A DNA stretch of 64,000 nt, from IMG/VR virus record IMGVR_UViG_3300032268_000832, positions 186,001-250,000 of that record; one strand, 5' to 3'. Positions 1-64,000 of the stretch are shown in pieces. The translations under genes and the position numbers were made by a program. The number at the start of each line of letters is the position of its first letter. Position 1 is the first letter of the stretch. The notes under the pieces are model-generated. The model had not been told where the DNA came from. It saw only the letters and a program-made list of their open reading frames with translations, and did no database searches.

Positions 1-58
1 AGAAGGGTGGACAGTTCCAGAGGACCCAGCAATCACTAAAGTTAAGGGTGATGAAGGA

Positions 59-574
59 ATGAATTACTATATGATTTATAGTGAAAAAAAAGGGATTGGG
101 ATTGATGAATTATTGTCTTTTGTTGATAAAACAATTAAATTAAATCTTGAAAGAGAAAAAAAACATGAATTATTAAGAGTTAAAGTTGAAGAACTTAAAA
201 AATTATTTAAAGAAAATTCATTAACAAAACTTTCTAGATTAAAATTTAGTTTTTCAGAAGAAGACATAGTGCCGTCTTTAGGTGAGTTTGATTTAAACAT
301 AGACGAAGATGTTGAACCACAAGACATCCAACCAAGTGAAAATTATCAAGAACCTATTATCTATACTTCTGAAATGATAGACAATATGGGTGTTGAAGAA
401 ATGTCTGAAACAATGACAACTCCACAATACTTAGATGAAAACGGAAAACCAATTCAATTTACAGAAGAAGAATTGGAAATGATGGAAGAAGAAGCGAGAG
501 CTGAAAGAAATCGAAAAATGTTTAAAAACAAAAAAAACGGGATGGCTAGCAAAATAGAGTTACCACCTAGATAA
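59..574 (+). CDS. hypothetical acidic protein, probably starts upstream of the window
   Basis: ORF track; followed by hairpin and T-run. Confidence 0.6.
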   Translation: MNYYMIYSEKKGIGIDELLSFVDKTIKLNLEREKKHELLRVKVEELKKLFKENSLTKLSRLKFSFSEEDIVPSLGEFDLNIDEDVEPQDIQPSENYQEPIIYTSEMIDNMGVEEMSETMTTPQYLDENGKPIQFTEEELEMMEEEARAERNRKMFKNKKNGMASKIELPPR

Positions 575-607
575 AAAAAAGCCTTAGAAATTTCTAAGGC
601 TTTTTTA
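573..607. terminator. bidirectional intrinsic terminator
   Basis: AAAAAAAGCCTTAGAAATTTCTAAGGCTTTTTT between convergent genes. Confidence 0.8.
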
Positions 608-622
608 ATTAAAACAATAACA

Positions 623-958
623 TTAAGAAAATGCTCTTTCAAGTAACTCTTGAAAAGTATGTATCAACCAGACTCCTCCAGCTGATAATAATCCGTTTAG
701 GAAAATCACTAAATAAAAATCGGTTACGCCCATAGAGCCAACAGGTGTTAAATCTGAATAACCAAAATAAATAAAAATGAACGATATCGCAAAACCCATC
801 CATGTACCTAAGCACATAAAACAAGTGAATAGTTTATGTAAACTATAACCACCAGTCCCATATTTACTTAAGAAATTTCTGAAACTTTCGAATAAAGACC
901 CATAAATTAAATTATTACATGCCCCATAACAAATCAGTAAAAAAACAATTGTATTCAT
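623..958 (-). CDS. small membrane protein (DUF1360-like, CxxC)
   Basis: hydrophobic helices, LFTCFMCLGTW motif. Confidence 0.55.
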   Translation of the reverse strand: MNTIVFLLICYGACNNLIYGSLFESFRNFLSKYGTGGYSLHKLFTCFMCLGTWMGFAISFIFIYFGYSDLTPVGSMGVTDFYLVIFLNGLLSAGGVWLIHTFQELLERAFS

Positions 959-1018
959 AATTTTTATTAAATATAAACATAATATATAAATTAGTCAATA
1001 TTTATAATAAAAAAAAAC

Positions 1019-1192
1019 ATGAAGAATTTTATAAAAAAATTACTTAGAGAAACCATAGATAGAATCATAAAATGTAAAAAATGTGGTTGGTCTTGGAAAG
1101 AATCTGAATCTTCAAAAGAAGATTTGTATGTTTGTCATAAATGTGGGTTTGATAATGAATCAAATTATATTGACAAAAACAAAAATAACTAG
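1019..1192 (+). CDS. 57-aa zinc-ribbon protein with IKKLLRE N-terminal motif (not in ORF track)
   Basis: manual translation MKNFIKKLLRETIDRIIKCKKCGWSW...VCHKCGFDN; ATATTTATA upstream. Confidence 0.7.
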   Translation: MKNFIKKLLRETIDRIIKCKKCGWSWKESESSKEDLYVCHKCGFDNESNYIDKNKNN

Positions 1193-1212
1193 TATATTTA
1201 ATAAAAAAAAAT

Positions 1213-1428
1213 ATGGACGATAAAATAATAAGTAGAGAACAGTCGTTGGCTGATAAAGATGTGTTGGTTGAAAAATATAAAACAGCACTTAAAAAAACAC
1301 AATTTATAAACGAAGTTAAAAACGGCCTTGGTGATGAGATTAAAAAGAACCCAAAACCTAAAGTGATTAAAAAAAGCTTCACATCAAAAATAATATCAGC
1401 AATAAAAAAAGTGTTTACTAAATTTTAA
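1213..1428 (+). CDS. hypothetical protein
   Basis: ORF track, co-oriented. Confidence 0.55.
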   Translation: MDDKIISREQSLADKDVLVEKYKTALKKTQFINEVKNGLGDEIKKNPKPKVIKKSFTSKIISAIKKVFTKF

Positions 1429-1429
1429 T

Positions 1430-1663
1430 ATGAACTTTGATAAATTAATTGAAACAGTTTCCGAAATATTCGAAAATGAGAAAATAGAAAAAAATGGTCT
1501 GGTGCTAACCTACCAATTACATCCAAAAGCCCACTTGTCGATGAACTTAGAATTACTACAAAAAACACAAGGTGTTAATACCAATTTTGAACCAGTTGAT
1601 GAATTTGAAGTTGAAATTAGTGGTATTTTAATAAAATTTGTTAAAAAAAATTACGAAGAATAA
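1430..1663 (+). CDS. hypothetical protein
   Basis: ORF track, co-oriented. Confidence 0.55.
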   Translation: MNFDKLIETVSEIFENEKIEKNGLVLTYQLHPKAHLSMNLELLQKTQGVNTNFEPVDEFEVEISGILIKFVKKNYEE

Positions 1664-1694
1664 AAAAAAGTAGTATATTTGCCAAAAATAATTA

Positions 1695-2294
1695 ATGGCA
1701 AAGACAAAGAAAATACTTGAAGACTTTGGTGATTACGATTATGTAGTCGGATTAGACGAGGTTGGTCGTGGAGCTGGCGCTGGGCCAGTTGTAACAGCAG
1801 CTGTGATAATGCCTAAGGGTTTTAAATCAGAACTAATAAGAGATAGCAAACAACTTACCGAAAAACAACGCAAAGACGCATACAAATTAATTATGGATAA
1901 TGCGATTGATGTTGTATGCGAAGCTGTCTCAGCCATTGATATCAACGAAATAGGTATCAACCCAGCAACATTCAAAGCAATGCACCTATGTTTAGATAAA
2001 CTAACCAAAACACCAGAACACATACTTGTGGATGGCACCGTATGGGAAAAATACTCAGATACGCCAGTAACAACAGTACCTAAGGGTGACGATACATACA
2101 CATGTATAGCAGCAGCTGCTATAGTAGCTAAAGTTAGACGTGATGAATACATGGGTAAAATACACAAACTACACCCACAATACGAATGGAGTGGTAATAA
2201 GGGTTATTTAAGTGCTGGACACATAGCCGCTATAAAACAATACGGCTCATGTAGGTATCATAGGACACAATATATAAAAAACTTTGTATCCTAA
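1695..2294 (+). CDS. rnhB: ribonuclease HII
   Basis: GLDEVGRG, DSKQL, LVDG, KGD and AAAAIVAKVRRD motifs. Confidence 0.95.
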   Translation: MAKTKKILEDFGDYDYVVGLDEVGRGAGAGPVVTAAVIMPKGFKSELIRDSKQLTEKQRKDAYKLIMDNAIDVVCEAVSAIDINEIGINPATFKAMHLCLDKLTKTPEHILVDGTVWEKYSDTPVTTVPKGDDTYTCIAAAAIVAKVRRDEYMGKIHKLHPQYEWSGNKGYLSAGHIAAIKQYGSCRYHRTQYIKNFVS

Positions 2295-2327
2295 ATCACT
2301 GAAAATCAACAAACAAAAAAATATTTT

Positions 2328-2380
2328 AAAAAAAGTTGCAAAAAAATTTGACACGGACTAAAAAACTTCGTATCTTTGCA
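2328..2380 (+). promoter_or_regulatory. strong host-type promoter (TTGAC...TATCTTTG)
   Basis: Bacteroidota -7 consensus TAnnTTTG; related blocks near 9118, 13057, 22780, 51895 and 53493. Confidence 0.7.
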
Positions 2381-2417
2381 TCACTGAAATAAATAATAAA
2401 CTTTAAAAACAAATATT

Positions 2418-3872
2418 ATGAGCACTTTATTAAAAGCTATGCAAACTAACAATTCTTTAACTGAAAACGGAATGACTACAAATTCAAGTTCTTTGAATTT
2501 ATGTGTTGATTTATTTTTTCAAATTGGTGCAATGAGAGGTCAAGATAAAACTAGACTTATCAATGTGTTTACCAAAGCTTTTGGTGAGAACCCGTTAAAC
2601 GCTATGCGTTTGCTTTTTTGGGCTCGTGATGTTCGTGGTGGTGCTGGTGAGAGACAAATTTTCAGAGACATAATTGAATATTTAGGTAAAAACCGTACAG
2701 AGGTTCTTGCTAAGAACTTACATTTGATTAGTGAGTTTGGTCGTTGGGATGATTTATTTATGATGATTGGAACACCTTTAGAAACACAAGCGTTAGGTTT
2801 ATATGCTGAAGGTTTGACTAGTAAAAATGGTTTAGCTGCAAAATGGGCTCCACGTCCAAATGTTGGTAATCGTGAGAAAAAAAGATGGGCAACCACTTTA
2901 AGAAAATATATGGGTATGTCACCAAAAGACTACCGTAAAATGTTAGTTGAAAATTCTAACACAGTTGAGCAATTAATGTGTTCTAGAGAATTCTCTTTAA
3001 TTGATTACTCTAAATTGCCTTCAAAAGCTATGAGTGATTACATGAAAGCGTTCTCTAAAAACGACTTAGCTCGTTTTCAAGAATACTTAACAAGTGTTGA
3101 AAAAGGTGAAACCAAAATCAATGCTGGTGCCGTATACCCATACGACATCATCAAAAACCTTAAACAAGGTAATACCAAAGGTGCTGATGTTCAATGGAAC
3201 GCGTTACCAAACTACATGGAAAACAACAACGAAAGAGTGTTGCCATTGGTTGACGTATCTGGTTCTATGGAAACACCAGCGGGTAGTAACGCTAATGTTA
3301 CTTGTATGGATGTATCAATCTCATTGGGGTTATACATTTCAGAAAGAAACGTTGGTCCATTCAAAGACGCGTTTATTACTTTCCACGAATCACCATCATT
3401 AGAAATAGTGAAAGGTAGTTTGTCAGAAAGATACCGTCAAATGGCACGTTCAAAATGGGGTGGTAGTACTAATTTAGAAGCAGCTTTCAAGTTGATTTTA
3501 AATAAAGCTGTTGCTTCTAATGTTGCACCTGAGGAAATGCCAACAATGATGTTAATCCTATCAGATATGGAGTTTGACTCTGCTGTAGGTAGTCGTTGGG
3601 GTGGTCAAGGTTCTTGGAACCCAACTGCTCAACAAATGATTGAAAAAATGTATAACGATGCTGGGTACGAAGTGCCAAAAATCGTTTTCTGGAACATTCA
3701 ATCAAGAGGTGATAACAACAAACCAGTTCACTTTGATAAAAATGGAACTGCGCTTGTATCTGGGTTCAGTCCAGCTTTACTTACCAACTTGTTGGCTGGT
3801 AAAGAAATGACACCATTAGCAATGATGATGTCAGTTATCGGCTCAGAGCGTTACGCTAGCGTAACTGTTTAA
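2418..3872 (+). CDS. DUF2828 family protein (TROVE/Ro60-like helical domain plus VWA domain)
   Basis: ARDVRGGAGER, GRWDDL, AAKWAPR; VWA MIDAS DVSGSM, GSTN, LSDMEFD. Confidence 0.85.
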   Translation: MSTLLKAMQTNNSLTENGMTTNSSSLNLCVDLFFQIGAMRGQDKTRLINVFTKAFGENPLNAMRLLFWARDVRGGAGERQIFRDIIEYLGKNRTEVLAKNLHLISEFGRWDDLFMMIGTPLETQALGLYAEGLTSKNGLAAKWAPRPNVGNREKKRWATTLRKYMGMSPKDYRKMLVENSNTVEQLMCSREFSLIDYSKLPSKAMSDYMKAFSKNDLARFQEYLTSVEKGETKINAGAVYPYDIIKNLKQGNTKGADVQWNALPNYMENNNERVLPLVDVSGSMETPAGSNANVTCMDVSISLGLYISERNVGPFKDAFITFHESPSLEIVKGSLSERYRQMARSKWGGSTNLEAAFKLILNKAVASNVAPEEMPTMMLILSDMEFDSAVGSRWGGQGSWNPTAQQMIEKMYNDAGYEVPKIVFWNIQSRGDNNKPVHFDKNGTALVSGFSPALLTNLLAGKEMTPLAMMMSVIGSERYASVTV

Positions 3873-3910
3873 TAAGGGTGAGGTGGGAAACTGCCTCATT
3901 TTTATCAAGA

Positions 3911-4065
3911 TTGTCATTGAAAGATGTATACCGCAAGCTATCTACAAATATTTATGATTCAGTACTTAGTTAATGTAGGTCTTCCCAGCAACCTCTAAAT
4001 TTATTTTTAATGTTGGGAAACTTCAAACAGGGTTTAGAAGTAAAAGCCCCAACATCTTGAGACAA
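3911..4065 (+). ncRNA. Y-RNA-like element copy 1
   Basis: terminal stem TTGTC..AAGATGT / ACATCTT-G-AGACAA then ATACCGCAA; directly after the DUF2828 gene. Confidence 0.55.
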
Positions 4066-4072
4066 TTAAAAT

Positions 4073-4101
4073 AAAACCTTCCATATATGGAGGGTTTTTT
4101 T
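4073..4101 (+). terminator. intrinsic terminator
   Basis: AAAACCTTCCATATATGGAGGGTTTTTTT. Confidence 0.8.
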
Positions 4102-4150
4102 GTTTTATATTATTTACATATTTTTTATTTTTCGGTATATTTAAAATAAA

Positions 4151-4393
4151 ATGAAAAAACTATTAATTAAAGAGGTAGACCGTTATTATAGTAGTAATAA
4201 AAAAGGTAAATATATTAGTGAATTTTTAATCTATGTTAAAATTGATGACCAAAATTTAAAATGTGAAACTGCTATTGGTGATAATGAAAAAAAAGAAATT
4301 GTTAACGAACTAATTTTAATACATTTTTACGATTACAACACAAAAGAAATCCTTAATTCAATAGAAGAAATAACATTATTTAATAAAAACTAA
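4151..4393 (+). CDS. hypothetical protein
   Basis: ORF track. Confidence 0.5.
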   Translation: MKKLLIKEVDRYYSSNKKGKYISEFLIYVKIDDQNLKCETAIGDNEKKEIVNELILIHFYDYNTKEILNSIEEITLFNKN

Positions 4394-4394
4394 A

Positions 4395-4733
4395 ATGGAA
4401 AACAACCACCCACTTATCCTAGTATTTTACTTGGACGCTGAAATGATGCAAAACCAACAAATTATTCAACCATTTGCCGAATCGGTAAATCATATGATTG
4501 AACAAAAAAATTCTAACATGATGGCATTCTTTTTACCAACTACTGGTGAAGAACGAGTAGAATGTATCAACCCAGTAATGCTTTCAGAACCAGATATGGA
4601 GAAAGTACAACAAATGATTAAAGAGATTCAAGAACAGTTTTCAGTAGGTGTTGATATGGATATTGAAGATATTGAAATTGAAAATAATCCATGCGAATGC
4701 GGTGGAGATTGTAATTGTGGTAAATATGAATAA
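4395..4733 (+). CDS. hypothetical protein with Cys-rich C-terminus
   Basis: ORF track; CECGGDCNCG tail. Confidence 0.6.
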   Translation: MENNHPLILVFYLDAEMMQNQQIIQPFAESVNHMIEQKNSNMMAFFLPTTGEERVECINPVMLSEPDMEKVQQMIKEIQEQFSVGVDMDIEDIEIENNPCECGGDCNCGKYE

Positions 4734-4914
4734 TCAAGATAAAGCAATAATATATGACAATTGTCTTAGAGAAAGTGATTCACTTCAAAGACAAAATTCT
4801 AAATTAAAATCTGAATATGCTGGTAATATACCAAATAATATTCAACAACAAATAGATAGAAATGATAAGAGAATAGCTGAGTTGGTAACAAAATTAGAAA
4901 ACTTATTTAAATAA
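4726..4914 (+). CDS. hypothetical coiled-coil protein
   Basis: ATG at 4726 within track ORF 4648..4914. Confidence 0.55.
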   Translation: MNNQDKAIIYDNCLRESDSLQRQNSKLKSEYAGNIPNNIQQQIDRNDKRIAELVTKLENLFK

Positions 4915-4942
4915 AATTAAACCCAGAAATTTTCTGGGTTTT

Positions 4943-5602
4943 TTAATGTAACGTACTTTGTCTTCGTATTTTAGGGTAAGGCCAACCTGTTTCATCATGT
5001 ATCACATCATATAATCTACCTATATTAGACTTAGTTGCTGTCCCCATAAATAAAAGACTTTTTATTTTTTGTTTTTTAGCTATTTTAGCAAGTGTATGGT
5101 GTAACCTTTGAGCTTCTTCTAAATTCTTACATAAAACCATATCAAATTGGTCCTCATTATATATTAACAATTTGTTATAAACAACTATGATTTGTTTAAC
5201 AGTTTTTTTAGAATGTGCGTTAAGCATAAGTCTTTTAACTATTTCACGTATTGTTGGTCTTTCACCGTTTTTATAACCAATACCATAAATCATAAATGTT
5301 TCTTCAAGCTCATAATCTTGAGATGTTAAAATAGTCCAATCACCCAAGGGTTCTTCAGTGTATAACTTACCATAACCATCTCTAAGGGTTCTAAATGTAT
5401 CACCCTCTTCAGTTGGTTTTGTCACAGCAATCTCGTATTTTACAGGTATAATTTTATTACTATTAACAAAACGTTTAGGAAACAAAACATTATTTTCTTC
5501 TTTTATTTTATGGTAACGTGTAAAAATAGTTTCTAGGGTTCTAGCTCTATGAATTGTCTTTTTATATTCGCCGTTACACAATAATACAACTCTATATGTC
5601 AT
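4943..5602 (-). CDS. hypothetical protein
   Basis: 219-aa ORF; terminator-like hairpin at 4919-4943. Confidence 0.7.
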   Translation of the reverse strand: MTYRVVLLCNGEYKKTIHRARTLETIFTRYHKIKEENNVLFPKRFVNSNKIIPVKYEIAVTKPTEEGDTFRTLRDGYGKLYTEEPLGDWTILTSQDYELEETFMIYGIGYKNGERPTIREIVKRLMLNAHSKKTVKQIIVVYNKLLIYNEDQFDMVLCKNLEEAQRLHHTLAKIAKKQKIKSLLFMGTATKSNIGRLYDVIHDETGWPYPKIRRQSTLH

Positions 5603-5657
5603 CTATTTGCATTTTTAATATAATTTAAGTATATTTGCTAAAAAATAAATACAAACT

Positions 5658-6689
5658 ATGAGCAAAAAAGATTATTATGAAGTTTTAGGTCTTAATAAGG
5701 CTGCTACTGCTGAAGAAATCAAAAAAACCTATAGAAAATTAGCAAAAGAACACCATCCAGATAAGGGCGGTGATGAAACACTATTTAAAGAAATTTCAGA
5801 AGCTTATGAAGTTTTATCTGATAAAGATAAAAAAGCCAAATACGATAGATTTGGTCATTCTCATGATAATATAGGTGGGTATGATGATATGCAAAATGGT
5901 TTCCATGATATGTTCAGTCAATTTTTTAGACAAAAACAAGCTAGAGAACGCGTTGGTGAAAATATGACCTTAACTGTAAAATTAACACTAGAAGAAATTT
6001 TTACAGGTGTTAAAAAGAAATATAACTACAATAGAAATGTTTCTTGTACTGACTGTTCTGGACATGGTGGTTCTGAACCACAAGAATGTTCTACATGTAA
6101 TGGAAGTGGTCAGATTAGACAAGTCACTAGAACACCTTTTGGTTTTATGGAAAACATAAATGATTGTCATGTTTGTAGTGGTACTGGAACAACTTTTAAA
6201 AACGAATGTAAAACTTGTAGTGGTAGTGGTTTAGTAAAAAAACAAGAACTAGTTGAAGTAGACATACCAACTGGAATCCAAGATGGTATGGCATTTGTTA
6301 TGGGTGGTAAAGGCCATGGTGTTAAAAGCGGAAGAGAAGGTGATTTAATTATACGAATATCCGAATTACCACACGAAAAATTCACTAGAGTTGGTTCGGA
6401 ACTAAAATTAAAACTTAAATTAGAATACCATCAGTTGGTATTGGGTGATAAAGTTGAAATAAACACCATAGAAGGTGGTAAAATTAGAATACCAATATCA
6501 GAATACAGTCAAATTGGGCAAAACCTTAAAATACCGTTTAAAGGTCTCAGAGAGCTAAATACAGACAAACGTGGTGATTTAATTGTTACTTTGGATGTGA
6601 ATATACCAAAAACTCTAGATGATAGCTTAAAAGCTATTATAATCGATTTAAAAGAAGAGTACGAAAAAAAACAAACGGAAAGTTTGTAA
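5658..6689 (+). CDS. dnaJ: DnaJ chaperone
   Basis: J domain with HPD, four CxxCxGxG repeats, C-terminal domain. Confidence 0.95.
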   Translation: MSKKDYYEVLGLNKAATAEEIKKTYRKLAKEHHPDKGGDETLFKEISEAYEVLSDKDKKAKYDRFGHSHDNIGGYDDMQNGFHDMFSQFFRQKQARERVGENMTLTVKLTLEEIFTGVKKKYNYNRNVSCTDCSGHGGSEPQECSTCNGSGQIRQVTRTPFGFMENINDCHVCSGTGTTFKNECKTCSGSGLVKKQELVEVDIPTGIQDGMAFVMGGKGHGVKSGREGDLIIRISELPHEKFTRVGSELKLKLKLEYHQLVLGDKVEINTIEGGKIRIPISEYSQIGQNLKIPFKGLRELNTDKRGDLIVTLDVNIPKTLDDSLKAIIIDLKEEYEKKQTESL

Positions 6690-6750
6690 ATTAGAATATT
6701 AATTAGTATTTTTGTAAAACAATAACATTATATAAAATTTTTTAAAAACA

Positions 6751-7176
6751 ATGGCTAGATACGAAGAACCATTTGAAGACACAACAGACTTGTATACTAA
6801 ACACATAGAAAGAGCAGGTCTATCTAATTTCATTAACATTACTGTGTTAACTAACAATAAAGCTAAAGACGTTTACAAGGTAAACAAAGCTAACGAATTG
6901 TTAAAATACAGAACTGGTGATGATATCATCATCGTTATCAACGAAAACGTCTTAGATAAACTTGATGACGCTGATAAAGAAATGGTGATTGAAGAATCTA
7001 TTTCTTCAATCCACTATAACACTGAAAAAGACAGAATTGAGATTTCTAAACCAGACGTTGTTACGTTTAGTGGTATTTTATCTAAACACGGTTTCGATAA
7101 ATGGAATCGAGTTAGAGAAACTATAAGTTTGTTATTCGAATCAGAAAAACAAACAGAGGCAGAAAACGCTGAGTAA
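6751..7176 (+). CDS. hypothetical phage protein
   Basis: ORF track; TAnnTTTG promoter upstream. Confidence 0.65.
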   Translation: MARYEEPFEDTTDLYTKHIERAGLSNFINITVLTNNKAKDVYKVNKANELLKYRTGDDIIIVINENVLDKLDDADKEMVIEESISSIHYNTEKDRIEISKPDVVTFSGILSKHGFDKWNRVRETISLLFESEKQTEAENAE

Positions 7177-7472
7177 TGTTCAAAGAACAGATTGCTGAAA
7201 TAAACCCAGAAGCGTTATTAGTTGATGGGTTTGACGAAGCTATTATAGGCATGGCCGAGAGAATAAATCTCGGCCCTGTTGTTGCCTATGACGTAGAAAA
7301 AATAATCGAAATACTTGCTAAAGACATGGAAGTTGATATTGACGACATTACGGATGGTCAATCAATTGAAGAAGTTCAAATTAGTATGGCTTACGAATAT
7401 TTTTATTTTAATATCCAAGGAGCTTGGATGGGTGACTACACACCAATTTTTATTAGTAAACTACAAAATTAA
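7176..7472 (+). CDS. hypothetical phage protein
   Basis: DGFDEAIIG...AYEYFYFNIQGAWMG resembles a recurrent phage family. Confidence 0.65.
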   Translation: MFKEQIAEINPEALLVDGFDEAIIGMAERINLGPVVAYDVEKIIEILAKDMEVDIDDITDGQSIEEVQISMAYEYFYFNIQGAWMGDYTPIFISKLQN

Positions 7473-7477
7473 ATAAA

Positions 7478-8173
7478 ATGAATTACGCACAAGAATTTAA
7501 AGATTACGCTATCAAACACATGGGTATTAGCTCATGTCAATTTCAAGCATGGGAAGATGTTCAAACTAGAATATATGGTCCATCAGCTTCACTAACACCT
7601 TACATCTTAGAAGAAAGAGAATTGCGTGTTACACAAATGGATATTTTTTCCAGACTTATGATGGATAGAATCATTTGGTTAGCTGGACCTGTTAACGATA
7701 GAATGAGTACTGTTGTTCAAGCACAGTTAATGTTCTTAGACAATTTAGAAGTTAAGGATGTTACGTTACATGTTGATACACCAGGTGGGTCAGTAAAATC
7801 AGGTCTTTCAATCGTTGATGTAATGAACTATGTTTCATCTGATATCATTACAGTAAACACTGGTATGGCTGCAAGTATGGGTAGTATCTTATTAGGTGCT
7901 GGTACCAAAGGTAAACGCTTCACATTACCAAATAGTAGAGTAATGTTACACCAAGTATCAACAGGTGCCCAAGGTAACATTCAAGATATCAGACGTTCAA
8001 TCGCTGAGGGTGAAAAATATAACACAACATTATTTAACATGCTTGGAGAATTTACTGACAAAACACCAGAACAAGTTCTTAAAGATGCTGAAAGAGATTT
8101 TTGGATGAATGGTGAAGAAGCGTTGGCTTATGGTATTGTTGATGGTGTTATAACAAACAAAAAGAAAAAATAA
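7478..8173 (+). CDS. clpP: ATP-dependent Clp protease proteolytic subunit
   Basis: DIFSRLMMDRII, TPGGSV, AASMGS, MLHQ, ERDFWM. Confidence 0.95.
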   Translation: MNYAQEFKDYAIKHMGISSCQFQAWEDVQTRIYGPSASLTPYILEERELRVTQMDIFSRLMMDRIIWLAGPVNDRMSTVVQAQLMFLDNLEVKDVTLHVDTPGGSVKSGLSIVDVMNYVSSDIITVNTGMAASMGSILLGAGTKGKRFTLPNSRVMLHQVSTGAQGNIQDIRRSIAEGEKYNTTLFNMLGEFTDKTPEQVLKDAERDFWMNGEEALAYGIVDGVITNKKKK

Positions 8174-8291
8174 TTATAAATAAACTTGCATTTTATAAAA
8201 AATGTTAGTATATTTGTAAAAAGATTTAGGATATGCGGGTTTTTTAATGTGTGCCCGCATATTTATAAATCACAAGTTCTTAGAAAAATAT

Positions 8292-8642
8292 GGGGTTGGT
8301 TGGTTTTGATTGGGTATAGTCGTAAACTGTAAGCATGTAGTGCTAGATTGGAAGCACTTTAATCTGTCTATTAAACATTGAATTGACAACGATTTTATCG
8401 TATCTGAAAATTTCCTTGATGAAGCTGTAATGGTTTCTAACGGAGAGTTAGCAGTAGCTTAAAACTGCAAATAGTGGTAATCCACTTGATAGTGATAATT
8501 CACTAAATAATGGTACACCATTCATCTTTATTATTGGATGCCATCGATAATATATTCTGGCGCTAGAAGAAAAATTGTAGCTAAACATGTAGAAAACATT
8601 TGAAGAATACTCAAGACGCGGGTTCGATTCCCGTCAGCTCCT
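8292..8642 (+). ncRNA. ssrA: tmRNA; tag ORF 8385-8462 DNDFIVSENFLDEAVMVSNGELAVA*
   Basis: GGGGTTG/CAGCTCC acceptor with G3-U70, GACGCGGGTTCGATTCCCGT T arm, tag ending AVA-stop. Confidence 0.9.
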
Positions 8643-8787
8643 CGAGTACTTTTTTGGGTGTATTAGGTTAATTCTTATTATACTCAACTCTTTAAAAAGA
8701 TTCAGTTAATTTTACCGAAAACATACTGAAATAAAAACCCCTAGTAAATTGTCGCTTACTAGGGGTTTAACTTTTTAATGCAATACC

Positions 8788-8829
8788 TTATTTTTTAGGT
8801 GGTTTGCATCCACATCCTTTGTTTTTCAT
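8788..8829 (-). CDS. putative 13-aa microprotein MKNKGCGCKPPKK
   Basis: manual translation; ATATTTATA motif upstream on the minus strand (about 8863-8871). Confidence 0.35.
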   Translation of the reverse strand: MKNKGCGCKPPKK

Positions 8830-8890
8830 AGTACTAATTATTTAATGAAGTGTTATAACAATTATAAATATCTTATAAAAAATATTAATT

Positions 8891-9115
8891 ATGTTTTTCG
8901 ATAAAAAATATACTGTCACATTCCTAAATAGTAAATGGGAAATTGTAAAATCTAATGTCAAATTAATCTCAATTCCACAAAGAAACGAATATATTTACAT
9001 TAATAATAAATATTACGATGTTATCAACGTGATTCATTCGATTGATAAAACACATAAAATACATATTGTTATAGAAGAAACTGAGGAAAAATATGATTTA
9101 AATAAAAAAAAATAA
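8891..9115 (+). CDS. hypothetical protein
   Basis: ORF track. Confidence 0.55.
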   Translation: MFFDKKYTVTFLNSKWEIVKSNVKLISIPQRNEYIYINNKYYDVINVIHSIDKTHKIHIVIEETEEKYDLNKKK

Positions 9116-9197
9116 AAAAAGTTGTAAAAAAACTTGACATGAGTCGAAACTTTTAGTATCTTTGCATATATTTATTACAATACGTTCTTAAACAACA

Positions 9198-9408
9198 TAT
9201 CTAAAAAGATGATTTCTGCAAACAGATATCTACAACTATGAGAAGGAGTAACTAGTCTCCATCGGACATTACTGACAACATTGAAATACCATGAGTCGCT
9301 ATTGTCACACGAAAGTGAAAAAAACTGGGAGTGTTGTGAGGACACTTTAAATCTACTACCGTGAGCACGTTAGTCACGTAAAACAAAGCGAACTATCATC
9401 TTGAGATA
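9198..9408 (+). ncRNA. Y-RNA-like element copy 2
   Basis: TATCT-AAA-AAGATGAT / ATCATCTT-G-AGATA stem then TTCTGCAA; promoter directly upstream. Confidence 0.6.
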
Positions 9409-9415
9409 ACTTATA

Positions 9416-9494
9416 TGGTTAAAGAATCTTTTCAGCAAACTAAAACTCTATTTTTAATTTGATAAAAAACACAGAAAAAAAGAGATTCTGACCA
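9416..9494 (+). ncRNA. Y-RNA-like element copy 3
   Basis: TGGT-TAA-AGAATCT / AGATTCT-G-ACCA stem then TTCAGCAA. Confidence 0.6.
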
Positions 9495-9497
9495 AAA

Positions 9498-9579
9498 GTG
9501 GTAGAAGTTAAGTCTTTATCTGAAAGATTGCCTTAAAAAGCATTTTCTAGGATAGCTGGTTCATAGCCAGCCTACCGCA
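9498..9579 (+). ncRNA. degenerate tRNA-like RNA
   Basis: acceptor GTGGTAG/CTACCGC and T arm GCTGG-TTCATAG-CCAGC; non-canonical D and anticodon arms. Confidence 0.5.
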
Positions 9580-9586
9580 CTAACAT

Positions 9587-9659
9587 TGCGGGGTAGAGCA
9601 GTAGGTAGCTCGCAAGGCTCATAACCTTGAGGTCGTCCGTTCGAGTCGGGCCCCCGCTA
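9587..9659 (+). tRNA. tRNA-Met(CAT), initiator-like
   Basis: cloverleaf, loop CTCATAA, 1:72 mismatch. Confidence 0.9.
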
Positions 9660-9717
9660 CTGGAGACTTTTTTGTACTTTTCAGTTTTCTGAGATATTTA
9701 TTATTAAAGAAATTGAA

Positions 9718-10377
9718 ATGGCAAGAAAAGAAAAAAACATACACTACATTTATAAAACAACGTGTAATATAACAGGACGATGGTACATCGGAATGCATAG
9801 CACGTATAACTTAGAAGATGGTTATATAGGTAGTGGTAAAACATTAAGACGTTCTATTAGAAAATACGGTAAAGAAAATCACACAAAAGAGATTCTAGAA
9901 TTTTTAGAAAATAGAGAAGAATTAGCTAAAAGAGAAAAAGAAATTGTTAATAAAGAATTAATTTCAGATTCCAAATGTATGAATTTGGCTCTTGGTGGTG
10001 AAGGTGGTGGTTTTATCAATGAAGAACATATGTTTAAATGTGTTAAAGCTGGTAGAAAAAAAACTGACGAAGTTTTAAAAGAAAAGTTCGGTGGTGATGA
10101 AAACTGGTTAAGTAGATTCAATTCTCATGTTAATAAAATAGCTTGGGAAAATGAAGAATACAGACAGAATAAATTAAAAAATCTAGATTGGACTGGTAAA
10201 AATCATGCTGAAGAATCTAAACGTTTAATCTCTGAAAAAAGAAAAGGTACTGGTATTGGTGAAACAAATAGTCAATACGGTACGTGTTGGATAACCAGAG
10301 ACGGTGCTAACAAAAAGATAAAAAAAGAAAACCTTGAAACTTATCTGAACGAAGGTTGGGTTAAGGGTAGAAAATAA
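9718..10377 (+). mobile_element. GIY-YIG homing endonuclease (Seg-like)
   Basis: YIYKTT...WYIGMH...YIGSG, NUMOD3-like GKNHAEESK; sits between two tRNA-Met genes. Confidence 0.85.
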
Positions 10378-10384
10378 AATACAT

Positions 10385-10472
10385 CGCGGAATGGTGGAAA
10401 TGGTAACATGCTAGGCTCATAACCTAGAGGAGCAGTAACACTGTGTTGTAGGTTCGAATCCTACTTCCGCAA
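10385..10472 (+). tRNA. tRNA-Met(CAT) with C1:A72 mismatch and long variable arm
   Basis: CTAGG-CTCATAA-CCTAG; variable hairpin GCAG-TAACA-CTGT. Confidence 0.8.
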
Positions 10473-10473
10473 C

Positions 10474-10528
10474 TAGAAGAATAGATTCAGCAATTTAATG
10501 TTTAGGATACAAAAAAGACTATTCTGTA
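10474..10528 (+). ncRNA. Y-RNA-like element copy 4 (minimal)
   Basis: AGAATAG / CTATTCT-G stem then ATTCAGCAA. Confidence 0.5.
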
Positions 10529-10597
10529 AAAATTAAAACCCATAGCAATATGGGTTTTTCTATTTAAACTAATAATTAATTTAAAACACAAAAACCA

Positions 10598-11275
10598 ATG
10601 GAAAAGATTAAACTTGAAATTCGTGGTGCAGAGGGCGGGACCGATGCAAAGCTATTGGTGTGTGAAATGAAAGACATTTACACCAAAGCAGCAAACATTA
10701 ATAACATCGGATGAATAACCGATGAAGAAAGAGATGGCTATGTTAGCATATGACTAACTGGTAAAAATGTCAAAAAAATCTTCGAAAACGAAATTGGTAA
10801 CCACAGGTGGCAAAGAGTCCCACCAACCGAACGTAAGGGAAGAGTCCACACTAGTTCAATAACAGTAGCACTTATGCAAGAAAACGATTACAAAGAAGTA
10901 GAGATACATCCAAGTGAATATCGTTTAGAAACAACTAGAGGGACTGGTCCAGGTGGGCAGCACCGCAACACTACTGACTCTACAGTAATTGTAACTCATG
11001 AAGCAACAGGTATTAAAGTTGTAAGAAACGGAAGATGCCAACATAAAAATAAAGAAGAAGCTCTTGTCGAATTAAAAAAACGAGTAAACGATTTTTATAG
11101 AAGCGGTCATGATAATGAAGCTAGTGAACAAAGAAAAGACCAAATCGGGAAGGGTGATAGAGGTGATAAACGAAGAACCTACAGAGTTAAAGATGGTGTT
11201 GTAATCGACCATATCACAGAAAAGACTGCAAATATAAAAGACATATACAGAGGTAAAATACAATTACTATCGTAA
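10598..11275 (+). CDS. class I peptide chain release factor (RF1-like PxT and GGQ; no domain 1) with in-frame TGA at 10712 and 10751
   Basis: manual translation [45 protein letters not shown], in frame with track ORF 10874 ([12 protein letters not shown]). Confidence 0.85.
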
Positions 11276-11359
11276 TAAAAAAAAAAGGGTGAAATTTTCA
11301 CCCTTTTTTATTTGTACATAAGTAAAAAAATCGGTATCTTTGTAAAAAAATCTTTAAAT

Positions 11360-11554
11360 ATGAAAAACAATCCTTTAATTATTGTTATTTTTTGGATATT
11401 ATGGGTGGTTGGGTTAGATTACATTTCCGAGTATGTGATTAGCAGACCAACAGACGGTTCTGTTCAATTCTTATCCTTAATCTTTGTATTAGCAATGACT
11501 GTATTGTTAGTTAAAAAGACTTATTTGTATATTATTAACAATTTAAATAAATAA
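11360..11554 (+). CDS. small two-helix membrane protein
   Basis: hydrophobic segments. Confidence 0.55.
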   Translation: MKNNPLIIVIFWILWVVGLDYISEYVISRPTDGSVQFLSLIFVLAMTVLLVKKTYLYIINNLNK

Positions 11555-11559
11555 AAACC

Positions 11560-12498
11560 ATGATTTCAACAATTATTATTGTTTTATCGCTAATAATGGC
11601 GATAGTAATCGCTCTTTCCACAAGGGAATCGAGCACAAAACAAACCAACTGGGGAACAGAATTTAATAGTGTTTGGTTAATTAAACCAATACTAATATTA
11701 GTTTTGGGCCTTACGTTAGGTTTTACTCAACCTTACAAATTAGATAGGGTCGATGCTGGTAACGTAGGTATCAAAGTCAACTTATCTGGTGATGCACGCG
11801 GTGTATCAAAGTATGAATACAAAACTGGTTGGGTAGTATTCAATACATGGACTGAACAACTTTATCAGTTTCCAGTTTTCCAACAAACTATTGGATATGA
11901 AAAACAACAAGTTATAACCAAAGGTGGTTTCCCAGCGACAATTCACCCAAGTTTTAACTATTCATTAAAAGCTGGTGCTGTTGGTGATATGTTCCAGAAT
12001 TTACGTTTGGATATTAAATCAGTAGAACAAGGTTGGTTACAAACAGCCATAGTTGGTGCTATTAATGACGTTGCTAATAAATGGGAGGTTGATAAAATCT
12101 TTAACGAGCGTGAACAATTTGAAGCTGCGATTAAAACTGAATGTAACAAGCGTTTATCTAAATGGTTTACCGTGTCACAATTAAGAACAAACATTGTTCC
12201 ACCACAATCCTTACAAGAAACAATTATAGCTAAAACTAGAGCGATTCAACAAGCACAAGCTGAGGACCAAAAAGCTCTTACAGCTGAAGCTGAAGCTAGA
12301 AAGAAAGTGGCTATTGCTAATGGTGATGCACAACAAACAATTATCGCGGCTAAAGCACAAGCAGAAGCTATGAGAATTAGAAAACAAGAAATCACTCCGT
12401 TGTATGTTGAATACTTAAAATGGATTGACATCAACCCTAACACACCAAGGGTACCACAAGTTGTGGGTAGCACAGCAGTGTTAAACCAACTTAAATAA
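11560..12498 (+). CDS. SPFH/band 7 (prohibitin-like) membrane protein
   Basis: N-terminal TM, VDAGNVGIKV, Ala/Glu/Gln-rich coiled coil. Confidence 0.85.
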   Translation: MISTIIIVLSLIMAIVIALSTRESSTKQTNWGTEFNSVWLIKPILILVLGLTLGFTQPYKLDRVDAGNVGIKVNLSGDARGVSKYEYKTGWVVFNTWTEQLYQFPVFQQTIGYEKQQVITKGGFPATIHPSFNYSLKAGAVGDMFQNLRLDIKSVEQGWLQTAIVGAINDVANKWEVDKIFNEREQFEAAIKTECNKRLSKWFTVSQLRTNIVPPQSLQETIIAKTRAIQQAQAEDQKALTAEAEARKKVAIANGDAQQTIIAAKAQAEAMRIRKQEITPLYVEYLKWIDINPNTPRVPQVVGSTAVLNQLK

Positions 12499-12551
12499 AC
12501 CAAGAACTCTACTGTGAAAGGTAGGGTTTCTTCTAATTTAAAAAAATAGAT

Positions 12552-13055
12552 ATGTTTAAAAAAATGCTTATTATAGGTCACGCTCGCCACGCGAAAGATA
12601 CGTTAGCTGAAATATGGCGAGATAATTATGGTCTTACGTTCAAATCATCATCACAAGCTGCTGCTGATATTTTCTTGTATGACACCTTAAAAGACAAGTA
12701 TGGTTATACAACACCAGAAGAATGTTTCGAGGATAGAGTAAACCACAGAGCTGAATGGAAACAATTGATTTGTGATTACAACAAAGACGACAGAGCTAGA
12801 TTAGCTAAGAGTATACTAGAACAATCAGATTGTTATGTAGGTATGCGTGATAGAGAAGAAATAAACGAGTGTATGCGCCAAGGGTTGTTTGATATAATCA
12901 TTTGGGTTGACGCATCAGAAAGATTACCGTTGGAAGACCCTTCATCATTTGATATTGACAAAACATGCGCTGATATCATCATTGAAAACAATGGAACTTT
13001 CGAAGAATTCAAAGAGAAAGTTTTAAGACTTGGAAAATTTTTGAAAAAAAATTAG
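12552..13055 (+). CDS. P-loop deoxynucleotide monophosphate kinase-like protein
   Basis: IIGHARHAKDT P-loop, ADIIIENNG. Confidence 0.65.
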   Translation: MFKKMLIIGHARHAKDTLAEIWRDNYGLTFKSSSQAAADIFLYDTLKDKYGYTTPEECFEDRVNHRAEWKQLICDYNKDDRARLAKSILEQSDCYVGMRDREEINECMRQGLFDIIIWVDASERLPLEDPSSFDIDKTCADIIIENNGTFEEFKEKVLRLGKFLKKN

Positions 13056-13105
13056 AAAAAAAGTTGCACAATTAAAAAAGTTGTGGTATCTTTGTATCAC
13101 AATAA

Positions 13106-13178
13106 GGTTCTATAGTATTAACGTGAATACGCCCGCCTCTAAAACGGAGAAATATCGGTTCGAGTCCGATTAGAACTA
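13106..13178 (+). tRNA. amber suppressor tRNA (anticodon CTA)
   Basis: acceptor GGTTCTA/TAGAACT, loop CTCTAAA, T arm ATCGG-TTCGAGT-CCGAT; anticodon stem only 3 bp. Confidence 0.7.
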
Positions 13179-13238
13179 CAAACACTTTACATTTTTTAGA
13201 AAAATGATATATTTATAAACAAAAAACAAATAGAACAA

Positions 13239-13589
13239 ATGACTTAGATTAACAATCAAAAATTAAGAGTTGTCACAAGACGTGACTTACCAATTTCCAC
13301 ACAAGCGGTGCAATCGGCACACGCAGCCATTGATTTTCAACATGACCACCCAGAAGTGGCATCACAATGGCAAACAAAATCAAATTATTTAGCATTATTA
13401 ACTGTCGCTGATGAAGAAGAGTTAATCAAATTGATTACCAAAGCTATCTTTATTGGTATCAAACACACTATTTTCCGTGAACCAGATTTGGGTAACGTGA
13501 TTACAGCAGTAGCCTTTGAACCAACAGACGCGGCTAAAAAACTTACCAGTTCATGTCCGTTATTAGGAAAGGAGGTTCAATATGCTTAA
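13239..13589 (+). CDS. peptidyl-tRNA hydrolase Pth2-like protein with in-frame TAG at codon 3 (13245)
   Basis: MT*INNQKLRVVTRRDLPISTQAVQSAHAA...FREPDLGNVITAVAF. Confidence 0.75.
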
Positions 13590-13839
13590 TATTCAATCCA
13601 GAACAGAAATCATTTTCCATTTTAACAAAATGTCTTTACAAGACCCTAGTATACCTATGTGGGTAATCAAAGCCAAGGGTGAAACATATTATGTAGACCA
13701 CGTAGATATGGAATCTGGTGTAGGTTTTACTACCAAAGAAACACCAGACAACCCAAGTACAAAGGGTTCTATTAAATTCAAAGCTAAATTGAAAATTGAA
13801 AAAATAAACAATAGGGTAGTCGCAACGATTTACCCTTAA
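13582..13839 (+). CDS. hypothetical protein
   Basis: ORF track. Confidence 0.6.
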   Translation: MLNIQSRTEIIFHFNKMSLQDPSIPMWVIKAKGETYYVDHVDMESGVGFTTKETPDNPSTKGSIKFKAKLKIEKINNRVVATIYP

Positions 13840-13845
13840 TTAAAT

Positions 13846-13915
13846 GGTTTGGTGACCGAGTGGTAGGTACAGTTCCGCAAGAACTGGCACGGTGGTTCGA
13901 ATCCACCCCAAACCT
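13846..13915 (+). tRNA. tRNA-Cys(GCA), atypical C33
   Basis: GGTTTGG/CCAAACC, CAGTT-CCGCAAG-AACTG, U73. Confidence 0.75.
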
Positions 13916-14049
13916 CTAATAATAATTTAAAACATAGAAATCATGATGTAGATTGCAAGACCACCGAATTAAGTTTATTATAACTTGGACATTATCTTGG
14001 ACAACTTGTCCAACTACTAACAATTATAATAAATTTAAAAAGAAAACAA

Positions 14050-14463
14050 ATGAAAACACAAGAACAAGTTCAACAAGAATTGAATACATATTTAAACAAA
14101 ACAGCACAACACGTGTTTGTAAAAACAATAAACGATAAAAAAGTAGTATTTAGACTTTTTGATGTTAAAACAAAAGATGGTAAAACCTATTGGATGGGTT
14201 TATTATTAAATGAAGATTTAACCCCAAACAGAATAAACATCCAAGTCAATATTGATGGTTGGTCAAGTTCTAACGCTAAGAATGGTCTTAAACACCTTAT
14301 GTTTTTGAATCAAGGTTACATGAGTGTTAGACTTAAAAGAAAAACACAACCTATCATTGATAGTTTAAAAGAAATTGTTGCGTCAATGGACGCTCCAGAT
14401 GTAAATTGGAGAGTGATGGAACAATACAAAAAAGATTTAATTGAAAAGCTACATGTAGCGTAA
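14050..14463 (+). CDS. hypothetical protein
   Basis: ORF track; terminator follows. Confidence 0.65.
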   Translation: MKTQEQVQQELNTYLNKTAQHVFVKTINDKKVVFRLFDVKTKDGKTYWMGLLLNEDLTPNRINIQVNIDGWSSSNAKNGLKHLMFLNQGYMSVRLKRKTQPIIDSLKEIVASMDAPDVNWRVMEQYKKDLIEKLHVA

Positions 14464-14513
14464 TAAATTAGGGCCACTGAGGCCCTTTTTTATTTTATTG
14501 AATATTTATAGGT

Positions 14514-15725
14514 ATGAAAGATACGATTAAACAATTACTTAGAGAGGCATTAGGTGTGCCAGACAATATAACAAATGTTGGTGTTGAAGTTTATAATAAA
14601 GTTTTAGATTATTTAAACCAACAACCAGCAGATATGCTTATGACTGATATTCCAAATAAAATTAAAATAACTGGTGAGTATAAAGTTGGTGATGCTGTGT
14701 TTAATAAAGTTAAACTTAAATTAAATACTAAGGTATTAAACCGTCATGACAACAATTTACCTAAAGTTTATGGTATGGCTTTTAGAAATAAAAGCGAGTT
14801 TGATGTTCAATTATTTAGAAATATTTCTGTAGGTAAAGACGGCTCTGTTTATCTATTCATTGAAATTGCAATAAACAAAACAACAACGGTAGAAGAAGTA
14901 TTAGAAGAATTTGCTAAAGAAAAGATTAAATTAACAATGGCTTTAACTCATGAGTTAAAACATGCTTACGATATGTATAAAAAGAAAGTGTCTAAAATAC
15001 ATAGAAATAGTGAATATGGTGTTTTTACCGATATGAGAACAAACATACCACCTTTGGACCAATTTATACATGATTTATATTTTACTACTAATGCTGAAAA
15101 TTTAGTTAGAGCAACAGAAGTAGCATCAAATATAGAACAAGTAGGTATCACCAAAAAACAATTTTTAAATTTTTTGGAAACTGATGACACGTATCAAAAC
15201 CTAAAAAGGATAAATTCATTCTCTTTAGATGAGTTGATAAATGAATTGAAACAACACAAAGATAGGATAATTAAGGTGTTGGATGATGCTGGGTACAAAA
15301 TACCTTCATCTGAGGATGATTTAATTAGTCTTTTATTGAAACTTACATATGAATTAATACAAAAGCGTAAATTTGAGTCTTATAAAGCCGCTGCTAGATT
15401 AAATGTCCCTTTTGTTGCTATGTTATTACAAGGTGATTCGGTTTCTAGAAAAGAAATTAAAGATTATGTTGACACTTTAAAACGATTTGATAATTATCAA
15501 CAGTTCTTCAATTATGAACAAAAAAACTTTAAAACCGTAACCGATAAGTTATTAAAGAAAATTCATAAATTATACGCTATGGCAAAAGATGATAACCAGT
15601 CAGATGTAATGCAAAAAATAAACGCTAGAACAACCAATGAATCTATTTTAGATTGGGATTTATACTACGAAGCAAATAACATAAGTGAAACAAACCCTTT
15701 TAAAAAAAATGAAGAATTTAATTAA
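14514..15725 (+). CDS. IKQLLRE-motif protein with HExxH motif
   Basis: MKDTIKQLLRE; THELKHAYD. Confidence 0.7.
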   Translation: MKDTIKQLLREALGVPDNITNVGVEVYNKVLDYLNQQPADMLMTDIPNKIKITGEYKVGDAVFNKVKLKLNTKVLNRHDNNLPKVYGMAFRNKSEFDVQLFRNISVGKDGSVYLFIEIAINKTTTVEEVLEEFAKEKIKLTMALTHELKHAYDMYKKKVSKIHRNSEYGVFTDMRTNIPPLDQFIHDLYFTTNAENLVRATEVASNIEQVGITKKQFLNFLETDDTYQNLKRINSFSLDELINELKQHKDRIIKVLDDAGYKIPSSEDDLISLLLKLTYELIQKRKFESYKAAARLNVPFVAMLLQGDSVSRKEIKDYVDTLKRFDNYQQFFNYEQKNFKTVTDKLLKKIHKLYAMAKDDNQSDVMQKINARTTNESILDWDLYYEANNISETNPFKKNEEFN

Positions 15726-17637
15726 ACAATTACTTAGAGAAAACTTACAATTGGCTGATAAGGTTTATTTCAATTCTGGGAAGTTATCACCTAGAGTTAG
15801 AGAAATAATTACACGTATCACCAATGGTGACCCATATACCAAAATAATGACTGACATCTACTATACGATGTTAACCAATAATCATAGAACTGGTGAATGG
15901 GCTCTTAAACAATTAGACCCAGAACATCAAGAAACTGAAAAACCAGAAAATGATGTGATGAGTACACCTGATTTGCAAAAATTAAGACCAATATACAACC
16001 AATTAAAAGAATACGATAAAAATGTATTCCCCATCAAAGGTTTCAACATCAATGGTGTTCAAGATACAAATGATTTAATTAGAGGGTTGATTCAGCGTGA
16101 AAAAATACTTAATATCTTTAATGAATGGCCTTCAATAGCTAAACGTAATATGAAAACTGATATTAGAACTGAAAGAGATAGCTCCCAAATGAATAGTTAT
16201 AGAGATGATTTAGAACATGCTGATGCGCATATTAGTCAGTTGAATAATAGAAACGAAGAAGCTAGAAACAGCATATTAAGAAAGATGTTTACTAACAACA
16301 CAACACTTGATGATGTATTGGATTTTGTACAAGAGAAAGAAAACTTACTTGGTGGTGTTGACTTAACTAGAAAACAAATAGGACAAATACTTAAACATGA
16401 TAAAGAAAACTATGACGAATTAAAAGTTAAATATAATAAAGGTAACATAATGATTATTGAAGTTTCTGGTCCAAATGGGATAAAAGAAATTGGTTGTAAT
16501 TCTCTTTGGTGTTTTACTTATAATAGAAAAGGTGGTTCTACTAATTGGGAAGATTGGTCTAGGAATTCAACTAACGGATATTGTTATATAATAATAGATT
16601 TTTCAGAGCCTTCAGATTCTGAATTGTTTATGCATGTCCTTACAAAACCACTTAGATATGATTATTCAGATTATGGTGAAACTGGTGATGAAAGACTTTA
16701 TACTATGTCAAACAGAGATATTCATGATGACGATGAGGACTATGGTAGAAGTGTTAACGAATACATAGAGTACCTAATTGATTTACCAACTGCAATGAAA
16801 GTAATGAACTTTGGAGTAAAAAAACCAAAAGAAAAAAAGAAAAAACAAAAATTCGTTGACCCTAACCAGTTATCATTAGATTTAAACGAAGTAAAAAATA
16901 CACTCAGAGAAGGTTTGATAACTGAAGCTCTTTACAATATAGACGATGATGTAGATTTAATTTATGATAATTTTTTTGCTGAGGATTTAGATACATTACT
17001 TAAAACTAGAAAATTAAATAATAGTATGTTTTATAACACAATTATAAGCACTAGTATTTTAAGTAATCCATTATGTGTTAAAGCAAATGAAATAAACCCT
17101 TGTAAAATATTAATTAACTTTGACAACAATATTTATAACCCAAACACTAAAACAATTTCAATTACAGCATCTAAAAGAGCGTTAGAATTTATAAAAGATA
17201 ACAATAATGATTTTGATAAAGCTTTAGATAATTTAGAATGGGATGATGCTAAAAAAATAAAATCAGATTTATCGGAAGAAAAAATCAAAGGTTCTATACA
17301 TCATGAATTAACACATTGGTTAGATGATACGTTTAACAACAATAGAATAAAAAGAGCTGTTGATAAATTCATCAAAAAAAATAAAAAAGTTGGTAGAAAT
17401 AACATACCAATTGATGCTGATACTTTAGAAATACAAGCACAAATACATAATATTCATCAATTAAAAAGAAAATATCAAGATGTTTGGGATAATTTAACTT
17501 TTAATGAAATGATGAATATGTCAGTAACGATTAGAGTTGTTTACAATAATTTACCTTTAAAATATAGAAACAGATGGGTTCGAGATTTAAAAACTAGAAT
17601 GTATCGTGAAGGCTTGTTAGGTAAAAATATGTATTAA
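15709..17637 (+). CDS. IKQLLRE-motif two-module protein with HExxH motif
   Basis: MKNLIKQLLRE; internal VKNTLREGLITE; HHELTH. Confidence 0.7.
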   Translation: MKNLIKQLLRENLQLADKVYFNSGKLSPRVREIITRITNGDPYTKIMTDIYYTMLTNNHRTGEWALKQLDPEHQETEKPENDVMSTPDLQKLRPIYNQLKEYDKNVFPIKGFNINGVQDTNDLIRGLIQREKILNIFNEWPSIAKRNMKTDIRTERDSSQMNSYRDDLEHADAHISQLNNRNEEARNSILRKMFTNNTTLDDVLDFVQEKENLLGGVDLTRKQIGQILKHDKENYDELKVKYNKGNIMIIEVSGPNGIKEIGCNSLWCFTYNRKGGSTNWEDWSRNSTNGYCYIIIDFSEPSDSELFMHVLTKPLRYDYSDYGETGDERLYTMSNRDIHDDDEDYGRSVNEYIEYLIDLPTAMKVMNFGVKKPKEKKKKQKFVDPNQLSLDLNEVKNTLREGLITEALYNIDDDVDLIYDNFFAEDLDTLLKTRKLNNSMFYNTIISTSILSNPLCVKANEINPCKILINFDNNIYNPNTKTISITASKRALEFIKDNNNDFDKALDNLEWDDAKKIKSDLSEEKIKGSIHHELTHWLDDTFNNNRIKRAVDKFIKKNKKVGRNNIPIDADTLEIQAQIHNIHQLKRKYQDVWDNLTFNEMMNMSVTIRVVYNNLPLKYRNRWVRDLKTRMYREGLLGKNMY

Positions 17638-17674
17638 TTTTTGTTTTTTAAAAATAAAATTGTATCTTTGCAAA

Positions 17675-18847
17675 ATGAAAACACAGATAAAACAAATACT
17701 TAGAGAAGGACTTACAATGGAAGAAAGAATTAAATTTGACTTCCAAATACCATCAGATATAATTGAAATCCAAAAGGTGTTCACCAAAAACGGATATAAA
17801 TTATATGTGGTTGGTGGAGCTGTGCGCGATGCCCTATTAGGAAAAACACCTAAGGATTTTGATTTAGCTACAGATGCTGTTCCTGACAAAGTAGAAGAAA
17901 TGATGCAAGATGCTGGGTTCAGAACCCTACCAACTGGTAAAGCTTTTGGTGTTATCAACGTATTCACTGACCAAGGAGAATATGAAGTAGCTACGTTTCG
18001 AAATGATATTGGTTCTGGTAGAAGACCAGACAGTGTTGAATTTACAAATATAGATGGTGATGTAAAAAGACGTGACCTTACAATCAACGCTTTGTTCTAT
18101 GATATAGACACAAAAGAAATAGTTGACCTTGTAGGTGGTGTAGACGACCTTAAAAACGGTGTTGTGAGAACTGTTGGTGCCCCAGAAGATAGATTTGGTG
18201 AAGATAGGCTTAGAATTCTAAGAGCGATTAGATTTGCTGGTAGATTTGGTTCTGATTTAGACCCAGCAACAGATATGGCATTACAAAAAGATGCAAGTCT
18301 TGAAGGTATTTCTGGTGAGCGTATTAGAGATGAGTTTATCAAAGGATTAATCTCAGCTAAGTCATTTAAAAAATACATGGAAATGTTAGATAAATATGAC
18401 TTATTCAAATGGGTGTTACCTAACATGTTATTGAATAAAAAATCATACATGAGAAACTCTGGTAAAGTTGACAATTACATTGTTGAATTGGCTAGTTTAT
18501 TAAAAGATAACGAAATTGATTTGTTAAGAAGAAAATTAAATGAATTGAAATACTCAGCAGACGAAATAAAAGCGATTGTGTTTTTAATTTCATTCTTAAA
18601 ATTGAGTGTTGATACCGCATACTTGTTGAAAAAAATGCAACAAACTGCTGGTGTTTCTGATAAACAAATTAGAGAATTTGGTGAGAAAGAAAACATACCA
18701 GAAAAATTGTTAAACGCTTTTGAACAATATAGACTTAGCGTTAGCGGACCAGAGGCTATGGAAAAATTTGATTTGAAACCAAGTCCTGAGTTGGGAAAAG
18801 CCATCCAAAAAATGGAAACAGCTAACTTTGAAAAATTATTAAAATAA
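17675..18847 (+). CDS. cca: CCA-adding tRNA nucleotidyltransferase
   Basis: VGGAVRD, DFDLAT, RRDLTINA, EDRLRILRAIRF, ERIRDE. Confidence 0.92.
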   Translation: MKTQIKQILREGLTMEERIKFDFQIPSDIIEIQKVFTKNGYKLYVVGGAVRDALLGKTPKDFDLATDAVPDKVEEMMQDAGFRTLPTGKAFGVINVFTDQGEYEVATFRNDIGSGRRPDSVEFTNIDGDVKRRDLTINALFYDIDTKEIVDLVGGVDDLKNGVVRTVGAPEDRFGEDRLRILRAIRFAGRFGSDLDPATDMALQKDASLEGISGERIRDEFIKGLISAKSFKKYMEMLDKYDLFKWVLPNMLLNKKSYMRNSGKVDNYIVELASLLKDNEIDLLRRKLNELKYSADEIKAIVFLISFLKLSVDTAYLLKKMQQTAGVSDKQIREFGEKENIPEKLLNAFEQYRLSVSGPEAMEKFDLKPSPELGKAIQKMETANFEKLLK

Positions 18848-18899
18848 TATTGATTTCGTTTAGTGTATTAGTATATTTATTCGTATAAACAAAAAGAAT

Positions 18900-19277
18900 A
18901 TGGCAAAATTTTTAGTAACATTTACCGACACGTTAGATGACATTGAAATTAACGGTTTTACCGTAATGACAGAAAAAGAAGTTGAAAGCTTTGAAGAAAC
19001 TGCGATGAGCATTACATGGCCTTTTATTTACGCCATGGGTCAAGATGAATTAGAATTCTCAAGTGGAGATGATTTCTTATCTAGAGTTGATTTTAAAGAA
19101 ATTACAAATGAAGAAGCTAAATCACTTAAAAAATTATTTGGTGACTCATTCGGAGTATTTATTGATGAAGCGTTCTTAGAAGAAGTTATTGGTGATGAAG
19201 ATGATTCTGATTTTGATGATGAAGATGATATGGATGATATGTACGACAATTACGGTGATGAAGAAGATTACGATTAG
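18900..19277 (+). CDS. acidic hypothetical protein
   Basis: ORF track; Asp/Glu-rich tail. Confidence 0.65.
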   Translation: MAKFLVTFTDTLDDIEINGFTVMTEKEVESFEETAMSITWPFIYAMGQDELEFSSGDDFLSRVDFKEITNEEAKSLKKLFGDSFGVFIDEAFLEEVIGDEDDSDFDDEDDMDDMYDNYGDEEDYD

Positions 19278-19737
19278 TTATAAACAACAACCAACTGGCA
19301 ATACATGTGGACCAACATGTATCTACATGGCACTAAACTACATAATCAACAAACCAAACGACTTACCCTTTGACGTATACATCACAAAACCCATAGAAGA
19401 AATAGCCGATGATTGCGGAACTGATTGGGTGGTAGGAACACCACCAGAAAGAATGATTAAAGGTTTTGATAAGTATGATATGAAATATGTGGAATACACA
19501 CACTCTCCTAACCCATATATGTTATTGAGAAGCGTTATCGATTCAGACAACATTCCAATTGTTAGAACAATCACACAAGGTGTTCCACATTGGATAATAG
19601 TAAATGGATTTGATGATGAAAAATACAATATACTTGACCCATGGCTTGGGCAAATACAATACACACAAGAACAACTAGACTACATTTGGTCACCAAGACA
19701 ATATCAATTTTTTGAAATAATAACCGATGAAAATTAA
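19258..19737 (+). CDS. C39-like cysteine peptidase
   Basis: QQPTGNTCGPTC, HWIIVNG, ILDPW. Confidence 0.8.
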   Translation: MKKITISYKQQPTGNTCGPTCIYMALNYIINKPNDLPFDVYITKPIEEIADDCGTDWVVGTPPERMIKGFDKYDMKYVEYTHSPNPYMLLRSVIDSDNIPIVRTITQGVPHWIIVNGFDDEKYNILDPWLGQIQYTQEQLDYIWSPRQYQFFEIITDEN

Positions 19738-20170
19738 ACAAGGAATCCCAGAAGACTTAATCCAATATGTTTTGGATTTTACATACCCAAATTTTAAACA
19801 CTTAATGTCCAGACAAGGTTATGATTTTTATTTAAAAGGTGTTACAAATTGGGGTATATCAGCGATGCTTGTAACAGACGATGATACAATATTAGGTGTT
19901 TATTTGTTGGGTGATACTCAATTAACCGATTATGTCGATGCACCAAAATATGAAGTTTTAAGAGGTGTTGAAGGTGTTCTATTGTTTATCGATTCATCAA
20001 TAAGAGGGTTAGGTTACGGTAATAAACTTAAAGACTATCCAAGGACACTTGGATATGATTATATCTGGGGTCAGCAGTTTAAGGGTCTTAATAACTTAAA
20101 TGATTGGCTTAAGCGTAGAGAATTGGTTGCAACAACTGGTGAAGTTTATATAACTGCTGAAATTTTTTAA
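19727..20170 (+). CDS. GNAT-like acetyltransferase
   Basis: LFIDSSIRGLGYGNKL motif A. Confidence 0.6.
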   Translation: MKIKQGIPEDLIQYVLDFTYPNFKHLMSRQGYDFYLKGVTNWGISAMLVTDDDTILGVYLLGDTQLTDYVDAPKYEVLRGVEGVLLFIDSSIRGLGYGNKLKDYPRTLGYDYIWGQQFKGLNNLNDWLKRRELVATTGEVYITAEIF

Positions 20171-20202
20171 TTTTATTTAGATATTTATAAATAAAATTAA
20201 AG

Positions 20203-20802
20203 ATGAGAAAATTTGATAAAATTAAAAATATTAAAAAAGCTAATTTACTATCTGAACAAAGATACTTAGAATCTAAAGGGTTCTTAAAAGAAAATATCAA
20301 CACAGCTTTAGATAACTTATTAAAAACTGCTGATTTTGATAAATTATCAGAAGTTGATAAAGTTGTATTGTTATCAGCTGGTAACGATATTGAAAAGTTA
20401 AAAAAAATTGATTTAATAAAATTTTATAGAGATAACGGAAACACATTCGGTGATTTGAAATTAAGAGTTAAAGTAAAAGAAGTGAATGAACAACCAATAA
20501 CACAAAGATATTCAATTGAAAACGCTGGGAAAATTGGTTATGTTTTCCCATCATTACGCAAATCACCAGATGGTGTTTATTTTGTGATTATAAAATTGGA
20601 AGAGGGTGTAGAAGATGAAATTCAATTTGGTGGTGAATACCATCAAGATGTTTTAATTTTAATAGATAATATGTATCCTTTAAGTTATGGTAATCTTAGT
20701 GAAGAATTTGAAAAATTTATGGACAGACATAATTTTGAATTGGGTAATTTTAGAAAAGATAATGATTTACCACCAAACGGTTTTTTTGATGATTTTAAAT
20801 AA
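20203..20802 (+). CDS. hypothetical protein (KANLLSE N-terminal motif)
   Basis: ORF track; ATATTTATA upstream. Confidence 0.65.
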   Translation: MRKFDKIKNIKKANLLSEQRYLESKGFLKENINTALDNLLKTADFDKLSEVDKVVLLSAGNDIEKLKKIDLIKFYRDNGNTFGDLKLRVKVKEVNEQPITQRYSIENAGKIGYVFPSLRKSPDGVYFVIIKLEEGVEDEIQFGGEYHQDVLILIDNMYPLSYGNLSEEFEKFMDRHNFELGNFRKDNDLPPNGFFDDFK

Positions 20803-20841
20803 AAAACAATAATTACATTATATAAAAGAATATACAAACAA

Positions 20842-21117
20842 ATGAAAAAGAAACAATTTTTAACAGAATCAGACAGAAAACAAATACTAGCTGATAAAGA
20901 GAAAGCCATATTAGAAAACTTTGCAAAGACATTTAATTCTATTAAACGTGTTGACGAAGCTGAAATAACGGAAAATAACGAATCAACAGTTTTAACGTCT
21001 ACAGATAAAAATGATTTGAAACAAGACATAGCTAAACTAAAAAAAGAAAAACCAGACGCTAAAGTTGGTGAAATAACTAAAAATGGTAAAATTTTTAGTG
21101 TTAGAATAACTTTTTAA
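20842..21117 (+). CDS. hypothetical protein
   Basis: ORF track. Confidence 0.55.
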   Translation: MKKKQFLTESDRKQILADKEKAILENFAKTFNSIKRVDEAEITENNESTVLTSTDKNDLKQDIAKLKKEKPDAKVGEITKNGKIFSVRITF

Positions 21118-21160
21118 GTCAAACATAAAAAAAAAATGAAAAACAAACAATTTTTAACAA

Positions 21161-22354
21161 ATGAATAGAAAAAATAAAATATCCATTATTAACAAAGCTA
21201 ATATTTTATTAGAAAATAAATTCATTGAAGAAAAAATTGGTAAAGACTCAATGATTAATGATTTAACAAACAAGGTTAATGATTTAACAAAAAGAGTAAA
21301 TTCAGGTGAAAATTTAGAAAATGAACTTAAAAATGTAATAAATAAGTTAATATTAGTTTTAAAAGACGATTCTATTGATGAAAATAAAATAGTTGAAGGG
21401 GTATTTGATTATGCTAAAATTGCTTTAATAAGTGGTTTGATGGCTTTAGGTATGACTAATACACAAGCACAATCAAAAATAGATAACTCAATTAATATAT
21501 CTTCTGTAAATAAAAGTGCTGAAGTTGAGTTATCGGATAATATAAAATTAGATGTTTCTAGAACTATTAACAGGTATCTTAATCAAGATAAAGGTGTTAA
21601 CCAAATAATTATTGAGATTGTTGGTAAAGCTTCCCTAGTAACACCACCAGCAGGTATGACAAATGAAGAATTAGCAACAAAAAGAGCGGAAAAAGCTAAA
21701 GAATATATTGAAGCTAAATATGGTAATAAAGTAATTGTGTCAAATATCACGACTAAAATAGGTGATACCAAATATATTAGTGGTTTGGATTCAAAAGATT
21801 CTCAAAAGTTTACGAAAGAACAAGGTGTTTCTATAAACATTGTTGCTAGTTTTGGTGGTAATTTAAATGGTTATTTTAATTCGATTATTATCTCCCCAGG
21901 TAAGAATCCAGATAATTTATTAGTATACAATTCTAGAGGTGAATTAATTACCAGTACTGGTTTTTTTGGTGATGGTGACAAATACCATCCACATTATTTG
22001 GTGTCAACAACGATGGGAATTGTTAAAGATAATGAATTGGGAAATAATACTAAACTTTTTGAAGGTACTTTAGATGAATTAAAAACTTTATTGACACAAC
22101 CCTTAGCGGATAACGACACTTATTATAATAATGCTTTAAAAATATTAATAGATAGGTATAATAACAATAAACCTATTTACTTATATGACTTACACACCCC
22201 AAAGACTTTAGATTTAAGTGATTTAGGTTTTGTAACGATTAAAGTTGTAACCAGTGATAAAGATACTGAGGGGAGTGTTATAATTAATGGTAGTAATAAT
22301 CAAAAAATTAAAGGAATTTACAACAAAAAAGGTTTTTCATTTTATGGTTTTTAA
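21161..22354 (+). CDS. protein with hydrophobic segment and OmpA-C-like region
   Basis: NEELATKRAEKAKEYI resembles the OmpA NxxLSxxRA motif; KANILLE N-terminus. Confidence 0.55.
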   Translation: MNRKNKISIINKANILLENKFIEEKIGKDSMINDLTNKVNDLTKRVNSGENLENELKNVINKLILVLKDDSIDENKIVEGVFDYAKIALISGLMALGMTNTQAQSKIDNSINISSVNKSAEVELSDNIKLDVSRTINRYLNQDKGVNQIIIEIVGKASLVTPPAGMTNEELATKRAEKAKEYIEAKYGNKVIVSNITTKIGDTKYISGLDSKDSQKFTKEQGVSINIVASFGGNLNGYFNSIIISPGKNPDNLLVYNSRGELITSTGFFGDGDKYHPHYLVSTTMGIVKDNELGNNTKLFEGTLDELKTLLTQPLADNDTYYNNALKILIDRYNNNKPIYLYDLHTPKTLDLSDLGFVTIKVVTSDKDTEGSVIINGSNNQKIKGIYNKKGFSFYGF

Positions 22355-22428
22355 AAAAAAACCATAAAACATTTTTTTATTAAAAAAAAATGTATATCTT
22401 TGCACTATTAATTTTAAAACAAAAAACC

Positions 22429-22785
22429 ATGAAAGTATTTTTTATTGCTTTTTTAATGTTTTCTTTATCGATTAAAGCCCAAAAACTAAAGAATGAATTA
22501 TTTACGTTTAATGTTGATTATACAAACAAAGAGTTTATAGTTAGGGTTGGTGATATAGATGAAAATAAATCACAAGTTGAAGTTGAAATTAAGTGTTCTA
22601 AAATAATTCTAGACTATAAAAAGGAAAAACATTTTGTGGAAGTTTTTAATATAAAACAACATGTTAATAATAGCAATGTTTTTTTTGGTGGTAAATTGAT
22701 TGAAGGTGAATATGTTATAACGTTAACATATGTTGAAAATGGTAAAAAAATAAAAAAAATAGAAAAAAAATTAATAAAAACTTGA
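22429..22785 (+). CDS. putative secreted protein
   Basis: signal peptide MKVFFIAFLMFSLSIKAQ. Confidence 0.6.
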   Translation: MKVFFIAFLMFSLSIKAQKLKNELFTFNVDYTNKEFIVRVGDIDENKSQVEVEIKCSKIILDYKKEKHFVEVFNIKQHVNNSNVFFGGKLIEGEYVITLTYVENGKKIKKIEKKLIKT

Positions 22786-22866
22786 CTTGTATTAAAATAG
22801 TTAGTATATTTGCATAACTTTTTAAAACAAGGATATATTTATAAACAAATACAAAAATAAAACAAA

Positions 22867-22968
22867 ATGAGAACAATTAACATACATATGATATCGATTT
22901 CGAATTGGAGACGCAATAGTCACCAAATGTCGGGTATGTCTAATTGCCAAGGTGGGACTGAAGTATAA
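22867..22968 (+). CDS. attenuator leader peptide 1 MRTINIHMISISNWRRNSHQMSGMSNCQGGTEV
   Basis: codons 4-19 are all read by tRNAs of the downstream cluster; contains antiterminator GTCGGGT (22929-22935). Confidence 0.85.
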   Translation: MRTINIHMISISNWRRNSHQMSGMSNCQGGTEV

Positions 22969-22993
22969 TTCAGAAACACATATAACAATACAC

Positions 22994-23027
22994 AACCCGA
23001 CTAGTTAAAAGCTTAGTCGGGTTTTTT
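22994..23027 (+). terminator. attenuator terminator 1
   Basis: AACCCGACTA..TAGTCGGGTT plus T-run. Confidence 0.85.
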
Positions 23028-23038
23028 ATTTTAAAACT

Positions 23039-23230
23039 ATGGGTGAATTAGTAAGAAAATTAGGAACTGAAAAAAGTGTCAACTTAGTTAAAGACTTTAA
23101 CCTAATAGTTGACAAGTACAGAAAAATAGCAGATGCCAGTGGATATCACGGAGAGCTAAAATTTCAAAAAGAAGGTGGGTTCACCGTAATATTTGTAGAT
23201 ATTAAAACGGACGATAATTTGGAGGAGTAA
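23039..23230 (+). CDS. hypothetical protein
   Basis: ORF track. Confidence 0.55.
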   Translation: MGELVRKLGTEKSVNLVKDFNLIVDKYRKIADASGYHGELKFQKEGGFTVIFVDIKTDDNLEE

Positions 23231-23308
23231 AGCGTAATGGTTGACCGCTCTAGTCTTGAAAACTAGTCTCGCGAAAGTGGGTTGCAGGTTCGAGTCCTGT
23301 CTCCTCCG
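23221..23308 (+). tRNA. tRNA-Ser(TGA)
   Basis: GGAGGAG/CTCCTCC, CTAGT-CTTGAAA-ACTAG, long variable arm. Confidence 0.9.
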
Positions 23309-23378
23309 CAAAAATTTACACATGCGGTGAATAGTAAAAATTATCCGCACTTTTACAAAATGTAATATATTTATTAGT

Positions 23379-23813
23379 ATGGAAATAAATATAAACGTTA
23401 AAAGGTGTTCCAAATGTCAAGAAGAAAAAAGTATTGATTTATTTGGTGTAAAAAATTATAATAAAGATGGTTTAAATCATTATTGTAAAGAATGTGAAAA
23501 TAATAGGAATAAGGTTAGATATCAAGACCCTATTCAAAAAGAAAAAATAAAGTATAATTCAATTTTAAGAAATTATGGTCTTACTAAAGAAGAATATTTA
23601 TTAAAATTAGATAAACAAGAACATAAATGTTCTATCTGTAGTGATGTTTTAAAAAATGATAAAAAAACACACGTAGACCATTGTCATTTGACTGGTGTTG
23701 TTAGAGATATTTTATGTGATAAATGTAATAAATTATTGGGTAACGTAAAAGAAGATGTTAATTACCTAAAAAATTTAATAAATTACATTGAAAAATATTC
23801 ACCGCAAAAATAA
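23379..23813 (+). mobile_element. endonuclease VII-like homing endonuclease
   Basis: CSIC..HVDHCHLTGVVRDILCDKCNKLLG; inserted in the tRNA array. Confidence 0.8.
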
Positions 23814-23866
23814 GGCGAATAGAAAAGATAATCACCGCAAAAATGCGGTGATTGTAAATTAAACAT

Positions 23867-23939
23867 GGTGGCTATAGTGTAACGGTTAACACGCTAGATT
23901 GTGGTTCTGGAAATGGGAGTTCGATTCTCCTTAGTCACC
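23867..23939 (+). tRNA. tRNA-His(GTG)
   Basis: G-1, CTAGA-TTGTGGT-TCTGG, C73. Confidence 0.9.
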
Positions 23940-23946
23940 CTTTTAT

Positions 23947-24018
23947 ACTTCGCTGGTGAAATGGCTATCATCTTGGTCTCCAAAACCAAGGTTTCAGGTT
24001 CGAGTCCTGAGCGTAGTG
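23947..24018 (+). tRNA. tRNA-Trp(CCA)
   Basis: TTGGT-CTCCAAA-ACCAA. Confidence 0.9.
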
Positions 24019-24027
24019 CTAAAACAT

Positions 24028-24100
24028 AGGCGTGTGGTGAAATTGGTTATCACGCAAGACTGATACTTTTGTATTTCGAGTTCGAGTCTCGACATGCCTA
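24028..24100 (+). tRNA. tRNA-Ile(GAT)
   Basis: CAAGA-CTGATAC-TTTTG. Confidence 0.85.
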
Positions 24101-24105
24101 CAAAC

Positions 24106-24189
24106 TGTGATGTGGATGAATGGTTTAGTCACCAGCCTGATACGCTGGGTGTTTATAACACAATGTGGGTTCGAGTCCCACCGTCACAA
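24106..24189 (+). tRNA. tRNA-Ile(GAT) with long variable arm
   Basis: CCAGC-CTGATAC-GCTGG; variable hairpin GTGTT-TAT-AACAC. Confidence 0.8.
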
Positions 24190-24191
24190 CT

Positions 24192-24425
24192 ATGAAAAGA
24201 CAATATAGTGAAAATGAAAAAGGATTGGTAGAAGCCATAGTTGGATTGTTCATTTTGCTTCCTAACCCACAATTGAAGGGTAAAGAACAAGAAATAATGA
24301 AAATTGCTTTTAAAATTCTGGACGAAATGTTAGATGAAGACTTTGAACCAGAAGAAAATGAAGATGAAGACGATGATGATGGATACGAAGATTACATCAA
24401 GTATATTGTTGAAAAACGTAAATAA
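24192..24425 (+). CDS. acidic hypothetical protein
   Basis: ATG at 24192 after the tRNA. Confidence 0.55.
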   Translation: MKRQYSENEKGLVEAIVGLFILLPNPQLKGKEQEIMKIAFKILDEMLDEDFEPEENEDEDDDDGYEDYIKYIVEKRK

Positions 24426-24499
24426 GGTCCTCTGGCGCAATTGGTTAGCGCAGCGCGCTCATAACGCGACGGTTTCGGGTTCGAGTCCCGAGGGGACCA
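24426..24499 (+). tRNA. tRNA(CAT), elongator Met or Ile2
   Basis: GCGCG-CTCATAA-CGCGA, paired 1-72. Confidence 0.85.
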
Positions 24500-24604
24500 C
24501 ACCCTATCAAATGGTGTAACCACGGGTAAAAACAGCAACGCTGGCGAATGGACCAGAGGCGCACCGTAATTGTGGTACTCGGTGTATTGATAAAAATATA
24601 AAAT

Positions 24605-24690
24605 TCTGGTTTGGCCGAGTGGACGATGGCAGCAGACTGTTAATCTGCTAGGGTACACCCTCAACGTAGGTTCGAATCCTACAGCCAGAG
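24605..24690 (+). tRNA. tRNA-Asn(GTT) with long variable arm
   Basis: GCAGA-CTGTTAA-TCTGC; variable hairpin AGGGT-AC-ACCCT. Confidence 0.8.
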
Positions 24691-24757
24691 CGAAAATTTT
24701 TTTGTTAATCTATTGACTTTTTGTTCGAATTTATTATATTTATAATAAAAACAAATT

Positions 24758-25312
24758 ATGAAAGAAAAAATATTAGAATTAAGAAAAAAAGGTTTAAAAA
24801 TTGATGAAATTGTTAAAGAATTGGGTTGTGCTAAAAGCACCGTATCATATCACATTAACAATAATGGTTTAGGTGGTAAGGTTATAACTGACAGTTTAAT
24901 TTCTAAAATTAATGAGTATTATTTAACTCATAGTAAAGCTGAAACAGCTAAACATTTCGGGATTGGAGCTTCAACTGTAACTAAATATACTGAAAATAAA
25001 AGAGTCTATTTAAGCGAAGAAGAGAGGAAAGAAAAAGCTGTTAAAGCCGTTGTAAAAAGAAGACAAAAAGTCAAAGAGATGGCAGTTGAATACAAAGGCG
25101 GTTCATGTCAGAGATGTGGTTATAATAAATACATAGGTGCTTTAGAGTTTCACCATATGGACCCAAATGAAAAAGATTTTTTAATAAGCAGAAAAGGTCA
25201 TTGTACATCTTGGGAAAAAATAAAAAAAGAATTAGATAAATGTATTTTAGTTTGTGCTAATTGTCACAGAGAAGTACACGAAGAAGAAAGAAATAACAAG
25301 GGGCTGTCGTAG
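24758..25312 (+). mobile_element. HTH-HNH homing endonuclease
   Basis: CQRCGY..LEFHH..CILVCANCHREVH; sits between two tRNA-Asn genes. Confidence 0.85.
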
Positions 25313-25373
25313 CAGCGGTCTAATACGGAGGACTGTTAATCCTTTTACATGGGTTCGAATCCCATCGGCCCCG
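25300..25373 (+). tRNA. tRNA-Asn(GTT)
   Basis: GAGGA-CTGTTAA-TCCTT. Confidence 0.85.
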
Positions 25374-25387
25374 CAAAATAAAAGAAG

Positions 25388-25540
25388 ATGGAAAAGACAA
25401 GTGAAGCTGATATGCAGCGTCTTTATGATTACTTGGATAAAATGGGTGTATCTTATACGGTAGACCGAAATCCAAGTCCAGAAAAGATTGCTAGAATCAA
25501 AGCACAAATTGAAAAGAACAAAAAAATAAGAATGTGTTAA
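25388..25540 (+). CDS. 50-aa hypothetical protein (not in track)
   Basis: manual translation MEKTSEADMQRLYDYLDKMG... Confidence 0.5.
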   Translation: MEKTSEADMQRLYDYLDKMGVSYTVDRNPSPEKIARIKAQIEKNKKIRMC

Positions 25541-25640
25541 TGCTGATAAACTACAACAGCACCAGACGAAAAACTGGCGTGGAGCATGGGACTAGTTAAC
25601 CACCACAATTGTAGGAGAATACCCTACCACATTCACAAAT

Positions 25641-25713
25641 GCCGAGGCTTATAGGAAAAGAGCCATCCCTCATAAAGATGGTCAAGTCGGTTCGACTCCG
25701 ATACTCGGTACCA
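25641..25713 (+). tRNA. tRNA-Met(CAT), atypical D arm
   Basis: loop CTCATAA, T arm GTCGG-TTCGACT-CCGAT, encoded CCA. Confidence 0.7.
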
Positions 25714-25718
25714 AAATT

Positions 25719-25791
25719 GGCTCTATCGTTCAACTGGATAGGACCTCGGTCTACGAAATCGAAAATACAGGTTCGAATCCTGTTAGAGTCA
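25719..25791 (+). tRNA. tRNA-Arg(ACG)
   Basis: TCGGT-CTACGAA-ATCGA. Confidence 0.9.
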
Positions 25792-25840
25792 CAACATCAG
25801 TCAAATCTATAATTTATATGTATCATTTGGCTAACAATAT

Positions 25841-25913
25841 GCCTCCATAGCATAAATGGAAATGCAACATCCTTCTAAGATGTCCAATCGGGGTTCGAAT
25901 CCCTGTGGGGGTA
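25841..25913 (+). tRNA. tRNA-Arg(TCT)
   Basis: ACATC-CTTCTAA-GATGT. Confidence 0.9.
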
Positions 25914-26117
25914 CAAATAAAATAGCAATCAAGGTTTGTTTCACCTTCAAGATATTCCTGAAAAGAAACTAGGTGTGTTGATAGGGGTAGCCTCCCAACA
26001 GTGACTGATTAAATTCAAGGTAGATACGGACTGGTACAGTGGTGACTTACACACGGAATTCCACTAATCCCTTTGTAGCCCGTCACGACCCAAGGGCGGG
26101 ATTGTTATTTTATTTAT

Positions 26118-26204
26118 GGAGAGTTGCCAGAGTGGTAATGGAGCGGATTGCTAATCCGTGGTCGTTAGTTCGGCCCATGGGTTCGAATCCCATACTCTCC
26201 ACCA
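26118..26204 (+). tRNA. tRNA-Ser(GCT)
   Basis: GCGGA-TTGCTAA-TCCGT, long variable arm, encoded CCA. Confidence 0.9.
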
Positions 26205-26248
26205 CGTCTTATTCATTATTTCTAGATATTTATTTAAAAATATTGATA

Positions 26249-27043
26249 ATGAAAAAATATATTAAAAATTTGCTTAGAGAAAATATTTTAAAAGAGTATA
26301 TCAATCAAGACATGGTATCTCTTAAGAGATATTTTTCTATGTCAGATGAACAAAAGAAGTCTTATTTACCACATGAATATCCATATGAATTTGATAGGTT
26401 CTTAGATGAAGAAGGTATAGAAACAGATATTGAGGGTGAAACATATGAAATATCAGATATTCTATTTGATAAAAACCCAGAATTATACAATAGATTTGCT
26501 GAATGGTTATTTAGAGAAATTGAACAAAACACACTAAACGTTCCAGACTCTGATTATCCAGCATGGGCCTATTTTGATAACCCAAGACTTGTTAAGAATC
26601 AATGGTTAATTCATTTCACTGATAATGCTGAGAGTATTGCAAGACAAGGTTTTAAATATGGTGTTGATGAAATTGATAAATTGGCGTTAACAACACATTT
26701 GGGAGAGTTCGAAAAAAAATATGGTGGTTATAATTTTGCTTATGATATTGAGAGATATGATAGATATGCACATAGCAATCGTGGTTCTGGTTTTAAATAT
26801 GGTAAAGAAGCTGTTATATTTAGAGCATCTGGTATAGAATTATGGCATTATAGTGATGAGGAACCACAAGTTATTTTTTATGGTAATACAGCTAGAAACA
26901 TAATACCAATAATAAGAGGTGAGAATGCTGATTGGGCGGTTTATAGCACAAAGAGTGGTCGTATCTTATATGAGAACGATGATTTTGACAATGTAGTTGT
27001 ATGGGTTTTAAGAAATTACGTTCAATATAGAAAACAAGTGTAA
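26249..27043 (+). CDS. IKNLLRE-motif hypothetical protein
   Basis: start reassigned to ATG 26249 (MKKYIKNLLRE). Confidence 0.7.
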   Translation: MKKYIKNLLRENILKEYINQDMVSLKRYFSMSDEQKKSYLPHEYPYEFDRFLDEEGIETDIEGETYEISDILFDKNPELYNRFAEWLFREIEQNTLNVPDSDYPAWAYFDNPRLVKNQWLIHFTDNAESIARQGFKYGVDEIDKLALTTHLGEFEKKYGGYNFAYDIERYDRYAHSNRGSGFKYGKEAVIFRASGIELWHYSDEEPQVIFYGNTARNIIPIIRGENADWAVYSTKSGRILYENDDFDNVVVWVLRNYVQYRKQV

Positions 27044-27045
27044 AT

Positions 27046-27723
27046 ATGAAAGATTTTATTAAACAAAAATTATCAGAGAATTTAGTACATGAGGTAATCG
27101 AATCTTATTTAGAAGAGGATTACCCATCCAATTTTGATTTAGAAGAATTTTCAAAATTAAATAGTTTTAACAAAAGAATCCAATACTGTCAAGAAAGACT
27201 TAAAAGAATATCATCTGGCTCATCTAGGATTGTCTATATGGTTGACGATACTAAAGTGCTTAAGATTGCGAGAAATAAAAAGGGTCTTGCACAAAACGAA
27301 ATTGAAATTGATTATTCAAATTACTATGATTTAAAAGACATCACAGCACAAGTATTTGCTTATGACCAAAATAATTTATGGGTTGAAATGGAGTTGGCTA
27401 AAAAAGTAACGCCAGCAATATTTGAAAGAGTTGTTGGTTTTACATTTGCTGATTATTGTGCTGGCCTTAGAAAACATCATGATGAAATAAACCCAAAAAG
27501 AGGTTCATGGTTTAGTTCTGATGTAAGCAAAGAAGTTTATGAAGCTATGTGGGAAGATGAATTTACTTATGAAATGTTAAGTTTTATTGGTGGTTATGAT
27601 ATTCCAGTTGGTGATTTGTGTAAACTTAACACATATGGTCTTGTAAAAAGAAATGGTGAAGACACGATTGTTATGATTGATTACGGATTAAATAATGATG
27701 TTTGGCAAGACTATTATAAATAA
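27046..27723 (+). CDS. protein-kinase-like fold protein
   Basis: SSGSSRIVY, VLKIA, QNEIE, GDL, IDYG. Confidence 0.65.
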   Translation: MKDFIKQKLSENLVHEVIESYLEEDYPSNFDLEEFSKLNSFNKRIQYCQERLKRISSGSSRIVYMVDDTKVLKIARNKKGLAQNEIEIDYSNYYDLKDITAQVFAYDQNNLWVEMELAKKVTPAIFERVVGFTFADYCAGLRKHHDEINPKRGSWFSSDVSKEVYEAMWEDEFTYEMLSFIGGYDIPVGDLCKLNTYGLVKRNGEDTIVMIDYGLNNDVWQDYYK

Positions 27724-27761
27724 TTTTTGTATAGTTAAAAAATAAGTAGTATATTTGCATC

Positions 27762-28700
27762 ATGAAAAAAGAAATAAGAACAATATTAAGAGAAGGTATG
27801 TTAAAGAATTCATTAGGGGTTGCGGTTTCAAGACCAGACCAAGTGCTTATCGTGATGCGTGGTATACCAGGCTCGGGTAAATCAACAAAAGCCAAAGAAC
27901 TAGTAGGTGAAGGAGTAATCCATTCAACTGATGCTGTTATAGAGTCACAAGGTGATTACAACAAATTCTTTCAATTAATGTTTGAATCTAAAGACTTTAC
28001 ACCATTGTCAAGAGCTCACTCTACCAATTTAAAAAACGTTGTTGGTTCGTTAAAAGAAGGTGTTTCACCAGTTATCCTAGATAACACAAACATCAAACAA
28101 AACGAATCAAAGGCCGCTATTAAGGCTGCTTTGGAAATGGGGTTGGCTGACAACAACATAAAGTTTGTGGATATAGGTACAGCTGGTCTTACAGCTGAGC
28201 AATTAGCTGAAAGAAACACTCATGGTGTACCGCTTGAAAAAATACAATCAATGATTGAATCACACAAGGGTCAAGGTCCATTAACGCTTAAAAGCGTTTT
28301 AGAATCGAAAGACATGTACAAAGAATCAAACATTTTGTATTCTGCTGTTGTATTGGATGGTGGGTCTAGAGCAGCTTTGTTGTCAAGAATTGAGGGTATG
28401 ATACCTGATGGTTGGAAAGTAATTGCGCACCACATGACTATAGTGTTTGGTAAACCAGTACCAAACCAAGAAGATTTAGGTAAAGAAGTTACTTTGTATG
28501 TTGAAGCTATAGGGATTAGCGATATGGCTATGGCTGTTAGGGTTGAAGGTTATCCATCAACCAATGCGATTCCACATATAACAATTGCGATAAACCCAGA
28601 TGGTGGAAAACCAGTGATGTCGAATGATATCACCAAATGGCAAAAAATAAAGAACTTTGCCATTAAGGGTAGAGTTACTGAAATTAAGAAAGGGTCGTAA
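27762..28700 (+). CDS. polynucleotide kinase-like P-loop fused to 2H phosphoesterase (RNA end healing)
   Basis: GIPGSGKST, ILDNTN, RNTHGVP; HMT and HIT 2H motifs. Confidence 0.85.
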   Translation: MKKEIRTILREGMLKNSLGVAVSRPDQVLIVMRGIPGSGKSTKAKELVGEGVIHSTDAVIESQGDYNKFFQLMFESKDFTPLSRAHSTNLKNVVGSLKEGVSPVILDNTNIKQNESKAAIKAALEMGLADNNIKFVDIGTAGLTAEQLAERNTHGVPLEKIQSMIESHKGQGPLTLKSVLESKDMYKESNILYSAVVLDGGSRAALLSRIEGMIPDGWKVIAHHMTIVFGKPVPNQEDLGKEVTLYVEAIGISDMAMAVRVEGYPSTNAIPHITIAINPDGGKPVMSNDITKWQKIKNFAIKGRVTEIKKGS

Positions 28701-28758
28701 AGACCCTTTTTTATTTGCATATAATAAAAATATGTTGTATCTTTGTAAAAAATATATT

Positions 28759-29394
28759 ATGATAACAGCGCAAGTAGTATTAATTAACGAAGAAGGTTTA
28801 ATTCTTGGAGTGTCTAGAAAAGACAACCATTCTGATTTCGGATTACCTGGAGGTAAGATGGACCCAGAAGACGACAATGACCCTACAACAACGGCAATAA
28901 GAGAATGTAAAGAAGAAACTGGTTTGGATATTTTTAATTTACAATTAGTTTTTGCTATCCATAAAAATGGTAACATGGGTTACACTTATTTGGCTAAGTA
29001 TTCTGGTGAAATAAACCATAACGAACCACATGTAGTTAAATGGGTGGCTATGGAAGTTCTAATTAACGGAAGCTTCGGTAGATACAATCAAATGGTGTCT
29101 GAATCACTTACGGATTTGGGTGTTGATTATCAATTGGATGTTGATTTGGATAGTTTAACTAACGAAGTTAAAGAGTATGCTGCTAATAATAAGCTGTTGG
29201 GGATGACTTTTAACGTTGACCATCTTTATAAACAGTATGGTTTTACTGGTAAAACTTCTTATGTTGTTTATTTTGATATAGATTACGATGAATTTTTGTG
29301 GGATTTTGACAATGACTTTATAATTGGTTTGGAAGCTATTGGTAAAAAATATGGGGTTGGTGTTCAATTACCACATCATTATTATACAAAATAG
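28759..29394 (+). CDS. NUDIX hydrolase
   Basis: LPGGKMDPED..AIRECKEETGL. Confidence 0.85.
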   Translation: MITAQVVLINEEGLILGVSRKDNHSDFGLPGGKMDPEDDNDPTTTAIRECKEETGLDIFNLQLVFAIHKNGNMGYTYLAKYSGEINHNEPHVVKWVAMEVLINGSFGRYNQMVSESLTDLGVDYQLDVDLDSLTNEVKEYAANNKLLGMTFNVDHLYKQYGFTGKTSYVVYFDIDYDEFLWDFDNDFIIGLEAIGKKYGVGVQLPHHYYTK

Positions 29395-29440
29395 TTGTAA
29401 CAATAGAAATTAATTAGTATATTTGCAAAAACTTATAAAT

Positions 29441-29827
29441 ATGAAAAATGCTGAAAGACGTCTTCAACTAACGTCAAAATTTGTACAGATGGGTAAAGCT
29501 CTAGTTGAAGAGGGTAGAGAATCCAATGATTTAATTATCGCTCAGTTGGGTAGTATGATAATCTTTTTAGGTGGGATTTGTTTTGATGATGAAGATGTCA
29601 CAAAATTTGGTGAATTGGTTTCTATGTATTCAGCAAAAAAATTGGTTGAATCTTTAGAAGAAAACAATGACCCTGAAATTATGGCTATCAGAAGAAAAGC
29701 TGAAGCTGACACTTATGAAAACATCTTAGATGGGATTGATGGTTTAATTGATGATGCTAAGAGAGGTAAATTGGATGATGAGGATGAAATCAATTTTGAC
29801 CAAGATGATGACGATGATAATGATTAA
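29441..29827 (+). CDS. hypothetical protein
   Basis: ORF track. Confidence 0.6.
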   Translation: MKNAERRLQLTSKFVQMGKALVEEGRESNDLIIAQLGSMIIFLGGICFDDEDVTKFGELVSMYSAKKLVESLEENNDPEIMAIRRKAEADTYENILDGIDGLIDDAKRGKLDDEDEINFDQDDDDDND

Positions 29828-29887
29828 TTAACGCAAATATTTTGTGCATTAAAATAAACACATATATTTGCACAAAAAATACATGTT

Positions 29888-31012
29888 ATGTTAAAAATAC
29901 AAAAATTTATAAAAGAAAACGGTTTTGAAAAAGCTGTTAAAGAGTTTCAATTAAAAACTCGTGAATACGAACACAAAGTGTTATTGAAATATGACCAATT
30001 AGTGTCACCAACTATTATGTCGAACATAGAAGTTCAAGAATGTAGAGGTCTTATCCTTGAAAAAGGTACATGGGATGTTATGTCGTTGGCTTTCACAAAA
30101 TTCTTCAATGCTGAAGAAGGAAACGCTGCTAAAATAGATTGGAACACAGCTCACGTTTTAGAGAAACTTGACGGTACTCTTATACAAGTGTATTGGGACT
30201 GGGTAAACGAAGAATGGTATGCTGGTACTACTGGTACAGCTGAGGGTGAGGGTGAAGTTAACAACAAAATGGGAACTACTTTTAACTCATTGTTTTGGGA
30301 CACTGTAACAAAACAATATGCGTTGAATACATGTATGTTCGACAAAAACCATGTATATGTGTTTGAGTTAACAACTCCATATAATATTGTTGTAAAACCA
30401 CACGGAGAATCATCAGCAACTTTGTTGACTGTTAGAAACCGTGTTACATTACAAGAGGTTTCTTGGAAAAACTTAACTATGATTGCAGAATCGTTAAGAG
30501 TACCATTGGTTAAAAGATTTGACTTGAATGCTAAAGATGTGGGTACTTTGTTACGTACATTTGAAGGTATGCCATGGTCAGAAGAAGGTTACGTTGTTGT
30601 AGACGCTAATTTTAACCGTATCAAGATAAAAAACCCAGCTTACGTTGCGGTTCACCACTTGAAAGGTAAAACAGCTGAACACAACATCATAACTATCGTT
30701 AAATCTAACGAGATAGAAGAATTCGCTTCAACTTTCCCAGAAAGAAAAGATGAATTGCTTAGACTTAAAGATAACTACGATAAATTAACTGACAAGTTAA
30801 ATGATGTTTGGGTTGAGTTAAGTGCTCGTAAACCAAAAAACATAACCAAAGAAGAAAAGAAAAGATACGCTGCGGCTGTATTTGAAGTTTGTGGTAAACA
30901 CGACTTAAAACAATTCACTGGATTGTATTTCGGATTGGTTGATGGTAAAGTTGGTTCCGTAGAAGACTTCATTGTAAACTACGATGACAAATTATTATAC
31001 AAAATGCTCTAA
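29888..31012 (+). CDS. RNA ligase, T4 Rnl1-like
   Basis: ECRGLIL, KFFN, EKLDGTLI, FEL, EGYVV, KIK. Confidence 0.85.
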   Translation: MLKIQKFIKENGFEKAVKEFQLKTREYEHKVLLKYDQLVSPTIMSNIEVQECRGLILEKGTWDVMSLAFTKFFNAEEGNAAKIDWNTAHVLEKLDGTLIQVYWDWVNEEWYAGTTGTAEGEGEVNNKMGTTFNSLFWDTVTKQYALNTCMFDKNHVYVFELTTPYNIVVKPHGESSATLLTVRNRVTLQEVSWKNLTMIAESLRVPLVKRFDLNAKDVGTLLRTFEGMPWSEEGYVVVDANFNRIKIKNPAYVAVHHLKGKTAEHNIITIVKSNEIEEFASTFPERKDELLRLKDNYDKLTDKLNDVWVELSARKPKNITKEEKKRYAAAVFEVCGKHDLKQFTGLYFGLVDGKVGSVEDFIVNYDDKLLYKML

Positions 31013-31050
31013 CTCTTTGGGGTTAGAGCTTAACCTTTAAAAATAAAAAA

Positions 31051-31692
31051 ATGGCAAAAAATCATAAACTAAATGAACGTTTATTAATAGAATACGTTAA
31101 TTCTGGTGAATGGACTATTAATGATAGTGGTGAAATATGGTCTAAAATTAAAAGGGTTGGTGCTGGGTTTTATGAAGTAGAACCATACAGAATTGAGAGA
31201 AAGACCAAGGAAGGTTATTTAAGTATAAGAGGTTCTGTTAATGGAAAAAGATATAGTAGTTTTGCACATAGATTAGTTTGGCAATATTTTAACGGTGATA
31301 TAAACGATGGTTTAACAATAAACCATAAAGATGGTGATAAAACTAATAACAAATTATCAAATTTAGAACTAGCAACATATAAAGAACAATCCAAGCATTC
31401 TAGAGAAGTTCTCGGTAACGTGATAGACCAATATGGTGAAAAAAACCCTTCCTTTAAACTAAAAGATTCAGAGGTAGAAGAAATTAGAGAATTATATAAA
31501 ACCAAAAACTACACTCAAGTACAAATTGGGGAAATGTACGGTGTTGCACATCAAACAATATCTAAAATAGTAAATGGTGATAGAAGAAATAAAGATTTAA
31601 AAACAGTAAAACAAGATTATAGAAACTGCCTTAAAAGCGTTAGAAACGATAAAGGTAGGTTTATATTAAAAACAAATAAAGATAACATTTAA
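31051..31692 (+). mobile_element. HNH homing endonuclease with C-terminal HTH
   Basis: HRLVW..INHKDGDKTNNKLSNLE. Confidence 0.85.
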
Positions 31693-31702
31693 TTAGTTTA
31701 TA

Positions 31703-32044
31703 ATGGCAAAAATAACACCTTTATATCCACAATTCGTAACTGTTGATGGTAATTGTGCGTTACGTTTAATCTACGATGGTGGAAAATATAAATATTACAG
31801 AGATGGCGGTCAATGGGGTGTTGATTGTTATAGAGACTCAGAAGGTATTTTACGAGCATATTGTAGGGATATTAAATCGTTAGATGATAAACCATTGCTT
31901 TCAATATCTGAAAAAGAATGGAGACTATGTAACGGTAAATACGTGCCACATAAGTTTGAACGATACGGTTCTGAACGTGACACCACTGGAGATGTAAAAA
32001 AAGAAGTACCAAAAAACAAAAATAAATACCTTTTAATACGATAA
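31703..32044 (+). CDS. hypothetical protein ending KYLLIR
   Basis: ORF track. Confidence 0.6.
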   Translation: MAKITPLYPQFVTVDGNCALRLIYDGGKYKYYRDGGQWGVDCYRDSEGILRAYCRDIKSLDDKPLLSISEKEWRLCNGKYVPHKFERYGSERDTTGDVKKEVPKNKNKYLLIR

Positions 32045-32046
32045 AA

Positions 32047-32217
32047 ATGGAAAAAGAAAATAACTATGAAGGTATAAAGTCGATTTACCATTATATTCCT
32101 CATTATGATATTGAGACTTTGATTGATTTTGATAGGGTATCTAAAAATCCTTGTTCCGAAATTGAATTACCAAAACAAAAAGAAAACAAACGTAAATACC
32201 TTTTAATTGCAAGATAA
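32047..32217 (+). CDS. 56-aa protein ending KYLLIAR (not in track)
   Basis: manual translation MEKENNYEG...NPCSEIELPKQKENKRKYLLIAR. Confidence 0.55.
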   Translation: MEKENNYEGIKSIYHYIPHYDIETLIDFDRVSKNPCSEIELPKQKENKRKYLLIAR

Positions 32218-32720
32218 TGACTTATACAGACAAAACTTACGAAGAAGCAAAATTGGTTGCTATAAAAGCGCATAGCAACCAATCCTATGATGAAATATTC
32301 CCATACCACAAACACTTACAAGACGTTGTGGATGTAATCAAAAGATTTGGATACTCTGGGAAATACATCGTGGCATCTTGGTTGCATGATGCAATCGAGG
32401 ACGATGGTATAAGCTACAACGACATAAAGAAACACTTCGGTATTGAAGTTGCTGAAATGGTTTTCTGTGTTACTGATGAGCTTGGGAGAAACAGAAAAGA
32501 GAAAAAAGAGAAAACTTTACCTAAAACTGCTAGCAATCCAGATGCAATTATTCTTAAGTTGGCTGATAGAATCGCAAACATTGAACATGGTGGTAAAATT
32601 GACATGTATGCCAAGGAATACGCGGAGTTCAAAGGTGCTTTGTACTTAAACACACCAATCGCTGCCAAACCAATGTGGGAACACTTAGAAAAATTATTGG
32701 GAAAAAGTTTGGAGGATTAA
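32217..32720 (+). CDS. HD-domain hydrolase, Mesh1/SpoT-like
   Basis: AHSNQ, PYHKH, WLHDAIED, KLADRIAN. Confidence 0.8.
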   Translation: MTYTDKTYEEAKLVAIKAHSNQSYDEIFPYHKHLQDVVDVIKRFGYSGKYIVASWLHDAIEDDGISYNDIKKHFGIEVAEMVFCVTDELGRNRKEKKEKTLPKTASNPDAIILKLADRIANIEHGGKIDMYAKEYAEFKGALYLNTPIAAKPMWEHLEKLLGKSLED

Positions 32721-32758
32721 AAATAAGTAGTATATTTGCAATCTAAAACAAAAACATT

Positions 32759-33070
32759 ATGGCAGGTGAAATAATTGGTGAATTGATAGCGGGGGTAGCT
32801 GAAGTTGGGTTTGAAGCCGCTTCAATCTCAAACAACAAAAAAAATGGTATTGGGTGTCTAATAATGACAATTCTTTTAATAGGGTTGATTATTGGTGTAT
32901 ACTACATGGCCACTAAAGAACCAACACAACCAACACATGGTCTTGTGACCAAAAAATTACCCGATGACAAGATGGTTATCAAAACCAAAAAAGGTGAAGA
33001 CGTTTATACAATAACACATGAGTTATACCTTAACAAAAAAGTAGGTGACTCAATAATTCTAAATAATTAA
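32759..33070 (+). CDS. single-TM membrane protein
   Basis: hydrophobic segment. Confidence 0.6.
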   Translation: MAGEIIGELIAGVAEVGFEAASISNNKKNGIGCLIMTILLIGLIIGVYYMATKEPTQPTHGLVTKKLPDDKMVIKTKKGEDVYTITHELYLNKKVGDSIILNN

Positions 33071-33071
33071 T

Positions 33072-34472
33072 ATGACAATCAAACAAATTTTTGATGAGAT
33101 TGCTGCTGAAAGCGGTAACAACGCTAAGATTGAAATTCTTAGAAAGTACCAAGACAACGAACTATTGAAAAAAGTTCTTTATATGGCTAACTCTAAAAGA
33201 GTTAAATTTTATATCAAAAGAATCCCTGAATATACACCTATTTTAGAATATCCAGAAGGTATTGATTTTATAGGTCAATTAGGTAGATTAGATGGTTTAT
33301 CATTAAGAGTTACTACTGGTTCTTATGCTACTTTATTATTAAAAGATATTTTATCACATATGACAGCTGATGATGCTTATATCGTAGAACGTATAATTGA
33401 GAAAGATTGTAAAATTGGTATGGGTACCACATTTATGAACAAAGTATTCAAAGACCTTATTGAAGACACACCTTATATGGGTGCTGTTTCTTTTGATGAG
33501 AAGAAAGCTCGTAAAATCTTCGAAAAAGGTGCTAAGGGTTTTTCACAAATTAAAATGGATGGCCGTTACTGTAATGCCGTTATCCGAAATGGTGAAGTTG
33601 AAATGGAATCACGCCAAGGTGAACCAACAACACTTACTGGTGCTAAATTTTTAGAAGAATTAGAATCGTTTGAAGACTGTGTACTTAATGGTGAGTTAAC
33701 AATGGTTGATACACCTAGATATGAGTCTAACGGTATCATAGCTTCTCTTATCGACATCTTAGGTAAAAAAGACTCTAGAACTGAAAAAGAGAACGAAAAG
33801 AAATTAAAAGCGTTCAATGACAAACATGGTTCGTTGGAAGAAGCGTTAGATAAAATCCGTTACACAGTATGGGACCGATTAACCGTAGATGAATACTTCA
33901 ACAAATCATCAAAACTTAAATATGTTGAGCGTTTAGCAACACTAGAAAAAGTGATTCAAGATGCTGGTTCTACATGTGTTAATTTGATTGAGAGTATGAT
34001 TGTTCATAACTATAAGCAAGCTATGAATCACTTCAAAGAAGTGTTAGCGTTAGGTGAAGAAGGTACAATCCTTAAAGCGTGGGATGGTGAGTGGAAAGAT
34101 GGTAAACCAACATGGCAAATTAAGCTTAAATTGGAATTAACGTTAGATTTGGTTATTACTGGATTCAACTACGGAACCAAAGGAACTAAAAACGAAAACG
34201 TTGTTAGTTCATTGAACGCCGAAACATCATGTGGTAAATTAAAAACTAGACCACAAGGGTTAAAAGAAGACTTAATGAAAGAAATTACTAAAAACCAAGA
34301 TAATTTGTTAGGTACAATTATTGAGGTTAAGTGTTCTGGTCTTTCATTTGATAACACAGGTGCTTATTCATTGTTATATCCAGCGTTTAAACACTTTAGA
34401 GATGATAAGAGTGAGGCTAATTCTTTAGATGAGTGTATTGAAATTCAAAATGCTGCGTTAGGTTTATCATAA
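33072..34472 (+). CDS. ATP-dependent DNA ligase
   Basis: KMDG, LNGEL, EGTILK, KLK, FRDDK. Confidence 0.9.
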   Translation: MTIKQIFDEIAAESGNNAKIEILRKYQDNELLKKVLYMANSKRVKFYIKRIPEYTPILEYPEGIDFIGQLGRLDGLSLRVTTGSYATLLLKDILSHMTADDAYIVERIIEKDCKIGMGTTFMNKVFKDLIEDTPYMGAVSFDEKKARKIFEKGAKGFSQIKMDGRYCNAVIRNGEVEMESRQGEPTTLTGAKFLEELESFEDCVLNGELTMVDTPRYESNGIIASLIDILGKKDSRTEKENEKKLKAFNDKHGSLEEALDKIRYTVWDRLTVDEYFNKSSKLKYVERLATLEKVIQDAGSTCVNLIESMIVHNYKQAMNHFKEVLALGEEGTILKAWDGEWKDGKPTWQIKLKLELTLDLVITGFNYGTKGTKNENVVSSLNAETSCGKLKTRPQGLKEDLMKEITKNQDNLLGTIIEVKCSGLSFDNTGAYSLLYPAFKHFRDDKSEANSLDECIEIQNAALGLS

Positions 34473-34576
34473 ATTAACAAAAAATAAACAATAAAAATTT
34501 GGTATATCAAATTTAACTTAGTATATTTGTAACCTAATAACAAAAAAATTTAATTATTAAAAAAAAAAGAAAAATT

Positions 34577-35053
34577 ATGAAAAAATTATTTTACGTATTA
34601 ATTGCGTTTATCGCATTAACAGTTACAGCACAAGGTCAAACAGATTCTACAAAAGTTAAAACAACTAAATATGTTTCGGTTGGGTTATCAATGTCAAATT
34701 TTGACGAAACTTTTTCTGATAACTCTTATCCAAGTGTTGAAGTTGGTTTCACAAAAAATGATATTTCTTATGGTGTGGTTTTAGGTAGAGCATCGTTAAG
34801 AGATTTAGGTAGTTTTAGTGATAACATCCAAAATTATTTTTATGAAATTAAGATATCTCCATCTACATCTTTAGGTTACTTAAACGGTAATTTAATTTTA
34901 GGTCTTGGGGGTTACATTAATCAAGGGAATAGACATTTTGTAGAATATGGCGCTGGTTTATCTAAAACTTTTGGTAACGTAAGTTATGGTTTATCATATT
35001 CTAATTGGGATGGTGTTGATTATGTTACACCAAGTGTTAGTTTAAGTTTCTAA
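34577..35053 (+). CDS. putative small outer-membrane beta-barrel protein
   Basis: signal peptide, alternating beta pattern, C-terminal Phe. Confidence 0.55.
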   Translation: MKKLFYVLIAFIALTVTAQGQTDSTKVKTTKYVSVGLSMSNFDETFSDNSYPSVEVGFTKNDISYGVVLGRASLRDLGSFSDNIQNYFYEIKISPSTSLGYLNGNLILGLGGYINQGNRHFVEYGAGLSKTFGNVSYGLSYSNWDGVDYVTPSVSLSF

Positions 35054-35134
35054 TAAACAAAAAACATATAAAAACAAAAATGGGTGTGTAATAACACCCT
35101 TTTTTACTAGTAAAAATTAAATAAAAAGAACAAG

Positions 35135-36187
35135 ATGAAAAAAATGATTAAATTTCCGTCTATCGAACAATTCAGAAGCGTTGTAGCTACTGTTCTTAGA
35201 AAATATAATTTTGTTGGTCTTGATGAGAATGGTGATGCGATTTACGACACCACAAAACCAAAACCAACGCTTACCTTCAAGGGCACTGTGAAACTTCACG
35301 GAACCAATGCTGGTGTTTCTTTCAAATACGGTTATGATAACACTAGTGAGTATTGGGTACAATCTCGTGAAAACATTATCACACCAGAAAAAGACAATGC
35401 TGGTTTTGCTTTCTTTGTTGAATCACATAAAGAAGCGTTTAAAAAATTTGCTAGTCAAATTGATTCGTTGGGGATGTTTGATGTCCGTCATAACATCGTT
35501 ACGATTTATGGTGAATGGGCTGGTGGTAACATTCAGAAGGGTGTTGGTATTTCAAATCTACCAAAATCATTCTTTATCTTTGGTGTTAAAGTAACTCCGA
35601 TTACTGAAACTGAAGAAGAAGCTAGACAAAAACCAGCTTATTGGATTCCTTCACACTTTTTGAAAAGTCCTGAGGATAACATTTACAATATCGAAGATTT
35701 CCAAACTTGGGAAATCGATATTGACTTTAACATGCCACAATTGGTTCAAAACAAATTGTCAGAACTTACACTAGCTGTTGAAGAAGAATGTCCAGTTGCT
35801 AAGGCTTTTGGGTTCTCTGGAATCGGTGAAGGTATTGTTTGGTCAACAACGCTTAACGGAAACGTACACCGCTTCAAGGTGAAGGGCGAACGCCACTCTA
35901 GTTCAAAGGTTAAAACACTTGCAGCTGTAGACACTGAAAAATTGGAATCAATCCAAAGCTTTGTTGAATACGCAGTAACTGAAAGTCGTTTCAATCAAGC
36001 ACTTGAAAATGTATTCCCTAACGAAGAACCAATTGAAAACAAAAAATTGGGTGATGTAATTCGTTGGGTTGTAAACGACGTAATCAAAGAGGAAATGGAC
36101 ACCATGACTGATAACAAAATCGAACCAAAAGATGTGAACAAATACATCTCTTCTAAGGTTAGAGATATGTTCTTTAAGTTGGTGTAA
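35135..36187 (+). CDS. RNA ligase, Rnl2-like
   Basis: VKLHGTN, IYGEW, GEGIVW, FKVK. Confidence 0.8.
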   Translation: MKKMIKFPSIEQFRSVVATVLRKYNFVGLDENGDAIYDTTKPKPTLTFKGTVKLHGTNAGVSFKYGYDNTSEYWVQSRENIITPEKDNAGFAFFVESHKEAFKKFASQIDSLGMFDVRHNIVTIYGEWAGGNIQKGVGISNLPKSFFIFGVKVTPITETEEEARQKPAYWIPSHFLKSPEDNIYNIEDFQTWEIDIDFNMPQLVQNKLSELTLAVEEECPVAKAFGFSGIGEGIVWSTTLNGNVHRFKVKGERHSSSKVKTLAAVDTEKLESIQSFVEYAVTESRFNQALENVFPNEEPIENKKLGDVIRWVVNDVIKEEMDTMTDNKIEPKDVNKYISSKVRDMFFKLV

Positions 36188-36281
36188 ATCAAAGAGTTAG
36201 TAGCTGAAAAAAGTTAATTTTTTTTAGTGAAAACTCTTTATTTTTATATAAAATAACGTATATTAATAATAAAAAAAACGG

Positions 36282-37622
36282 ATGAATTCAAAATTATTTA
36301 TTGCAGAAAAAGTTAAGGTTGGTTTTAACCCAAGAACCGATACTTATAGTGGAAAATTGGGTTATGTTATCGGCTTTGACGGTAAAAAATGGCGTAAAGA
36401 ACCTTCATGGGAAGGTTGGAGGTATCACCACATGGATGATGATACGTATCAGCAAAAACGTAGAGAGCAATACAATGACCGTGTGGCTAAGTCTAAAAAA
36501 GACCATGCTTATTATGTTCAAGAATCTTCAAAAAATAAAAATAATTGGTATAAGCAATATGCTGATATGACTGAGGAAGAATATGTTGATAAATTTGTTG
36601 GTTCTTATGATAAATTCACACCTAGTCTTGGTAGAGTTTCTTCTGACGAATCACTTAAACCAATTGAATTTGACAACGTACCAACAGAAGGTTTTGTATT
36701 AAACAAAAAAGTTGGTGGTTACTCTAACGGTTGGGACCATAGGTCAACTTATTGTCGTGTGTACGACCCGAGAGGTTTCGAGTTTGAAATCAGTGTTCCT
36801 AATTTGTTGTTTATTCTTCAAGAGTGTAACGCGATGAAAGGAAAAGGTCTAGAAGGGGCTTTTGTGTATGCTTGGGATGGTAAGGATTTAGTGTTGTTAC
36901 CAACAACCAGTCTTGATTATCAAGAATCACAGAAGTTTACTGAAATGCAATCACAAAAAATCGGGGTTAAGGATTTGGTTGAGGGTTGTACTTACAAAAC
37001 AAAACAAATGGAAGAATACATCTATTTGGGTAAATTCAACTGGTTTGATGAACATTACAGATATAGTCATGATAGATACGACAAAGTTAGTTGTGGGAAA
37101 AGACAGGTGTTTTATAAAGTTCAAAAACCTAATTATGGTGAAAGAATTGAATCGTTTACTAGTTTAGCTAAATTTGCAATTAAAACAAATGACACACCAG
37201 TTTCAAACTACGCTGAATTGTTGGATGAATTTAATAAATCAAAATTTAGTGGTATTATTGATAACCTTGAAGAAATCGATGCTTTTATACCAACAGAATT
37301 AACATATTCTCACCATTCGCATGAAGATTATGGGTATTGTTATTTACCATTGGGTAATAACCAATACGAACAGTATGCTTTAGAAACGGACGAAGTTGAA
37401 TACTCTAACGCTAGTTACTATTATAATAGAAATAGTAAAAATAAGATTAAGACATACAAGTTAACAGCTAAAAAAGTTGTTACGGTTAAAGACGGTGAGA
37501 TTAAATTGAAAACAATCAAACCAAAGTTAATTGAAAAGATTTCATATCAAACTATTAAGGATATGAAATTAAAATTAGTTACGATAAATAAAAATAACAA
37601 AAATAGAGTATTAGTATTTTAA
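36282..37622 (+). CDS. hypothetical phage protein
   Basis: 446-aa ORF. Confidence 0.75.
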   Translation: MNSKLFIAEKVKVGFNPRTDTYSGKLGYVIGFDGKKWRKEPSWEGWRYHHMDDDTYQQKRREQYNDRVAKSKKDHAYYVQESSKNKNNWYKQYADMTEEEYVDKFVGSYDKFTPSLGRVSSDESLKPIEFDNVPTEGFVLNKKVGGYSNGWDHRSTYCRVYDPRGFEFEISVPNLLFILQECNAMKGKGLEGAFVYAWDGKDLVLLPTTSLDYQESQKFTEMQSQKIGVKDLVEGCTYKTKQMEEYIYLGKFNWFDEHYRYSHDRYDKVSCGKRQVFYKVQKPNYGERIESFTSLAKFAIKTNDTPVSNYAELLDEFNKSKFSGIIDNLEEIDAFIPTELTYSHHSHEDYGYCYLPLGNNQYEQYALETDEVEYSNASYYYNRNSKNKIKTYKLTAKKVVTVKDGEIKLKTIKPKLIEKISYQTIKDMKLKLVTINKNNKNRVLVF

Positions 37623-37624
37623 TT

Positions 37625-38062
37625 ATGAGTGCAAACAACGACAAATTAGTACAAGAGTTAACCAAGATTGTTAACGAGAAAAAAGCAGCCATCGCTAAGG
37701 CTGAAAGACCTAACTGGAACACTAACTGTGCTTTCAGATACAGCAAAGATTCCTCAGCTAGTATCAACCTACAAGTATGTAGTGCGGTAGAAGAATTGGT
37801 TTATATTTTAGGTTTCTTGTGTGAGAAACGTAACGCGTTTAACGAAGCACAAAAAATCATCGGTACAAACCTAGAATTTAAGTGGTTTGGTTTTACCTTT
37901 GATGATTGGGCCGAAGACATCAAAACAAGAATCGACAAAATCGAGATTACAACCAAGAAAAAAGAGTTGGAAATGCTTGAGGAACGTCTTAACAAATTAA
38001 TCAGCCCAGAGCTTAGAGCACAAATGGAGCTTGAAGAAATCAGAAAATCTCTTGGTGTATAA
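37625..38062 (+). CDS. hypothetical coiled-coil protein
   Basis: ORF track. Confidence 0.65.
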   Translation: MSANNDKLVQELTKIVNEKKAAIAKAERPNWNTNCAFRYSKDSSASINLQVCSAVEELVYILGFLCEKRNAFNEAQKIIGTNLEFKWFGFTFDDWAEDIKTRIDKIEITTKKKELEMLEERLNKLISPELRAQMELEEIRKSLGV

Positions 38063-38268
38063 TGATTACCAATAAAGTATACAGATTGACCAAAAATGTT
38101 GAAGTGGCTAGAGATATGCCACTTAAAGCTGGTCAAGAACTTGAAGTTGTGATGGATGTGGTTTATATTAATGGGTTTCCATTACAACCAGAACTACAAC
38201 CATTATTCTTACGTTTTGTCAATGAAAACCAAAGTATTTTGGAAGACGTGACAAAAAAATGGAAATAA
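38062..38268 (+). CDS. hypothetical protein
   Basis: ORF track. Confidence 0.55.
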   Translation: MITNKVYRLTKNVEVARDMPLKAGQELEVVMDVVYINGFPLQPELQPLFLRFVNENQSILEDVTKKWK

Positions 38269-38320
38269 ATTTGGAAGTATAAAAAAGATTTAATATCTTT
38301 GCAAAAATAAATGTAGAAGT

Positions 38321-39610
38321 ATGATAACTAAAGAAAACGGCTTAAAATACGCTAAATTAATTCACGTATCGGTTGATAACGGAAAAACAGATAATAGCAA
38401 CAAAGTCTATATAATGGAAGAGCTTGCTGACGGTAGAATCAAATGTGAATACGGTAGAGTTGGTAAAAGTCTCACTACTGAGTATAAAGATAGTTCTAAA
38501 TGGAGTAGTGTTTACAAACAAAAGACTGGTGCTAGTAAAGGTTACACTGATGTAACAGAGTTATTAGCAGAACCAGTAGTTGATAATTCAAACGGTGGTT
38601 CACAAAACAACACTGTTGAAGCGATAAAAGATGCTATGGTTAAGAAATTAGTTCAAGACCTTATGGCATACGCAAATAAATCTATTCAAAAGAATTATAA
38701 AGTTACTCAAGACGCTGTTTCTGAACAACAAGTTGAAGCAGCACAAGAGGTTTTGTCTAAAGTTACAGCTATGCTTAAAGTTGGTGGTGACCTTAAAGAA
38801 GTGAACAACGAATTGTTAAGACTTTTTACCGTTATTCCTAGAAAAATGGATAACGTTAAAAATCACTTGGTTCAAGGTCTTGATAACGATGACGAATTGG
38901 AAAAAGCTCAAAGATTGTTGGGTGAAGAACAAAGTGCGCTGGATACCATGGCTGGTCAGGTTAAACTTATCAAACAACAAAAACAAACTATTGAAACCAC
39001 TGGTGAAGAAATGTCAGATATTGACATCCTTACTCAAATGGGTCTTAAGATTGAAGTTGAGAAAGATAGCGAAACACTTAGCCTTATCACCAAATTATTG
39101 GGTGATAATTCGTCAAAAGCCAAAAAGATTTTCAAAGTTGTTAATATTGCCACACAAGCCAAATTTGATAACCATTTTAAAACAGCTAAAGTTAAAAAGA
39201 AAAGACTTTACTGGCATGGTTCTCGAAACGAGAACTGGTTTAACATTATCCAGACTGGTCTTATGATTAGACCTTCTGGTGCTGTTTACACTGGTTCTAT
39301 GTTCGGTGATGGTGTGTATTTCGCTAACAAGAGTCAAAAATCATTGGGGTATAGTTCACTATCAGGTTCACATTGGACTAGAGGTAACTCTCAAGTAGGT
39401 TTCTTGGCATTGTTCGATGTACATTTAGGAAACGAGAAACACATTCACAAACATGATTCATCATGTTATAGTTTGAGTTACTCTAACATCCAAAAGGATG
39501 GTTTTGATAGCGTATACGCTCATGGTGGTGCTGACCTTAGAAATGACGAGTTCATTATCTACAATCCAGTACAATGTACAATTTCTCACTTAATACAAAT
39601 GGAACACTAA
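38321..39610 (+). CDS. WGR-domain poly(ADP-ribose) polymerase
   Basis: YGRVG; regulatory helices (FTVIPR); WHGSR, MFGDGVYFA, NDEFIIY triad. Confidence 0.9.
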   Translation: MITKENGLKYAKLIHVSVDNGKTDNSNKVYIMEELADGRIKCEYGRVGKSLTTEYKDSSKWSSVYKQKTGASKGYTDVTELLAEPVVDNSNGGSQNNTVEAIKDAMVKKLVQDLMAYANKSIQKNYKVTQDAVSEQQVEAAQEVLSKVTAMLKVGGDLKEVNNELLRLFTVIPRKMDNVKNHLVQGLDNDDELEKAQRLLGEEQSALDTMAGQVKLIKQQKQTIETTGEEMSDIDILTQMGLKIEVEKDSETLSLITKLLGDNSSKAKKIFKVVNIATQAKFDNHFKTAKVKKKRLYWHGSRNENWFNIIQTGLMIRPSGAVYTGSMFGDGVYFANKSQKSLGYSSLSGSHWTRGNSQVGFLALFDVHLGNEKHIHKHDSSCYSLSYSNIQKDGFDSVYAHGGADLRNDEFIIYNPVQCTISHLIQMEH

Positions 39611-40332
39611 TGGAAGAATTAGAATTTAAAACACCTTATCAATGGTGTTTAGAACTTAACATAAGGGTCTTAGACCTAAACGAATGGCCACTAGAGTGGT
39701 TCGGTTCAAAGGAGATGCATTATTTTATGTTTCCTACAATGCCTAAAGGTGAATTCCTTGAAGCGTTGTCACAATGCAAGGTAAAAGCTAACTCGATGCC
39801 AAGAAAAACTGAAATGTATTTGGAATACAGAATGTATGGTCTGGTTCCTTACAATATAAGTCCAATTCAACAAGGTATCCAATTTGGTCATGCTGTGGTT
39901 GAGTACGGTCAAACAGTTAAAGGTCTATCTAATTTAGAGAAGATTTATAATAAATGGGCCAAAGAAGATAAAACTTTTATTATCCTTAATGGTGGTACTA
40001 CTAACAATACACCAGATAAGTTAGGAAGTCTTAACCAACATTTAAGAACACTTACTGATAATGGTGTCGCTACAGCTGTTTTCCATGAACCAGACTTAGG
40101 GGACCAGTTAACAGCAGTTGTGTTCTTGGTTGACGAGAGAGTTTTCAATAGAGAACTTTACCCAGAGTTCCAAGAAGAAAAGTTACCTTATGGTACTCGT
40201 AAGCCGTCCAAAAAAGCTCAACTTGAATTGGAAGAAAGAAATGAATCCAACTACCAAAAATGGGTTGAAAAGATTGGAGGTCCTAAAAACGCTTTCTTGA
40301 GAGAGTTTTTAAAACCACTTAGGTTGGCTTAA
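39610..40332 (+). CDS. Pth2-like domain protein
   Basis: QQGIQFGHAV, FHEPDLGDQLTAVVF; similar to the 13239 gene. Confidence 0.65.
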   Translation: MEELEFKTPYQWCLELNIRVLDLNEWPLEWFGSKEMHYFMFPTMPKGEFLEALSQCKVKANSMPRKTEMYLEYRMYGLVPYNISPIQQGIQFGHAVVEYGQTVKGLSNLEKIYNKWAKEDKTFIILNGGTTNNTPDKLGSLNQHLRTLTDNGVATAVFHEPDLGDQLTAVVFLVDERVFNRELYPEFQEEKLPYGTRKPSKKAQLELEERNESNYQKWVEKIGGPKNAFLREFLKPLRLA

Positions 40333-40369
40333 ACCTTTACTAATTTCCTTGGGTTTCATATAATTGTGT

Positions 40370-40822
40370 ATGAAACCCATTGAGATTAAAAAAATACTAG
40401 ACAAATATTTAAATAAACATTATGTAGTTTGTAATAACAAATTTTATCATGTTAACACAACTCAGTTAGAATATGGTCAAGACATCGTTATAGAATGTCA
40501 TGTTGTTTTTGATTTTGATATTTTAGAATGTGAAAAAATATTTAGAAAATGGTCGTTTTCAAATGGGTTGCAAAAAAAAGAGTTTGGTTCAGCGTATAAA
40601 AAACCATTTTGGACTGTTGAAATGTCTGATGACTTGCATGCTTTTCATCATATAGATGCTGAGGCTGAACTAATTAATATGTTATCACAAGAAATTTCAA
40701 ACGAAATTGATAGAGAGATTATTAACGATTTAATAGCTATAAATGGAAACGAAATTGATAGAGAGATTATTACTGATTTAATAACAATAAATGGAAACCA
40801 AAATATTACACCTTACAGGTAA
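40370..40822 (+). CDS. small protein containing a T4 gp23-like major capsid segment
   Basis: WTVEMSDDLHAFHHIDAEAELINMLSQEISNEIDREII. Confidence 0.6.
   Translation: MKPIEIKKILDKYLNKHYVVCNNKFYHVNTTQLEYGQDIVIECHVVFDFDILECEKIFRKWSFSNGLQKKEFGSAYKKPFWTVEMSDDLHAFHHIDAEAELINMLSQEISNEIDREIINDLIAINGNEIDREIITDLITINGNQNITPYR
40699..40798 (+). repeat. 48-nt tandem duplication
   Basis: AAACGAAATTGATAGAGAGATTATTA at 40699 and 40747. Confidence 0.85.
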
Positions 40823-41312
40823 GATTGAGTTTGAACCTGAGGACAAAACAAAAAAACACTTAAATCAAGCGTCATGGAAAAAAATAGCCATGGTTATGGT
40901 AGATGGAGAGATATGCGAATACTACAATTGGTTCATAAAAAGAAGATACAATCTAACACTAAATAAACCGCTTAGAGGGGCTCATATTTCGTTTATTAAC
41001 GACAGCATGAGGGATTTAACCCAGAATGGACAAAAGTCCGTTGAAGAGGCTCTAAATGCGTGGGATATAACAAAACAAAAATGGCATGGTAAAACTATAC
41101 CTATCGTTATTGATTTGGACCCTAGGACTGATGGTAGAACATGGTGGTTTAACGTTCCTCATGAAGAGAGAGAATCATTACAATCCATAAGAACTGAATT
41201 GGGTTTAGGGAAACCATTCTTTGGAATGCACATGAGTATTGGTTATGCTAACGAAAAAAACATAGAACACTCTGAATACTTACATGATTTAATAAAAAAG
41301 GGCTACATTTAG
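40791..41312 (+). CDS. 2H phosphoesterase-like protein
   Basis: AHISF and MHMSI motifs. Confidence 0.65.
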   Translation: METKILHLTGKIEFEPEDKTKKHLNQASWKKIAMVMVDGEICEYYNWFIKRRYNLTLNKPLRGAHISFINDSMRDLTQNGQKSVEEALNAWDITKQKWHGKTIPIVIDLDPRTDGRTWWFNVPHEERESLQSIRTELGLGKPFFGMHMSIGYANEKNIEHSEYLHDLIKKGYI

Positions 41313-41740
41313 CCCTTTTTATTTTTTGCGTTATTGATTAACCATGGTTCCACGTTAGGTATCTTTTCTAGGAATTTCAATTCCACTTCATAAGCTCTAG
41401 ATTCTTCTTCTAGTTCTGTTAACCCATAATTATCATGTAATGCTTTAAGATGAAAAGATTCATGTACGATTACAGCAGCTATATTATTTATTGAAACGCT
41501 ATTCATATCGTTTGTTGTTATGAGTACTGTATCACCATTTTGTGTTGTTGAGAATGTGCTAAGTATATAACTTATTTTTTTACAATGTTTTTTAACCATA
41601 TCATAAGCTTCGGTATCGTTGTTCTGAATGATTAGTAAAGCTTGTTCAACTTTAACTTTCCAACCAGTTCCAACATCGTCAATCTTTATTTGCCCATAAG
41701 ATGTGATAGACAAAAGTAATATAAATAATATTTTTTTCAT
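41309..41740 (-). CDS. secreted HExxH metallopeptidase-like protein
   Basis: signal peptide; VHESFH. Confidence 0.6.
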   Translation of the reverse strand: MKKILFILLLSITSYGQIKIDDVGTGWKVKVEQALLIIQNNDTEAYDMVKKHCKKISYILSTFSTTQNGDTVLITTNDMNSVSINNIAAVIVHESFHLKALHDNYGLTELEEESRAYEVELKFLEKIPNVEPWLINNAKNKKG

Positions 41741-43383
41741 TAGTTGGCGTATCCTGTATTAACAATATAATAATTTGAACTTCCACCAGACACTGGGGAA
41801 TTTATAACAATAGATTGAACACCAGAATAGGTGGTTTTTAAATTACTATTTGATGAGTTTATTATAGAAAATTGGGTCGGTGTGAATATCCTAGTGTTAA
41901 CCAAAGTTGGTTTCCACGAAGTAAATTTACCTATTTTTTTAGCGTAAATATAATAAACGTCTGAAATGTTTATTTTAGAATCATCATTAACATCAAATTT
42001 ATAATAATCCCAAGCATTTATATTTCTACTTAAAACCTTAGAGTTTGCTGAAATAGCGTCAAAAGTTGTTATAGCGTTAGGTGTTGGTGCATCAATTTGA
42101 ATATACCATTCTATTGATGGGTTAGTAGTTTCTGTGATAGTATATTTTCCATTAGAATCTGTGTATATTGTTTTATATAACTCCCATGAACCTGTGCTAA
42201 ATATATAATCAAATTCCAAGACATAATTTAAAGAATTGTTATTATTTAAATCATTCCAACGACCACTACCAACAAACTGAATATAATCTTCACCACCAGA
42301 ATTGTTAGGTTCACCACCATTCCAATTAGAATAAGGATAAACACCAAATCTCCATGCTGTTGACATGTAATTACGATTCATCTCATCAGCTGTAAGAGCG
42401 TTAGAATATACTTGAAAACTACCTAATCTAAAATTACCATAAGCGCCAGAACCCATGTTTGTAAAATCGGTTAACCCAATACCATAATATAAACCATTTC
42501 CGTAATAATATGGTGCTTGTCTAGCTGTATTTATAGTAGCAAAAGCAACACCATCTTTATAACCAGTAAGTGTTGTTCCATCGTAAGTAAAACCAACTAA
42601 ATGCCAAGCGTTTAATGTTATACTAGTAGAAACTTGTACCATTCCACCGTTCCAAAGCCCACATCTAAGTGTGTTACCACCAGTTATTTCTATTTGTGCG
42701 TCGTGCCAACCAGATGATGGGCTACCAGCACCTAATTCAGTTACAACAACACCATTTCCAGTTGGATAAATCCACGCTAATAATGAAACTTTAGTTGATG
42801 TAAATTTTGAGGCTAAATTACCCGTAATACCATATTGGTTAATACCGTTGAATGTTAAGTATTTACCACCACTATTAGTATATGTAGGGTTGTTTGTTAA
42901 TGTAGTGTTAATACTAGATTTAATATCTGTTAGTATATTTCCTGATGTGTAGGACGCTACATCATAATCAGCTTGTTGGTTTGTGGTGACATAATTTTCT
43001 GTCCATCTCCACCCAGCATTTGGTTCCCCATAAAAATTACCTGTTTTGTCTTGATAATATCCTATCCATCCACTAGGCCATGTGTTAAAAACAAAGGTAT
43101 TTTCAGCAGCGTTAGAAATTGTCACTAAATGACCATTCATAGCTACACAGTTAGCTTGGGCTGTAGTCCAATTAGCGGTGGTTGTTGAACGATAATATGA
43201 ATGACCGTTATAATTTGTTTGTGAAGTAAATCCAGCTAAATTTGACGTTGTTCTTTTAAAAAGTTTTATAGGTATATTAGGAATACCTACACTATTTGAG
43301 TTGTAGATATAACCAGAATAATTAAATTGACCAAATAATTGGTTAGTCAATAATAATATGAATACCACTAACTTTTTCATCAT
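41740..43383 (-). CDS. secreted protein with C-type lectin, LamG and dockerin-like domains
   Basis: YNGHSYY..CVAMNGHLVTI, WNGGEPNN..WNDL; WHLVGFTYDG; DVNDDSKINISD. Confidence 0.8.
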   Translation of the reverse strand: MMKKLVVFILLLTNQLFGQFNYSGYIYNSNSVGIPNIPIKLFKRTTSNLAGFTSQTNYNGHSYYRSTTTANWTTAQANCVAMNGHLVTISNAAENTFVFNTWPSGWIGYYQDKTGNFYGEPNAGWRWTENYVTTNQQADYDVASYTSGNILTDIKSSINTTLTNNPTYTNSGGKYLTFNGINQYGITGNLASKFTSTKVSLLAWIYPTGNGVVVTELGAGSPSSGWHDAQIEITGGNTLRCGLWNGGMVQVSTSITLNAWHLVGFTYDGTTLTGYKDGVAFATINTARQAPYYYGNGLYYGIGLTDFTNMGSGAYGNFRLGSFQVYSNALTADEMNRNYMSTAWRFGVYPYSNWNGGEPNNSGGEDYIQFVGSGRWNDLNNNNSLNYVLEFDYIFSTGSWELYKTIYTDSNGKYTITETTNPSIEWYIQIDAPTPNAITTFDAISANSKVLSRNINAWDYYKFDVNDDSKINISDVYYIYAKKIGKFTSWKPTLVNTRIFTPTQFSIINSSNSNLKTTYSGVQSIVINSPVSGGSSNYYIVNTGYAN

Positions 43384-43829
43384 ATTTTAGAAATAGCGTC
43401 TTGTAAGGCTTTTTTTAACGCACCAGAAAAAGCTGATTTTTCGAAAGGTAGGGTTTCATCTTGTAATTCAATAAATGTTGAACTAACATCAGTATTTGTA
43501 TCACCTTCACCTTCATATTCATCACCATCTATTTTTACTATTAATTTAACTGTTGTTTTTTTTCTTTTTTTCTCAAAAGGACCTAAAGACACACTATTGG
43601 TTGGTGCTTCAATACTTTCAATTAAAACACTAACAGGTTTCCCATCTTGACAAATAGAATAACTATTAGAAAGAATTTCTTCGGTAATTTGTTTTACACC
43701 TAGCAAAAATCTATTAGGGTTCACTCCTTCAATTTCACCTTCGTTTTTAACATCTTTAACTGAATAACATTCTTGAGAATATCCTCTTAAAGAAATAAAT
43801 ATTGTTAATATAATTAAAATTTTTTTCAT
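43380..43829 (-). CDS. secreted hypothetical protein
   Basis: signal peptide. Confidence 0.65.
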   Translation of the reverse strand: MKKILIILTIFISLRGYSQECYSVKDVKNEGEIEGVNPNRFLLGVKQITEEILSNSYSICQDGKPVSVLIESIEAPTNSVSLGPFEKKRKKTTVKLIVKIDGDEYEGEGDTNTDVSSTFIELQDETLPFEKSAFSGALKKALQDAISKI

Positions 43830-43834
43830 ATGTA

Positions 43835-45232
43835 TTATAATATTGCTTTTGCTCCTGTTAAAATTTGGTAAGATAACGGTTTATCATTTATTTGTTGAAC
43901 ACCGCTTATACTTATATTTAACTTGAATTTTTTTGTTATTTTATAATCAGCTGATACAAAAGGTATTGCTAACAATCCTGAATTATACCACATACCTTGA
44001 TAATAGTAAACATATGGTGAATAAACAGCAACAAACATAGTTGTTAATTTTATTTTTTTATTTAATTTAAAATCACTATAAACACCACCTAACATTGAAA
44101 TACTTTTAAATCTAGATTCACCTAAATTCCCAGTTGTTAAATTAACACCAATTGTTGATGTTACTTTACGATACTTATATGATTCCATAAAAGAAATAGT
44201 GTTGAAAAAGTCTTTATCAAAATTCAACATAGTTGAATTAGCCAGTATACTGGTAAATTTCTTATGTCTATATGAAACAAACAAAGTTATGTTTGAATTA
44301 TTAATATAACTCGTAAAATTAACTAACACACCTTTAGCGAATGTGTTTTTAGTGTTTGATGAAACAATACTAGCGTTTAATTTAAACTGACTAGGGTCGG
44401 CCCCATCTGCACTACCTATAACAACGACATCACCATTCATCATTAGATTACCTTTTTTCGCTCCAGCTACTTTACTTTTTGTCGTAGATGAAGATTGAGA
44501 AGAAGATACTAACGCGTTATTAGCTTGTTCTTTATTTTTTTCTGAAGTTTCTGATTTTTCAGTATTGTCTAACCTTACAGAATTAACACCTCCTGTAATA
44601 TTACTTATGGGTGTTTGACTTTCTTGTGTTCCTGTTGTAGTTGTGCTAGTCTGAGTTGGATTAGTAGTTCCTTCATTTCCACTATTTGTTCCAGTTCCAT
44701 TATTAGAGGTATTATTTCCGTTGGTAACTGGTGTTTTTTTATCTCCGTTACTATTTCCTGTATTTCCGATAGAATTGGTCCCATTTTTATTATCTTTTTT
44801 TTCTTCATTGTTATTTGCTGAAACCTTCTCGTCAGCTTCAACAATCCCTGAAATTGTTGAACCACCACTTATGGCTTCCATGTCACTTAAAATAGACAAA
44901 ACACTGGTCACCACAGCTATATTGTTTTGCGCAATTAAAACATTCATAGTGGTATCTAAGGTTAAACCAACACCACTACATGGACCTGCTGGGTTTTGAG
45001 AATTTACAGTATTAATCCAATCTTGAAAAACACCCGATTGTAATTCAGCATCAGTAAATGAACGTACTTGGCCGTTATAAGTTACTGGTACCGAACCAGA
45101 AGATGTATCAATATAGATTTGTTTAGTTTTAGAGGTGCAAGGGTCGGTATAAGAATACATAAACCCTTGCGCCACAGCTAAAACCGATGTGAATAATAAT
45201 AAAATTGTATATATAAATTTATTAACATTCAT
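43835..45232 (-). CDS. secreted protein with Asn/Thr-rich linker and C-terminal beta-barrel-like region
   Basis: signal peptide, low-complexity linker, alternating beta pattern. Confidence 0.65.
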   Translation of the reverse strand: MNVNKFIYTILLLFTSVLAVAQGFMYSYTDPCTSKTKQIYIDTSSGSVPVTYNGQVRSFTDAELQSGVFQDWINTVNSQNPAGPCSGVGLTLDTTMNVLIAQNNIAVVTSVLSILSDMEAISGGSTISGIVEADEKVSANNNEEKKDNKNGTNSIGNTGNSNGDKKTPVTNGNNTSNNGTGTNSGNEGTTNPTQTSTTTTGTQESQTPISNITGGVNSVRLDNTEKSETSEKNKEQANNALVSSSQSSSTTKSKVAGAKKGNLMMNGDVVVIGSADGADPSQFKLNASIVSSNTKNTFAKGVLVNFTSYINNSNITLFVSYRHKKFTSILANSTMLNFDKDFFNTISFMESYKYRKVTSTIGVNLTTGNLGESRFKSISMLGGVYSDFKLNKKIKLTTMFVAVYSPYVYYYQGMWYNSGLLAIPFVSADYKITKKFKLNISISGVQQINDKPLSYQILTGAKAIL

Positions 45233-45237
45233 TTTAA

Positions 45238-45588
45238 TTAATTTTCAGTTGTACTTGACATAGAAATTCCGTCTTCTTCATCAACTTTTTGGATAAGCAT
45301 TTTATCTCTATCTTCTGAGTTAAACCAATAGTCAACAACTTTGTTTAAGTTACCAACAAAAGCACCTAATAAGATAAGTAACATTTCTTTCCAATCTTCA
45401 TTAATAGTAGCGCCAAAAAAAACACCAGCGTTAATCCCTAATATAATCATTGTAAATAAACCTAACACAATTGCTGTAATTTTCCAACGATTATTTTGCA
45501 TTTCAACAAGCATATAATAGAATCTATTTTTTTCATCTATTTTTTTTGGTATTTCTTTACCTGTTATCATTTGTTTTAATTTGTTCAT
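45238..45588 (-). CDS. two-TM membrane protein
   Basis: hydrophobic helices. Confidence 0.6.
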   Translation of the reverse strand: MNKLKQMITGKEIPKKIDEKNRFYYMLVEMQNNRWKITAIVLGLFTMIILGINAGVFFGATINEDWKEMLLILLGAFVGNLNKVVDYWFNSEDRDKMLIQKVDEEDGISMSSTTEN

Positions 45589-45591
45589 TTT

Positions 45592-46296
45592 TTAATTTTT
45601 AAATATTCCATTTTTTATTAATTTTGAAATTACCCTAGAAGCAGCTGTTTCTAAGGCTTTTTTTGTTGATATACCGATTGTTGATTGATTAAATTTAATT
45701 TCATCCACACCATCTAATAACGAAGATGTTTTTACAGTTGAAGCTTCACCTAATCCACTACCAGTATAAATTTCACCAGTTTCAGCATCTACAAATCTAA
45801 CTTGTAATCCTAATCTAGTTGTTTGTGTTGTTTTAGAACCATCTGTTAGTTTAACCTCTTCATCTTCTGATACACTGAAGTCATATACTTCAATATAAAC
45901 AAAGAATTTTGCTAAAATGACATTACCCTTCACTTCTATTTTATTTGATGAAATACCCTTATCTGAAGCTTTATCTTGAGCTATCATTTTTTGTTTTATT
46001 TCATTTTTATCTTCAGTAAATTTGAATCTGTCTGTTGTTTCTAAGAACTCTAAAACAATATTTGCAACCCCAAGTCCAACACGTTTGTCTTTTAACTCTG
46101 GGTACATTTCATATAATTCCTCGTTGATACCTATTTTAAGTACTTGAACTGGAATAGCCTCACCTTCATAGCCACTAACTACATCAAGTGATTGTTTCTT
46201 TTCAAAATCAGCCTTATAATCCTCGGTCTTTACAGTGCCAATTTGACCGTAAAGACCGAAAGATGATAATAATAAGGTTAAAAGCAATTTTTTCAT
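45592..46296 (-). CDS. CsgG-like protein
   Basis: LETTDRF, VYDFS, LQVRFVDAETGEI. Confidence 0.7.
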   Translation of the reverse strand: MKKLLLTLLLSSFGLYGQIGTVKTEDYKADFEKKQSLDVVSGYEGEAIPVQVLKIGINEELYEMYPELKDKRVGLGVANIVLEFLETTDRFKFTEDKNEIKQKMIAQDKASDKGISSNKIEVKGNVILAKFFVYIEVYDFSVSEDEEVKLTDGSKTTQTTRLGLQVRFVDAETGEIYTGSGLGEASTVKTSSLLDGVDEIKFNQSTIGISTKKALETAASRVISKLIKNGIFKN

Positions 46297-46297
46297 A

Positions 46298-46612
46298 TTA
46301 CCAAGGGTCCTCTTCTGTTTTTTTAGGAGCGGGTGCTGGAGCTGCTACTGGCGCAGCAACTGAAGTTTTTTGGTTATTAGTATTATTACTTTGTTGTTTT
46401 TGTTGGTTGGTATTGTTATTAGATAAATTGATAACAACAGGAGCAGCTGCTGGAGCTGCTTGTTCTGTTTTTGTTTCTTCTTTATCTTCACCTTCACCAC
46501 CAAATAAATGAGTAGACACCCAAATACCTGCACCACCAATTACAGTGGTTAATGTTCCTAGGATAGTTTTTTTAAGACCTGACCATCCTTCTTCTGTTTT
46601 GTTTTCTTCCAT
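46298..46612 (-). CDS. single-TM protein with Ala/Pro-rich tail
   Basis: ORF track. Confidence 0.6.
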   Translation of the reverse strand: MEENKTEEGWSGLKKTILGTLTTVIGGAGIWVSTHLFGGEGEDKEETKTEQAAPAAAPVVINLSNNNTNQQKQQSNNTNNQKTSVAAPVAAPAPAPKKTEEDPW

Positions 46613-46618
46613 TTTTTT

Positions 46619-48511
46619 TTAATATTTAGCAATTTTATCAGTTTCAATTTTACTTATAGTATTTAATTTAGCAATATATAACCCACTAGCTAAAGAAGAT
46701 AAGTTAGTAGAATAAACATATTGACCCTTAGCCATATATTTGTTTATTATAGTAAATACTTTTCTTCCCGCTACATCGAACAAACATAGTTCAGTTTCAC
46801 CGCTTTTATCTACTTTAAAATTTACAAATACATCACCATTTGTTGGGTTAGGATAAACAATCATATCACCAGTGATAAATGTTTGATTACCAATTTTATT
46901 GATTTCAACAACACCATTGGTAGGTACAATATTCATATCTGAAGAAGTTTCGTTTCCTACAAATTTTCTAGATGTGTATAATGGACTAGAGTTCCATTCG
47001 CTTTGTGGTGATTTAGCTGTAAAATATAATGTGAAAAGAGTTTCCCCGTCTTCAACAAAGTTATTATTACTAGCATCATAACCACCCCACTCAATAACAT
47101 CATCATGAGGGTTAACAAAACTTAACCATGACATTGCTTTTTGTGAGTTTCTTACTTCATTAAATTCTAATAAATTAGAATCATAATATAAAGCTAATTG
47201 TAGAGAACCTAATTTATTATTACCAGTAAGTGTTTTAACAGGTATTTCAACCATATTACCTTCACTCACAGTTAAACTAGGTAAATTAATTTCAACTGTT
47301 GGTAAAGGTCTATCATACTCAACTTTTTCATCAATAACATAACTAGAAGCATTAGCTGGGTTATTAATTTCAATAGGTGTTAAACGAGCCATATGATAAC
47401 CAGTTCTATTTGCGTCACCAGTAACCATAACATAATATGTTATACTAGTTTCACCAAAAGGTATTTCATATGTAAAGTCAGTAACACCAGCAATACTTGA
47501 AGTCATGTTTGTGTTAGGTGAACCCATAACAGTAGTGTATTCACTAGATGTAAAGAATTTAATATTGTTTACACCATTTGGCCATACGCTAAATCTACCA
47601 GAGATTTTACCAAAAACACCATAAGCATCAGATATTGTAATGTTATTGTTACCATTTACGTCAGCAGCGTAAAAATCAAAATCACTTGGTTGTCCAGTAC
47701 CTAACACCCATTGATTAATTTGCTGTGCATCCGCAACTGAAATAACGTTACCAACATCCATAGTACCACCGTTTACAACTAATCTTATATCATAAAACGT
47801 AGCGTCAATTTGCTCATTAATAGCATAAGAACCGTTTAAATCAGTAAGATAATTGTTAACTAAAGTCCATGGACCGCCAGTTTTAAGTTTTTTCTCTAAT
47901 GAGAATGGTAAATTTTTAGCTGGAGTATCGTTTACGTTCACAAAATTTGCTGTGTAAGTAAAAGTTTGTCTTAAGAAGTTACCACCATAATTGTGAAGTG
48001 ATAACACTAAGTCATTACCAGCTTGGTCAGCACCCATTTGAGGAAAAGTTTGAACACCAGTCCATGTTAAGTTTCCAATAGACGGCAAAGAATCAAAAGT
48101 TCCAGCAGCAACATGGGTAAAAGCAATATTAAACAAATTACCGATTGGTAATGTGTATGTACTATCACTACCTGTGTATACTACAGTTATAGTTACGTAA
48201 CCATTAGCATTGTTATCAACAAATTGTAAATCTAAATTGGTTGTAGAACCAATTAAAGATACAGCTGCTGATGAAAATGCTGTTTTATCATAAAACACTC
48301 TAAATTGAAGACCTGTAACTAACGAAGTAGTTGTATTAGCATAGGTTAATTTAGTGTTAGTAACACCTTGTACACTAGTACCAACGGTATAGTTCGTGTC
48401 AATTAAAACCCAAACACCGTTAGACGGTGCAACAGGTTCTTGTGCGAAAGTTGGTGTTATGAAACTAAATAATAGTAACGCAACACTAACTAATTTTTTA
48501 ATGTTTTTCAT
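46619..48511 (-). CDS. secreted cohesin/dockerin-like protein with type IX secretion C-terminal sorting domain
   Basis: signal peptide; DVNGNNNITISD; VYPNPT..FDVAGR..LASGLYIAKL. Confidence 0.8.
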   Translation of the reverse strand: MKNIKKLVSVALLLFSFITPTFAQEPVAPSNGVWVLIDTNYTVGTSVQGVTNTKLTYANTTTSLVTGLQFRVFYDKTAFSSAAVSLIGSTTNLDLQFVDNNANGYVTITVVYTGSDSTYTLPIGNLFNIAFTHVAAGTFDSLPSIGNLTWTGVQTFPQMGADQAGNDLVLSLHNYGGNFLRQTFTYTANFVNVNDTPAKNLPFSLEKKLKTGGPWTLVNNYLTDLNGSYAINEQIDATFYDIRLVVNGGTMDVGNVISVADAQQINQWVLGTGQPSDFDFYAADVNGNNNITISDAYGVFGKISGRFSVWPNGVNNIKFFTSSEYTTVMGSPNTNMTSSIAGVTDFTYEIPFGETSITYYVMVTGDANRTGYHMARLTPIEINNPANASSYVIDEKVEYDRPLPTVEINLPSLTVSEGNMVEIPVKTLTGNNKLGSLQLALYYDSNLLEFNEVRNSQKAMSWLSFVNPHDDVIEWGGYDASNNNFVEDGETLFTLYFTAKSPQSEWNSSPLYTSRKFVGNETSSDMNIVPTNGVVEINKIGNQTFITGDMIVYPNPTNGDVFVNFKVDKSGETELCLFDVAGRKVFTIINKYMAKGQYVYSTNLSSLASGLYIAKLNTISKIETDKIAKY

Positions 48512-48520
48512 TTTTCCGTT

Positions 48521-48769
48521 TTAAGCTTCGTTTGAGTTGTCTTTGTTAGATTTACCAAAAACTTTGTCAACCGATGCTAAACCTAGACATCCGAATGATA
48601 ACATTGCGACAGCATTAACTAATGTGTCAGAAGGTTTGATATCACCATGTGAATAACTATTTACGAACATTGTTGCACATAAAGTTAATCCAGCGATGAT
48701 TCCAACAAACCTTTTTGATGAGAAATTTCCTGTCTCATCTTGGAAAATTTGTGTAAAGAATTTTTTCAT
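48521..48769 (-). CDS. small two-TM protein (holin-like)
   Basis: SSKRFVG and two hydrophobic helices. Confidence 0.5.
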   Translation of the reverse strand: MKKFFTQIFQDETGNFSSKRFVGIIAGLTLCATMFVNSYSHGDIKPSDTLVNAVAMLSFGCLGLASVDKVFGKSNKDNSNEA

Positions 48770-48905
48770 TTTTTTTAATTTTATTCTTTTGTTATTTTTT
48801 TGATGAAACATTTGCTTTCGCTTAAATATAAATATTGAAAAAAAGTTTAAAAAAAATCTTTATTTAAAAAAAAAGTAGTATCTTTGCATAAAATTATTTA
48901 ATGCG

Positions 48906-49167
48906 ATGAAATTGATTTTTAAATATAATTGGTGTGTACCCTACGAAGCTAGTGGTACTGAAATTTTTATAATAGAATGTGATAGTAAAATTAAATTACA
49001 AGTTTACGTTTTAGATAAAATAAAAGAAGTTAGGCAAAAAAAAAAATAACTACCTAACATTATTTAATTTTGAATTTTATAATTTAGATGAATTAGAGTA
49101 CCAAATAGAATATAACGTATACACCTTAGATGAATGGTGTGAAAAAGAAATAATAAAAATAGAATAA
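48906..49167 (+). pseudogene. ORF split by an A11 homopolymer (49036-49046)
   Basis: removing one A joins MKLIFKYNW..VRQKK to NNYLTLF..KIE*. Confidence 0.55.
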
Positions 49168-49168
49168 A

Positions 49169-50392
49169 ATGAGCAAACAACTAACACACGAGTTTCTAGT
49201 AGAAAATGGGTTAATACTTTTTGAAACCATAATTGGTTCTCAAGCATATGGTACCCAAACACCTACTAGTGATGTAGACAAAAAATTCGTATACATATTA
49301 CCTATGGATTATATCTTGGGTACTGGATATGTTGAACAAATAAATGTAAATAAAGACTACACAGGTTGGGAACTTAGACGTTTCCTAGAATTAATGGAAA
49401 CAAACAACCCAACGGTTCTAGAACTTTTAAACAGCCCAGGAGACTGTATAATCAGCAAACACCCTTTGTTTGACCTAATCCTTGCACATAAGGAGGATTT
49501 CATAACAAAACTATGTAAAAATAGCTTTGGTGGATACGCTAGACAACAAATTGTTAAAGCTAAAGGTCTTAACAAGAAACAAAACTGGGAAAAAGACAAA
49601 GTAACTAGAAAAGACTTGTTAGATTTCTGTTATGTTATTCAAGGTGATAAATCAATCCCATGGAGAGCGTGGAATGCTAACAAATATGATGAAAAATTTG
49701 TTGGTGCTGTGAATATCCCAAATGCGAGAGATACCTACGCTTTATTTTATGACAGCGTTGCTGAAATGCTTCATTCTGAAAATACTGATGAAGAACTTAG
49801 AGAGACTTATAAAGAAGCACTGAGAAAAGCTGGTAAATCAATGGGTATGGGTTATAAAGGACTTATCAATACTGGTCATGAAGATGAAGATGGTAAGATT
49901 AACTACGGTATCTCAAATCAATTACGTCTTTCTAGCGTACCTAAAGGTGAGAAAGTTATTGCAACAATAGTGTATAACAAAGATGGTTATTCAGAACATT
50001 GTAAAGACTATAAAGAGTATCAAGAATGGCTTGAAAACCGTAACGAAGCTCGTTATGTTGAAACACAAGAACATGGGCAAAGAATTGATGGTAAGAATAT
50101 GATGCACTGTATGCGTCTTATCAGAATGGCAACAGAAATTGGTCAAGGTAAAGGGATTCAAGTAAGAAGAGAAGATAGAGAATATCTATTATCAATTCGT
50201 AGAGGTGAACTAGACTTAGATAAATTAATCGAAGAAGCGGATAATGCAATTAAAAATATGGATGAAGTTTTTGATAATTCCACTCTACCTGACAGAGTCC
50301 CTAAGGGTTTGGTAAATGCTCTTTTAGTTACTATCAGAAGAGAATTTTATGATTTGCCAATATCGGCAACAACACTTGAAAAAAGACTTTAA
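49169..50392 (+). CDS. Pol beta-like nucleotidyltransferase (YcgL/RlaP-like)
   Basis: GSQAYGTQTPTSDVD, NPTVLE, KNMMHCMRL. Confidence 0.8.
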   Translation: MSKQLTHEFLVENGLILFETIIGSQAYGTQTPTSDVDKKFVYILPMDYILGTGYVEQINVNKDYTGWELRRFLELMETNNPTVLELLNSPGDCIISKHPLFDLILAHKEDFITKLCKNSFGGYARQQIVKAKGLNKKQNWEKDKVTRKDLLDFCYVIQGDKSIPWRAWNANKYDEKFVGAVNIPNARDTYALFYDSVAEMLHSENTDEELRETYKEALRKAGKSMGMGYKGLINTGHEDEDGKINYGISNQLRLSSVPKGEKVIATIVYNKDGYSEHCKDYKEYQEWLENRNEARYVETQEHGQRIDGKNMMHCMRLIRMATEIGQGKGIQVRREDREYLLSIRRGELDLDKLIEEADNAIKNMDEVFDNSTLPDRVPKGLVNALLVTIRREFYDLPISATTLEKRL

Positions 50393-50393
50393 G

Positions 50394-50897
50394 ATGGATA
50401 TATTTGACGCACCTAAAAATTGTATAAGAACCAACAGTGGTTTATATATAAATGTTTTTGAACCAAAATCTGAAATGATTAATATTGAAGACATCGCACA
50501 TGCGTTAGCTTCTTTGCCCAGATTTGGCGGTCATTTAAACAAACACTATTCAGTGGCGCAACATTGTATAAGATGTTGCGAAATGGCTGAAGGGTTTGAA
50601 GACAAAAAAGCAGCTTTGCTCCATGATGCTAGCGAAGCGTATATGTTAGATATACCAACACCAATAAAATCAATGTTACCAGATTATAAAAAATATGAGG
50701 GTAATTTAATGATGTTTATTGCAAATCATTTTGATTTTGAATACCCATTAAACGAAAAAGTTCACACTATAGATAGAGATATGTTAGTATATGAATGGGA
50801 AAATTTAGTGGTAAATGAATCTGAGGAATTTGAATGTTGGGACCATGCAACAGCTAAGTCTAGATTTATAGATGAATTTAATAATTTATTTAAATAA
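50394..50897 (+). CDS. HD-domain deoxynucleotidase-like protein (YfbR/YfdR-like)
   Basis: DIAHAL, RFGGH, YSVAQH, LLHDASEAY, DIPTPIK. Confidence 0.85.
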   Translation: MDIFDAPKNCIRTNSGLYINVFEPKSEMINIEDIAHALASLPRFGGHLNKHYSVAQHCIRCCEMAEGFEDKKAALLHDASEAYMLDIPTPIKSMLPDYKKYEGNLMMFIANHFDFEYPLNEKVHTIDRDMLVYEWENLVVNESEEFECWDHATAKSRFIDEFNNLFK

Positions 50898-51215
50898 ACT
50901 GTTATTTTCTAATAAAAATTGTATATTATCATCGGCTGTTTGACAGTCATCTATGAAGGAGAATATTTGCTCATTGGTAAGTATTCTCCATTCATTTTTA
51001 GCTTCAGTCTTAGTTTGGTGTTTTCTATGAAGCCATTGTTCTACTTTTAAGTAATTTTTACTTTCATATTGCTTTAATAATACAATCTTATTAGGGTTAC
51101 CAGTTTGTAATTCCGATAATCTAATTTTTATATCTCTTTTTGTGACACCTATCTTGTAGGATTCATTTCCATCAATGTCTGTTTGTAGTAATAAATATAC
51201 ATGTCCCATAATCAC
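50886..51215 (-). CDS. GIY-YIG nuclease (T5orf172/MUG113-like)
   Basis: VYLL..YKIGVT..RLSELQTGNP..E..LH..EW. Confidence 0.8.
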   Translation of the reverse strand: MIMGHVYLLLQTDIDGNESYKIGVTKRDIKIRLSELQTGNPNKIVLLKQYESKNYLKVEQWLHRKHQTKTEAKNEWRILTNEQIFSFIDDCQTADDNIQFLLENNSLFK

Positions 51216-51265
51216 AAATATATTAGAGTTTTTGTATTTTGTAAATATTTATAAATAAAAAAAAT

Positions 51266-51853
51266 ATGAAAGACTTTATAAAAAATAGACTTAGAGAATC
51301 TTTAGAACATGAAGAAGATTTACAAGAAATAAATTGGAAAGGATTAGCCGCTGGTGCTGCTATGACGTTGGGTACGTTAGGTGCGCAAGGACAAACGACA
51401 GAACCAACTACACAAACACAAACACCAACAACTCAAACAACACAACAAAAACCAATGTTCGGTACACCAGAACAAAGAGCTGCTGCTAAGGCTAAAAGAG
51501 AAGCTCAACGTAAAAAGAATTTTGATATTTCTGTAAATAATGCTTATGGAATGGGATTTGTTGAAGATATTGAAGAAGAAGAATTTAACACTGGTTGTAA
51601 CATAGCCAATAATCAAGAATTAAAATATTTAGATGGTTCATCACCTGAATTCCCTAATTTTGTATATAGAGAAATGGAAGATGGTACCAAAGTTAAGATT
51701 AATATGAAAAAATATCTTAATTATATTAGAAAACAAAATAAACAAGCTGATGTGCCTTTAGATGGTTTACAAGGTCCTAATTTTAAATCAACAAAATGTG
51801 GTGTTTCTAAAGATGCTGCAAAACAAAGCAAAAGCGATTGGAGTAAAAAATAA
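51266..51853 (+). CDS. IKNRLRE-motif protein
   Basis: MKDFIKNRLRE; hydrophobic segment then Thr/Gln-rich linker. Confidence 0.65.
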   Translation: MKDFIKNRLRESLEHEEDLQEINWKGLAAGAAMTLGTLGAQGQTTEPTTQTQTPTTQTTQQKPMFGTPEQRAAAKAKREAQRKKNFDISVNNAYGMGFVEDIEEEEFNTGCNIANNQELKYLDGSSPEFPNFVYREMEDGTKVKINMKKYLNYIRKQNKQADVPLDGLQGPNFKSTKCGVSKDAAKQSKSDWSKK

Positions 51854-51894
51854 CCATTTTAATGGTTTTTTTAAAAAATCATATATTTATTATA

Positions 51895-51945
51895 AAAAAG
51901 TTGCAAAAAAACTTGACTTGTATTAAAACAGTTCGTATATTTGCA
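51895..51945 (+). promoter_or_regulatory. promoter of the Cys/Val/Leu tRNA operon
   Basis: AAAGTTGCAAAAAACTTGACTTGTATTAAAACAGTTCGTATATTTGCA, near-identical to 53493-53543. Confidence 0.75.
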
Positions 51946-51982
51946 TCGTATTAAATTTTAACGAAAAAAGAAACAAAACAAA

Positions 51983-52063
51983 ATGAGAAATACTTTTAAC
52001 ATATTAGTCCTTTTAAGCTTATGCTTGCTAGTGGTAAACACAGCAGGGCTTTGCGTATGTTAA
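51983..52063 (+). CDS. attenuator leader peptide 2 MRNTFNILVLLSLCLLVVNTAGLCVC
   Basis: 10 of codons 8-18 are Leu/Val/Cys; antiterminator GGGCTTT (52046-52052). Confidence 0.85.
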   Translation: MRNTFNILVLLSLCLLVVNTAGLCVC

Positions 52064-52093
52064 ACTCATCTGAATAAGATAAGTATCTCTCAC

Positions 52094-52125
52094 AAAAAGC
52101 CCATCCTAACCAGATGGGTTTTTTT
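52094..52125 (+). terminator. attenuator terminator 2
   Basis: AAAAAGCCCATC-CTAACCA-GATGGGTTTTTTT. Confidence 0.85.
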
Positions 52126-52138
52126 ATTGAATAATAAT

Positions 52139-52219
52139 GCCGTGGTTCCTGAGTGGTCAAAGGGGGCGGACTGCAAATCCGCTGCGAAAGCTTCGTGGGT
52201 TCGAATCCCTCTCACGGCT
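52139..52219 (+). tRNA. tRNA-Cys(GCA) with extended variable arm
   Basis: GCGGA-CTGCAAA-TCCGC; variable TGCGAAAGCTTC; U73. Confidence 0.85.
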
Positions 52220-52240
52220 CAATGATAAACTGAAAAAAAA

Positions 52241-52621
52241 ATGGAAGGTAAAGATTACTTAGTTGGTTCATTTAGAACCAAAAACGGTGCTCAAGTTAAC
52301 GTTTATAGAAATATTAAAAATATGGAAAAGAATGAAATTAAAAAGGACTTGTATAAGTCAAAGAATCTGGCTAAATTTAGCCACTATGTAAACGGAAACC
52401 TGTATTATAAGGTAGACGTGATGGACGGAACTTATCAGTTCCCAATAAAAACAGTACAGAAATCATATGTAATGGATACTAGACAAGTTGAAAAGATTCC
52501 AACACTAGTATTAGCAGAAGATTTAGGAACAACAAGTTTTGACGCTGAAATAAAGGGTTCTGAATTGATTAGATGGATTGAAAAAGCTATCGATAATGAA
52601 GATTTTATAAAAGTAGGGTAA
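52241..52621 (+). CDS. hypothetical protein
   Basis: ORF track. Confidence 0.65.
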   Translation: MEGKDYLVGSFRTKNGAQVNVYRNIKNMEKNEIKKDLYKSKNLAKFSHYVNGNLYYKVDVMDGTYQFPIKTVQKSYVMDTRQVEKIPTLVLAEDLGTTSFDAEIKGSELIRWIEKAIDNEDFIKVG

Positions 52622-52634
52622 AACCTACTTAAAT

Positions 52635-52723
52635 GGGACTATGGTGTAGTTGGTTAAACATCCCATCCTTACAAGATGGAGACGAGAAGTATAACGCTGG
52701 TTCGAATCCAGCTAGTCCTACCA
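52635..52723 (+). tRNA. tRNA-Val(TAC) with 16-nt variable region
   Basis: CCATC-CTTACAA-GATGG; encoded CCA. Confidence 0.8.
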
Positions 52724-52731
52724 AAATAAAT

Positions 52732-52818
52732 GGCCTTGTGGCGAAACTGGCAGTACGCACTAGACTTAAAATCTAGGGTCCCGAAGGGGGCGTGTGGGTT
52801 CGACTCCCACCAAGGCTA
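52732..52818 (+). tRNA. tRNA-Leu(TAA)
   Basis: CTAGA-CTTAAAA-TCTAG, long variable arm. Confidence 0.9.
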
Positions 52819-52826
52819 CACAATAT

Positions 52827-52909
52827 GCGGATATGGTGGAATGGTAGACACACTAGCCTTAGAAGCTAGGGCTCATTTGGGCATGCGAGTTCGAGTCTCG
52901 CTATCCGTA
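52827..52909 (+). tRNA. tRNA-Leu(TAG)
   Basis: CTAGC-CTTAGAA-GCTAG, long variable arm. Confidence 0.9.
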
Positions 52910-52915
52910 CAAATC

Positions 52916-52990
52916 GCATCTGTAACTCAGTGGTTCAGTAGTGCTTCCTTTACACGGAAGAAGTCGGGGGTTCGAATCCCTCCAGATGCA
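52916..52990 (+). tRNA. tRNA-Val(TAC)
   Basis: CTTCC-TTTACAC-GGAAG. Confidence 0.9.
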
Positions 52991-52992
52991 CT

Positions 52993-53083
52993 AAAAGATA
53001 GTTTCAGCAAACAAAAACTGGTTAAAAATTCACACTTAAAATGCGAACGAAGCGGTTCAAATCCGCAAAATATAACTATCTTG
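52993..53083 (+). ncRNA. Y-RNA-like element copy 5 with tRNA-derived cargo
   Basis: AAGATAGTT / AACTATCTT-G, TCAGCAA; internal CTTAAAA loop and T arm GCGG-TTCAAAT-CCGC. Confidence 0.65.
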
Positions 53084-53088
53084 TTTTT

Positions 53089-53172
53089 GGCCGAGTGGCG
53101 TAATTGGTAGCCGCGCCAGTCTAAGAAGCTGGTTCTCGAAAGGGAGTGTGGGTTCGAGTCCCACCTTGGTCA
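53089..53172 (+). tRNA. tRNA-Leu(AAG)
   Basis: CCAGT-CTAAGAA-GCTGG, long variable arm. Confidence 0.85.
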
Positions 53173-53201
53173 CAAATTGAAATATCAACATATTTATTAG
53201 T

Positions 53202-53483
53202 ATGAAAACACTAATAAAACAATTGTTAAGAGAAAACATACTTGAATTACCAGATTACGCTGTTATTGAAATTACAATACCAATAGCATACATGGACCCT
53301 AAGTATTATTATCAAGCTGTACCAATAAATCAGTTGGATTCTGATAGGATATACATTTGGAAAGGTGCTGCTGGTGGTAAATCAATATCAACCAAGAGTG
53401 TTAGAGTATTAAAAACATTCAAATACAACGAAAAAGATGAAATGGACGTTTATCTTAATCAATTGAGAAACAACGAAATATAA
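53202..53483 (+). CDS. IKQLLRE-motif protein
   Basis: MKTLIKQLLRE; ATATTTATT upstream. Confidence 0.65.
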   Translation: MKTLIKQLLRENILELPDYAVIEITIPIAYMDPKYYYQAVPINQLDSDRIYIWKGAAGGKSISTKSVRVLKTFKYNEKDEMDVYLNQLRNNEI

Positions 53484-53492
53484 AATATTTCA

Positions 53493-53543
53493 AAAAAAGT
53501 TGCAAAAAAACTTGACTTGTATTAAAACAGTTCGTATCTTTGC
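53493..53543 (+). promoter_or_regulatory. promoter of the Phe/Glu/Asp/Ala tRNA operon
   Basis: TTGACTTGTATTAAAACAGTTCGTATCTTTGCA. Confidence 0.75.
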
Positions 53544-53623
53544 ACTATAATTAAAAACAAAGAAAAAAAATGACTTTTTAAAAAAAGTCGCATATTTATA
53601 AACAAATACAAAAAGAAAACACA

Positions 53624-53713
53624 ATGAGAACTTTAACTAACATATTTGATTTCGCATTTTTTGCAGCCGAGGAGGATTACTCTTTCGGAAGGTCAAACAC
53701 TGTCATAAGTTAA
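53624..53713 (+). CDS. attenuator leader peptide 3 MRTLTNIFDFAFFAAEEDYSFGRSNTVIS
   Basis: codons 8-18 are all Phe/Asp/Ala/Glu; antiterminator AGGTCAAAC (53690-53698). Confidence 0.88.
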   Translation: MRTLTNIFDFAFFAAEEDYSFGRSNTVIS

Positions 53714-53738
53714 CGTTTAAATTAACGATATAAATGAT

Positions 53739-53768
53739 AAGTCTGACCTAATAAGTCAGACTTTTTTT
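53739..53768 (+). terminator. attenuator terminator 3
   Basis: AAGTCTGAC-CTAATAA-GTCAGACTTTTTTT. Confidence 0.85.
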
Positions 53769-53783
53769 ATGCAATAAATAATT

Positions 53784-53856
53784 GGTTCTGTAGCTCAGTT
53801 GGTAGAGCACTAGATTGAAGCTCTAGGTGTCGTGGGTTCGAGTCCCACTGGAACCA
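53784..53856 (+). tRNA. tRNA-Phe(GAA)
   Basis: CTAGA-TTGAAGC-TCTAG. Confidence 0.9.
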
Positions 53857-53865
53857 CAAAAAAAT

Positions 53866-53940
53866 GGCCCCGTCTTCTAAACGGAATAGGAAGCCACCCT
53901 TTCAAGGTGTGTAATGCGAGTTCGAGTCTCGTCAGGGCTA
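53866..53940 (+). tRNA. tRNA-Glu(TTC)
   Basis: CACC-CTTTCAA-GGTG. Confidence 0.85.
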
Positions 53941-53977
53941 CAATCTGGTTAAGATTCCAGTAATCAAAAATCTAAAT

Positions 53978-54050
53978 GGTCTATTCGTCTAGTCGGTCAG
54001 GACGTGCCCCTTTCACGGGTAAAACACGGGTTCGAATCCCGTATAGACTA
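53978..54050 (+). tRNA. tRNA-Glu(TTC)
   Basis: TGCCC-CTTTCAC-GGGTA. Confidence 0.9.
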
Positions 54051-54059
54051 CAATAAAAA

Positions 54060-54131
54060 GGTCCTATCGTTCATCGGCTAGGATGCCTCCCTGTCACGGA
54101 GGTGAGGAGGGTTCGATTCCCTCTAGGACCG
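54060..54131 (+). tRNA. tRNA-Asp(GTC)
   Basis: CCTCC-CTGTCAC-GGAGG. Confidence 0.9.
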
Positions 54132-54215
54132 CTGGTAACATCTGGTAATTTTAATACCAGTAAAAACCATTAAAAACAGGGATTATTAGTTTTATCTGGT
54201 AATGTCTGGTAATTT

Positions 54216-54287
54216 GGGGTCATAGCTCAACGGCTGAGCGCTTCCCTTGCACGGAAGAGGATGTGGGTTCGAATCCCATTGGCTCCA
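54216..54287 (+). tRNA. tRNA-Ala(TGC)
   Basis: CTTCC-CTTGCAC-GGAAG; G3-U70. Confidence 0.9.
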
Positions 54288-54340
54288 CTAATTAGTTTCT
54301 ATCTTTTTAATTTTTAAAGATATTTATAGATAAAAAAAGT

Positions 54341-56683
54341 ATGAAATTATCACATATATTCAAGGATTTGTTAAATGAGGATTTTAAAACTCAAACACAG
54401 AAATTCATCTCTCAAGGTTATGAACCAGAAATTGTTAGGTCGTATATTGAAAAATTTAAATATATTAGAGATGGTAAGTATCGTGAGGCGCTTAACCCTG
54501 ACTTAAACATCAACGTTCCAGTTGAAAAACGATTTGATATTGATGCGTACCCAACGTTTAATTCTCTTGAAACCCTAGTTGATTATGTGTCAGGTCAAAG
54601 ACCAGTTAAAACCACTATGTCAAAACAAAATGATATTGAAGTTACTGGTGAAGCTGTTTATAACAAAGATGGTGTTGAAGTATTTTATGCTGACAATCCA
54701 AGAGCGTGTATTAAATATAAGGGTAGTATGCCATATAGTTGGTGTGTTGCTAGGTCAGATTCTTCAAACATGTTCTATACATACAGATTTAAACCATATG
54801 AACCAGCTTTTTATTTTGTTAAGGATGTAAAAGCTACTGAAAAAGAATTGGCAGATATTGCTAAAACTGGTACTGTTAGTGGTGGTTTTAAAAATAGATA
54901 TCATTTCTTTGTTATTCAAGTACCTAAAAACCTTAACCCTGAAGATGACAACACCCCACAATACATAGTTACTTCAGCTAACAATGACGGGGATAATCAA
55001 TTAAGTTGGAATCAAATTCTAGAAATAAACCCAAAATTAGCTGCTATAAAAAATGTATTGATTCCTAAACCTTTTACACCACAAGAAAGGGCGCAACATG
55101 AAAGGTTTAAAAAGGGTATAAATGATAATGAATTTAGGAAACTTAGTTACGAAGATAAGAAAGCTTATTTGGATATATACCCAACAATTGCTAAACCAAT
55201 TACAACTAATCAATTTTTGATATTACCAGACGATTTAAAGAATCTATATGTTTCATTTGGTATTGGATTAGACGATGAACAATTTGATAGTATTAAAAAC
55301 AACCCTAAATTACTTAAGCGTTATGTACAAATTAGTGATAGAAAGTTAGATGTTTATTTAAAAGCTGATAATTGGAATAGAACTAGTTATCGTATGATGT
55401 ATACTGAATTGATAGTACTTCCAGAGGAAAAAATATCAGAATACTTAAACACTTTAAATAAAAAAGAAATTGGTAGTTTTATTGCGAATAACGGTGTTGA
55501 TAAATTAGAAATGCTAGAGAAACTTGCTTCTGGTAAATTGGTTGGTAATTATTCTGATATTAAACCGATAATTGATGGTTTAAGAAAAAATAGTGGAATT
55601 AGATATAGAAGCAAATATAATGAAGAAACAGATGTAATAGAACTGTTAAACGAAATGCTTCCAGATAGTGTATCTGTTGAATATGGTGAATATTCAAATG
55701 AAATTATGTTTGAACTTTCTTCCGAAATAAAATTTGGTTATGATTTAGAAGGTGTTTTATCCAGCTTATCACAAGATAGTTGGGATTCATGGAATGATAG
55801 TTATTTTGATGGTTGGTCTGAAGGACTTAAAGAAGAATACGAAAACCAAATAGAATCAGTACTTAAAGACCAAAATTTAGTTAATGATTTAAGAAAAAAT
55901 GGTATAAACCCAACACCAAAAATAGTAGAAACGTTATTAGAAAAATTTAATGCGAGTGAAAAAATAAAAGAACACATTGATGAAGTTTATACTGAAGCTC
56001 AATCTGTTAGTGAAAATCGAATATTTAGAGAGTTACATAATAAATTTACAAAGATAATAACTTACGAGAATAGTAATAGCGGTGGTTATTATGGTTCTAG
56101 TAGAAGAAATTTTACTGAGGTTACTATAAATATATCTAATTTTATTGGTGCTTTAATTTCAGATTCTGACATATTAACAAAAGATAAAACACAATTTGAA
56201 AGCGCTTTTGAATCATTATTAGAAGACTTATTAGAACAAGCCGATTTACCTACAACTCAAGAAGAGATAGACGAAGAAGTTAGAAATGGTGGTGTAGATA
56301 TTGATAATGAAGCTATGAGTAACTACATAAAGGAAAAAATATATGAGATTATAGATGAAAAAATTTATAATAATGACGATGAATATAATGACGAAGAACG
56401 TGAAGAAATAAAAAAAACAAAATATGATATTCTTACAGCTTTTGAAAAAACACTTAAAGGGTTAGGTCAAGATGAAAATACTAATGAAATAGAAAATGAT
56501 TTAGTTCGTATTGTATTTGATAGAAGTAAAATTAAAACCAATGGGTCGATTTATACCTCTGTTATTCATAAGAAAGATAATAGTACTTTTAATGGTTATA
56601 TGTTTATTAATGACATCCCATCTTATTTTAAAAACTACAAATTATTTGAAGAAATAAAAAAAATGAAAAATTTAATCAATTAA
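54341..56683 (+). CDS. large hypothetical protein (FKDLLNE N-terminal motif)
   Basis: 780-aa ORF; YSWCV segment resembles SLWCF of the 15709 gene. Confidence 0.75.
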   Translation: MKLSHIFKDLLNEDFKTQTQKFISQGYEPEIVRSYIEKFKYIRDGKYREALNPDLNINVPVEKRFDIDAYPTFNSLETLVDYVSGQRPVKTTMSKQNDIEVTGEAVYNKDGVEVFYADNPRACIKYKGSMPYSWCVARSDSSNMFYTYRFKPYEPAFYFVKDVKATEKELADIAKTGTVSGGFKNRYHFFVIQVPKNLNPEDDNTPQYIVTSANNDGDNQLSWNQILEINPKLAAIKNVLIPKPFTPQERAQHERFKKGINDNEFRKLSYEDKKAYLDIYPTIAKPITTNQFLILPDDLKNLYVSFGIGLDDEQFDSIKNNPKLLKRYVQISDRKLDVYLKADNWNRTSYRMMYTELIVLPEEKISEYLNTLNKKEIGSFIANNGVDKLEMLEKLASGKLVGNYSDIKPIIDGLRKNSGIRYRSKYNEETDVIELLNEMLPDSVSVEYGEYSNEIMFELSSEIKFGYDLEGVLSSLSQDSWDSWNDSYFDGWSEGLKEEYENQIESVLKDQNLVNDLRKNGINPTPKIVETLLEKFNASEKIKEHIDEVYTEAQSVSENRIFRELHNKFTKIITYENSNSGGYYGSSRRNFTEVTINISNFIGALISDSDILTKDKTQFESAFESLLEDLLEQADLPTTQEEIDEEVRNGGVDIDNEAMSNYIKEKIYEIIDEKIYNNDDEYNDEEREEIKKTKYDILTAFEKTLKGLGQDENTNEIENDLVRIVFDRSKIKTNGSIYTSVIHKKDNSTFNGYMFINDIPSYFKNYKLFEEIKKMKNLIN

Positions 56684-56752
56684 ATTTGCAAGATTAAAAA
56701 TTTACTCGTATATTTGCATCATAATTAATATAAAACTTAAAATAAAAACAAG

Positions 56753-57091
56753 ATGAGTAAATTTGAAAAAATGATTTCGGCTAGTAATTCAACAACATTA
56801 GCAAACAGAGCTAGCGATTTAGCTGAAGAAGTGTCTTTAGAGTTAAACTCTTTCATCAACAATTTGAAAAGAGAAAAATCTCAGTTGAAAAGTAAAATCA
56901 ACAAGTTAACGGATTTAGCACCAGAGAACACTACATCTTTGAGACCTGGTCATCCAGAATTCAATGCTTCGAATTGGGTAGCTGAGTTACATCAATGTCG
57001 TATGGATTTAGCATTGAAAGATGTTGAATTAGCAGAAGCACAAGCTATCCACGATGAATACTTTGGTGAAGAAGCTGAAAACGCTAAGTAA
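56753..57091 (+). CDS. hypothetical coiled-coil protein
   Basis: ORF track. Confidence 0.65.
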   Translation: MSKFEKMISASNSTTLANRASDLAEEVSLELNSFINNLKREKSQLKSKINKLTDLAPENTTSLRPGHPEFNASNWVAELHQCRMDLALKDVELAEAQAIHDEYFGEEAENAK

Positions 57092-57093
57092 TC

Positions 57094-57579
57094 ATGAGTA
57101 CAAAACCGAAAGTGTATTTGGCGAAATCAAACAGAGCTAATCCAGAATTGGTTAGTAGAGTTCGCCAAACTCTTTCCAAATATGATATAGAAATCGTTGA
57201 ATTTAAGGGTGGTCAATTTAGTCACAAACCAATGTTAGAATGTGAACAATTAGTAGTTGTACCAGACTTATCAGATGAAGAAAATATCGTAATTGGGAAA
57301 GGGTTGTATGAGCAAATTGAAAGATTTGGTTCCTCAAAAGGTTTTGAATATGTTTTAACTATCACTAGTGATAACATGTTGATTAAAGAACTTGATGATA
57401 TTGATATAATTGATTATGATGATTACGTTGAATACGCTCTTCTACATTTTCAATCATCATGGGGTTCTGAACACTTGAAGGACGTTTTAGATGAAATTGG
57501 TTATAACCCAAAATCATCAAATACTTTAAAAACGTCTGGTAAATCAAATTATTATATGTTAATTGGTAAAAAAGTTTAA
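57094..57579 (+). CDS. hypothetical protein, possible TIR or deoxyribosyltransferase-like fold
   Basis: KPKVYLAKS..VRQTLSKYDIEIV N-terminus; weak. Confidence 0.45.
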   Translation: MSTKPKVYLAKSNRANPELVSRVRQTLSKYDIEIVEFKGGQFSHKPMLECEQLVVVPDLSDEENIVIGKGLYEQIERFGSSKGFEYVLTITSDNMLIKELDDIDIIDYDDYVEYALLHFQSSWGSEHLKDVLDEIGYNPKSSNTLKTSGKSNYYMLIGKKV

Positions 57580-57768
57580 AAAAAACTTGCAAGATTGAAA
57601 AACACTTAGTATATTTGCATTGTAATTTTAAATAAACATCGTAGAGTGTTTGAGAGTAGTAGCTATTAGGAAAGTTCCTCCTCTTTATCGAAAGATAAAT
57701 GAAACTTTGTACTGGCGGTGGTATCAAACACAAAGACGTAAGTATTGGGGTCTTACAACCCCAAGAAT

Positions 57769-57841
57769 GGTACCGTAGCTCAGTTGGTAGAGCAATGGAC
57801 TGAAAATCCATGTGTCACTGGTTCGATTCCAGTCGGTACCA
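57769..57841 (+). tRNA. tRNA-Phe(GAA)
   Basis: ATGGA-CTGAAAA-TCCAT. Confidence 0.92.
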
Positions 57842-58014
57842 CTACAGTAAGACGGTTAGCCTTACGTAAAGAACTTTAAGACACCATGGAAGGTTTTAAA
57901 GGGAAATGACGCTAACAGCTGAGGAAGTGCTAGAACTTCTGGGTTTGCAGTTCGGACCCTCTCCCAAAGAAAACACTGCAATGGTACTATCATGGGAACG
58001 ATAGTACCAAAACA

Positions 58015-58090
58015 CGGGGATAGCATAAGGGCGGCAGTTCCTTGCAGAACGTATACTAGTTGCCGAGGGGTTCGACTCCCTTCTCCCCGA
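58015..58090 (+). ncRNA. degenerate tRNA-like RNA
   Basis: CGGGGA/TCCCCG acceptor and GAGGG-GTTCGACT-CCCTT T arm; non-canonical middle. Confidence 0.5.
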
Positions 58091-58104
58091 CTAAATTATT
58101 AACT

Positions 58105-58278
58105 ATGGCTACATTAGCACAAAAATCTAGACAAGCTAGAGCGTTAGCAATGCTTGAAACACAACTTAAAAGTGGTGTTAAAACTCAGAAAGGAACTTCT
58201 GACGTTAAAATCGAATTGACAGATGCGGATAGAAAACGTATCAACAAAGAGATTAGTAACTTAAAAGCGAAAGCTTAA
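58105..58278 (+). CDS. small basic protein
   Basis: ATG at 58105, MATLAQKSRQAR... Confidence 0.6.
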   Translation: MATLAQKSRQARALAMLETQLKSGVKTQKGTSDVKIELTDADRKRINKEISNLKAKA

Positions 58279-58282
58279 AAAA

Positions 58283-58428
58283 TAGGTAAAGAAAGATTAT
58301 TTCAGCAATTTAAATCAACAGCCTCCTAAGCTCGTGGTCGCAGGTTCGAATCCTGTCTAGTTTTTCCTAGGAAAAGCAAGTAGCTCAGTTGGATAGAGCA
58401 CGTATGAAAAAATTAATCTTGTTACCTA
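58283..58428 (+). ncRNA. Y-RNA-like element copy 6 containing a circularly permuted tRNA-Arg(CCT)
   Basis: TAGGTAA-AGA-AAGATTA / TAATCTT-G-TTACCTA, TTCAGCAA; internal order is anticodon arm, T arm, closed acceptor, D arm. Confidence 0.75.
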
Positions 58429-58431
58429 CAT

Positions 58432-58507
58432 ATGAGGATAGCTCAGTTGGTAGAGCGCTCGGTGGTTCGCTGCCGAGAGGTTGCAGGTTCGAGTCCTGCT
58501 CCTTGTA
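58432..58507 (+). ncRNA. tRNA-like RNA with the anticodon loop replaced by a UUCG tetraloop
   Basis: canonical D and T arms; CTCGGTGG-TTCG-CTGCCGAG. Confidence 0.7.
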
Positions 58508-58599
58508 CAAAAAAATTTTTAACTATTATTTAACAAAAAAATTTTGTAGTTACAAAAATACTTAGTATATTTGCATTGTAAAACATAAACAATAACAAA

Positions 58600-59319
58600 A
58601 TGAGTTTTTTTAAAAATCTAATCTTCGCTCAAGATGAAAATCCTAGTGAGGGTACTAGTACACCAGCACCAGTGAAACAACAAACAACAAGTAAGTTTCC
58701 TGATTCTGGTCAAGCAACAACTGTTGCAACACCTGTTTTTTCGTTTCCAAATTCTGAAACGACACCAACACCTACAACCTTTGTTTCTCAAGCAAATGTT
58801 TCTCACGAACACTTAGAGAAAGCTATTGAGTTATATGAAAAGGGTTTTGATTCTTTAAACCAAAATGGTTTTGATTTCTACGAGTTTTTCCAATCAGTAT
58901 CACAAGGTGGTATCGCAAACCCTCAAGTATATACTATGGCTTATGCTATGGGAACAGCAATGGATAAAACTATTAACAAAGAGAAACTTACCTCACAAGC
59001 TGATTACTATATCGCTGAAATTACCAAAGTATACGATGAAAACGTTGCTAAAGGTCAAGGTAAAAAAGAAAGTTTATTGAGACAAAAAGAGTCTGAAAAT
59101 CAAACATTAGCAAATGAGTTAACTATGTTCCAACAACAATTGGAAGCGTTGCAAATTCAAATTGTTGATAGACAAAATAAACTTCAAGCTATCAATGGTA
59201 AATACCAACCACAATTGGATGAAGTTGATAGTAAATTAAATGCCAACACAATTGCCAAGAGTAAAATTGTTGAGGCTATTGAAATTGTAAAATCAGGGAT
59301 TAACACAAACATTAAATAA
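58600..59319 (+). CDS. coiled-coil protein, first gene of the ABC/OmpA operon
   Basis: ORF track; TAnnTTTG promoter upstream. Confidence 0.7.
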   Translation: MSFFKNLIFAQDENPSEGTSTPAPVKQQTTSKFPDSGQATTVATPVFSFPNSETTPTPTTFVSQANVSHEHLEKAIELYEKGFDSLNQNGFDFYEFFQSVSQGGIANPQVYTMAYAMGTAMDKTINKEKLTSQADYYIAEITKVYDENVAKGQGKKESLLRQKESENQTLANELTMFQQQLEALQIQIVDRQNKLQAINGKYQPQLDEVDSKLNANTIAKSKIVEAIEIVKSGINTNIK

Positions 59320-59320
59320 G

Positions 59321-60454
59321 ATGAGTTCACAAACACAATTTAAACAACCAACTACATTAAACGCAAATTTAATGGAGTTACCAATCCTTAAGCACTTTGA
59401 CCAAAATCAAATTGCAACTAAGGTAGACACATTCCGTAAAGGTGAGAAAAATCTTTTCTGGTTCATGAAATTAGCCGCATTTGGTGCTATTGGTTACGGA
59501 TTATGGAAGTATGTATTACCAACCGTATTCCAAGCCATAGGTCATATGTTAGCAGTTGCCGCTACTGGGGTGATGATTGTAGGTCTTATAATCGCAGCAC
59601 CAGTAATTCTTAAAGGGCTTAGAGCCTTGACTAGAAGTCTTCATAAGATGATTATCCGTCACGACCCTTTTGCTCAGTTGGAAATTGAGCGTCATAAGAT
59701 GATTTCTAACCAAACAACATTTAGAGTTGCTAAAGGAAACATTGCTCAGTTAAAAAATGATATGGAATTAGAATCAAGCAGAGCGCAAACAGAAGCTGAG
59801 GAAGGGCAAAAGTCAATTCTTAGACTTCAAGCCAAAGCACAAAAAATCAAAACCAGAATGGACGAAATGGTTCAAAAAGGTGGTGTAGAAGCTAGAGGTG
59901 AAGATGAATATGTAAACTTGGCGTCTGAATTTCAAAAAGTAAACGCTGAAGCATTGCGTGTTTCAAATAAATTAACGCAAGCTAAAGACTTCGTTCAAAA
60001 ATACGGTACACGTGCCAACATCATGAAGAAAATGGGTCAAAAGCTTACAATGGTTGAGACTGCTATGGAGATTAAAATCTCTGACTTTGATGCTACTGTA
60101 GAAATGCTTAAGAAAGACTATGAATTTGGTCAAAAATCTAACGCTGCTACAACTGCCGCTAAAAATGCAATGGGCTTCACCAAAGGATGGGAATTCGATT
60201 ATGCTCTTGACGTTGTAACATCAACGATTGCCGCTGATATCGCGATTACAGCTGGTAACTTGAAAGACATCGAAACGCTTACAACTAACTATACGTTAGA
60301 TTCTGATGAGTTGTTCGCTAACTTGAATGCTGTGGCTGACAAAATCAAAGTTGGTGAAGATATTATTCCAAGTTCAAAACAATACAACAACCCTGAGTAC
60401 GTTTTGTCATCAACTGACAGACAAAAATCAGGTGGGTTTGGTGAGTTGTTCTAA
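59321..60454 (+). CDS. two-TM long coiled-coil protein (PspA-like architecture)
   Basis: two TM helices then extended coiled coil. Confidence 0.65.
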   Translation: MSSQTQFKQPTTLNANLMELPILKHFDQNQIATKVDTFRKGEKNLFWFMKLAAFGAIGYGLWKYVLPTVFQAIGHMLAVAATGVMIVGLIIAAPVILKGLRALTRSLHKMIIRHDPFAQLEIERHKMISNQTTFRVAKGNIAQLKNDMELESSRAQTEAEEGQKSILRLQAKAQKIKTRMDEMVQKGGVEARGEDEYVNLASEFQKVNAEALRVSNKLTQAKDFVQKYGTRANIMKKMGQKLTMVETAMEIKISDFDATVEMLKKDYEFGQKSNAATTAAKNAMGFTKGWEFDYALDVVTSTIAADIAITAGNLKDIETLTTNYTLDSDELFANLNAVADKIKVGEDIIPSSKQYNNPEYVLSSTDRQKSGGFGELF

Positions 60455-60707
60455 TCAAAGATAAAAAAGAACTGTTCGAGTACCTTTTGTTGACCATACA
60501 TCCAAAAGTGAAGTGGTGGACAAAGATACTATAGGATTGGTGAGCCTAGATGAGTAAGTAACAAGTCAGAAGAGTCTTAGACCGTATGGGTAGTTCCTCT
60601 AACTGGCGAACATTAAAAAAACGTTAAATAGAAAAAAAAGATTTGGTACATTAAAAATATGTTTGTATATTTGTACCATAAAACAATAACATTAAAATTT
60701 AAACAAA

Positions 60708-62522
60708 ATGGGAAGAATCCTTAAAATTCAAAAATTGACTACCTTTGCAGAAGGTGTAATTGTTGCTCTTGGAGCAGTATTGGTAATGGGTATCGTGTAC
60801 TTCGTGTCACCAGGCCTACGTGTAGAAGTGTCTAAAACACTTGGTGGTTTAGAGCTTAATTCAGAAACCTTGAACAATGTAACAGCTGGTACTAAATTGC
60901 CGTTGCCATCTAGTACTCCATCAAGTGAAGTTGCTTCAAAAGGTCTTATTAGAATTGCAGAGTATGCATGGAATGGTAACTCTGGTATGATTGTAGCTAA
61001 CGGTGGACCACGCACAACTGAGGGGTCGCTTATGGAAGCCGCAGGTGTAAACTTAGAAATTGTTCGTCAAGACATGGTTGGTGGTTTACGTGATATGCAA
61101 GTAAAATTCGTTGAAGAATTTGATGGTGGTGCCGCTTATCCTAAATCTGATAAATCAGCTGTTGCTGTATCTATCATGGGTGATGGTGTTCCATTCTATA
61201 TCACAACTACACAAAAATCGTTAGATGAAAAATTCGGTAAGGGTAAATACCACGTACAAGCGATTGCACAATATGGTTTATCATACGGTGAAGATAAGCT
61301 TATCGGACCACAAATTTGGAAAGATAACCCTCAATCATTGAAAGGTGCTGTTATTTCTTCTGTAATCGGTGACGGTGACTGGGTTGTAGCTTGTAACTAT
61401 GCGTTCGCTAACAAAATTCCAGTAAATCCAGACCCAAAAACTTACGACCCTAATGCGATTAACTTCGTACCATCACCAAATGATGACTTTATTGAATCTG
61501 TAAAAGACTTGATTAAATCTCAAACAGCTGGTTATACGGTTCCATTAAAAGAGGTTAAAGATGGTAAATTAACTGGTAAGACGGTTAACCGTAAGATTGA
61601 TGGTGCTACTACGTGGACTCCAGGTGATAAGATGGCTTTCGATGCGTTGACTGGTTTCACAGATGTTGTTTCAACAAAAGAGTTTGTGAATCAAATGGCT
61701 ACTACGCTTGTAATTGTTAAAGAGTGGGCTGTACAACACGATAAAGAAGTTATCAATTTATTGAAACAAACTTATGTTGCTTCTAATCAAATCAAACAAT
61801 ACGATGAATGGGCTCGTAAAGCGGCTGAGTGTGTAGCTAAAACATACAACGCAGAAACTGCTGAATACTGGTATAATATGTTCAAAGGACAAAAAGGTAC
61901 CAAAGCTGGTTTAGGTTACGATGTTGGTGGTACAAGAGTATTCAACTATGCTGATGCAATGCAATACAACGGTATCTCTGATGGTAACAACAGATACAAA
62001 GCAGTATATGACCAAGTTTCCGCTTATTTGACTGACTTGAACCCATGTGGTTTCAATGAAACTTGCCCTGAGGGTGTTATACCTTACGATGACGCGGTTA
62101 ACTTATACTTCTTAAAATCAATTAACATTGGTGATGCAGGTAAAACTGAAAAAATATCATATGCTGAAAACAAAACTAAAGTTTTAGCTAGTGGTCAATG
62201 GAACATCAACTTTGCAACTGGTAGTTCAGCTATCCAAGGGTCTGAAAAAGACTTAGAAACGATATATAACTTGTTAGTGCAAGCTGAGGAAGCAAAACTT
62301 AAAGTTGTTGGTCACACTGATAACGTAGGTAACTCAAATTCTAATATGGACTTGTCAAAAGGACGTGCTAACTCTGTAGTTGCATATTTAACAAGTAGAG
62401 GTATCTCTAAAGAACGTTTCCAATTGGTAGACGGAAAAGGTGATACACAACCTATCGGTGATAACAACACTGTATCAGGTAAAGCTAAAAATAGACGTGT
62501 AGAAATTACTCTATTAAAATAG
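60708..62522 (+). CDS. ABC substrate-binding-like domain fused to OmpA C-terminal domain
   Basis: INFATGS, VVGHTDNVG, NMDLSKGRANSV, KNRRVEI. Confidence 0.85.
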   Translation: MGRILKIQKLTTFAEGVIVALGAVLVMGIVYFVSPGLRVEVSKTLGGLELNSETLNNVTAGTKLPLPSSTPSSEVASKGLIRIAEYAWNGNSGMIVANGGPRTTEGSLMEAAGVNLEIVRQDMVGGLRDMQVKFVEEFDGGAAYPKSDKSAVAVSIMGDGVPFYITTTQKSLDEKFGKGKYHVQAIAQYGLSYGEDKLIGPQIWKDNPQSLKGAVISSVIGDGDWVVACNYAFANKIPVNPDPKTYDPNAINFVPSPNDDFIESVKDLIKSQTAGYTVPLKEVKDGKLTGKTVNRKIDGATTWTPGDKMAFDALTGFTDVVSTKEFVNQMATTLVIVKEWAVQHDKEVINLLKQTYVASNQIKQYDEWARKAAECVAKTYNAETAEYWYNMFKGQKGTKAGLGYDVGGTRVFNYADAMQYNGISDGNNRYKAVYDQVSAYLTDLNPCGFNETCPEGVIPYDDAVNLYFLKSINIGDAGKTEKISYAENKTKVLASGQWNINFATGSSAIQGSEKDLETIYNLLVQAEEAKLKVVGHTDNVGNSNSNMDLSKGRANSVVAYLTSRGISKERFQLVDGKGDTQPIGDNNTVSGKAKNRRVEITLLK

Positions 62523-62629
62523 TGTTCGTGTTTTAATTAAAAAGTCCCTGATTAACATCAGGGATTTTTTTTTATTATTATTTGGTAGTTTGAAAAATAA
62601 ATAGTATTTTTGTATAAAATTATAACACA

Positions 62630-63409
62630 ATGAAAAATATAATTAAAATGTTTGTCCCTTTTCAAACAATAAAAGGGTCTGAAAAAACAATAATGCTAAC
62701 AATATGGTTAGTTTCTTTGTTTGCTATTTGGGGTGTTTGTGCTATGGGTACAACGCACTTGTTTCCAACACCGTCACAAGTGTTGAAAGGGTTTGGAACT
62801 ATATGGACTGATGGTCTTATTGTTCATTTATTCAATTCTTTAGCGTTATGTGCTCAAGCTGTTTTAATTTCAGTTTTTATTTCTTTGTTTGTAACTTATT
62901 TAAGTACGTTACCATTCTTTAAGGGTTGGGCTGACTTTATTTCAAAGCTTAGATTCTTACCGCTAGCTGGTATTACATTTTACATCACTATTATCATTTC
63001 TAGTGCAAGAACTATACAAGTATGGGTACTTGTAATGTTTATGTCGACTTATTTGATTACATCGCTTGTACAGATGATTAAAGACATTTCACAAGAAGAA
63101 TTTGACCATGCAAGAACGCTTGGTTGTAACAGATGGGAAATGCTTTGGGAAGTGGTGATTAAAGGACGTTTTGATTACGTATTTGAATTGGTTAGACAAA
63201 ACCTTGCGATTGTATGGATGATGCTTGTAAGTATTGAGAGTATCCTTATCGCTGCTGGTGGTCTTGGTGTTCTTATTAAGAATGGTGATAAGGTTGGTGA
63301 CAACGGACGTGTTATTGCGGTTCAAATTGTGATTATCCTTGTTGGTATCGTGCTTGACTTCTTGTTAACAAAATTAAGAAAATTAATATTCAGGTATTCT
63401 AACTTTTAA
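62630..63409 (+). CDS. ABC transporter permease (NitT/TauT/SsuC-like)
   Basis: FPTPSQV; EAA loop DHARTLGCNRW; GGLG. Confidence 0.85.
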   Translation: MKNIIKMFVPFQTIKGSEKTIMLTIWLVSLFAIWGVCAMGTTHLFPTPSQVLKGFGTIWTDGLIVHLFNSLALCAQAVLISVFISLFVTYLSTLPFFKGWADFISKLRFLPLAGITFYITIIISSARTIQVWVLVMFMSTYLITSLVQMIKDISQEEFDHARTLGCNRWEMLWEVVIKGRFDYVFELVRQNLAIVWMMLVSIESILIAAGGLGVLIKNGDKVGDNGRVIAVQIVIILVGIVLDFLLTKLRKLIFRYSNF

Positions 63410-63420
63410 AATTAAAAATT

Positions 63421-63612
63421 ATGCTGTATGTTTTAATCATTATTATTTGTGGGTTAATTGGTGGTTTAATAGTTATAACTATTGATTATTTGTTTAATTT
63501 ATTTTCTAATAAAAAAAGTAATATAGTTACTTATGAGAAAATAAAACAAACACCTGAACAATTAAAAATTAGTAAACGTTTAGATGAAATGTTAGAAGAG
63601 TTTAAAAAATAA
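63421..63612 (+). CDS. small single-TM protein
   Basis: ORF track. Confidence 0.5.
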   Translation: MLYVLIIIICGLIGGLIVITIDYLFNLFSNKKSNIVTYEKIKQTPEQLKISKRLDEMLEEFKK

Positions 63613-63617
63613 AAATT

Positions 63618-64000
63618 ATGCCGTATACAACAAATGAAACGCTATTATACGTTGATAACGTAAGCGCAGGTTACGATGGGAAAGTCATTATTAAAGACAT
63701 CAACATCATAGAAAGAAATGTAATAAGAAAAGACTTTGATTCAACTGGTCAAGTTATTGCAGTGTTGGGACGTTCAGGTAGAGGTAAGTCTACATTGTTT
63801 AAAGTTCTTACTGGTTTATTAAAACCAATGAGTGGTCAAATATTATTGGCTGATATGGATACTGACGATTCAAGCGATGCTAAACCTTTAGATGAAGGTG
63901 ATGTTGGTTTTGTTGACCAAAAATACACGCTTTTCAGACATAAAACAGTTACTCAGATTTGTCAATACGCTATGCGTAAATCAACTTACCCTAAAGCAGA
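63618..64000 (+). CDS. ABC transporter ATP-binding protein (runs off the window)
   Basis: manual translation MPYTTNETLLYVDNVSAGY..LGRSGRGKSTLFKVLTGL..VGFVDQ. Confidence 0.88.
   Translation, partial: MPYTTNETLLYVDNVSAGYDGKVIIKDINIIERNVIRKDFDSTGQVIAVLGRSGRGKSTLFKVLTGLLKPMSGQILLADMDTDDSSDAKPLDEGDVGFVDQKYTLFRHKTVTQICQYAMRKSTYPKA

Follow-up and report, generated by a model that had tools for sequence, protein, structure and literature searches.

A candidate portable capsid-targeting leader shared by unrelated proteins, tRNA-end enzymes among them, in an uncultured T4-like phage

Many unrelated proteins of a 306-kb uncultured T4-like phage genome begin with the same short leader, residues 1-11 following the consensus M-K-x-φ-I-K-x-L-L-R-E (in its fuller form M-K-x-φ-I-K-(K/Q)-L-L-R-E), and the sequence evidence indicates that this is probably a portable leader for capsid targeting and cleavage, comparable in kind to those of T4 internal proteins. 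In the window, i.e. the 64,000-nucleotide stretch analysed (IMGVR_UViG_3300032268_000832, 186001 to 250000), a regular expression finds nine copies, compared with none in each of 200 shuffles, and in a six-frame scan each of the nine stands at the very start (residue 1) of an ORF. Seven further copies outside the window bring the genome total to 16, all beginning at Met1 with a conserved block of residues 1-11(14); the tagged set in this genome is counted here as 16-18 proteins. When the N-termini of 384 ORFs are clustered without bias, the leader group comes out as the single dominant cluster, separate from the cluster of true signal peptides. A Sec, Tat or lipoprotein signal peptide was considered and rejected: such a peptide needs, behind its basic N-region, a hydrophobic stretch of some 10 residues or more, whereas the leader is interrupted by K6, K7, R10 and E11. 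Hydrophobic conservation continues past the presumed cut (L13), and similarity among the tagged proteins ends at about residue 14.

Translation bears out nine of the ten positions at which the original prediction placed a leader (coordinates are those of the window, all features on the plus strand). The ORF at 1019-1192 (57 aa, leader MKNFIKKLLRE at 1019-1051) is zinc-ribbon-like (CxxC..CxxC), and its family is tagged in many relatives. Directly downstream of a terminator-like hairpin (14470-14486), a transcription unit opens with the ORF at 14514-15725 (403 aa), in which the leader MKDTIKQLLRE is followed by a conserved ALGVP and the protein has an invariant HExxH (H146, E147, H150). The next, at 15709-17637 (642 aa, MKNLIKQLLRE), is made of two modules, the C-terminal one (HHELTHW) occurring as a stand-alone tagged gene in other phages; an internal leader copy had also been proposed here, and it is present at the module junction (residues 391-401, 16879-16911) in a degenerate form, DLNEVKNTLRE, which keeps L-R-E. 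Pfam confirms the identity of the CCA-adding enzyme at 17675-18847 (390 aa, MKTQIKQILRE), which has tagged orthologues in relatives and whose homology to solved CCA enzymes begins only at about residue 24-37, and likewise that of the enzyme at 27762-28700 (312 aa, MKKEIRTILRE), a polynucleotide-kinase-like P-loop domain joined to a 2H (two HxT) cyclic phosphodiesterase, hereafter kinase-CPD. The ORF at 26249-27043 (264 aa) starts MKKYIKNLLRE, and that at 27046-27723 (225 aa) has the variant MKDFIKQKLSE, its relatives showing the canonical LLRE; the latter had been called kinase-like, a label the databases do not sustain, giving only PHROG 4301, a family without assigned function. Two further ORFs, at 51266-51853 (195 aa, MKDFIKNRLRE, with an orthologue in a complete relative, G002) and 53202-53483 (93 aa, MKTLIKQLLRE), complete the nine. 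The tenth, a 780-aa ORF at 54341-56683, is a doubtful member, as its weak variant MKLSHIFKDLLNED falls below the PSSM threshold, yet retains L-x-E (L-N-E at residues 11-13).

The genome encodes a T4-type head machinery. A Peptidase_S77 gene (PF03420, 88 bits) matches the T4 gp21 structure 5JBL at 1e-15 and has both the catalytic His and Ser motifs (ELDHP, GVSSRG), the capsid protein is gp23-like (PF07068), and the head genes run in the order terminase-portal-protease-scaffold-capsid. The capsid maturation site SLLTE↓A (arrows mark known or presumed cuts) aligns with SFLTE↓A of T4 and QIVSE↓A of immuto, and the acidic gp22-like scaffold starts MADKKSILEE↓ALLD. Of the genomes with the tag and a completeness of 77% or more, 6/6 encode the S77 protease. 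Three tagged genes lie less than 5 kb downstream of the capsid gene, in this genome and in relatives.

As had been claimed, a common motif precedes most of the listed genes: the promoter-like ATATTTAT stands 4-15 nt upstream in 6/10, namely 13 nt 5' of the ATG at 1019 (998-1005), 51266 (51245-51252) and 54341 (54320-54327), 4 nt 5' of those at 14514 (14502-14509) and 53202 (53190-53197), and 15 nt 5' of that at 26249 (26226-26233). It precedes 10/17 tag carriers, the others sitting downstream within the same units, and is enriched ahead of tagged genes (OR 6.1, P = 0.002). It is also found ahead of the terminase, protease and scaffold genes, but since it occurs in addition upstream of a DnaB-like helicase gene and abuts the DNA polymerase start, it is no clean 'late' marker; ATATTTAT is a phage promoter-like motif common to, but not exclusive to, head genes. 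The two RNA enzymes have a different context. The CCA gene is preceded by TATCTTTG (17663-17670) with TTTG 19 nt upstream (17640), and the kinase-CPD gene by TATATTTG (27750-27757) with TTTG 20 nt upstream (27726), an arrangement also seen before the kinase-CPD gene of G002. Both we take, on the consensus of Bacteroides promoters, to be host-type promoter-like sites of the Bacteroidota sigma-A type (-7/-33).

The leader extends across a clade. In 220 stretches of related IMG/VR phage DNA there are 233 non-identical tagged ORFs falling into at least 68 BLAST-unrelated families. E11 is conserved in 134/134, L9 in 132/134 (Ile in the rest) and R10 in 125/134. Among 116 full-length kinase-CPD orthologues, 111 start with the leader, and in the remaining five it begins a few residues later or a different start was called; I5, I8, L9, R10 and E11 show zero entropy, the leader being as invariant as the P-loop. 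Across the clade's tagged ORFs I5 and K6, which lie well away from the scissile bond, match the cleavage site itself in conservation. This suggests an additional binding function; conservation of I5, K6 and L13 is greater than a cleavage site would need. A database search found no phage record carrying a tagged family, and the tag is absent from cultured relatives.

Exposure to a protease that cuts after (L/I)xE should be visible in the bodies of the tagged proteins as well as at their junctions. Computed by family, the observed/expected ratio of [LI]xE is 0.88 in tagged bodies (95% interval 0.76-1.01) and 1.17 in the 707 families that lack the tag (P = 0.0002), and that of the longer [LI][LI]xE is 0.66 against 1.08 (P = 0.008), the families in this test being BLAST-defined. 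The depletion is modest, about 25% in relative terms. It is absent from tagged bodies for [AG]xE and for all six controls ([LI]xD, [LI]xQ, [LI]xK, [LI]xN, [FYW]xE and the reverse Ex[LI]), and T4 departs in the same direction (0.70 for the packaged IPs and Alt, vs 1.28). Leader length ranges from 4 to 41 residues among 142 homologues of ORF 14514 (26-58% identity), while at the junction P1 is Glu in 139/142, P3 is Leu or Ile in 124/142 and P2 is free; E11 is invariant across 73 diverged homologues. E11 and P3 could in this family belong to the fold rather than to a cleavage site. The structure model of ORF 14514 (pLDDT 92.6, no fold match in the PDB) shows the leader as a helix of residues 2-12. 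Unlike the T4 sites compared, the presumed P1' is often not small (N, G, S and A, also R, F and E). The depletion and the junction conservation, two tests independent of each other, fit exposure of the tagged proteins to a T4-type prohead protease.

These data suggest a common route. The leader would form an amphipathic helix that draws unrelated proteins into the assembling prohead core, and the phage's prohead protease, a gp21-family Peptidase S77, would subsequently remove it by cleavage behind the invariant Glu (L-R-E↓x). Given such leader-directed entry and cleavage, the tagged proteins, 16-18 in this genome and from at least 68 families clade-wide, would be packaged, and probably ejected, cargo. 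Scaffold-core binding, cleavage at E11, presence in the virion and ejection are the steps that we infer. What was originally proposed, a portable T4-type leader removed at (I/L)xE, gains support as a reading of sequence from independent features: the gp21-family protease, the gp23-like capsid protein with its T4-type maturation site, the invariant LxE ending, the spread over families, the motif avoidance and the junction.

Could the similarity instead reflect descent, or the DNA itself? That the tagged proteins are paralogues with a common ancestral N-terminal domain is hardly credible: some do form families, e.g. the zinc-ribbon family with 23 members, but the 68 families have no BLAST similarity between bodies, which include a class II nucleotidyltransferase, a P-loop kinase with 2H domain and HExxH proteins, similarity fades out near residue 14, and in homologues from cellular organisms and from other phages the first 16-30 residues have no counterpart. 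It is very unlikely that conservation acts mainly on the nucleic acid, as a 5' coding translation-initiation element in a Shine-Dalgarno-poor host or as a block of recombination homology. The Leu9 codon is CTT in 11/15 copies here and in 52% clade-wide vs a genome-wide background of 16%, a hint of some influence of the nucleotide sequence or of descent, and leader copies turn up also where modules join and at two C-termini, places where recombination joints would be expected. Yet synonymous variation is free at I5 (ATA/ATT), L8, L9, R10 (AGA/AGG) and E11 (GAA/GAG), and since L9, R10 and E11 are kept through changing codons, selection is on the peptide; moreover the motif is in frame and begins at residue 1 throughout, the sequence context upstream of leaders is of three different kinds, and the motif avoidance in bodies would be unexplained. 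Recombination at conserved leaders has been proposed for the T4 IP genes too, so it is compatible with a capsid-targeting leader.

Two protein-level readings account for more of the data. One holds that the leader is solely a propeptide or processing signal, cut by S77 or another protease, e.g. to activate or time enzymes, without packaging or ejection. The invariant (L/I)-x-E, the conserved junction and the motif avoidance are evidence for exposure to a Glu-specific protease rather than for encapsidation, and the RNA enzymes have early-type promoters. We nevertheless regard it as unlikely: gp21 of T4 is active only within assembled proheads, I5 and K6 suggest the further binding function noted above, and tagged genes cluster with head genes. 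The other makes the leader an amphipathic-helix tag for localisation or assembly at a non-capsid target (membrane, replication or translation factory, chaperone or unfoldase), L-x-E being incidental. The consensus has a high computed hydrophobic moment and is rich in Lys/Arg, the leader is helical in the ORF 14514 model, and its carriers include cytoplasm-acting enzymes with early-type promoters. This too is improbable, as it leaves unexplained a depletion specific to (L/I)xE that spares (L/I)xD, K and Q, the (L/I)-x-E ends of 14514-family leaders that differ in sequence and length, and the match to the LLRE of T4 gp24.

If the leader is indeed capsid-targeting, its presence on two RNA enzymes raises the question of delivery. 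The further claim that tRNA repair enzymes may be injected with the genome is weaker than the reading of the leader itself, and carries caveats. The Rnl1-like ligase (T4 Rnl1-type, 29888-31012), needed to complete repair, has no leader; about 26/28 phage tRNA genes do not encode CCA, which gives its addition a housekeeping purpose; both enzymes have the host-type promoter-like sites; and in G002 the tag of the CCA orthologue has decayed, LKK replacing LRE with loss of the invariant Glu. Dual use would be most likely, the CCA and kinase-CPD enzymes being expressed early, driven by host-type promoters, to mature and heal tRNAs, and also late, when a share may be packaged. A more sweeping proposal, which we advance only tentatively from the sequences, is that in a widespread clade of T4-like phages of aquatic bacteria, with genomes of about 300-370 kb, a single 11-residue leader may load dozens of enzymes (CCA-adding, RNA 5'-kinase/2',3'-cyclic phosphodiesterase, HExxH peptidase-like) into the capsid, to be delivered with the DNA. 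If so, it would be the first case of tRNA maturation and repair being carried within virions, and the leader would provide a sequence-only read-out of the 'ejected proteome' in uncultured phages.

The T4 proteins IPI, IPII, IPIII and Alt carry a capsid-targeting leader (CTS) that is removed by the prohead protease gp21, and both CTS function and the prohead core context of gp21 have been described (PMC3012670). The leader reported here resembles the T4 CTS in being short (about 10-11 residues), in starting from Met1, often with MK, in ending (L/I)-x-E and in standing on otherwise unrelated proteins, and the two phages have in common a gp21-family protease, a gp22-like scaffold, a gp23-like capsid protein, the same type of maturation site and cargo bodies that avoid the cleavage motif. 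T4 records give the leaders MKTYQEFIAE↓A (IPII/IPIII), MLKEQLIAE↓A (gp22) and MAKINELLRE↓S (gp24). Compared with the first of these, MKxφIK(K/Q)LLRE has only MK and φ-x-E in common, is borne by far more proteins (16-18 per genome, and no fewer than 68 clade families) and is followed by conserved hydrophobics past the presumed cut (L13). Likewise T4 cargo consists of small anti-restriction proteins and an ADP-ribosyltransferase, whereas the tagged proteins here include RNA-end-healing and CCA-adding enzymes and HExxH proteins. Closest is the gp24 propeptide, of 10 residues rather than 11, whose last four residues, LLRE, are identical and which also has an Ile five to six residues ahead of the Glu; its T4 carrier is a capsid shell protein, whereas this genome has no leader-bearing gp24 homologue, the extra gp23-like matches being short fragments only.

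In phiKZ-like phages cuts fall at S/A/G-x-E and the propeptides are long and non-conserved, no common short leader being known, whereas here P3 is Leu/Ile and the leader is a fixed 11-mer. Such giants, e.g. SPN3US, are described as packing numerous proteins that a T4-related prohead protease trims at the N-terminus by cutting after a Glu (PMC7411985, PMC10052503). A polyvalent protein of phages or conjugative elements is a single chain that unites two to fifteen disparate effector domains (Iyer et al. 2017, PMC5512222), and the idea of diverse effectors, zincin-like peptidases included, delivered with invading DNA is alike; here most of the domains are encoded by genes of their own and bear individual leaders, and two-module fusions are few. 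Assignment to that class was rejected, most carriers being single-module and 15709 a two-module fusion. ORF 14514, which has no hit in a Pfam search, gives feature-level leads to the LPD23, LPD1 and zincin clusters, with atlas scores under the evidence level. Relative to T4, what differs is the consensus, the far larger number of carriers, and RNA-enzyme and HExxH proteins as candidate cargo.

The 11-residue leader (MKxφIKxLLRE) heads nine of the ten ORFs for which the original prediction had listed variants, the proteins starting M-K-x-x-I-(K/R)-x-(L/I/K/R)-L-(R/S)-E, while the tenth, ORF 54341 (ORFs are named by their window start), carries a weak look-alike only. In a six-frame scan it stands at residue 1 of an ORF in every instance, its regular expression matches nine times in the window and never in 200 shuffles, 16 copies are present in the whole genome, and unsupervised clustering of the first 18 residues of 384 candidate ORFs returns the leader group as the single dominant cluster. 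The predicted internal copy in the 15709 protein is likewise present (DLNEVKNTLRE, residues 391-401), at the joint of two modules, the second of which other phages encode as a separate gene bearing a leader of its own. Leader-like sequence is also seen at the C-terminal end of two ORFs (genome 16260, plus strand, KAFIKNMLRENFK; genome 32001, minus strand, KKLIKKLIRENLGF) and inside a 255-aa ORF (genome 32654, minus strand) downstream of the short promoter-like motif ATATTTAT; such C-terminal and internal copies are probably left over from module fusions or lie at their joints. Two smaller groups share other N-terminal leaders, class B (MKxxIIxTE(S/T)Q(Y/F); genome 27110, 115486 and 120037) and class C (MR(K/R)xDKxKNxxKxNxLxEQRYL; genome 116558, 117232 and window 20203-20802), each containing (I/L)-x-E and each downstream of ATATTTAT. 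Class B, which resembles T4 Alt (MELITE...), is also found at the start of remote homologues of ORF 14514.

Scanning IMG/VR with a degenerate DNA pattern of the leader yielded at least 117 stretches; the Q7 subset by itself gave 72. The 220 stretches listed (2.5 Mb, including this genome and G002, a complete 362-kb relative) contain 233 non-identical tagged ORFs in at least 68 families, the bodies of which have no BLAST similarity to each other. Their logo is M1 K2 x φ4 I5 K6 (K/Q)7 L8 L9 R10 E11 x L13, with E11 kept in 134/134 and L9 in 132/134. Codon choice is free at I5, L8, L9, R10 and E11 while the residues are fixed, indicating that selection acts on the peptide. Full-length orthologues of the kinase-CPD, a polynucleotide-kinase-like P-loop protein with a 2H cyclic phosphodiesterase (68-99% identical, n=116), show zero entropy at the leader positions, as at the P-loop; 111 of the 116 have the leader at the start, and the remaining five have it a few residues inward or have a different called start. 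In the proposed comparison with untagged homologues, relatives outside the clade lack the leader: alignment to solved CCA enzymes begins at about residue 24-37 of the phage CCA-adding enzyme (ORF 17675), and to untagged Streptomyces phage polynucleotide kinases at residue 18-29 of the kinase-CPD. The strict DNA pattern was not found in Flavobacterium phage immuto, huge phage LR756508 or T4, and the exact consensus thus belongs to this clade alone. We call the clade abundant on the basis of thousands of protease and kinase homologues in metagenomes, Tara Oceans data included. Pfam and PHROGs gave nothing for the other carriers except PHROG 4301, and a tblastn search of 50,697 phage records with a tagged family of 112 aa gave no match.

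The junction between leader and body is best resolved in the family of ORF 14514 (window 14514-15725), for which a full scan of 1.8 billion representatives gave 483 homologues (clusters at 50% identity). Among the best 150 of these (26-58% identical), the body starts x-L-G-V-P in 142, preceded by leaders of 4-41 residues and several sequence types. Directly ahead of the body, however, the sequence still reads (L/I)-x-E, with Glu at P1, the residue before the presumed cut, in 139/142, Leu or Ile at P3 in 124/142, and P2 free. E11 is invariant in this family to the same degree as the HExxH motif (HELKH), itself invariant, as is the HExxH (HHELTHW) of the C-terminal module of the 15709 protein (window 15709-17637). 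The AlphaFold model of ORF 14514 is very confident (pLDDT 92.6) and has no PDB match (Foldseek E-values >0.1); its highest VIA Z is 3.9, with scattered zincin peptidases at Z 3.3-3.8, not significant, and the protein may represent a new zincin-like family widespread in phage metagenomes.

The source record (306,463 bp, G+C 31%, CheckV completeness 86%), of which the window covers bases 186001-250000, has a head module in T4 gene order: a T4-type large terminase, a portal-sized gene, a prohead protease, an acidic scaffold-like protein and a 609-aa gp23-family capsid protein, whose closest cultured relatives are Flavobacterium phage immuto (39% identity) and Microcystis phage Mel-JY01. The protease (genome 53563-54288) belongs to the Peptidase_S77 (gp21) family (88 bits), matches the T4 gp21 structure 5JBL (E = 1e-15) with the ELDHP and GVSSRG motifs kept, and is present in all six tag-bearing genomes at least 77% complete. 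The first 5 kb downstream of the capsid gene contain three tagged genes, an arrangement also seen in relatives. A 152-aa ORF (window 40364-40822, plus strand) repeats 44 residues of the capsid protein (383-426) at 55% identity, an ORF at genome about 278.3-278.9 kb ends like the capsid protein N-terminal delta domain (KWEASGLLEG...YEAQAKQFLK), and G002 has a comparable fragment derived from the capsid protein. Such pieces could act as decoys or offer another way of docking onto the prohead. The only minus-strand block of the window, 41309-48811, where the GC skew flips, encodes proteins with signal-peptide-like N-termini (e.g. 43835-45232 and 46619-48511). Membership of the 'moraphages' (PMC12619734) is not supported: size and T4-like core agree, but HSP70 is absent from the genome.

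Were tagged proteins to share a prohead with a working (L/I)-x-E protease, one would expect this motif to be avoided in their bodies. The observed/expected ratio of [LI]xE is 0.88 (95% 0.76-1.01) in the 68 tagged families, compared with 1.17 for the 707 untagged families of the same stretches (P = 0.0002, resampling at family level), and that of [LI][LI]xE is 0.66 against 1.08 (P = 0.008). No depletion is seen in six controls ([LI]xD, [LI]xQ, [LI]xK, [LI]xN, [FYW]xE and the reversed motif) or in [AG]xE, and [LI]xD is even enriched in tagged bodies. In T4, mature IPI, IPII and IPIII contain no [LI]xE at all, and the packaged set including Alt has a ratio of 0.70 against 1.28 for 67 other ORFs.

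Removal of a capsid targeting sequence (CTS) by gp21 at (L/I)-x-E is well established for T4. The diverse T4 internal proteins have only this CTS in common, and it puts them into the scaffolding core (PMC3012670). The leader would act as a CTS of this type, placing its carriers in the prohead, where the protease, which like gp21 may depend on the prohead for its activity, would then cut it off at (L/I)-x-E. The original proposal of a portable T4-like packaging tag is partly supported by the unrelated carrier families, the (L/I)-x-E end, the S77 protease and the T4-like head; packaging and cleavage themselves we infer, and we consider this mechanism reasonably likely. When the protease was modelled in complex with residues 1-30 of the tagged kinase, the prediction scored 0.00, which speaks neither for nor against binding. 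A signal for processing only would account for the protease evidence, but does not say why I5 and K6 are conserved or why tagged genes are linked to head genes. Were the leader instead a helix for localisation elsewhere than the capsid, neither the avoidance of one specific motif nor the conserved junction would be explained.

Common ancestry of the carriers is excluded by their Pfam domains and by the 68 families of dissimilar bodies. An element acting at the nucleic acid level is contradicted by synonymous variation, although CTT encodes Leu9 in 11 of the 15 copies here and in 52% clade-wide, against 16% of Leu codons genome-wide (Leu8 is the usual TTA), and copies lie at module joints and two C-termini. 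This bias and these positions suggest that leaders also mark recombination joints.

ATATTTAT is strongly intergenic, with 62 of 86 same-strand copies within the 8% non-coding DNA, and stands 13-20 nt ahead of many ORFs, the terminase, protease and scaffold genes among them; it is over-represented ahead of tagged genes (OR 6.1, P = 0.002). It is a promoter-like phage motif common to head genes. Its reading as a clean late promoter is weakened by further copies, one ahead of a DnaB-like helicase and one abutting the start of the DNA polymerase. Upstream of some genes are promoter-like sites of the form TTTG, 19-20 nt, TAnnTTTG, which we take to be the Bacteroidota host-type consensus, and these point to a putative Bacteroidota host. 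A scan for E. coli-type promoters gave 81 sites against 81.6 expected, the E. coli consensus being uninformative here.

The leader on the CCA enzyme and the kinase-CPD had led to the suggestion that tRNA repair enzymes are injected. Both genes are the last of two ATATTTAT units, with no terminator predicted before them within those units, and each has its own host-type promoter-like site. The adjoining T4 Rnl1-type ligase is untagged, and the CCA orthologue of G002 reads MKTIIKEILKKNL, with the Glu missing. Only about 2 of the 28 window tRNA genes (26118-26204 and 52635-52723; the genes span 9587-58508) encode the 3' CCA, so phage tRNAs depend on a CCA-adding enzyme in an ordinary maturation role. 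Because of these caveats of expression, ligase, CCA and G002, injection is possible but far from shown, and we regard virion delivery of these enzymes as rather doubtful. The 28 tRNA genes include two with suppressor-type anticodons, CTA (reads TAG) and TCA (reads TGA), at window 13106-13179 and 53866-53941, and one called with a four-base anticodon; this odd set also covers 58432-58508. Long ORFs are intact under table 11 (coding 85% from ORFs of at least 100 aa), so no recoding is seen in the genome itself. Downstream of the kinase-CPD lies an untagged nucleic-acid-end toolkit (window 28657-39610): NUDIX, Rnl1-type RNA ligase, HNH-HTH endonuclease, ATP-dependent DNA ligase, Rnl2-type RNA ligase and a PARP-like ADP-ribosyltransferase domain protein (38321-39610).

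Should the leader act as the T4 CTS does, sequence alone would be enough to list the proteins that many uncultured jumbo phages package and probably inject. Most of the approximately 68 cargo families have no known function and would be leading candidates for factors that take over the host in the first minute or counter its defences, the leader would be a second, independent packaging tag for putting foreign proteins into phage heads, and tRNA-end repair enzymes carried by the virion would counter tRNA-targeting defences in a new way. The scarcity of (L/I)xE in cargo offers a general signature that can be tested, and it could serve to pick out head proteins exposed to the protease in other T4-like phages.

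A full-text search on leader strings such as KKLLRE and KQLLRE found no mention of the leader in the literature. The T4 record gives, with the cut shown as a slash, MKTYQEFIAE/A for IPII and IPIII, MLKEQLIAE/A for gp22, MAKINELLRE/S for gp24 and ...SFLTE/A for gp23. The leader here has the same length, MK start and L-R-E end, LLRE being common to gp24, and the phage's own capsid protein reads ...SLLTE/A at the position aligned with the gp23 site. The scaffold begins MADKKSILEE/ALLD and a core-position gene MQNFGKIKNAFSEIIAE/G. New here are a different and very strongly conserved consensus, its scale (16-18 carriers per genome, at least 68 families), the types of cargo, and its occurrence in an abundant clade of uncultured jumbo phages.

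Follow-up and report, generated by a model that had tools for sequence, protein, structure and literature searches.

The window analyzed here, a 64,000-nucleotide stretch of viral DNA, contains several short elements whose ends can pair with each other around otherwise unrelated sequence. One of them lies just past a gene encoding a protein of the DUF2828 family. This arrangement raises the question of whether the elements are genes for a single family of small RNAs, and whether the neighboring protein is their partner. A preliminary description had proposed six such elements sharing an end-closing stem with co-varying pairs, a 3' unpaired G and a short motif. All six are present on the + strand, although the starts had been placed 3–10 nt too far 5'. 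Measured from the start of the 5' arm through the unpaired G, their extents are:

3921-4059, + strand, copy 1: arms AAGATGT/ACATCTT followed by G, motif CCGCAA, cargo of approximately 115 nt forming three hairpins
9206-9403, + strand, copy 2: arms AAGATGAT/ATCATCTT followed by G, motif CTGCAA, multi-hairpin cargo of approximately 175 nt
9423-9490, + strand, copy 3: arms AGAATCT/AGATTCT followed by G, motif TTCAGCAA, short A/U-rich cargo, 49.5 bits with covariance model R2
10478-10526, + strand, copy 4: arms AGAATAG/CTATTCT followed by G, motif TTCAGCAA, 45.9 bits with R2
52995-53083, + strand, copy 5: arms AAGATAG/CTATCTT followed by G, motif TTCAGCAA, 56 bits with R2
58293-58421, + strand, copy 6: arms AAGATTA/TAATCTT followed by G, motif TTCAGCAA, cargo a circularly permuted tRNA-like domain

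Total lengths range from 49 to 198 nt, which agrees with the 25–175 nt of cargo described earlier. A seventh copy lies outside the window, 1.9 kb past its end (G000:C1:251927-251989).

The elements share a closing module, here called the handle. Its terminal helix has 7 bp and is followed by a 3-nt spacer (N-U-N) and the sequence C-N-GCAA (mostly CAGCAA); a variable cargo comes next, and the 3' arm and an unpaired G end the element. Folded without constraints, all six copies have the closing helix in their minimum-free-energy structure, and the G follows the 3' arm in each. Compensatory changes occur in all seven helix pairs, and 99% of helix cells are paired, versus 28–49% with slid partners, so that the co-varying stem originally proposed is borne out. 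An unbiased test covered 88 DUF2828 loci of diverse phages and their 338 forward CAGCAA sites, of which 92 have an arm that is the exact 7-nt reverse complement (offset 3) and is followed by G. The controls (other offsets and the reverse strand) gave only 0–3 sites, and the module is therefore not a product of chance. Among 89 distinct elements, arm position 2 is a G in 98% and spacer position 2 a U in 91%, and the consensus 3' end is G followed by U-U. An A-rich stretch precedes the 3' arm. The family is absent from Rfam 15 and from the literature searched, and it is apparently a widespread group of small phage RNAs that has been undescribed so far.

The cargo differs widely between elements. 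Some have hardly any, others hold unrelated hairpins or an isolated T arm, and others a full tRNA-like body with a capped acceptor end. Most family members have no tRNA parts (the T-loop motif occurs in 11 of the 89 distinct elements), and copies 1–4 lack a tRNA-like domain. Copy 1 starts 49 nt past the stop codon of the DUF2828 ORF, in keeping with its earlier placement after that gene, and its extent is reproduced exactly by covariance model R1 (17 bits). It is kept at the equivalent position in three relatives (L118, L119 and L121) with compensatory changes in the arms, and the L121 orthologue has the canonical TTTCAGCAA. Copy 2 is matched by neither covariance model (R1 or R2) because its insert is long; its orthologue in G003 has the arms AAGATAG/CTATCTT-G, the canonical CAGCAA and a different cargo. 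The minimal element, copy 4 (49 nt), begins 5 nt downstream of a tRNA. Copy 5 is located between tRNA-Val and tRNA-Leu and carries a T-arm mimic (GCGG-TTCAAAT-CCGC); an orthologue is found in L076, and resembling cargo in L024, L051 and L098. The cargo of copy 6 comprises, in order, an anticodon-like hairpin (loop CUCCUAA), a variable loop, a T arm, a capped acceptor-like hairpin and a D arm. Both of these copies had been credited with tRNA parts, and this holds: the order T arm, capped acceptor-like stem-loop, D arm is found in copy 6 and its orthologues (L004, L021, L040, L058, L062 and L085), and the T arm only in copy 5.

The preliminary description had suggested a comparison with the bacterial Y RNA YrlA (RF02553). 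Copy 6 covers the whole Rfam model at 36 bits (E 1e-6 to 3e-5), and its relatives in L004 and L197 score 46 and 31 bits. The domain order is thus YrlA-like. However, no copy or relative scored (31–46 bits) reaches the gathering score of 69 bits, copies 1–5 give no match, and the conserved motif is not the GNCGAAN0-1G (CGAA) of YrlA but N-U-N-C-N-GCAA, with C-N-GCAA 3 nt after the 7-bp helix. The RNAs in the window therefore fall outside Rfam YrlA. Phage S13 shows another arrangement, with normal-order tRNA-like RNAs located 500–700 nt past the DUF2828 gene, into which the module, itself loop-capped, is inserted at the anticodon position. This is a circular permutation of the form in the window, and it argues that the handle, and not the RNA ends, is the functional unit.

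Copies 1–4 belong to apparent transcription units, and genes for several tRNA-handling or RNA-repair enzymes lie on the same strand:

3879-3903, + strand, hairpin and T-run directly after the DUF2828 ORF, read from the sequence
4073-4098, + strand, intrinsic terminator that closes the DUF2828–copy 1 unit and is kept in relatives
9134-9168, + strand, promoter-like site upstream of copies 2 and 3 (TTGACA, 17 nt, TATCTT, with an overlapping TAtcTTTG)
10535-10558, + strand, intrinsic terminator at the 3' end of the copy 2–copy 4 unit
17660-18847, + strand, nucleotidyltransferase of the CCA-adding/poly(A) polymerase family
27762-28700, + strand, kinase (AAA_33) and tRNA-ligase CPD-like phosphodiesterase of end-healing type
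29888-31012, + strand, T4 Rnl1-type RNA ligase
49169-50392, + strand, RlaP, an RNA-repair-pathway nucleotidyltransferase of the DNA polymerase beta family

The hairpin at 3879-3903 is probably a leaky terminator or processing site ahead of copy 1. Its stem covaries in relatives (TGAGG/CCTCA versus TTAGG/CCTAA in L119), and it is not listed by the terminator scan because its loop is 10 nt. The second unit has the order promoter, copy 2, copy 3, tRNA, GIY-YIG-like ORF, tRNA, copy 4, and the sequence block at 9134-9168 is kept upstream of copy 2 orthologues in G006, G039 and G003. Read matches consist just of conserved tRNA pieces from other organisms.

Co-occurrence with DUF2828 genes, which had been put forward as a check, was found in very distant phages, with the elements sharing the strand of the gene and in most cases lying no more than 800 nt from it. 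Forward TTCAGCA sites number 11, 15, 12 and 7 in successive 250-nt bins from −250 to +750 of the gene, against a background of 0–5 per bin (mostly 0–2), while the reverse strand has 0–6 per bin across the same interval and no enrichment matching that of the forward strand. A search for C-N-GCAA elements returned 137 on the forward strand versus 9 on the reverse. These occur at 67 of the 88 loci, 110 lie within 800 nt of the DUF2828 gene, and at the remaining 21 loci no element was found within 4 kb. The covariance models, also suggested at the outset, gave 40 matches, every one on the strand of the gene. In scans of five whole genomes, too, all matches are on the strand of the gene. Their distance from it is up to approximately 1.2 kb in Bas63, Wilder and Listeria AG20 and approximately 6–7 kb in KVP40, and in S13 it is mostly 8–10 kb (one match at approximately 0.75 kb). 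The carriers include phages of Bacteroidetes-like hosts, Escherichia (Bas63), Cronobacter (S13), Vibrio (KVP40), Listeria and Mycobacterium. Among 32 semi-randomly chosen large viral contigs, matches were found in 3 of 4 with a DUF2828 gene versus 2 of 28 without (Fisher p ~0.008, computed by hand); the two gene-less contigs are incomplete and their matches weak. All near-complete contigs with an element also have the gene.

The product of this gene in the window was analyzed by structure prediction:

2418-3872, + strand, DUF2828/DUF7788 gene, 484 aa, matching Pfam DUF2828 and DUF7788 and PHROG 850 ('RNA-binding protein')

The AlphaFold2 model (pLDDT 91) consists of a TROVE-like helical repeat ring followed by a vWA domain, and the modeled protein has the shape of Ro60 over its full length, as the initial Ro-like assignment had supposed. 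The first six Foldseek matches in the PDB are all full-length Ro60/TROVE proteins (E 1e-10 to 6e-7), the best being the phiLo Ro60 structures (9KOP and 9L5Y). VIA-align gives a Z score of 21.5 to 1yvr over 413 residues (model residues 6–464), and the next unrelated matches have Z near 10 and involve the vWA domain only. The MIDAS motif (DxSxS...T...D; D279, S281, S283, T351 and D383) is invariant in 59 homologues and aligns with the MIDAS region of Ro60. By sequence, only DUF7788 and DUF2828 are matched in Pfam at E <= 0.01, and not TROVE (PF05731), and a sequence profile search against the PDB ranks Ro60/TROVE at the top, weakly, with E 0.04. Phage records name homologues 'Ro-like RNA binding protein' or 'RNA-binding protein', and the DUF2828 protein is very common among large phages: it is found in 702 GenBank phage records and forms >6,600 clusters at 50% identity.

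Two characterized systems are similar in outline. YrlA, the bacterial and phage partner of Ro60/Rsr (RF02553; Chen et al. 2014, PMC4201824), is likewise a same-strand neighbor of a Ro60-fold gene and often multicopy, with paired 5' and 3' ends, a short unpaired motif that is conserved close to the 5' end, and the tRNA-like domain order seen in copy 6 and its relatives. In contrast, the partner here is a DUF2828/DUF7788 protein that Pfam TROVE does not match, the GNCGAAN0-1G of YrlA lies in a bulged helix whereas N-U-N-CAGCAA adjoins a plain 7-bp helix with a 3' G, and most handle RNAs lack the tRNA-like domain. The Ro60 of Thermus phage phiLo binds two neighboring Y-like RNAs, Yrl1 and Yrl2 (PMC12135203). 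As in the window, a phage encodes a Ro60-fold protein with Y-like RNAs close by. Those of phiLo lie just upstream, each with a 5'-3' stem and a conserved motif in the adjacent unpaired region. However, the phiLo Ro60 is recognizable as a TROVE protein, and CGAA is the motif of its RNAs. Both binding and PNPase recruitment were demonstrated for phiLo, whereas the system in the window is known from sequence and predicted structure. A homologue of the window protein with 40.5% identity, gp130 of Bas63, has been noted to resemble Ro60 in structure and counters the ppl defense system, and the adjacent 'tRNA genes' were guessed to be possible Y RNAs (PhageMaP preprint, 10.1101/2024.10.10.617714). 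That study identified no RNA, and the candidates described here are elements in the spacers between the tRNAs rather than the tRNAs themselves. In mycobacteria a DUF2828 protein is cytotoxic on overexpression (PMC13148394).

Given this context, the elements are likely a modular family of small non-coding RNAs that are partners of the Ro60-fold protein, bound by the handle, in a diverged phage counterpart of the Ro–Y RNA particle. Both parts of the original inference, a Ro-like protein and a modular RNA family linked to it, are supported. The six copies and the seventh would be genes of this one family. The most likely binding site on the RNA would be the handle, with its end helix free in sequence, its N-U-N spacer, its single-stranded C-N-GCAA and its unpaired 3' G (often followed by UU). 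The ring of the protein would grip this handle, and the exchangeable cargo would recruit or mimic other factors, which might be exonucleases, host nucleases directed at tRNAs, or enzymes of tRNA handling or RNA repair. Transcripts of the DUF2828 unit or of tRNA arrays may be the source of the RNAs, which would probably be released by the nucleases that process the adjoining tRNAs. We infer that they are discrete transcripts that bind the protein physically and have a downstream function. Several points count against this reading: the motif CAGCAA differs from the GNCGAA or CGAA of known Ro partners, the protein has no Pfam TROVE match by sequence, 21 of the 88 loci lack an element within 4 kb, and most copies in KVP40 and S13 are 6–10 kb from the gene.

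A more tentative proposal, and a rather doubtful one, is that the protein and its RNAs form a programmable counter-defense particle in which one handle presents interchangeable baits. The baits, whether a whole tRNA-like body whose anticodon loop looks canonical (GUU, CCU or UUU), a lone T arm or other hairpins, might then decoy or capture host tRNA-directed defense nucleases, or alternatively might bring Rnl1, the end-healing enzyme, the CCA-adding enzyme and RlaP to damaged tRNAs. If true, this would account both for the neutralization of a defense system by gp130 and for the association of the gene with tRNA arrays across phages infecting four bacterial phyla.

The position of some elements also suits a structured element acting in cis within tRNA or DUF2828 transcripts (a processing signal, stabilizer or autoregulatory operator, protein-bound or not), which we consider unlikely. 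The spacers to tRNAs are only 3–5 nt, three copies in AG20 sit like a leader between the promoter and the DUF2828 start codon, and copy 1 lies between the DUF2828 ORF and its terminator. However, copies in the window are found up to 54 kb from the gene, the cargo is sometimes large and conserved, including complete tRNA-like bodies, and the 12-tRNA array at 23.2–26.2 kb contains no element, and thus the module is no generic tRNA spacer. A leader or trailer place is also compatible with stable RNAs, as bacterial Y RNAs are co-transcribed with rsr (PMC4201824). The DUF2828 gene usually has tRNA arrays next to it, as the window, Bas63, S13, Wilder and AG20 illustrate, and part of the linkage could be indirect. 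Still less probable than a cis element, in our estimation, is that the association merely reflects an independent phage non-coding RNA family of tRNA clusters, where the DUF2828 gene also resides. The elements peak within 250–500 nt of the ends of the gene and on its strand, those of AG20 and G026 are immediately upstream of it with no intervening tRNA, and three gene-less jumbo contigs (342–461 kb) gave zero matches in a comparison by gene presence alone.

Copy 6 invites a different reading. In the permuted tRNA genes of Cyanidioschyzon merolae and some archaea, the 3' half of the tRNA precedes the 5' half in one transcript, and working tRNAs result from cutting at a bulge-helix-bulge, circularization and opening by RNase P/Z. 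Copy 6 likewise has the 3' half ahead of the 5' half and holds all parts of a tRNA, with a 7-nt anticodon-like loop that has U33 and A37, and the phage genome has genes for Rnl1, an end-healing enzyme and a CCA-adding enzyme. It is nevertheless very unlikely that copy 6, and perhaps copy 5, is cut, circularized by the phage ligase and opened at the acceptor end into a working tRNA. Most of the family has no tRNA parts, and the constant part is a protein-type handle common to RNAs with and without them. Among copy 6 orthologues the acceptor end is a capped hairpin that varies from ~7 to ~13 bp and has tight loops, neither a discriminator nor CCA is conserved, and the anticodon identity is unstable (CCU, GUU or UUU, with irregular loops as well). 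By eye, no bulge-helix-bulge motif was seen at the junction. Inverted termini around unrelated cargo, in several copies per genome, are also what miniature mobile elements of the MITE type would show, an origin to which we assign almost no likelihood. The arms covary between copies instead of staying conserved, the parts that do stay constant are the 3' G and an asymmetric motif inside the element, all 40 model matches share the orientation of the DUF2828 gene, syntenic copies persist in relatives despite differing arms, and no transposase was seen nearby.

The handle RNAs would be the first candidate RNA partners defined for the DUF2828 Ro-like protein. If they are its partners, the RNA handles of Ro-type particles are of two or more unrelated kinds. 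The simple, searchable signature marks candidates in the cultured phages Bas63, S13, KVP40, Listeria A511-type and LeBron/Wilder, so that the role of phage Ro particles is directly testable. The "tRNA-Asn" annotated in Wilder and the "tRNA-Ser/tRNA-OTHER" annotated in S13 are parts of handle RNAs, and these annotations are corrected here. The candidate RNAs of Bas63 are unannotated and occupy spacers between bona fide tRNAs (L204, approximately 4754-4821, 4921-4979 and 5376-5444).

The six related elements listed in the preliminary description are all present on the forward strand, with the following extents.

Elements in the window and the motif of each
3921–4059, forward strand, copy 1, motif CCGCAA
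9206–9403, forward strand, copy 2, motif CTGCAA
9423–9490, forward strand, copy 3, motif TTCAGCAA
10478–10526, forward strand, copy 4, motif TTCAGCAA
52995–53083, forward strand, copy 5, motif TTCAGCAA
58293–58421, forward strand, copy 6, motif TTCAGCAA

Each copy begins with a 7–8 nt arm (AAGATNN or AGAATNN), the motif C-N-GCAA is placed three nucleotides after it, and a perfect reverse complement of the arm, then a G, completes the element. Variable arm positions show compensatory changes between copies, and the closing helix is present in the unconstrained minimum-free-energy fold of all six. A whole-genome model scan identified a seventh copy (AGGGTGG-TTT-CAGCAA ... CCATCCT-G; 46 bits with covariance model R2) in the window's own record at G000:C1:251927–251989, 1.9 kb past the window end and with a tRNA on either side. 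Related loci carry the same module with very different arms (AGGATNN, AGAATNN, AGGTTNN, GGGATNN, AGACCNN, and TGGACNN). The consensus of 89 distinct elements consists of A-G-R-W-U-N-N, N-U-W, CAGCAA and a G-poor stretch, then an A-rich stretch, the 3' arm and G-U-U. When aligned with a covariance model trained on the window's clade, double changes are found at all seven helix pairs, and 99% of cells are paired compared with 28–49% for slid partners. The end-closing stem with co-varying pairs and the unpaired 3' G, both originally noted from the sequence, are thus confirmed. The covariance models R1 and R2 miss copies with long cargo (the variable stretch between the arms): copy 2 was never recovered, and copy 1 only at E ~1. 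We therefore relied on a motif-plus-arm script for such copies.

The tRNA parts described earlier in copies 5 and 6 are also real. The cargo of copy 5 is a T-arm mimic, and that of copy 6 is a permuted tRNA-like body in the order anticodon-like hairpin, variable loop, T arm, capped acceptor-like hairpin, and D arm. This order is kept by orthologues in the large viral contigs L004, L021, L040, L058, L062, and L085, among which the acceptor hairpin varies from ~7 to ~13 bp and the anticodon-like loop differs. The tRNA immediately 3' of copy 6 (58432–58508) has an oversized anticodon loop, to which ARAGORN gives a four-base anticodon, 'ttcg', and a comparably odd tRNA lies 3' of the orthologous elements in L004.

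The bacterial Y RNA YrlA (Rfam RF02553) carries a tRNA-like domain in the order T arm, acceptor stem-loop, D arm (Chen et al. 2014, PMC4201824), and copy 6 has its T arm, acceptor-like hairpin, and D arm in the same order. In the suggested comparison with YrlA, the full length of the Rfam model aligns to copy 6 with a score of 36 bits and an E-value between 1e-6 and 3e-5, below the gathering score of 69; the match stems from the tRNA-like part alone. Relatives of copy 6 score 46 and 31 bits. At gathering thresholds Rfam detects only tRNAs and the tmRNA in the window, and none of the elements. Permissive thresholds add sub-threshold YrlA matches and, for copy 3, a similarity to Dictyostelium Class I RNA that is weak and at chance level (28.5 bits, E 0.037). 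Searches of Rfam 15 and of the searchable literature, which excludes most subscription journals, did not recover the RNA family, and it is apparently undescribed. The Ro-likeness of the DUF2828 protein is already noted in annotations and one preprint.

Two other readings of the elements were dropped. A retron msr/msd was considered because of the inverted ends and the conserved G. However, the G is at the 3' end rather than after the 5' arm, and no reverse transcriptase was identified among the Pfam-scanned window ORFs (a subset) or the genes listed in related loci. A group I or permuted intron was rejected as the flanks are only ~20 nt.

The ORF at 2418–3872 (forward strand) matches Pfam DUF2828 and DUF7788, and PHROG 850, to which it corresponds, is named 'RNA-binding protein'. 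Clustered at 50% identity, the family comprises more than 6,600 representatives, and 702 GenBank phage records contain homologues, from phages of Vibrio, Cronobacter, Escherichia/Salmonella (Felixounavirus), Campylobacter, Listeria, Staphylococcus, Enterococcus, Bacillus, and Mycobacterium. Some of these are already named 'Ro-like RNA binding protein'. Neither PADLOC nor NCBIfam has a model for the protein. At the sequence level the link to Ro60 is weak (profile E 0.04, in the MIDAS region), and the MIDAS residues are invariant across the family. The AlphaFold2 model (pLDDT 91, from an alignment of 59 diverse homologues) agrees with the Ro-like character first proposed for this protein. Its best six Foldseek matches in the PDB are full-length Ro60/TROVE structures (E 1e-10 to 6e-7), and VIA-align gives the predicted model a Z of 21.5 to the Xenopus Ro autoantigen across 413 residues, with the next unrelated matches near Z 10 and confined to the vWA domain.

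A first pattern scan of viral contigs returned mostly chance 17-mer matches, with full elements in only ~21 of 115 loci, and its pattern skewed the locus set toward the window's own clade. Because of this bias we re-derived the family starting from the protein, using 88 loci: 80 viral contigs with relatives at 44–100% identity, three assemblies, and five cultured phages. On the forward strand TTCAGCA is enriched only from -250 to +750 nt of the gene (11, 15, 12, and 7 per 250-nt bin, compared with 0–5, mostly 0–2, elsewhere); no comparable rise is seen around the gene on the reverse strand. A search anchored on the hexamer CAGCAA alone covered 338 forward sites, of which 92 are matched, at offset 3, by an exact 7-nt reverse-complement arm that lies within 300 nt and is followed by the G. 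At four other offsets, and on the reverse strand, the count is 0–3. Searching for C-N-GCAA and allowing one G-U pair yields 137 forward and 9 reverse elements in 67 of the 88 loci, 110 of the elements lying within 800 nt of the gene. A covariance model, as had been recommended, was built from the window's clade only, and all 40 of its matches fall on the gene's strand.

The expected co-occurrence is also seen from the RNA side. Among the contigs recovered by the RNA pattern, both of the near-complete ones, along with three fragments, encode the DUF2828 protein. In 32 semi-random viral contigs of at least 40 kb, the model matches three of the four with the gene (E <= 0.01), the fourth having its gene at the extreme contig end, versus two of 28 without it, both weakly and on contigs 35–53% complete (Fisher p ~0.008, hand calculation). 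The three jumbo contigs (342–461 kb) lacking the gene contain no element match.

Whole-genome scans of cultured phages give matches on the gene's strand only, at distances from the gene that differ among phages. In Bas63, the spacers between genuine tRNAs just 3' of the DUF2828 homologue gp130 hold three or four elements. In mycobacteriophage Wilder (KX580962.1), the gene annotated 'Ro-like RNA binding protein' is immediately followed by three tandem copies. The second of these is a permuted tRNA-like member (positions 3531–3648 of the Wilder locus, L205) with a short member on either side; its anticodon-like hairpin had been annotated as 'tRNA-Asn' (locus 3534–3604), where ARAGORN calls no tRNA. 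In Listeria phage AG20 (NC_020871.1) three tandem copies separate a promoter from the gene. A ROOL-like large RNA (L206 470–1021; 90 bits, just below the gathering score of 99) precedes this gene and its three elements by about 1 kb, and 1.2 kb downstream there is a gene for an RtcB-type 'tRNA splicing ligase'. Another viral locus has a Polynucleobacter-1 RNA (L193 7294–7438; Rfam RF01718, 83 bits, above threshold) 2 kb downstream of its DUF2828 gene.

Cronobacter phage S13 contains canonical copies and also two CCA-encoding RNAs of 121 and 113 nt, annotated as tRNA-Ser and tRNA-OTHER (L123 4395–4517 and 4525–4639; NC_028773.1 132703–132945). These are tRNA-like bodies in normal order in which a hexaloop-capped module (GCAAAC-loop-GUUUGU-AUU-CAGCA) replaces the anticodon loop. 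Circular permutation of a single architecture relates the open form seen in the window to the capped form of S13, and this suggests that the functional part is the helix-plus-CAGCAA unit.

The best-supported interpretation is that the elements and the DUF2828 protein form a phage Ro–Y-RNA-type particle whose handle is new and whose cargo is modular. The analysis establishes the RNA family and its structure, the linkage to the gene, and the fold of the protein; we infer that the elements are discrete RNAs and that the protein binds them. Several other, less probable explanations were weighed. The tRNA-bearing copies could be true permuted tRNA genes, as the order within copy 6 might suggest. 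Linkage to the gene might also be indirect, through tRNA arrays.

Least probable is that the inverted ends are those of MITEs. Copy 1, which follows the DUF2828 gene as first described, keeps this site in relatives at 74–85% protein identity, and its orthologues show compensatory arm changes, a covarying internal hairpin, and a downstream terminator. Copy 2 and the promoter block upstream are conserved in three relatives; in the G003 orthologue the arms, motif (canonical CAGCAA), and cargo have all changed. A cis-acting processing or regulatory element is a further alternative, the likeliest of these. No element occurs in the 12-tRNA array at 23.2–26.2 kb of the window; the module is therefore something other than a generic spacer between tRNAs. 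Reads from public RNA runs match only conserved tRNA segments of other organisms, which say nothing about transcription of the elements. In the window a promoter, copies 2 and 3, a tRNA, a GIY-YIG-like ORF, a second tRNA, and copy 4 follow one another as a unit that is closed by a terminator. The ORF in this unit (219 aa, 9718–10377, forward strand) has weak GIY-YIG (SegE-like) similarity and is flanked by two tRNA-Met-like genes between copies 2 and 4. It may be a homing endonuclease.

The probable role of such a Ro–Y-RNA-type particle would be to survey or repair RNA, or else to counter host defence. According to a preprint (10.1101/2024.10.10.617714), the ppl system is counteracted by gp130, the homologue in Bas63, and the Ro60–Yrl complex of Thermus phage phiLo recruits host PNPase (PMC12135203). 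The window itself, bases 186001–250000 of a 306 kb IMG/VR virus record with 32% G+C, encodes an RNA-repair set that is consistent with such a role.

RNA-repair genes in the window
17660–18847, CCA-adding enzyme
27762–28700, kinase and CPD-like phosphodiesterase
29888–31012, T4 Rnl1-type ligase
49169–50392, RlaP

Together with a tmRNA (8292–8645), ClpP, and DnaJ, this set marks a region given over to RNA and protein quality control. An RNase HII gene and 28 tRNA genes are also present. The Met, Ile, Asn, and Val tRNAs at 10385–10473, 24106–24190, 24605–24691, and 52635–52723 are 85–89 nt long with apparent long variable arms, unusual for such identities. A release-factor-like ORF with an RF-1 domain and GGQ (10598–11275, forward strand) spans two in-frame TGA codons ('NNIG*ITDEE' and 'YVSI*LTG'), and the phage encodes tRNAs with UCA and CUA anticodons (13106–13179 and 53866–53941). 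This suggests that TGA is recoded from stop to an amino acid in some genes at least; alternatively, the release-factor-like gene is broken. A Band-7/SPFH protein gene is found close to the DUF2828 gene both in the window (11560–12498) and in Wilder (L205 128–1087), and may be a conserved neighbour.

Follow-up and report, generated by a model that had tools for sequence, protein, structure and literature searches.

A jumbo phage from lake metagenomes and its relatives carry class I-type tRNAs with long variable arms

While bacterial-type tRNAs with long variable arms are confined to Leu, Ser, Tyr and Sec, we find such arms on tRNAs with other anticodons in a jumbo phage that occurs in lake metagenomes, and again in its relatives. 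We see about an even chance that these long copies are selected, genuine tRNAs of cognate identity (Met/fMet, Ile, Asn, Cys, Val and Pro in this genome) with class II architecture, forming a second, structurally distinct set that provides redundancy through a spare shape. By class II we mean a variable region of at least 10 nt with its own helix, together with a 7-bp acceptor stem, a 5-bp T stem and the usual D- and T-loop elements. We found no paper in the literature that describes such an added-arm tRNA design.

Results

Long-arm tRNAs and their short partners

The DNA analysed here (the window, 64,000 nt) is part of a 306-kb jumbo phage genome from lake water, the record of which is 86% complete. 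The phage probably has a host in the Bacteroidota, and the clade with the long-arm tRNAs is a large group of Mahaphage-like freshwater huge phages that probably infect Bacteroidota.

The sequence-only reading had claimed five class I tRNAs with variable regions of 12–20 nt in the window. ARAGORN confirms this and places all ten tRNAs, long and short, where that reading had put them; they all lie on the plus strand. Counted from position 44 to 48, the variable region of the long tRNA(CAU) (10385..10473, Rfam 57.3 bits) has 20 nt (10428–10447) with a hairpin of 4–5 bp. Long tRNA-Ile(GAU) (24106..24190, 52.5 bits) has 16 nt (24149–24164) with a 5 bp hairpin and a 3-nt tail, and carries A73. For tRNA-Asn(GUU) (24605..24691, 55.6 bits; U1:A72 and G73) the region of 17 nt (24649–24665) forms a 4 bp hairpin with a 4-nt tail, and for tRNA-Cys(GCA) (52139..52220, 46.7 bits; U73) the 12 nt (52183–52194) form a short hairpin with a GAAA loop and a 3-nt tail. 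The fifth, tRNA-Val(UAC) (52635..52723, 56.4 bits; A73, CCA encoded), has 16 nt (52680–52695) without predicted pairing, so that a hairpin fold is found in four of the five (Met, Ile, Asn and Cys).

A sixth pair, Pro(UGG), is found in the same genome just beyond the window end, with copies of 96 nt and 77 nt. The long Pro arm has 8 bp and 1-nt flanks, a Ser-like geometry. The five long tRNAs of the window score 46.7–57.3 bits against the Rfam tRNA covariance model (RF00005, gathering score 29 bits), and all six of the genome are above the threshold. Long class I-type tRNAs thus make up 6 of the 38 tRNAs of this genome. Since bacteria normally have none and the long forms recur in independent assemblies, this set is far above chance. 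In contigs from RNA runs, nothing specific to the long tRNA genes turned up.

Short partners with the same anticodon, which had been proposed for each long copy, are indeed present at all five positions, two of them with qualifications. Long Ile starts only 4 nt downstream of short tRNA-Ile(GAU) (24028..24101), while an HNH endonuclease gene (24758–25312) separates long Asn from short tRNA-Asn(GUU) (25300..25374). Short tRNA-Val(UAC) is found at 52916..52991; these three are called by both ARAGORN and Rfam. The short tRNA-Cys(GCA) (13846..13916, ARAGORN) is non-canonical: it has C33 in place of U33 and no match to RF00005 at E<=1. Odd tRNAs are frequent here, with this Cys copy and tRNAs with 8-nt anticodon loops as examples.

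The Met pair is not simple either. The short CAU tRNA (9587..9660, ARAGORN; Rfam 59.5 bits) is of initiator type (U1xU72, A11:U24, two G:C pairs by the anticodon loop). A third CAU tRNA (24426..24500, ARAGORN and Rfam; C4:G69, C5:G68) is likely a tRNA-Ile2 read after lysidine modification, judging from known TilS determinants. As criteria for a bacterial initiator we used a 1x72 mismatch, G2:C71, C3:G70, A73, A11:U24 and three G:C pairs above the anticodon loop. The long CAU tRNA at 10385 has an initiator-like acceptor end (C1xA72, G2:C71, C3:G70, A73), with U11:A24 and two G:C pairs above the loop. Because one short CAU tRNA is initiator-type, the other Ile2-like and the long one also mismatched at 1x72, the Met pair cannot be read as a plain elongator with a backup.

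Recurrence in relatives

Five genomes of the clade, four complete ones and this 86%-complete record, contain 34 long class I-type tRNAs. Complete relatives have long-arm versions for up to 12 amino acids (12 in G003), and in the richest genomes the long set covers the elongators of a dozen amino acids plus an initiator tRNA of class II shape. A published huge phage (GenBank LR745206.1, 634 kb) encodes long Lys, Asn and Gln tRNAs. A pattern scan of IMG/VR adds at least 21 further distinct long Ile(GAU) tRNAs, and 15 distinct long Asn tRNAs are found among relatives. Altogether, the long design spans at least 15 anticodon families, initiator-type tRNAs included; the long CAU tRNAs of L024, G003 and L174 have full initiator-type bodies.

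A short partner with the same anticodon exists for 27 of the 34 long tRNAs. In 18 of the 34 cases the long and short copies are immediate neighbours, compared to 4.2 expected (none of 2000 shuffles reaches 18). For four anticodons, the complete genome G001 encodes a long tRNA and no other copy, and Ile, His and Gln are each served by a long phage tRNA alone, which argues for function of the long tRNAs on their own. Long forms are nearly absent for Ala (1 of 41), Phe (1 of 64) and Arg (1 of 68). Relatives also hold Leu tRNAs that have lost the arm, and phage tRNA arrays are very redundant and fluid.

At the syntenic Cys slot, variable regions of 4, 5, 6, 12, 14, 15 and 16 nt are found in relatives. 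The Val variable-region sequence is conserved in L084 and G004, and similar in L024. Orthologous long tRNAs are 96–100% identical, while the proteins of the same genomes are about 76–92% identical. Comparison of the sequences indicates that the long architecture arose repeatedly and independently within the clade.

Structure, covariation and arm geometry

RNAalifold folds 15 long Ile(GAU) sequences into a class II cloverleaf. In this alignment 98% of the cells are paired and changes on both sides are seen in 19 of 24 pairs; in the extra-arm helix, all four pairs covary. None of 500 shuffles matches this result, and slid controls pair at 36–45%. The Cys arm pairs covary as well, and orthologues of the long CAU tRNA at 10385 (L108, L109, L110 and L113) show a compensatory change from A-U to G-C in the arm. 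The variable regions of the long copies fold about as stably as true Leu, Ser and Tyr arms (mean z of -3.07 vs -2.95).

All long copies have 7/5 acceptor and T stems in the ARAGORN cloverleaves, GG in the D loop and a T loop of the GTTCGA type. The usual arm consists of 0–1 unpaired base, a 3–5 bp stem, a tetraloop and a 3-nt tail. This geometry matches that of the clade's tRNA-Tyr, which has a 3-nt tail, compared to a 2-nt tail in Leu and a tail of 0–1 nt with a 5–6 bp stem in Ser. The hairpins are stable and GNRA loops are frequent. We found no arm sequence motif shared between different amino-acid families.

Identity marks and origin of the bodies

Of the 49 distinct long sequences, 47 have the discriminator base N73 of the short tRNAs that share their anticodon. 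Among the cases with an N73 other than A, the agreement is 17 of 18, and long copies carry G73 or U73 only if G or U is also the base of the cognate family. First-pair and discriminator marks are kept: U73 in Cys, C1:G72 and A73 in Pro, G-1:C73 in His, U1:A72 and G73 in Asn, U1:A72 in Gln, A1:U72 in Trp, A73 in Ile and Val, and the 1x72 mismatch in CAU/initiator copies.

The bodies have mixed affinities. Several long tRNAs are a canonical class I body with an insertion, and for Cys, Glu, some Val and some initiator copies the nearest body is the short tRNA with the same anticodon (0.73–0.84). A minority, including some Lys and Cys copies, have Leu- or Tyr-nearest bodies; Met 10385 is nearest to Leu(UAA) (0.77) and the long Ile family to Leu (0.72). 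On a few unrelated viral contigs, plainly Ser-like bodies carry a GAU anticodon.

Given the cognate acceptor-end marks and an arm geometry that is Tyr-like rather than Ser- or Leu-like, most long copies are best described as cognate tRNAs that gained an arm. Accordingly, the suggestion that they are anticodon-switched class II bodies open to mischarging finds little support for most of them, although mischarging may hold for the minority with Leu- or Tyr-nearest bodies, including Met 10385.

RNA repair genes and synthetases

The region is rich in RNA repair genes, all on the plus strand. They encode a CCA-adding enzyme (tRNA nucleotidyltransferase; 17660..18847, Pfam PolyA_pol 2.3e-37 and PolyA_pol_RNAbd 8.4e-09), a Pnkp-like healing enzyme with polynucleotide kinase and cyclic phosphodiesterase (27762..28700, AAA_33 2e-09 and tRNA_lig_CPD 3.4e-06), an RNA ligase of the T4 Rnl1 family (29888..31012, RNA_lig_T4_1 3e-16), a second RNA ligase (35135..36187, RNA_ligase PF09414 1.9e-11) and RlaP, an RNA-repair-pathway nucleotidyltransferase (49169..50392, RlaP 3.8e-22). 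The RlaP gene lies directly upstream of the Cys/Val/Leu tRNA array and shows synteny with tRNA arrays in 80 related loci. A DUF2828/DUF7788 protein (DUF2828 being Ro-like) is also co-located with long-arm tRNAs. No protein with a tRNA_bind or S4 domain was found.

A search with the synthetase families PF00133, PF00587 and PF00152, which cover the Ile/Val, Pro and Asn enzymes and leave the MetRS- and CysRS-specific families outside, found none in the phage record. A phage synthetase could still be missing from the record, since the genome is only 86% complete.

Discussion

With N73 and the 1:72 pair kept and none of the searched synthetases in the phage, the long copies are most likely charged by host synthetases with the amino acid cognate to their anticodon and used in translation. 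The benefit would be redundancy via a different tRNA shape. With its protruding arm, such a tRNA should be attacked poorly by whatever recognises ordinary class I tRNAs, be it host nucleases or toxins directed at tRNAs or a tRNA turnover induced by the phage. Phage genes could then still be translated with the long copies after the canonical ones have been cut, and the healing and sealing enzymes encoded nearby may answer the same threat. Evasion of tRNA-targeting nucleases by the long copies is plausible in this putative scheme. The earlier description of these tRNAs as structurally altered backups agrees with their conservation, their covariation, their usual place beside a canonical copy with the same anticodon and the repair-gene-rich region; the word backup does not fit everywhere, as the sole copies in G001 illustrate.

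We have considered several other explanations. The arm could recruit SerRS (LeuRS or TyrRS for A73 copies), so that Ser, Leu or Tyr is inserted, by design or by tolerance, at Met, Ile, Asn, Cys, Val and Pro codons. The phage would then drive mistranslation or recoding, much as allo-tRNAs and nev-tRNAs do. In allo-tRNAs, G73 or U73 together with a long arm is taken to mark serine identity (PMC5389517), and nev-tRNAs whose anticodons are for Gly or Ile accept Leu alone (PMC3333845). The Leu-/Tyr-like bodies of some Lys and Cys copies, of the Ile family and of Met 10385, the Ser-like Pro arm and the Ser-like GAU bodies of unrelated contigs point the same way. We nonetheless regard mischarging as quite unlikely: in 47 of 49 sequences N73 and 1:72 track the family of the anticodon rather than Ser, Leu or Tyr, the arm geometry is unlike that of the clade's Ser and Leu arms, many long copies are class I bodies with an insertion, the stems are neither 8/4 nor 9/3, and in G001 the phage has no tRNA for Ile, His and Gln other than the long copy. 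A role outside translation is unlikely too. The long tRNAs would then soak up host nucleases or toxins directed at tRNAs, as decoys or sponges, or the arm would be a handle by which a phage factor (the repair enzymes, the CCA-adding enzyme or the Ro-like DUF2828 protein) sorts phage from host tRNAs. The uniform arm geometry over many amino-acid families and the neighbouring Pnkp-like, Rnl1, RNA ligase, CCA-adding, RlaP and DUF2828/DUF7788 genes are consistent with this, but the long copies retain the anticodon loops, T loops, acceptor ends and identity marks of working tRNAs, a decoy has no need of amino-acid-specific discriminators, and both a common arm motif and a tRNA_bind/S4 protein are absent from what we found.

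The helix might instead be a structural stabiliser that offsets missing host modifications or cold lake temperatures and has no part in host conflict. Stable hairpins, frequent GNRA loops and the lake-water habitat fit such a role, which we consider very unlikely because it leaves unexplained the canonical copies kept beside the long ones, the near-absence of long forms for Ala, Phe and Arg and the arm-less Leu tRNAs of relatives. Least credible to us is neutral decay, in which redundant duplicates tolerate insertions in the variable loop and the long copies are drifting or dead. Redundant, fluid arrays and the many odd tRNAs would allow it; the compensatory changes in all helices including the arm, orthologues more identical than the proteins, the repeated independent gain of one architecture and the sole copies in a complete genome speak against it. 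A bolder reading, which we hold to be rather improbable, is that the long set gives the phage a private translation channel that is structurally orthogonal. The arm would then serve as a self-mark: a nuclease or repair factor of the phage would remove or ignore class I tRNAs of the host but spare or service the phage set, and the same arm would blunt host tRNA-directed immunity.

Several known systems resemble the long copies in part. Allo-tRNAs combine 8/4 or 9/3 acceptor/T stems with a D arm like that of tRNA-Sec; their serine or alanine identity makes them missense or nonsense suppressors (Mukai et al. 2017, PMC5389517). Like these (8/4) tRNAs, the long copies are bacterial or phage-borne, mined from metagenomes, located in tRNA clusters and long-armed with many non-Ser, non-Leu anticodons; unlike them, they combine 7/5 stems with a short Tyr-type arm, the N73 and 1:72 of their anticodon family and adjacent canonical copies. 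An allo-tRNA assignment by stem composition, which requires 8/4 or 9/3, was rejected. The nev-tRNAs of nematodes derive from tRNA-Leu and are charged with Leu only (Hamashima et al. 2012, PMC3333845). With other eukaryotic non-canonical V-arm tRNAs they share the class II shape on anticodons of class I families (Gly and Ile in nev-tRNAs), whereas most copies here derive from, or converged on, the cognate family, and they span at least 15 anticodon families including initiator types.

The known phage escape tRNAs of T5 and T4 carry base changes in the anticodon loop or stem that counter retron Eco7, PARIS and PrrC (PMC11555353). They too are extra phage copies unlike those of the host and are linked to Pnkp and Rnl repair genes, and they sustain translation when host tRNAs are cut; for the long-arm tRNAs such escape is a proposal, and here a whole added helix switches the structural class. 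Long arms were gained or lost with identity kept in tRNA-Tyr and mitochondrial tRNA-Ser (Giege and Eriani 2023, PMC9976931). Unlike these ancient, lineage-wide losses in one or two families, a single phage clade shows repeated gains in many families, as well as losses in Leu, and keeps both forms within one genome.

The long copies are thus a natural break, apparently without change of identity, of the rule that limits such arms to Leu, Ser, Tyr and Sec. If they are cognately charged, many synthetases, the formylase, EF-Tu and the ribosome would tolerate a Tyr-type arm on any tRNA, which, if true, would be useful in the design of orthogonal or tagged tRNAs. Annotation pipelines in which such genes are flagged as oddities or pseudogenes would then overlook a conserved trait of published huge-phage genomes. 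Under the same condition, phages may vary the shape of their tRNAs, besides the sequence of the anticodon loop, against tRNA-targeting immunity.

Long variable arms on class I tRNAs

All ten tRNAs named in the sequence-only reading, five class I tRNAs with long variable regions and five short copies carrying the same anticodons, are present where that reading placed them according to ARAGORN. The long variable regions are real: 20 nt in Met(CAT) at 10385, 16 nt in Ile(GAT) at 24106, 17 nt in Asn(GTT) at 24605, 12 nt in Cys(GCA) at 52139 and 16 nt in Val(TAC) at 52635. These five tRNAs score 46.7–57.3 bits on the Rfam tRNA model (threshold 29), and a hairpin is predicted in four of the five variable regions (Met, Ile, Asn and Cys), the Val region being without one. 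A sixth pair is found just past the window end, where a 96-nt Pro(UGG) tRNA whose arm has 8 bp is followed by a partner of 77 nt (genome 251254-251349 and 251625-251701; window-relative 65254 and 65625). Position 37 of tRNA-Pro is normally G37 (m1G); both tRNAs of this pair have A37, and several relatives have G37.

The short partners also all exist (Met 9587, Ile 24028, Asn 25300, Cys 13846 and Val 52916), but two of them are not simple canonical copies. The short Cys (13846-13916) has C33 at a position where U33 is universal in tRNAs and gives no match to the Rfam tRNA model at E<=1; its loop is also kept in the complete related genome G004 (L160:13608). The short Met at 9587 is an initiator-type tRNA. 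A third CAU tRNA, at 24426, has the pairs C4:G69 and C5:G68 that tRNA-Ile2 is expected to carry as TilS determinants, and from these known determinants we infer it to be tRNA-Ile2.

Across five genomes (four complete relatives and the phage's own record), 27 of the 34 long tRNAs share their anticodon with a short copy. For 18 of the 34 that copy is the immediate neighbour, compared to 4.2 expected, and none of 2000 shuffles reaches 18; in the window, the short and long Ile tRNAs are only 4 nt apart. The complete genome G001 has long Gln, His, Ile and Lys(CUU) tRNAs without a short phage partner. It follows that a long form must be able to serve without a short copy.

Spread through the phage clade

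Long-arm class I tRNAs are a systematic feature of this phage clade. We gathered 151 related IMG/VR loci using three genes adjoining the arrays as queries (RlaP, a 780-aa gene and SPFH), and took tRNA regions from the four complete relatives (288–369 kb). Long-arm class I families comprise Asn, Asp, Cys, Gln, Gly, His, Ile, Lys, Met, Thr, Trp and Val in G003, Asp, His, Ile, Met, Pro, Thr and Val in G004, and Asn, Cys, His and Ile in G005, while G001 has Gln, His, Ile and two Lys. The 634-kb GenBank genome LR745206.1 contains three long Lys tRNAs together with long Asn and Gln. A pattern scan of IMG/VR (Ile(GAU) loop, long spacer and T arm) revealed at least 21 further distinct long Ile tRNAs in at least 22 loci, where long forms for Asn, His, Cys, Met, Thr, Pro and Val are likewise numerous. 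In the pooled set of distinct sequences, the families that often have a long form are Ile, Asn, His, Met, Pro, Thr, Cys, Val and Glu, the Ile count being inflated because the scan chose loci by long Ile(GAU); Ala (1/41), Phe (1/64) and Arg (1/68) have almost none.

The relatives also contain Leu tRNAs with a variable loop of only 4–6 nt. A reverse class switch is seen in a conserved family with Leu anticodons (UAA, UAG, AAG, CAA), a 5–6 nt variable loop and A73 (L013:13345, L009:13227, L023:13531, L004:14087 and L101:4942, all in related phages); no such tRNA was found in the window's own genome. The arm has therefore been both gained and lost in the clade.

The arm is a covarying helix

For 15 long Ile(GAU) tRNAs, RNAalifold returned a class II cloverleaf unprompted, with 98% of alignment cells paired and both-side changes in 19 of 24 pairs. 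Within the arm, all four pairs covary, with 96.6% of cells paired. None of 500 shuffles matches the observed values, and sliding the partners by 1–3 columns reduces pairing to only 36–45%. Both-side changes also affect all three arm pairs of long Cys (n = 4), and compensatory arm changes are found among Pro, Met and Asp orthologues. Taken as a group, the class I long variable regions equal the arms of the clade's own Leu, Ser and Tyr tRNAs in how well they fold (mean z of -3.07 compared to -2.95; at least 3 bp in 85% compared to 82%).

Between the genomes G000 and G004, orthologous bodies score 0.95–0.97 for Met and 0.96 for Val, and the Ile bodies are one base apart, despite protein identity of only about 76–92%. 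From this near-identity, purifying selection clearly acts on the long-arm tRNA genes.

Mixed origins of the long bodies

One idea of the sequence-only reading was that the long tRNAs are class II bodies with switched anticodons. When 50 long sequences were compared over about 60 alignable positions, 15 came closest to a Leu, Ser or Tyr tRNA and another 15 to a short tRNA sharing their anticodon; the rest are ambiguous. Nearest-neighbour scores of 0.6–0.7 are near background and speak neither for nor against a single origin of the long copies. The origins are mixed.

Some long tRNAs are plainly canonical class I bodies whose variable loop has gained an insertion. Such bodies include Val in G003 (0.84 to a short Val), the initiators in G003 and in the related locus L024 (0.80), Glu, and Asn in three further loci (L194, L219 and L174). 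Cys belongs here too, as a single syntenic slot holds variable regions of 4, 5, 6, 12, 14, 15 and 16 nt across relatives. Other bodies are nearest to Leu or Tyr: Met 10385 (0.77 to Leu(UAA)), the Ile family (0.72) and one Lys (0.76 to Tyr). For Met 10385, however, the positional homologue in L111 and G005 has a variable loop of only 3 nt, and even this body may not have come from a simple switch of anticodon. Mixed body origins imply that the long-arm architecture arose repeatedly, and this repeated rise suggests selection for the arm itself.

Amino acid identity and charging

In 47 of 49 distinct sequences, the long tRNA has the discriminator found in short tRNAs of its anticodon; for discriminators other than A, agreement is 17 of 18 (Cys U, Thr U, Gly U, His C, and Asn, Asp and Trp G). 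First-pair hallmarks are retained in the long copies, namely C1:G72 in Pro, G-1:C73 in His, U1:A72 in Asn and Gln, and A1:U72 in Trp. Long CAU tRNAs have the acceptor-end features of initiators (1x72 mismatch, G2:C71 and C3:G70), and those of L024, G003 and L174 are initiator-like over the entire body.

The bases at the foot of the arm fix its orientation, which is read by the three class II synthetases. The modal long arm has 0–1 unpaired base, 3–4 bp, a tetraloop and a 3-nt tail, as in the clade's tRNA-Tyr; the clade's Leu arm has a 2-nt tail and its Ser arm a 0–1 nt tail and 5–6 bp. This Tyr-like geometry would speak against serine or leucine identity. TyrRS requires A73 and a GUA anticodon, and every long copy lacks one or both. 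A search of the 86%-complete genome for the synthetase families PF00133, PF00587 and PF00152, which cover the Ile/Val, Pro and Asn enzymes, matched nothing; host enzymes would therefore have to charge the long tRNAs. Taken together, discriminators, first pairs, arm geometry, TyrRS requirements and the lack of phage synthetases of these families point to probable charging with the amino acid cognate to the anticodon.

Contigs from RNA runs match the tRNA array over short stretches of conserved tRNA sequence, and they come from other organisms. The 780-aa gene is matched by a few RNA-run pieces of 151–206 nt, which may be phage mRNA or DNA carry-over. The 5′ half of long Cys (52146-52179) is matched with 3 differences in 34 nt by a highly covered metatranscriptome contig of another organism (run X17); past the match its sequence is different and, by eye, looks like a Tyr-type arm. 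This suggests that some bacterium of these waters has a tRNA very like long Cys in its D arm and anticodon stem.

Other unusual tRNAs

An anticodon loop of 8 nt is found in two paralogous tRNA-like genes, which ARAGORN labels 'ttcg' and 'gagg' (window 58432-58508, and genome 286683-286759, outside the window). The former scores 54.2 bits on the Rfam tRNA model and is kept in six loci of close relatives (L001, L002, L034 and L081-L083). Quadruplet or frameshift decoding is a possible role for both genes, as are other functions. A tRNA with the amber-reading anticodon CUA (13106-13179) is kept in relatives L102-L113; code 11 fits despite this tRNA, with TAG ending 13 and TAA 204 of 233 long ORFs. 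An alternative genetic code was rejected: ORFs of at least 100 aa under code 11 already make up 89% of the genome, and reading TAG/TGA as sense adds only 2%.

ARAGORN's 'SeC(tca)' at 53866-53941 is a register ambiguity, as near-identical homologues in L002 and L084 with the same loop sequence are called Glu(ttc); an odd UUC tRNA is likelier here than a suppressor of opal codons. Other viral contigs contain Ser-like bodies (G73, 6–7 bp arm) with the GAU (Ile) anticodon (L236:2117, L182:1422 and L239:5230). Unlike the window's family, these are candidates for true missense tRNAs.

A tRNA maintenance island and the likely function of the arm

The phage is represented by a single contig of 306,463 bp, an IMG/VR virus record (31% G+C; 86% complete by CheckV estimate); the window spans its bases 186001-250000 and contains 28 of its 38 tRNAs (ARAGORN). 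Its DNA was detected in lake-water metagenomes of at least 14 studies. One protein (46619-48511) has a type IX secretion sorting domain. Its closest relatives in GenBank are two uncultured phages (635 kb and 642 kb), presumably from the study of Al-Shayeb et al. 2020; Prevotella Lak phages come next. In that study, huge phages of such size cluster in the Mahaphage clade, with predicted Bacteroidetes hosts (PMC7162821). A search of cultured-phage DNA with window 22000-27000 matched the HNH gene alone, and Tenacibaculum phage PTm1 has an RlaP 36% identical, but no tRNA nearby.

The open-access literature searched gave no account of phage class I tRNAs with a long arm; the huge-phage paper says only that phage tRNAs differ from host tRNAs (PMC7162821). 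Allo-tRNAs share the long arm and odd anticodons, but have 8/4 or 9/3 stems and serine identity (PMC5389517). The phage long tRNAs have 7/5 stems and the identity marks of their own families, and are therefore not allo-tRNAs. Nev-tRNAs derive from Leu tRNA and are charged with Leu (PMC3333845), whereas only a minority of the phage long tRNAs look Leu-like.

Its gene content makes the window a tRNA maintenance island, with a CCA-adding enzyme (17660-18847), a healing enzyme with kinase and cyclic phosphodiesterase (27762-28700), an Rnl1-family RNA ligase (29888-31012), a second RNA ligase (35135-36187) and RlaP (49169-50392). The island also takes in genes for a DUF2828/DUF7788 protein (2418-3872), DnaJ (5658-6689), ClpP (7478-8173) and tmRNA (8292-8645), which with the gene of a PARP-domain protein (38321-39610) make up a proteostasis and RNA quality-control cluster adjoining the tRNA arrays. 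Two endonuclease genes lie inside the tRNA array, one for endonuclease VII (23379-23813) and one for an HNH enzyme (24758-25312) between the two Asn tRNAs.

Several rival readings of the long arm are less likely. It might itself cause mischarging; some bodies are indeed nearest to Leu or Tyr, but the identity marks point to cognate charging. The long tRNAs might act as decoys, or the arm as a handle, and a search for an arm-binding protein matched no tRNA_bind or S4 domain. Least likely are a role of the arm as a structural stabiliser and neutral decay of the long copies, a reading against which the covarying helix and the purifying selection speak.

Phages classically counter anticodon nucleases with enzymes for healing and sealing. 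Escape of phage tRNAs from attack by retrons, PARIS or PrrC is known (PMC11555353). With such genes nearby and such escape on record, evasion of host tRNA nucleases or toxins would be the most likely function of the long tRNAs, which makes the tRNase-resistant backups of the sequence-only reading plausible. They would provide the phage with a shape-diversified spare tRNA set that the host's tRNA-directed nucleases or toxins would handle poorly.
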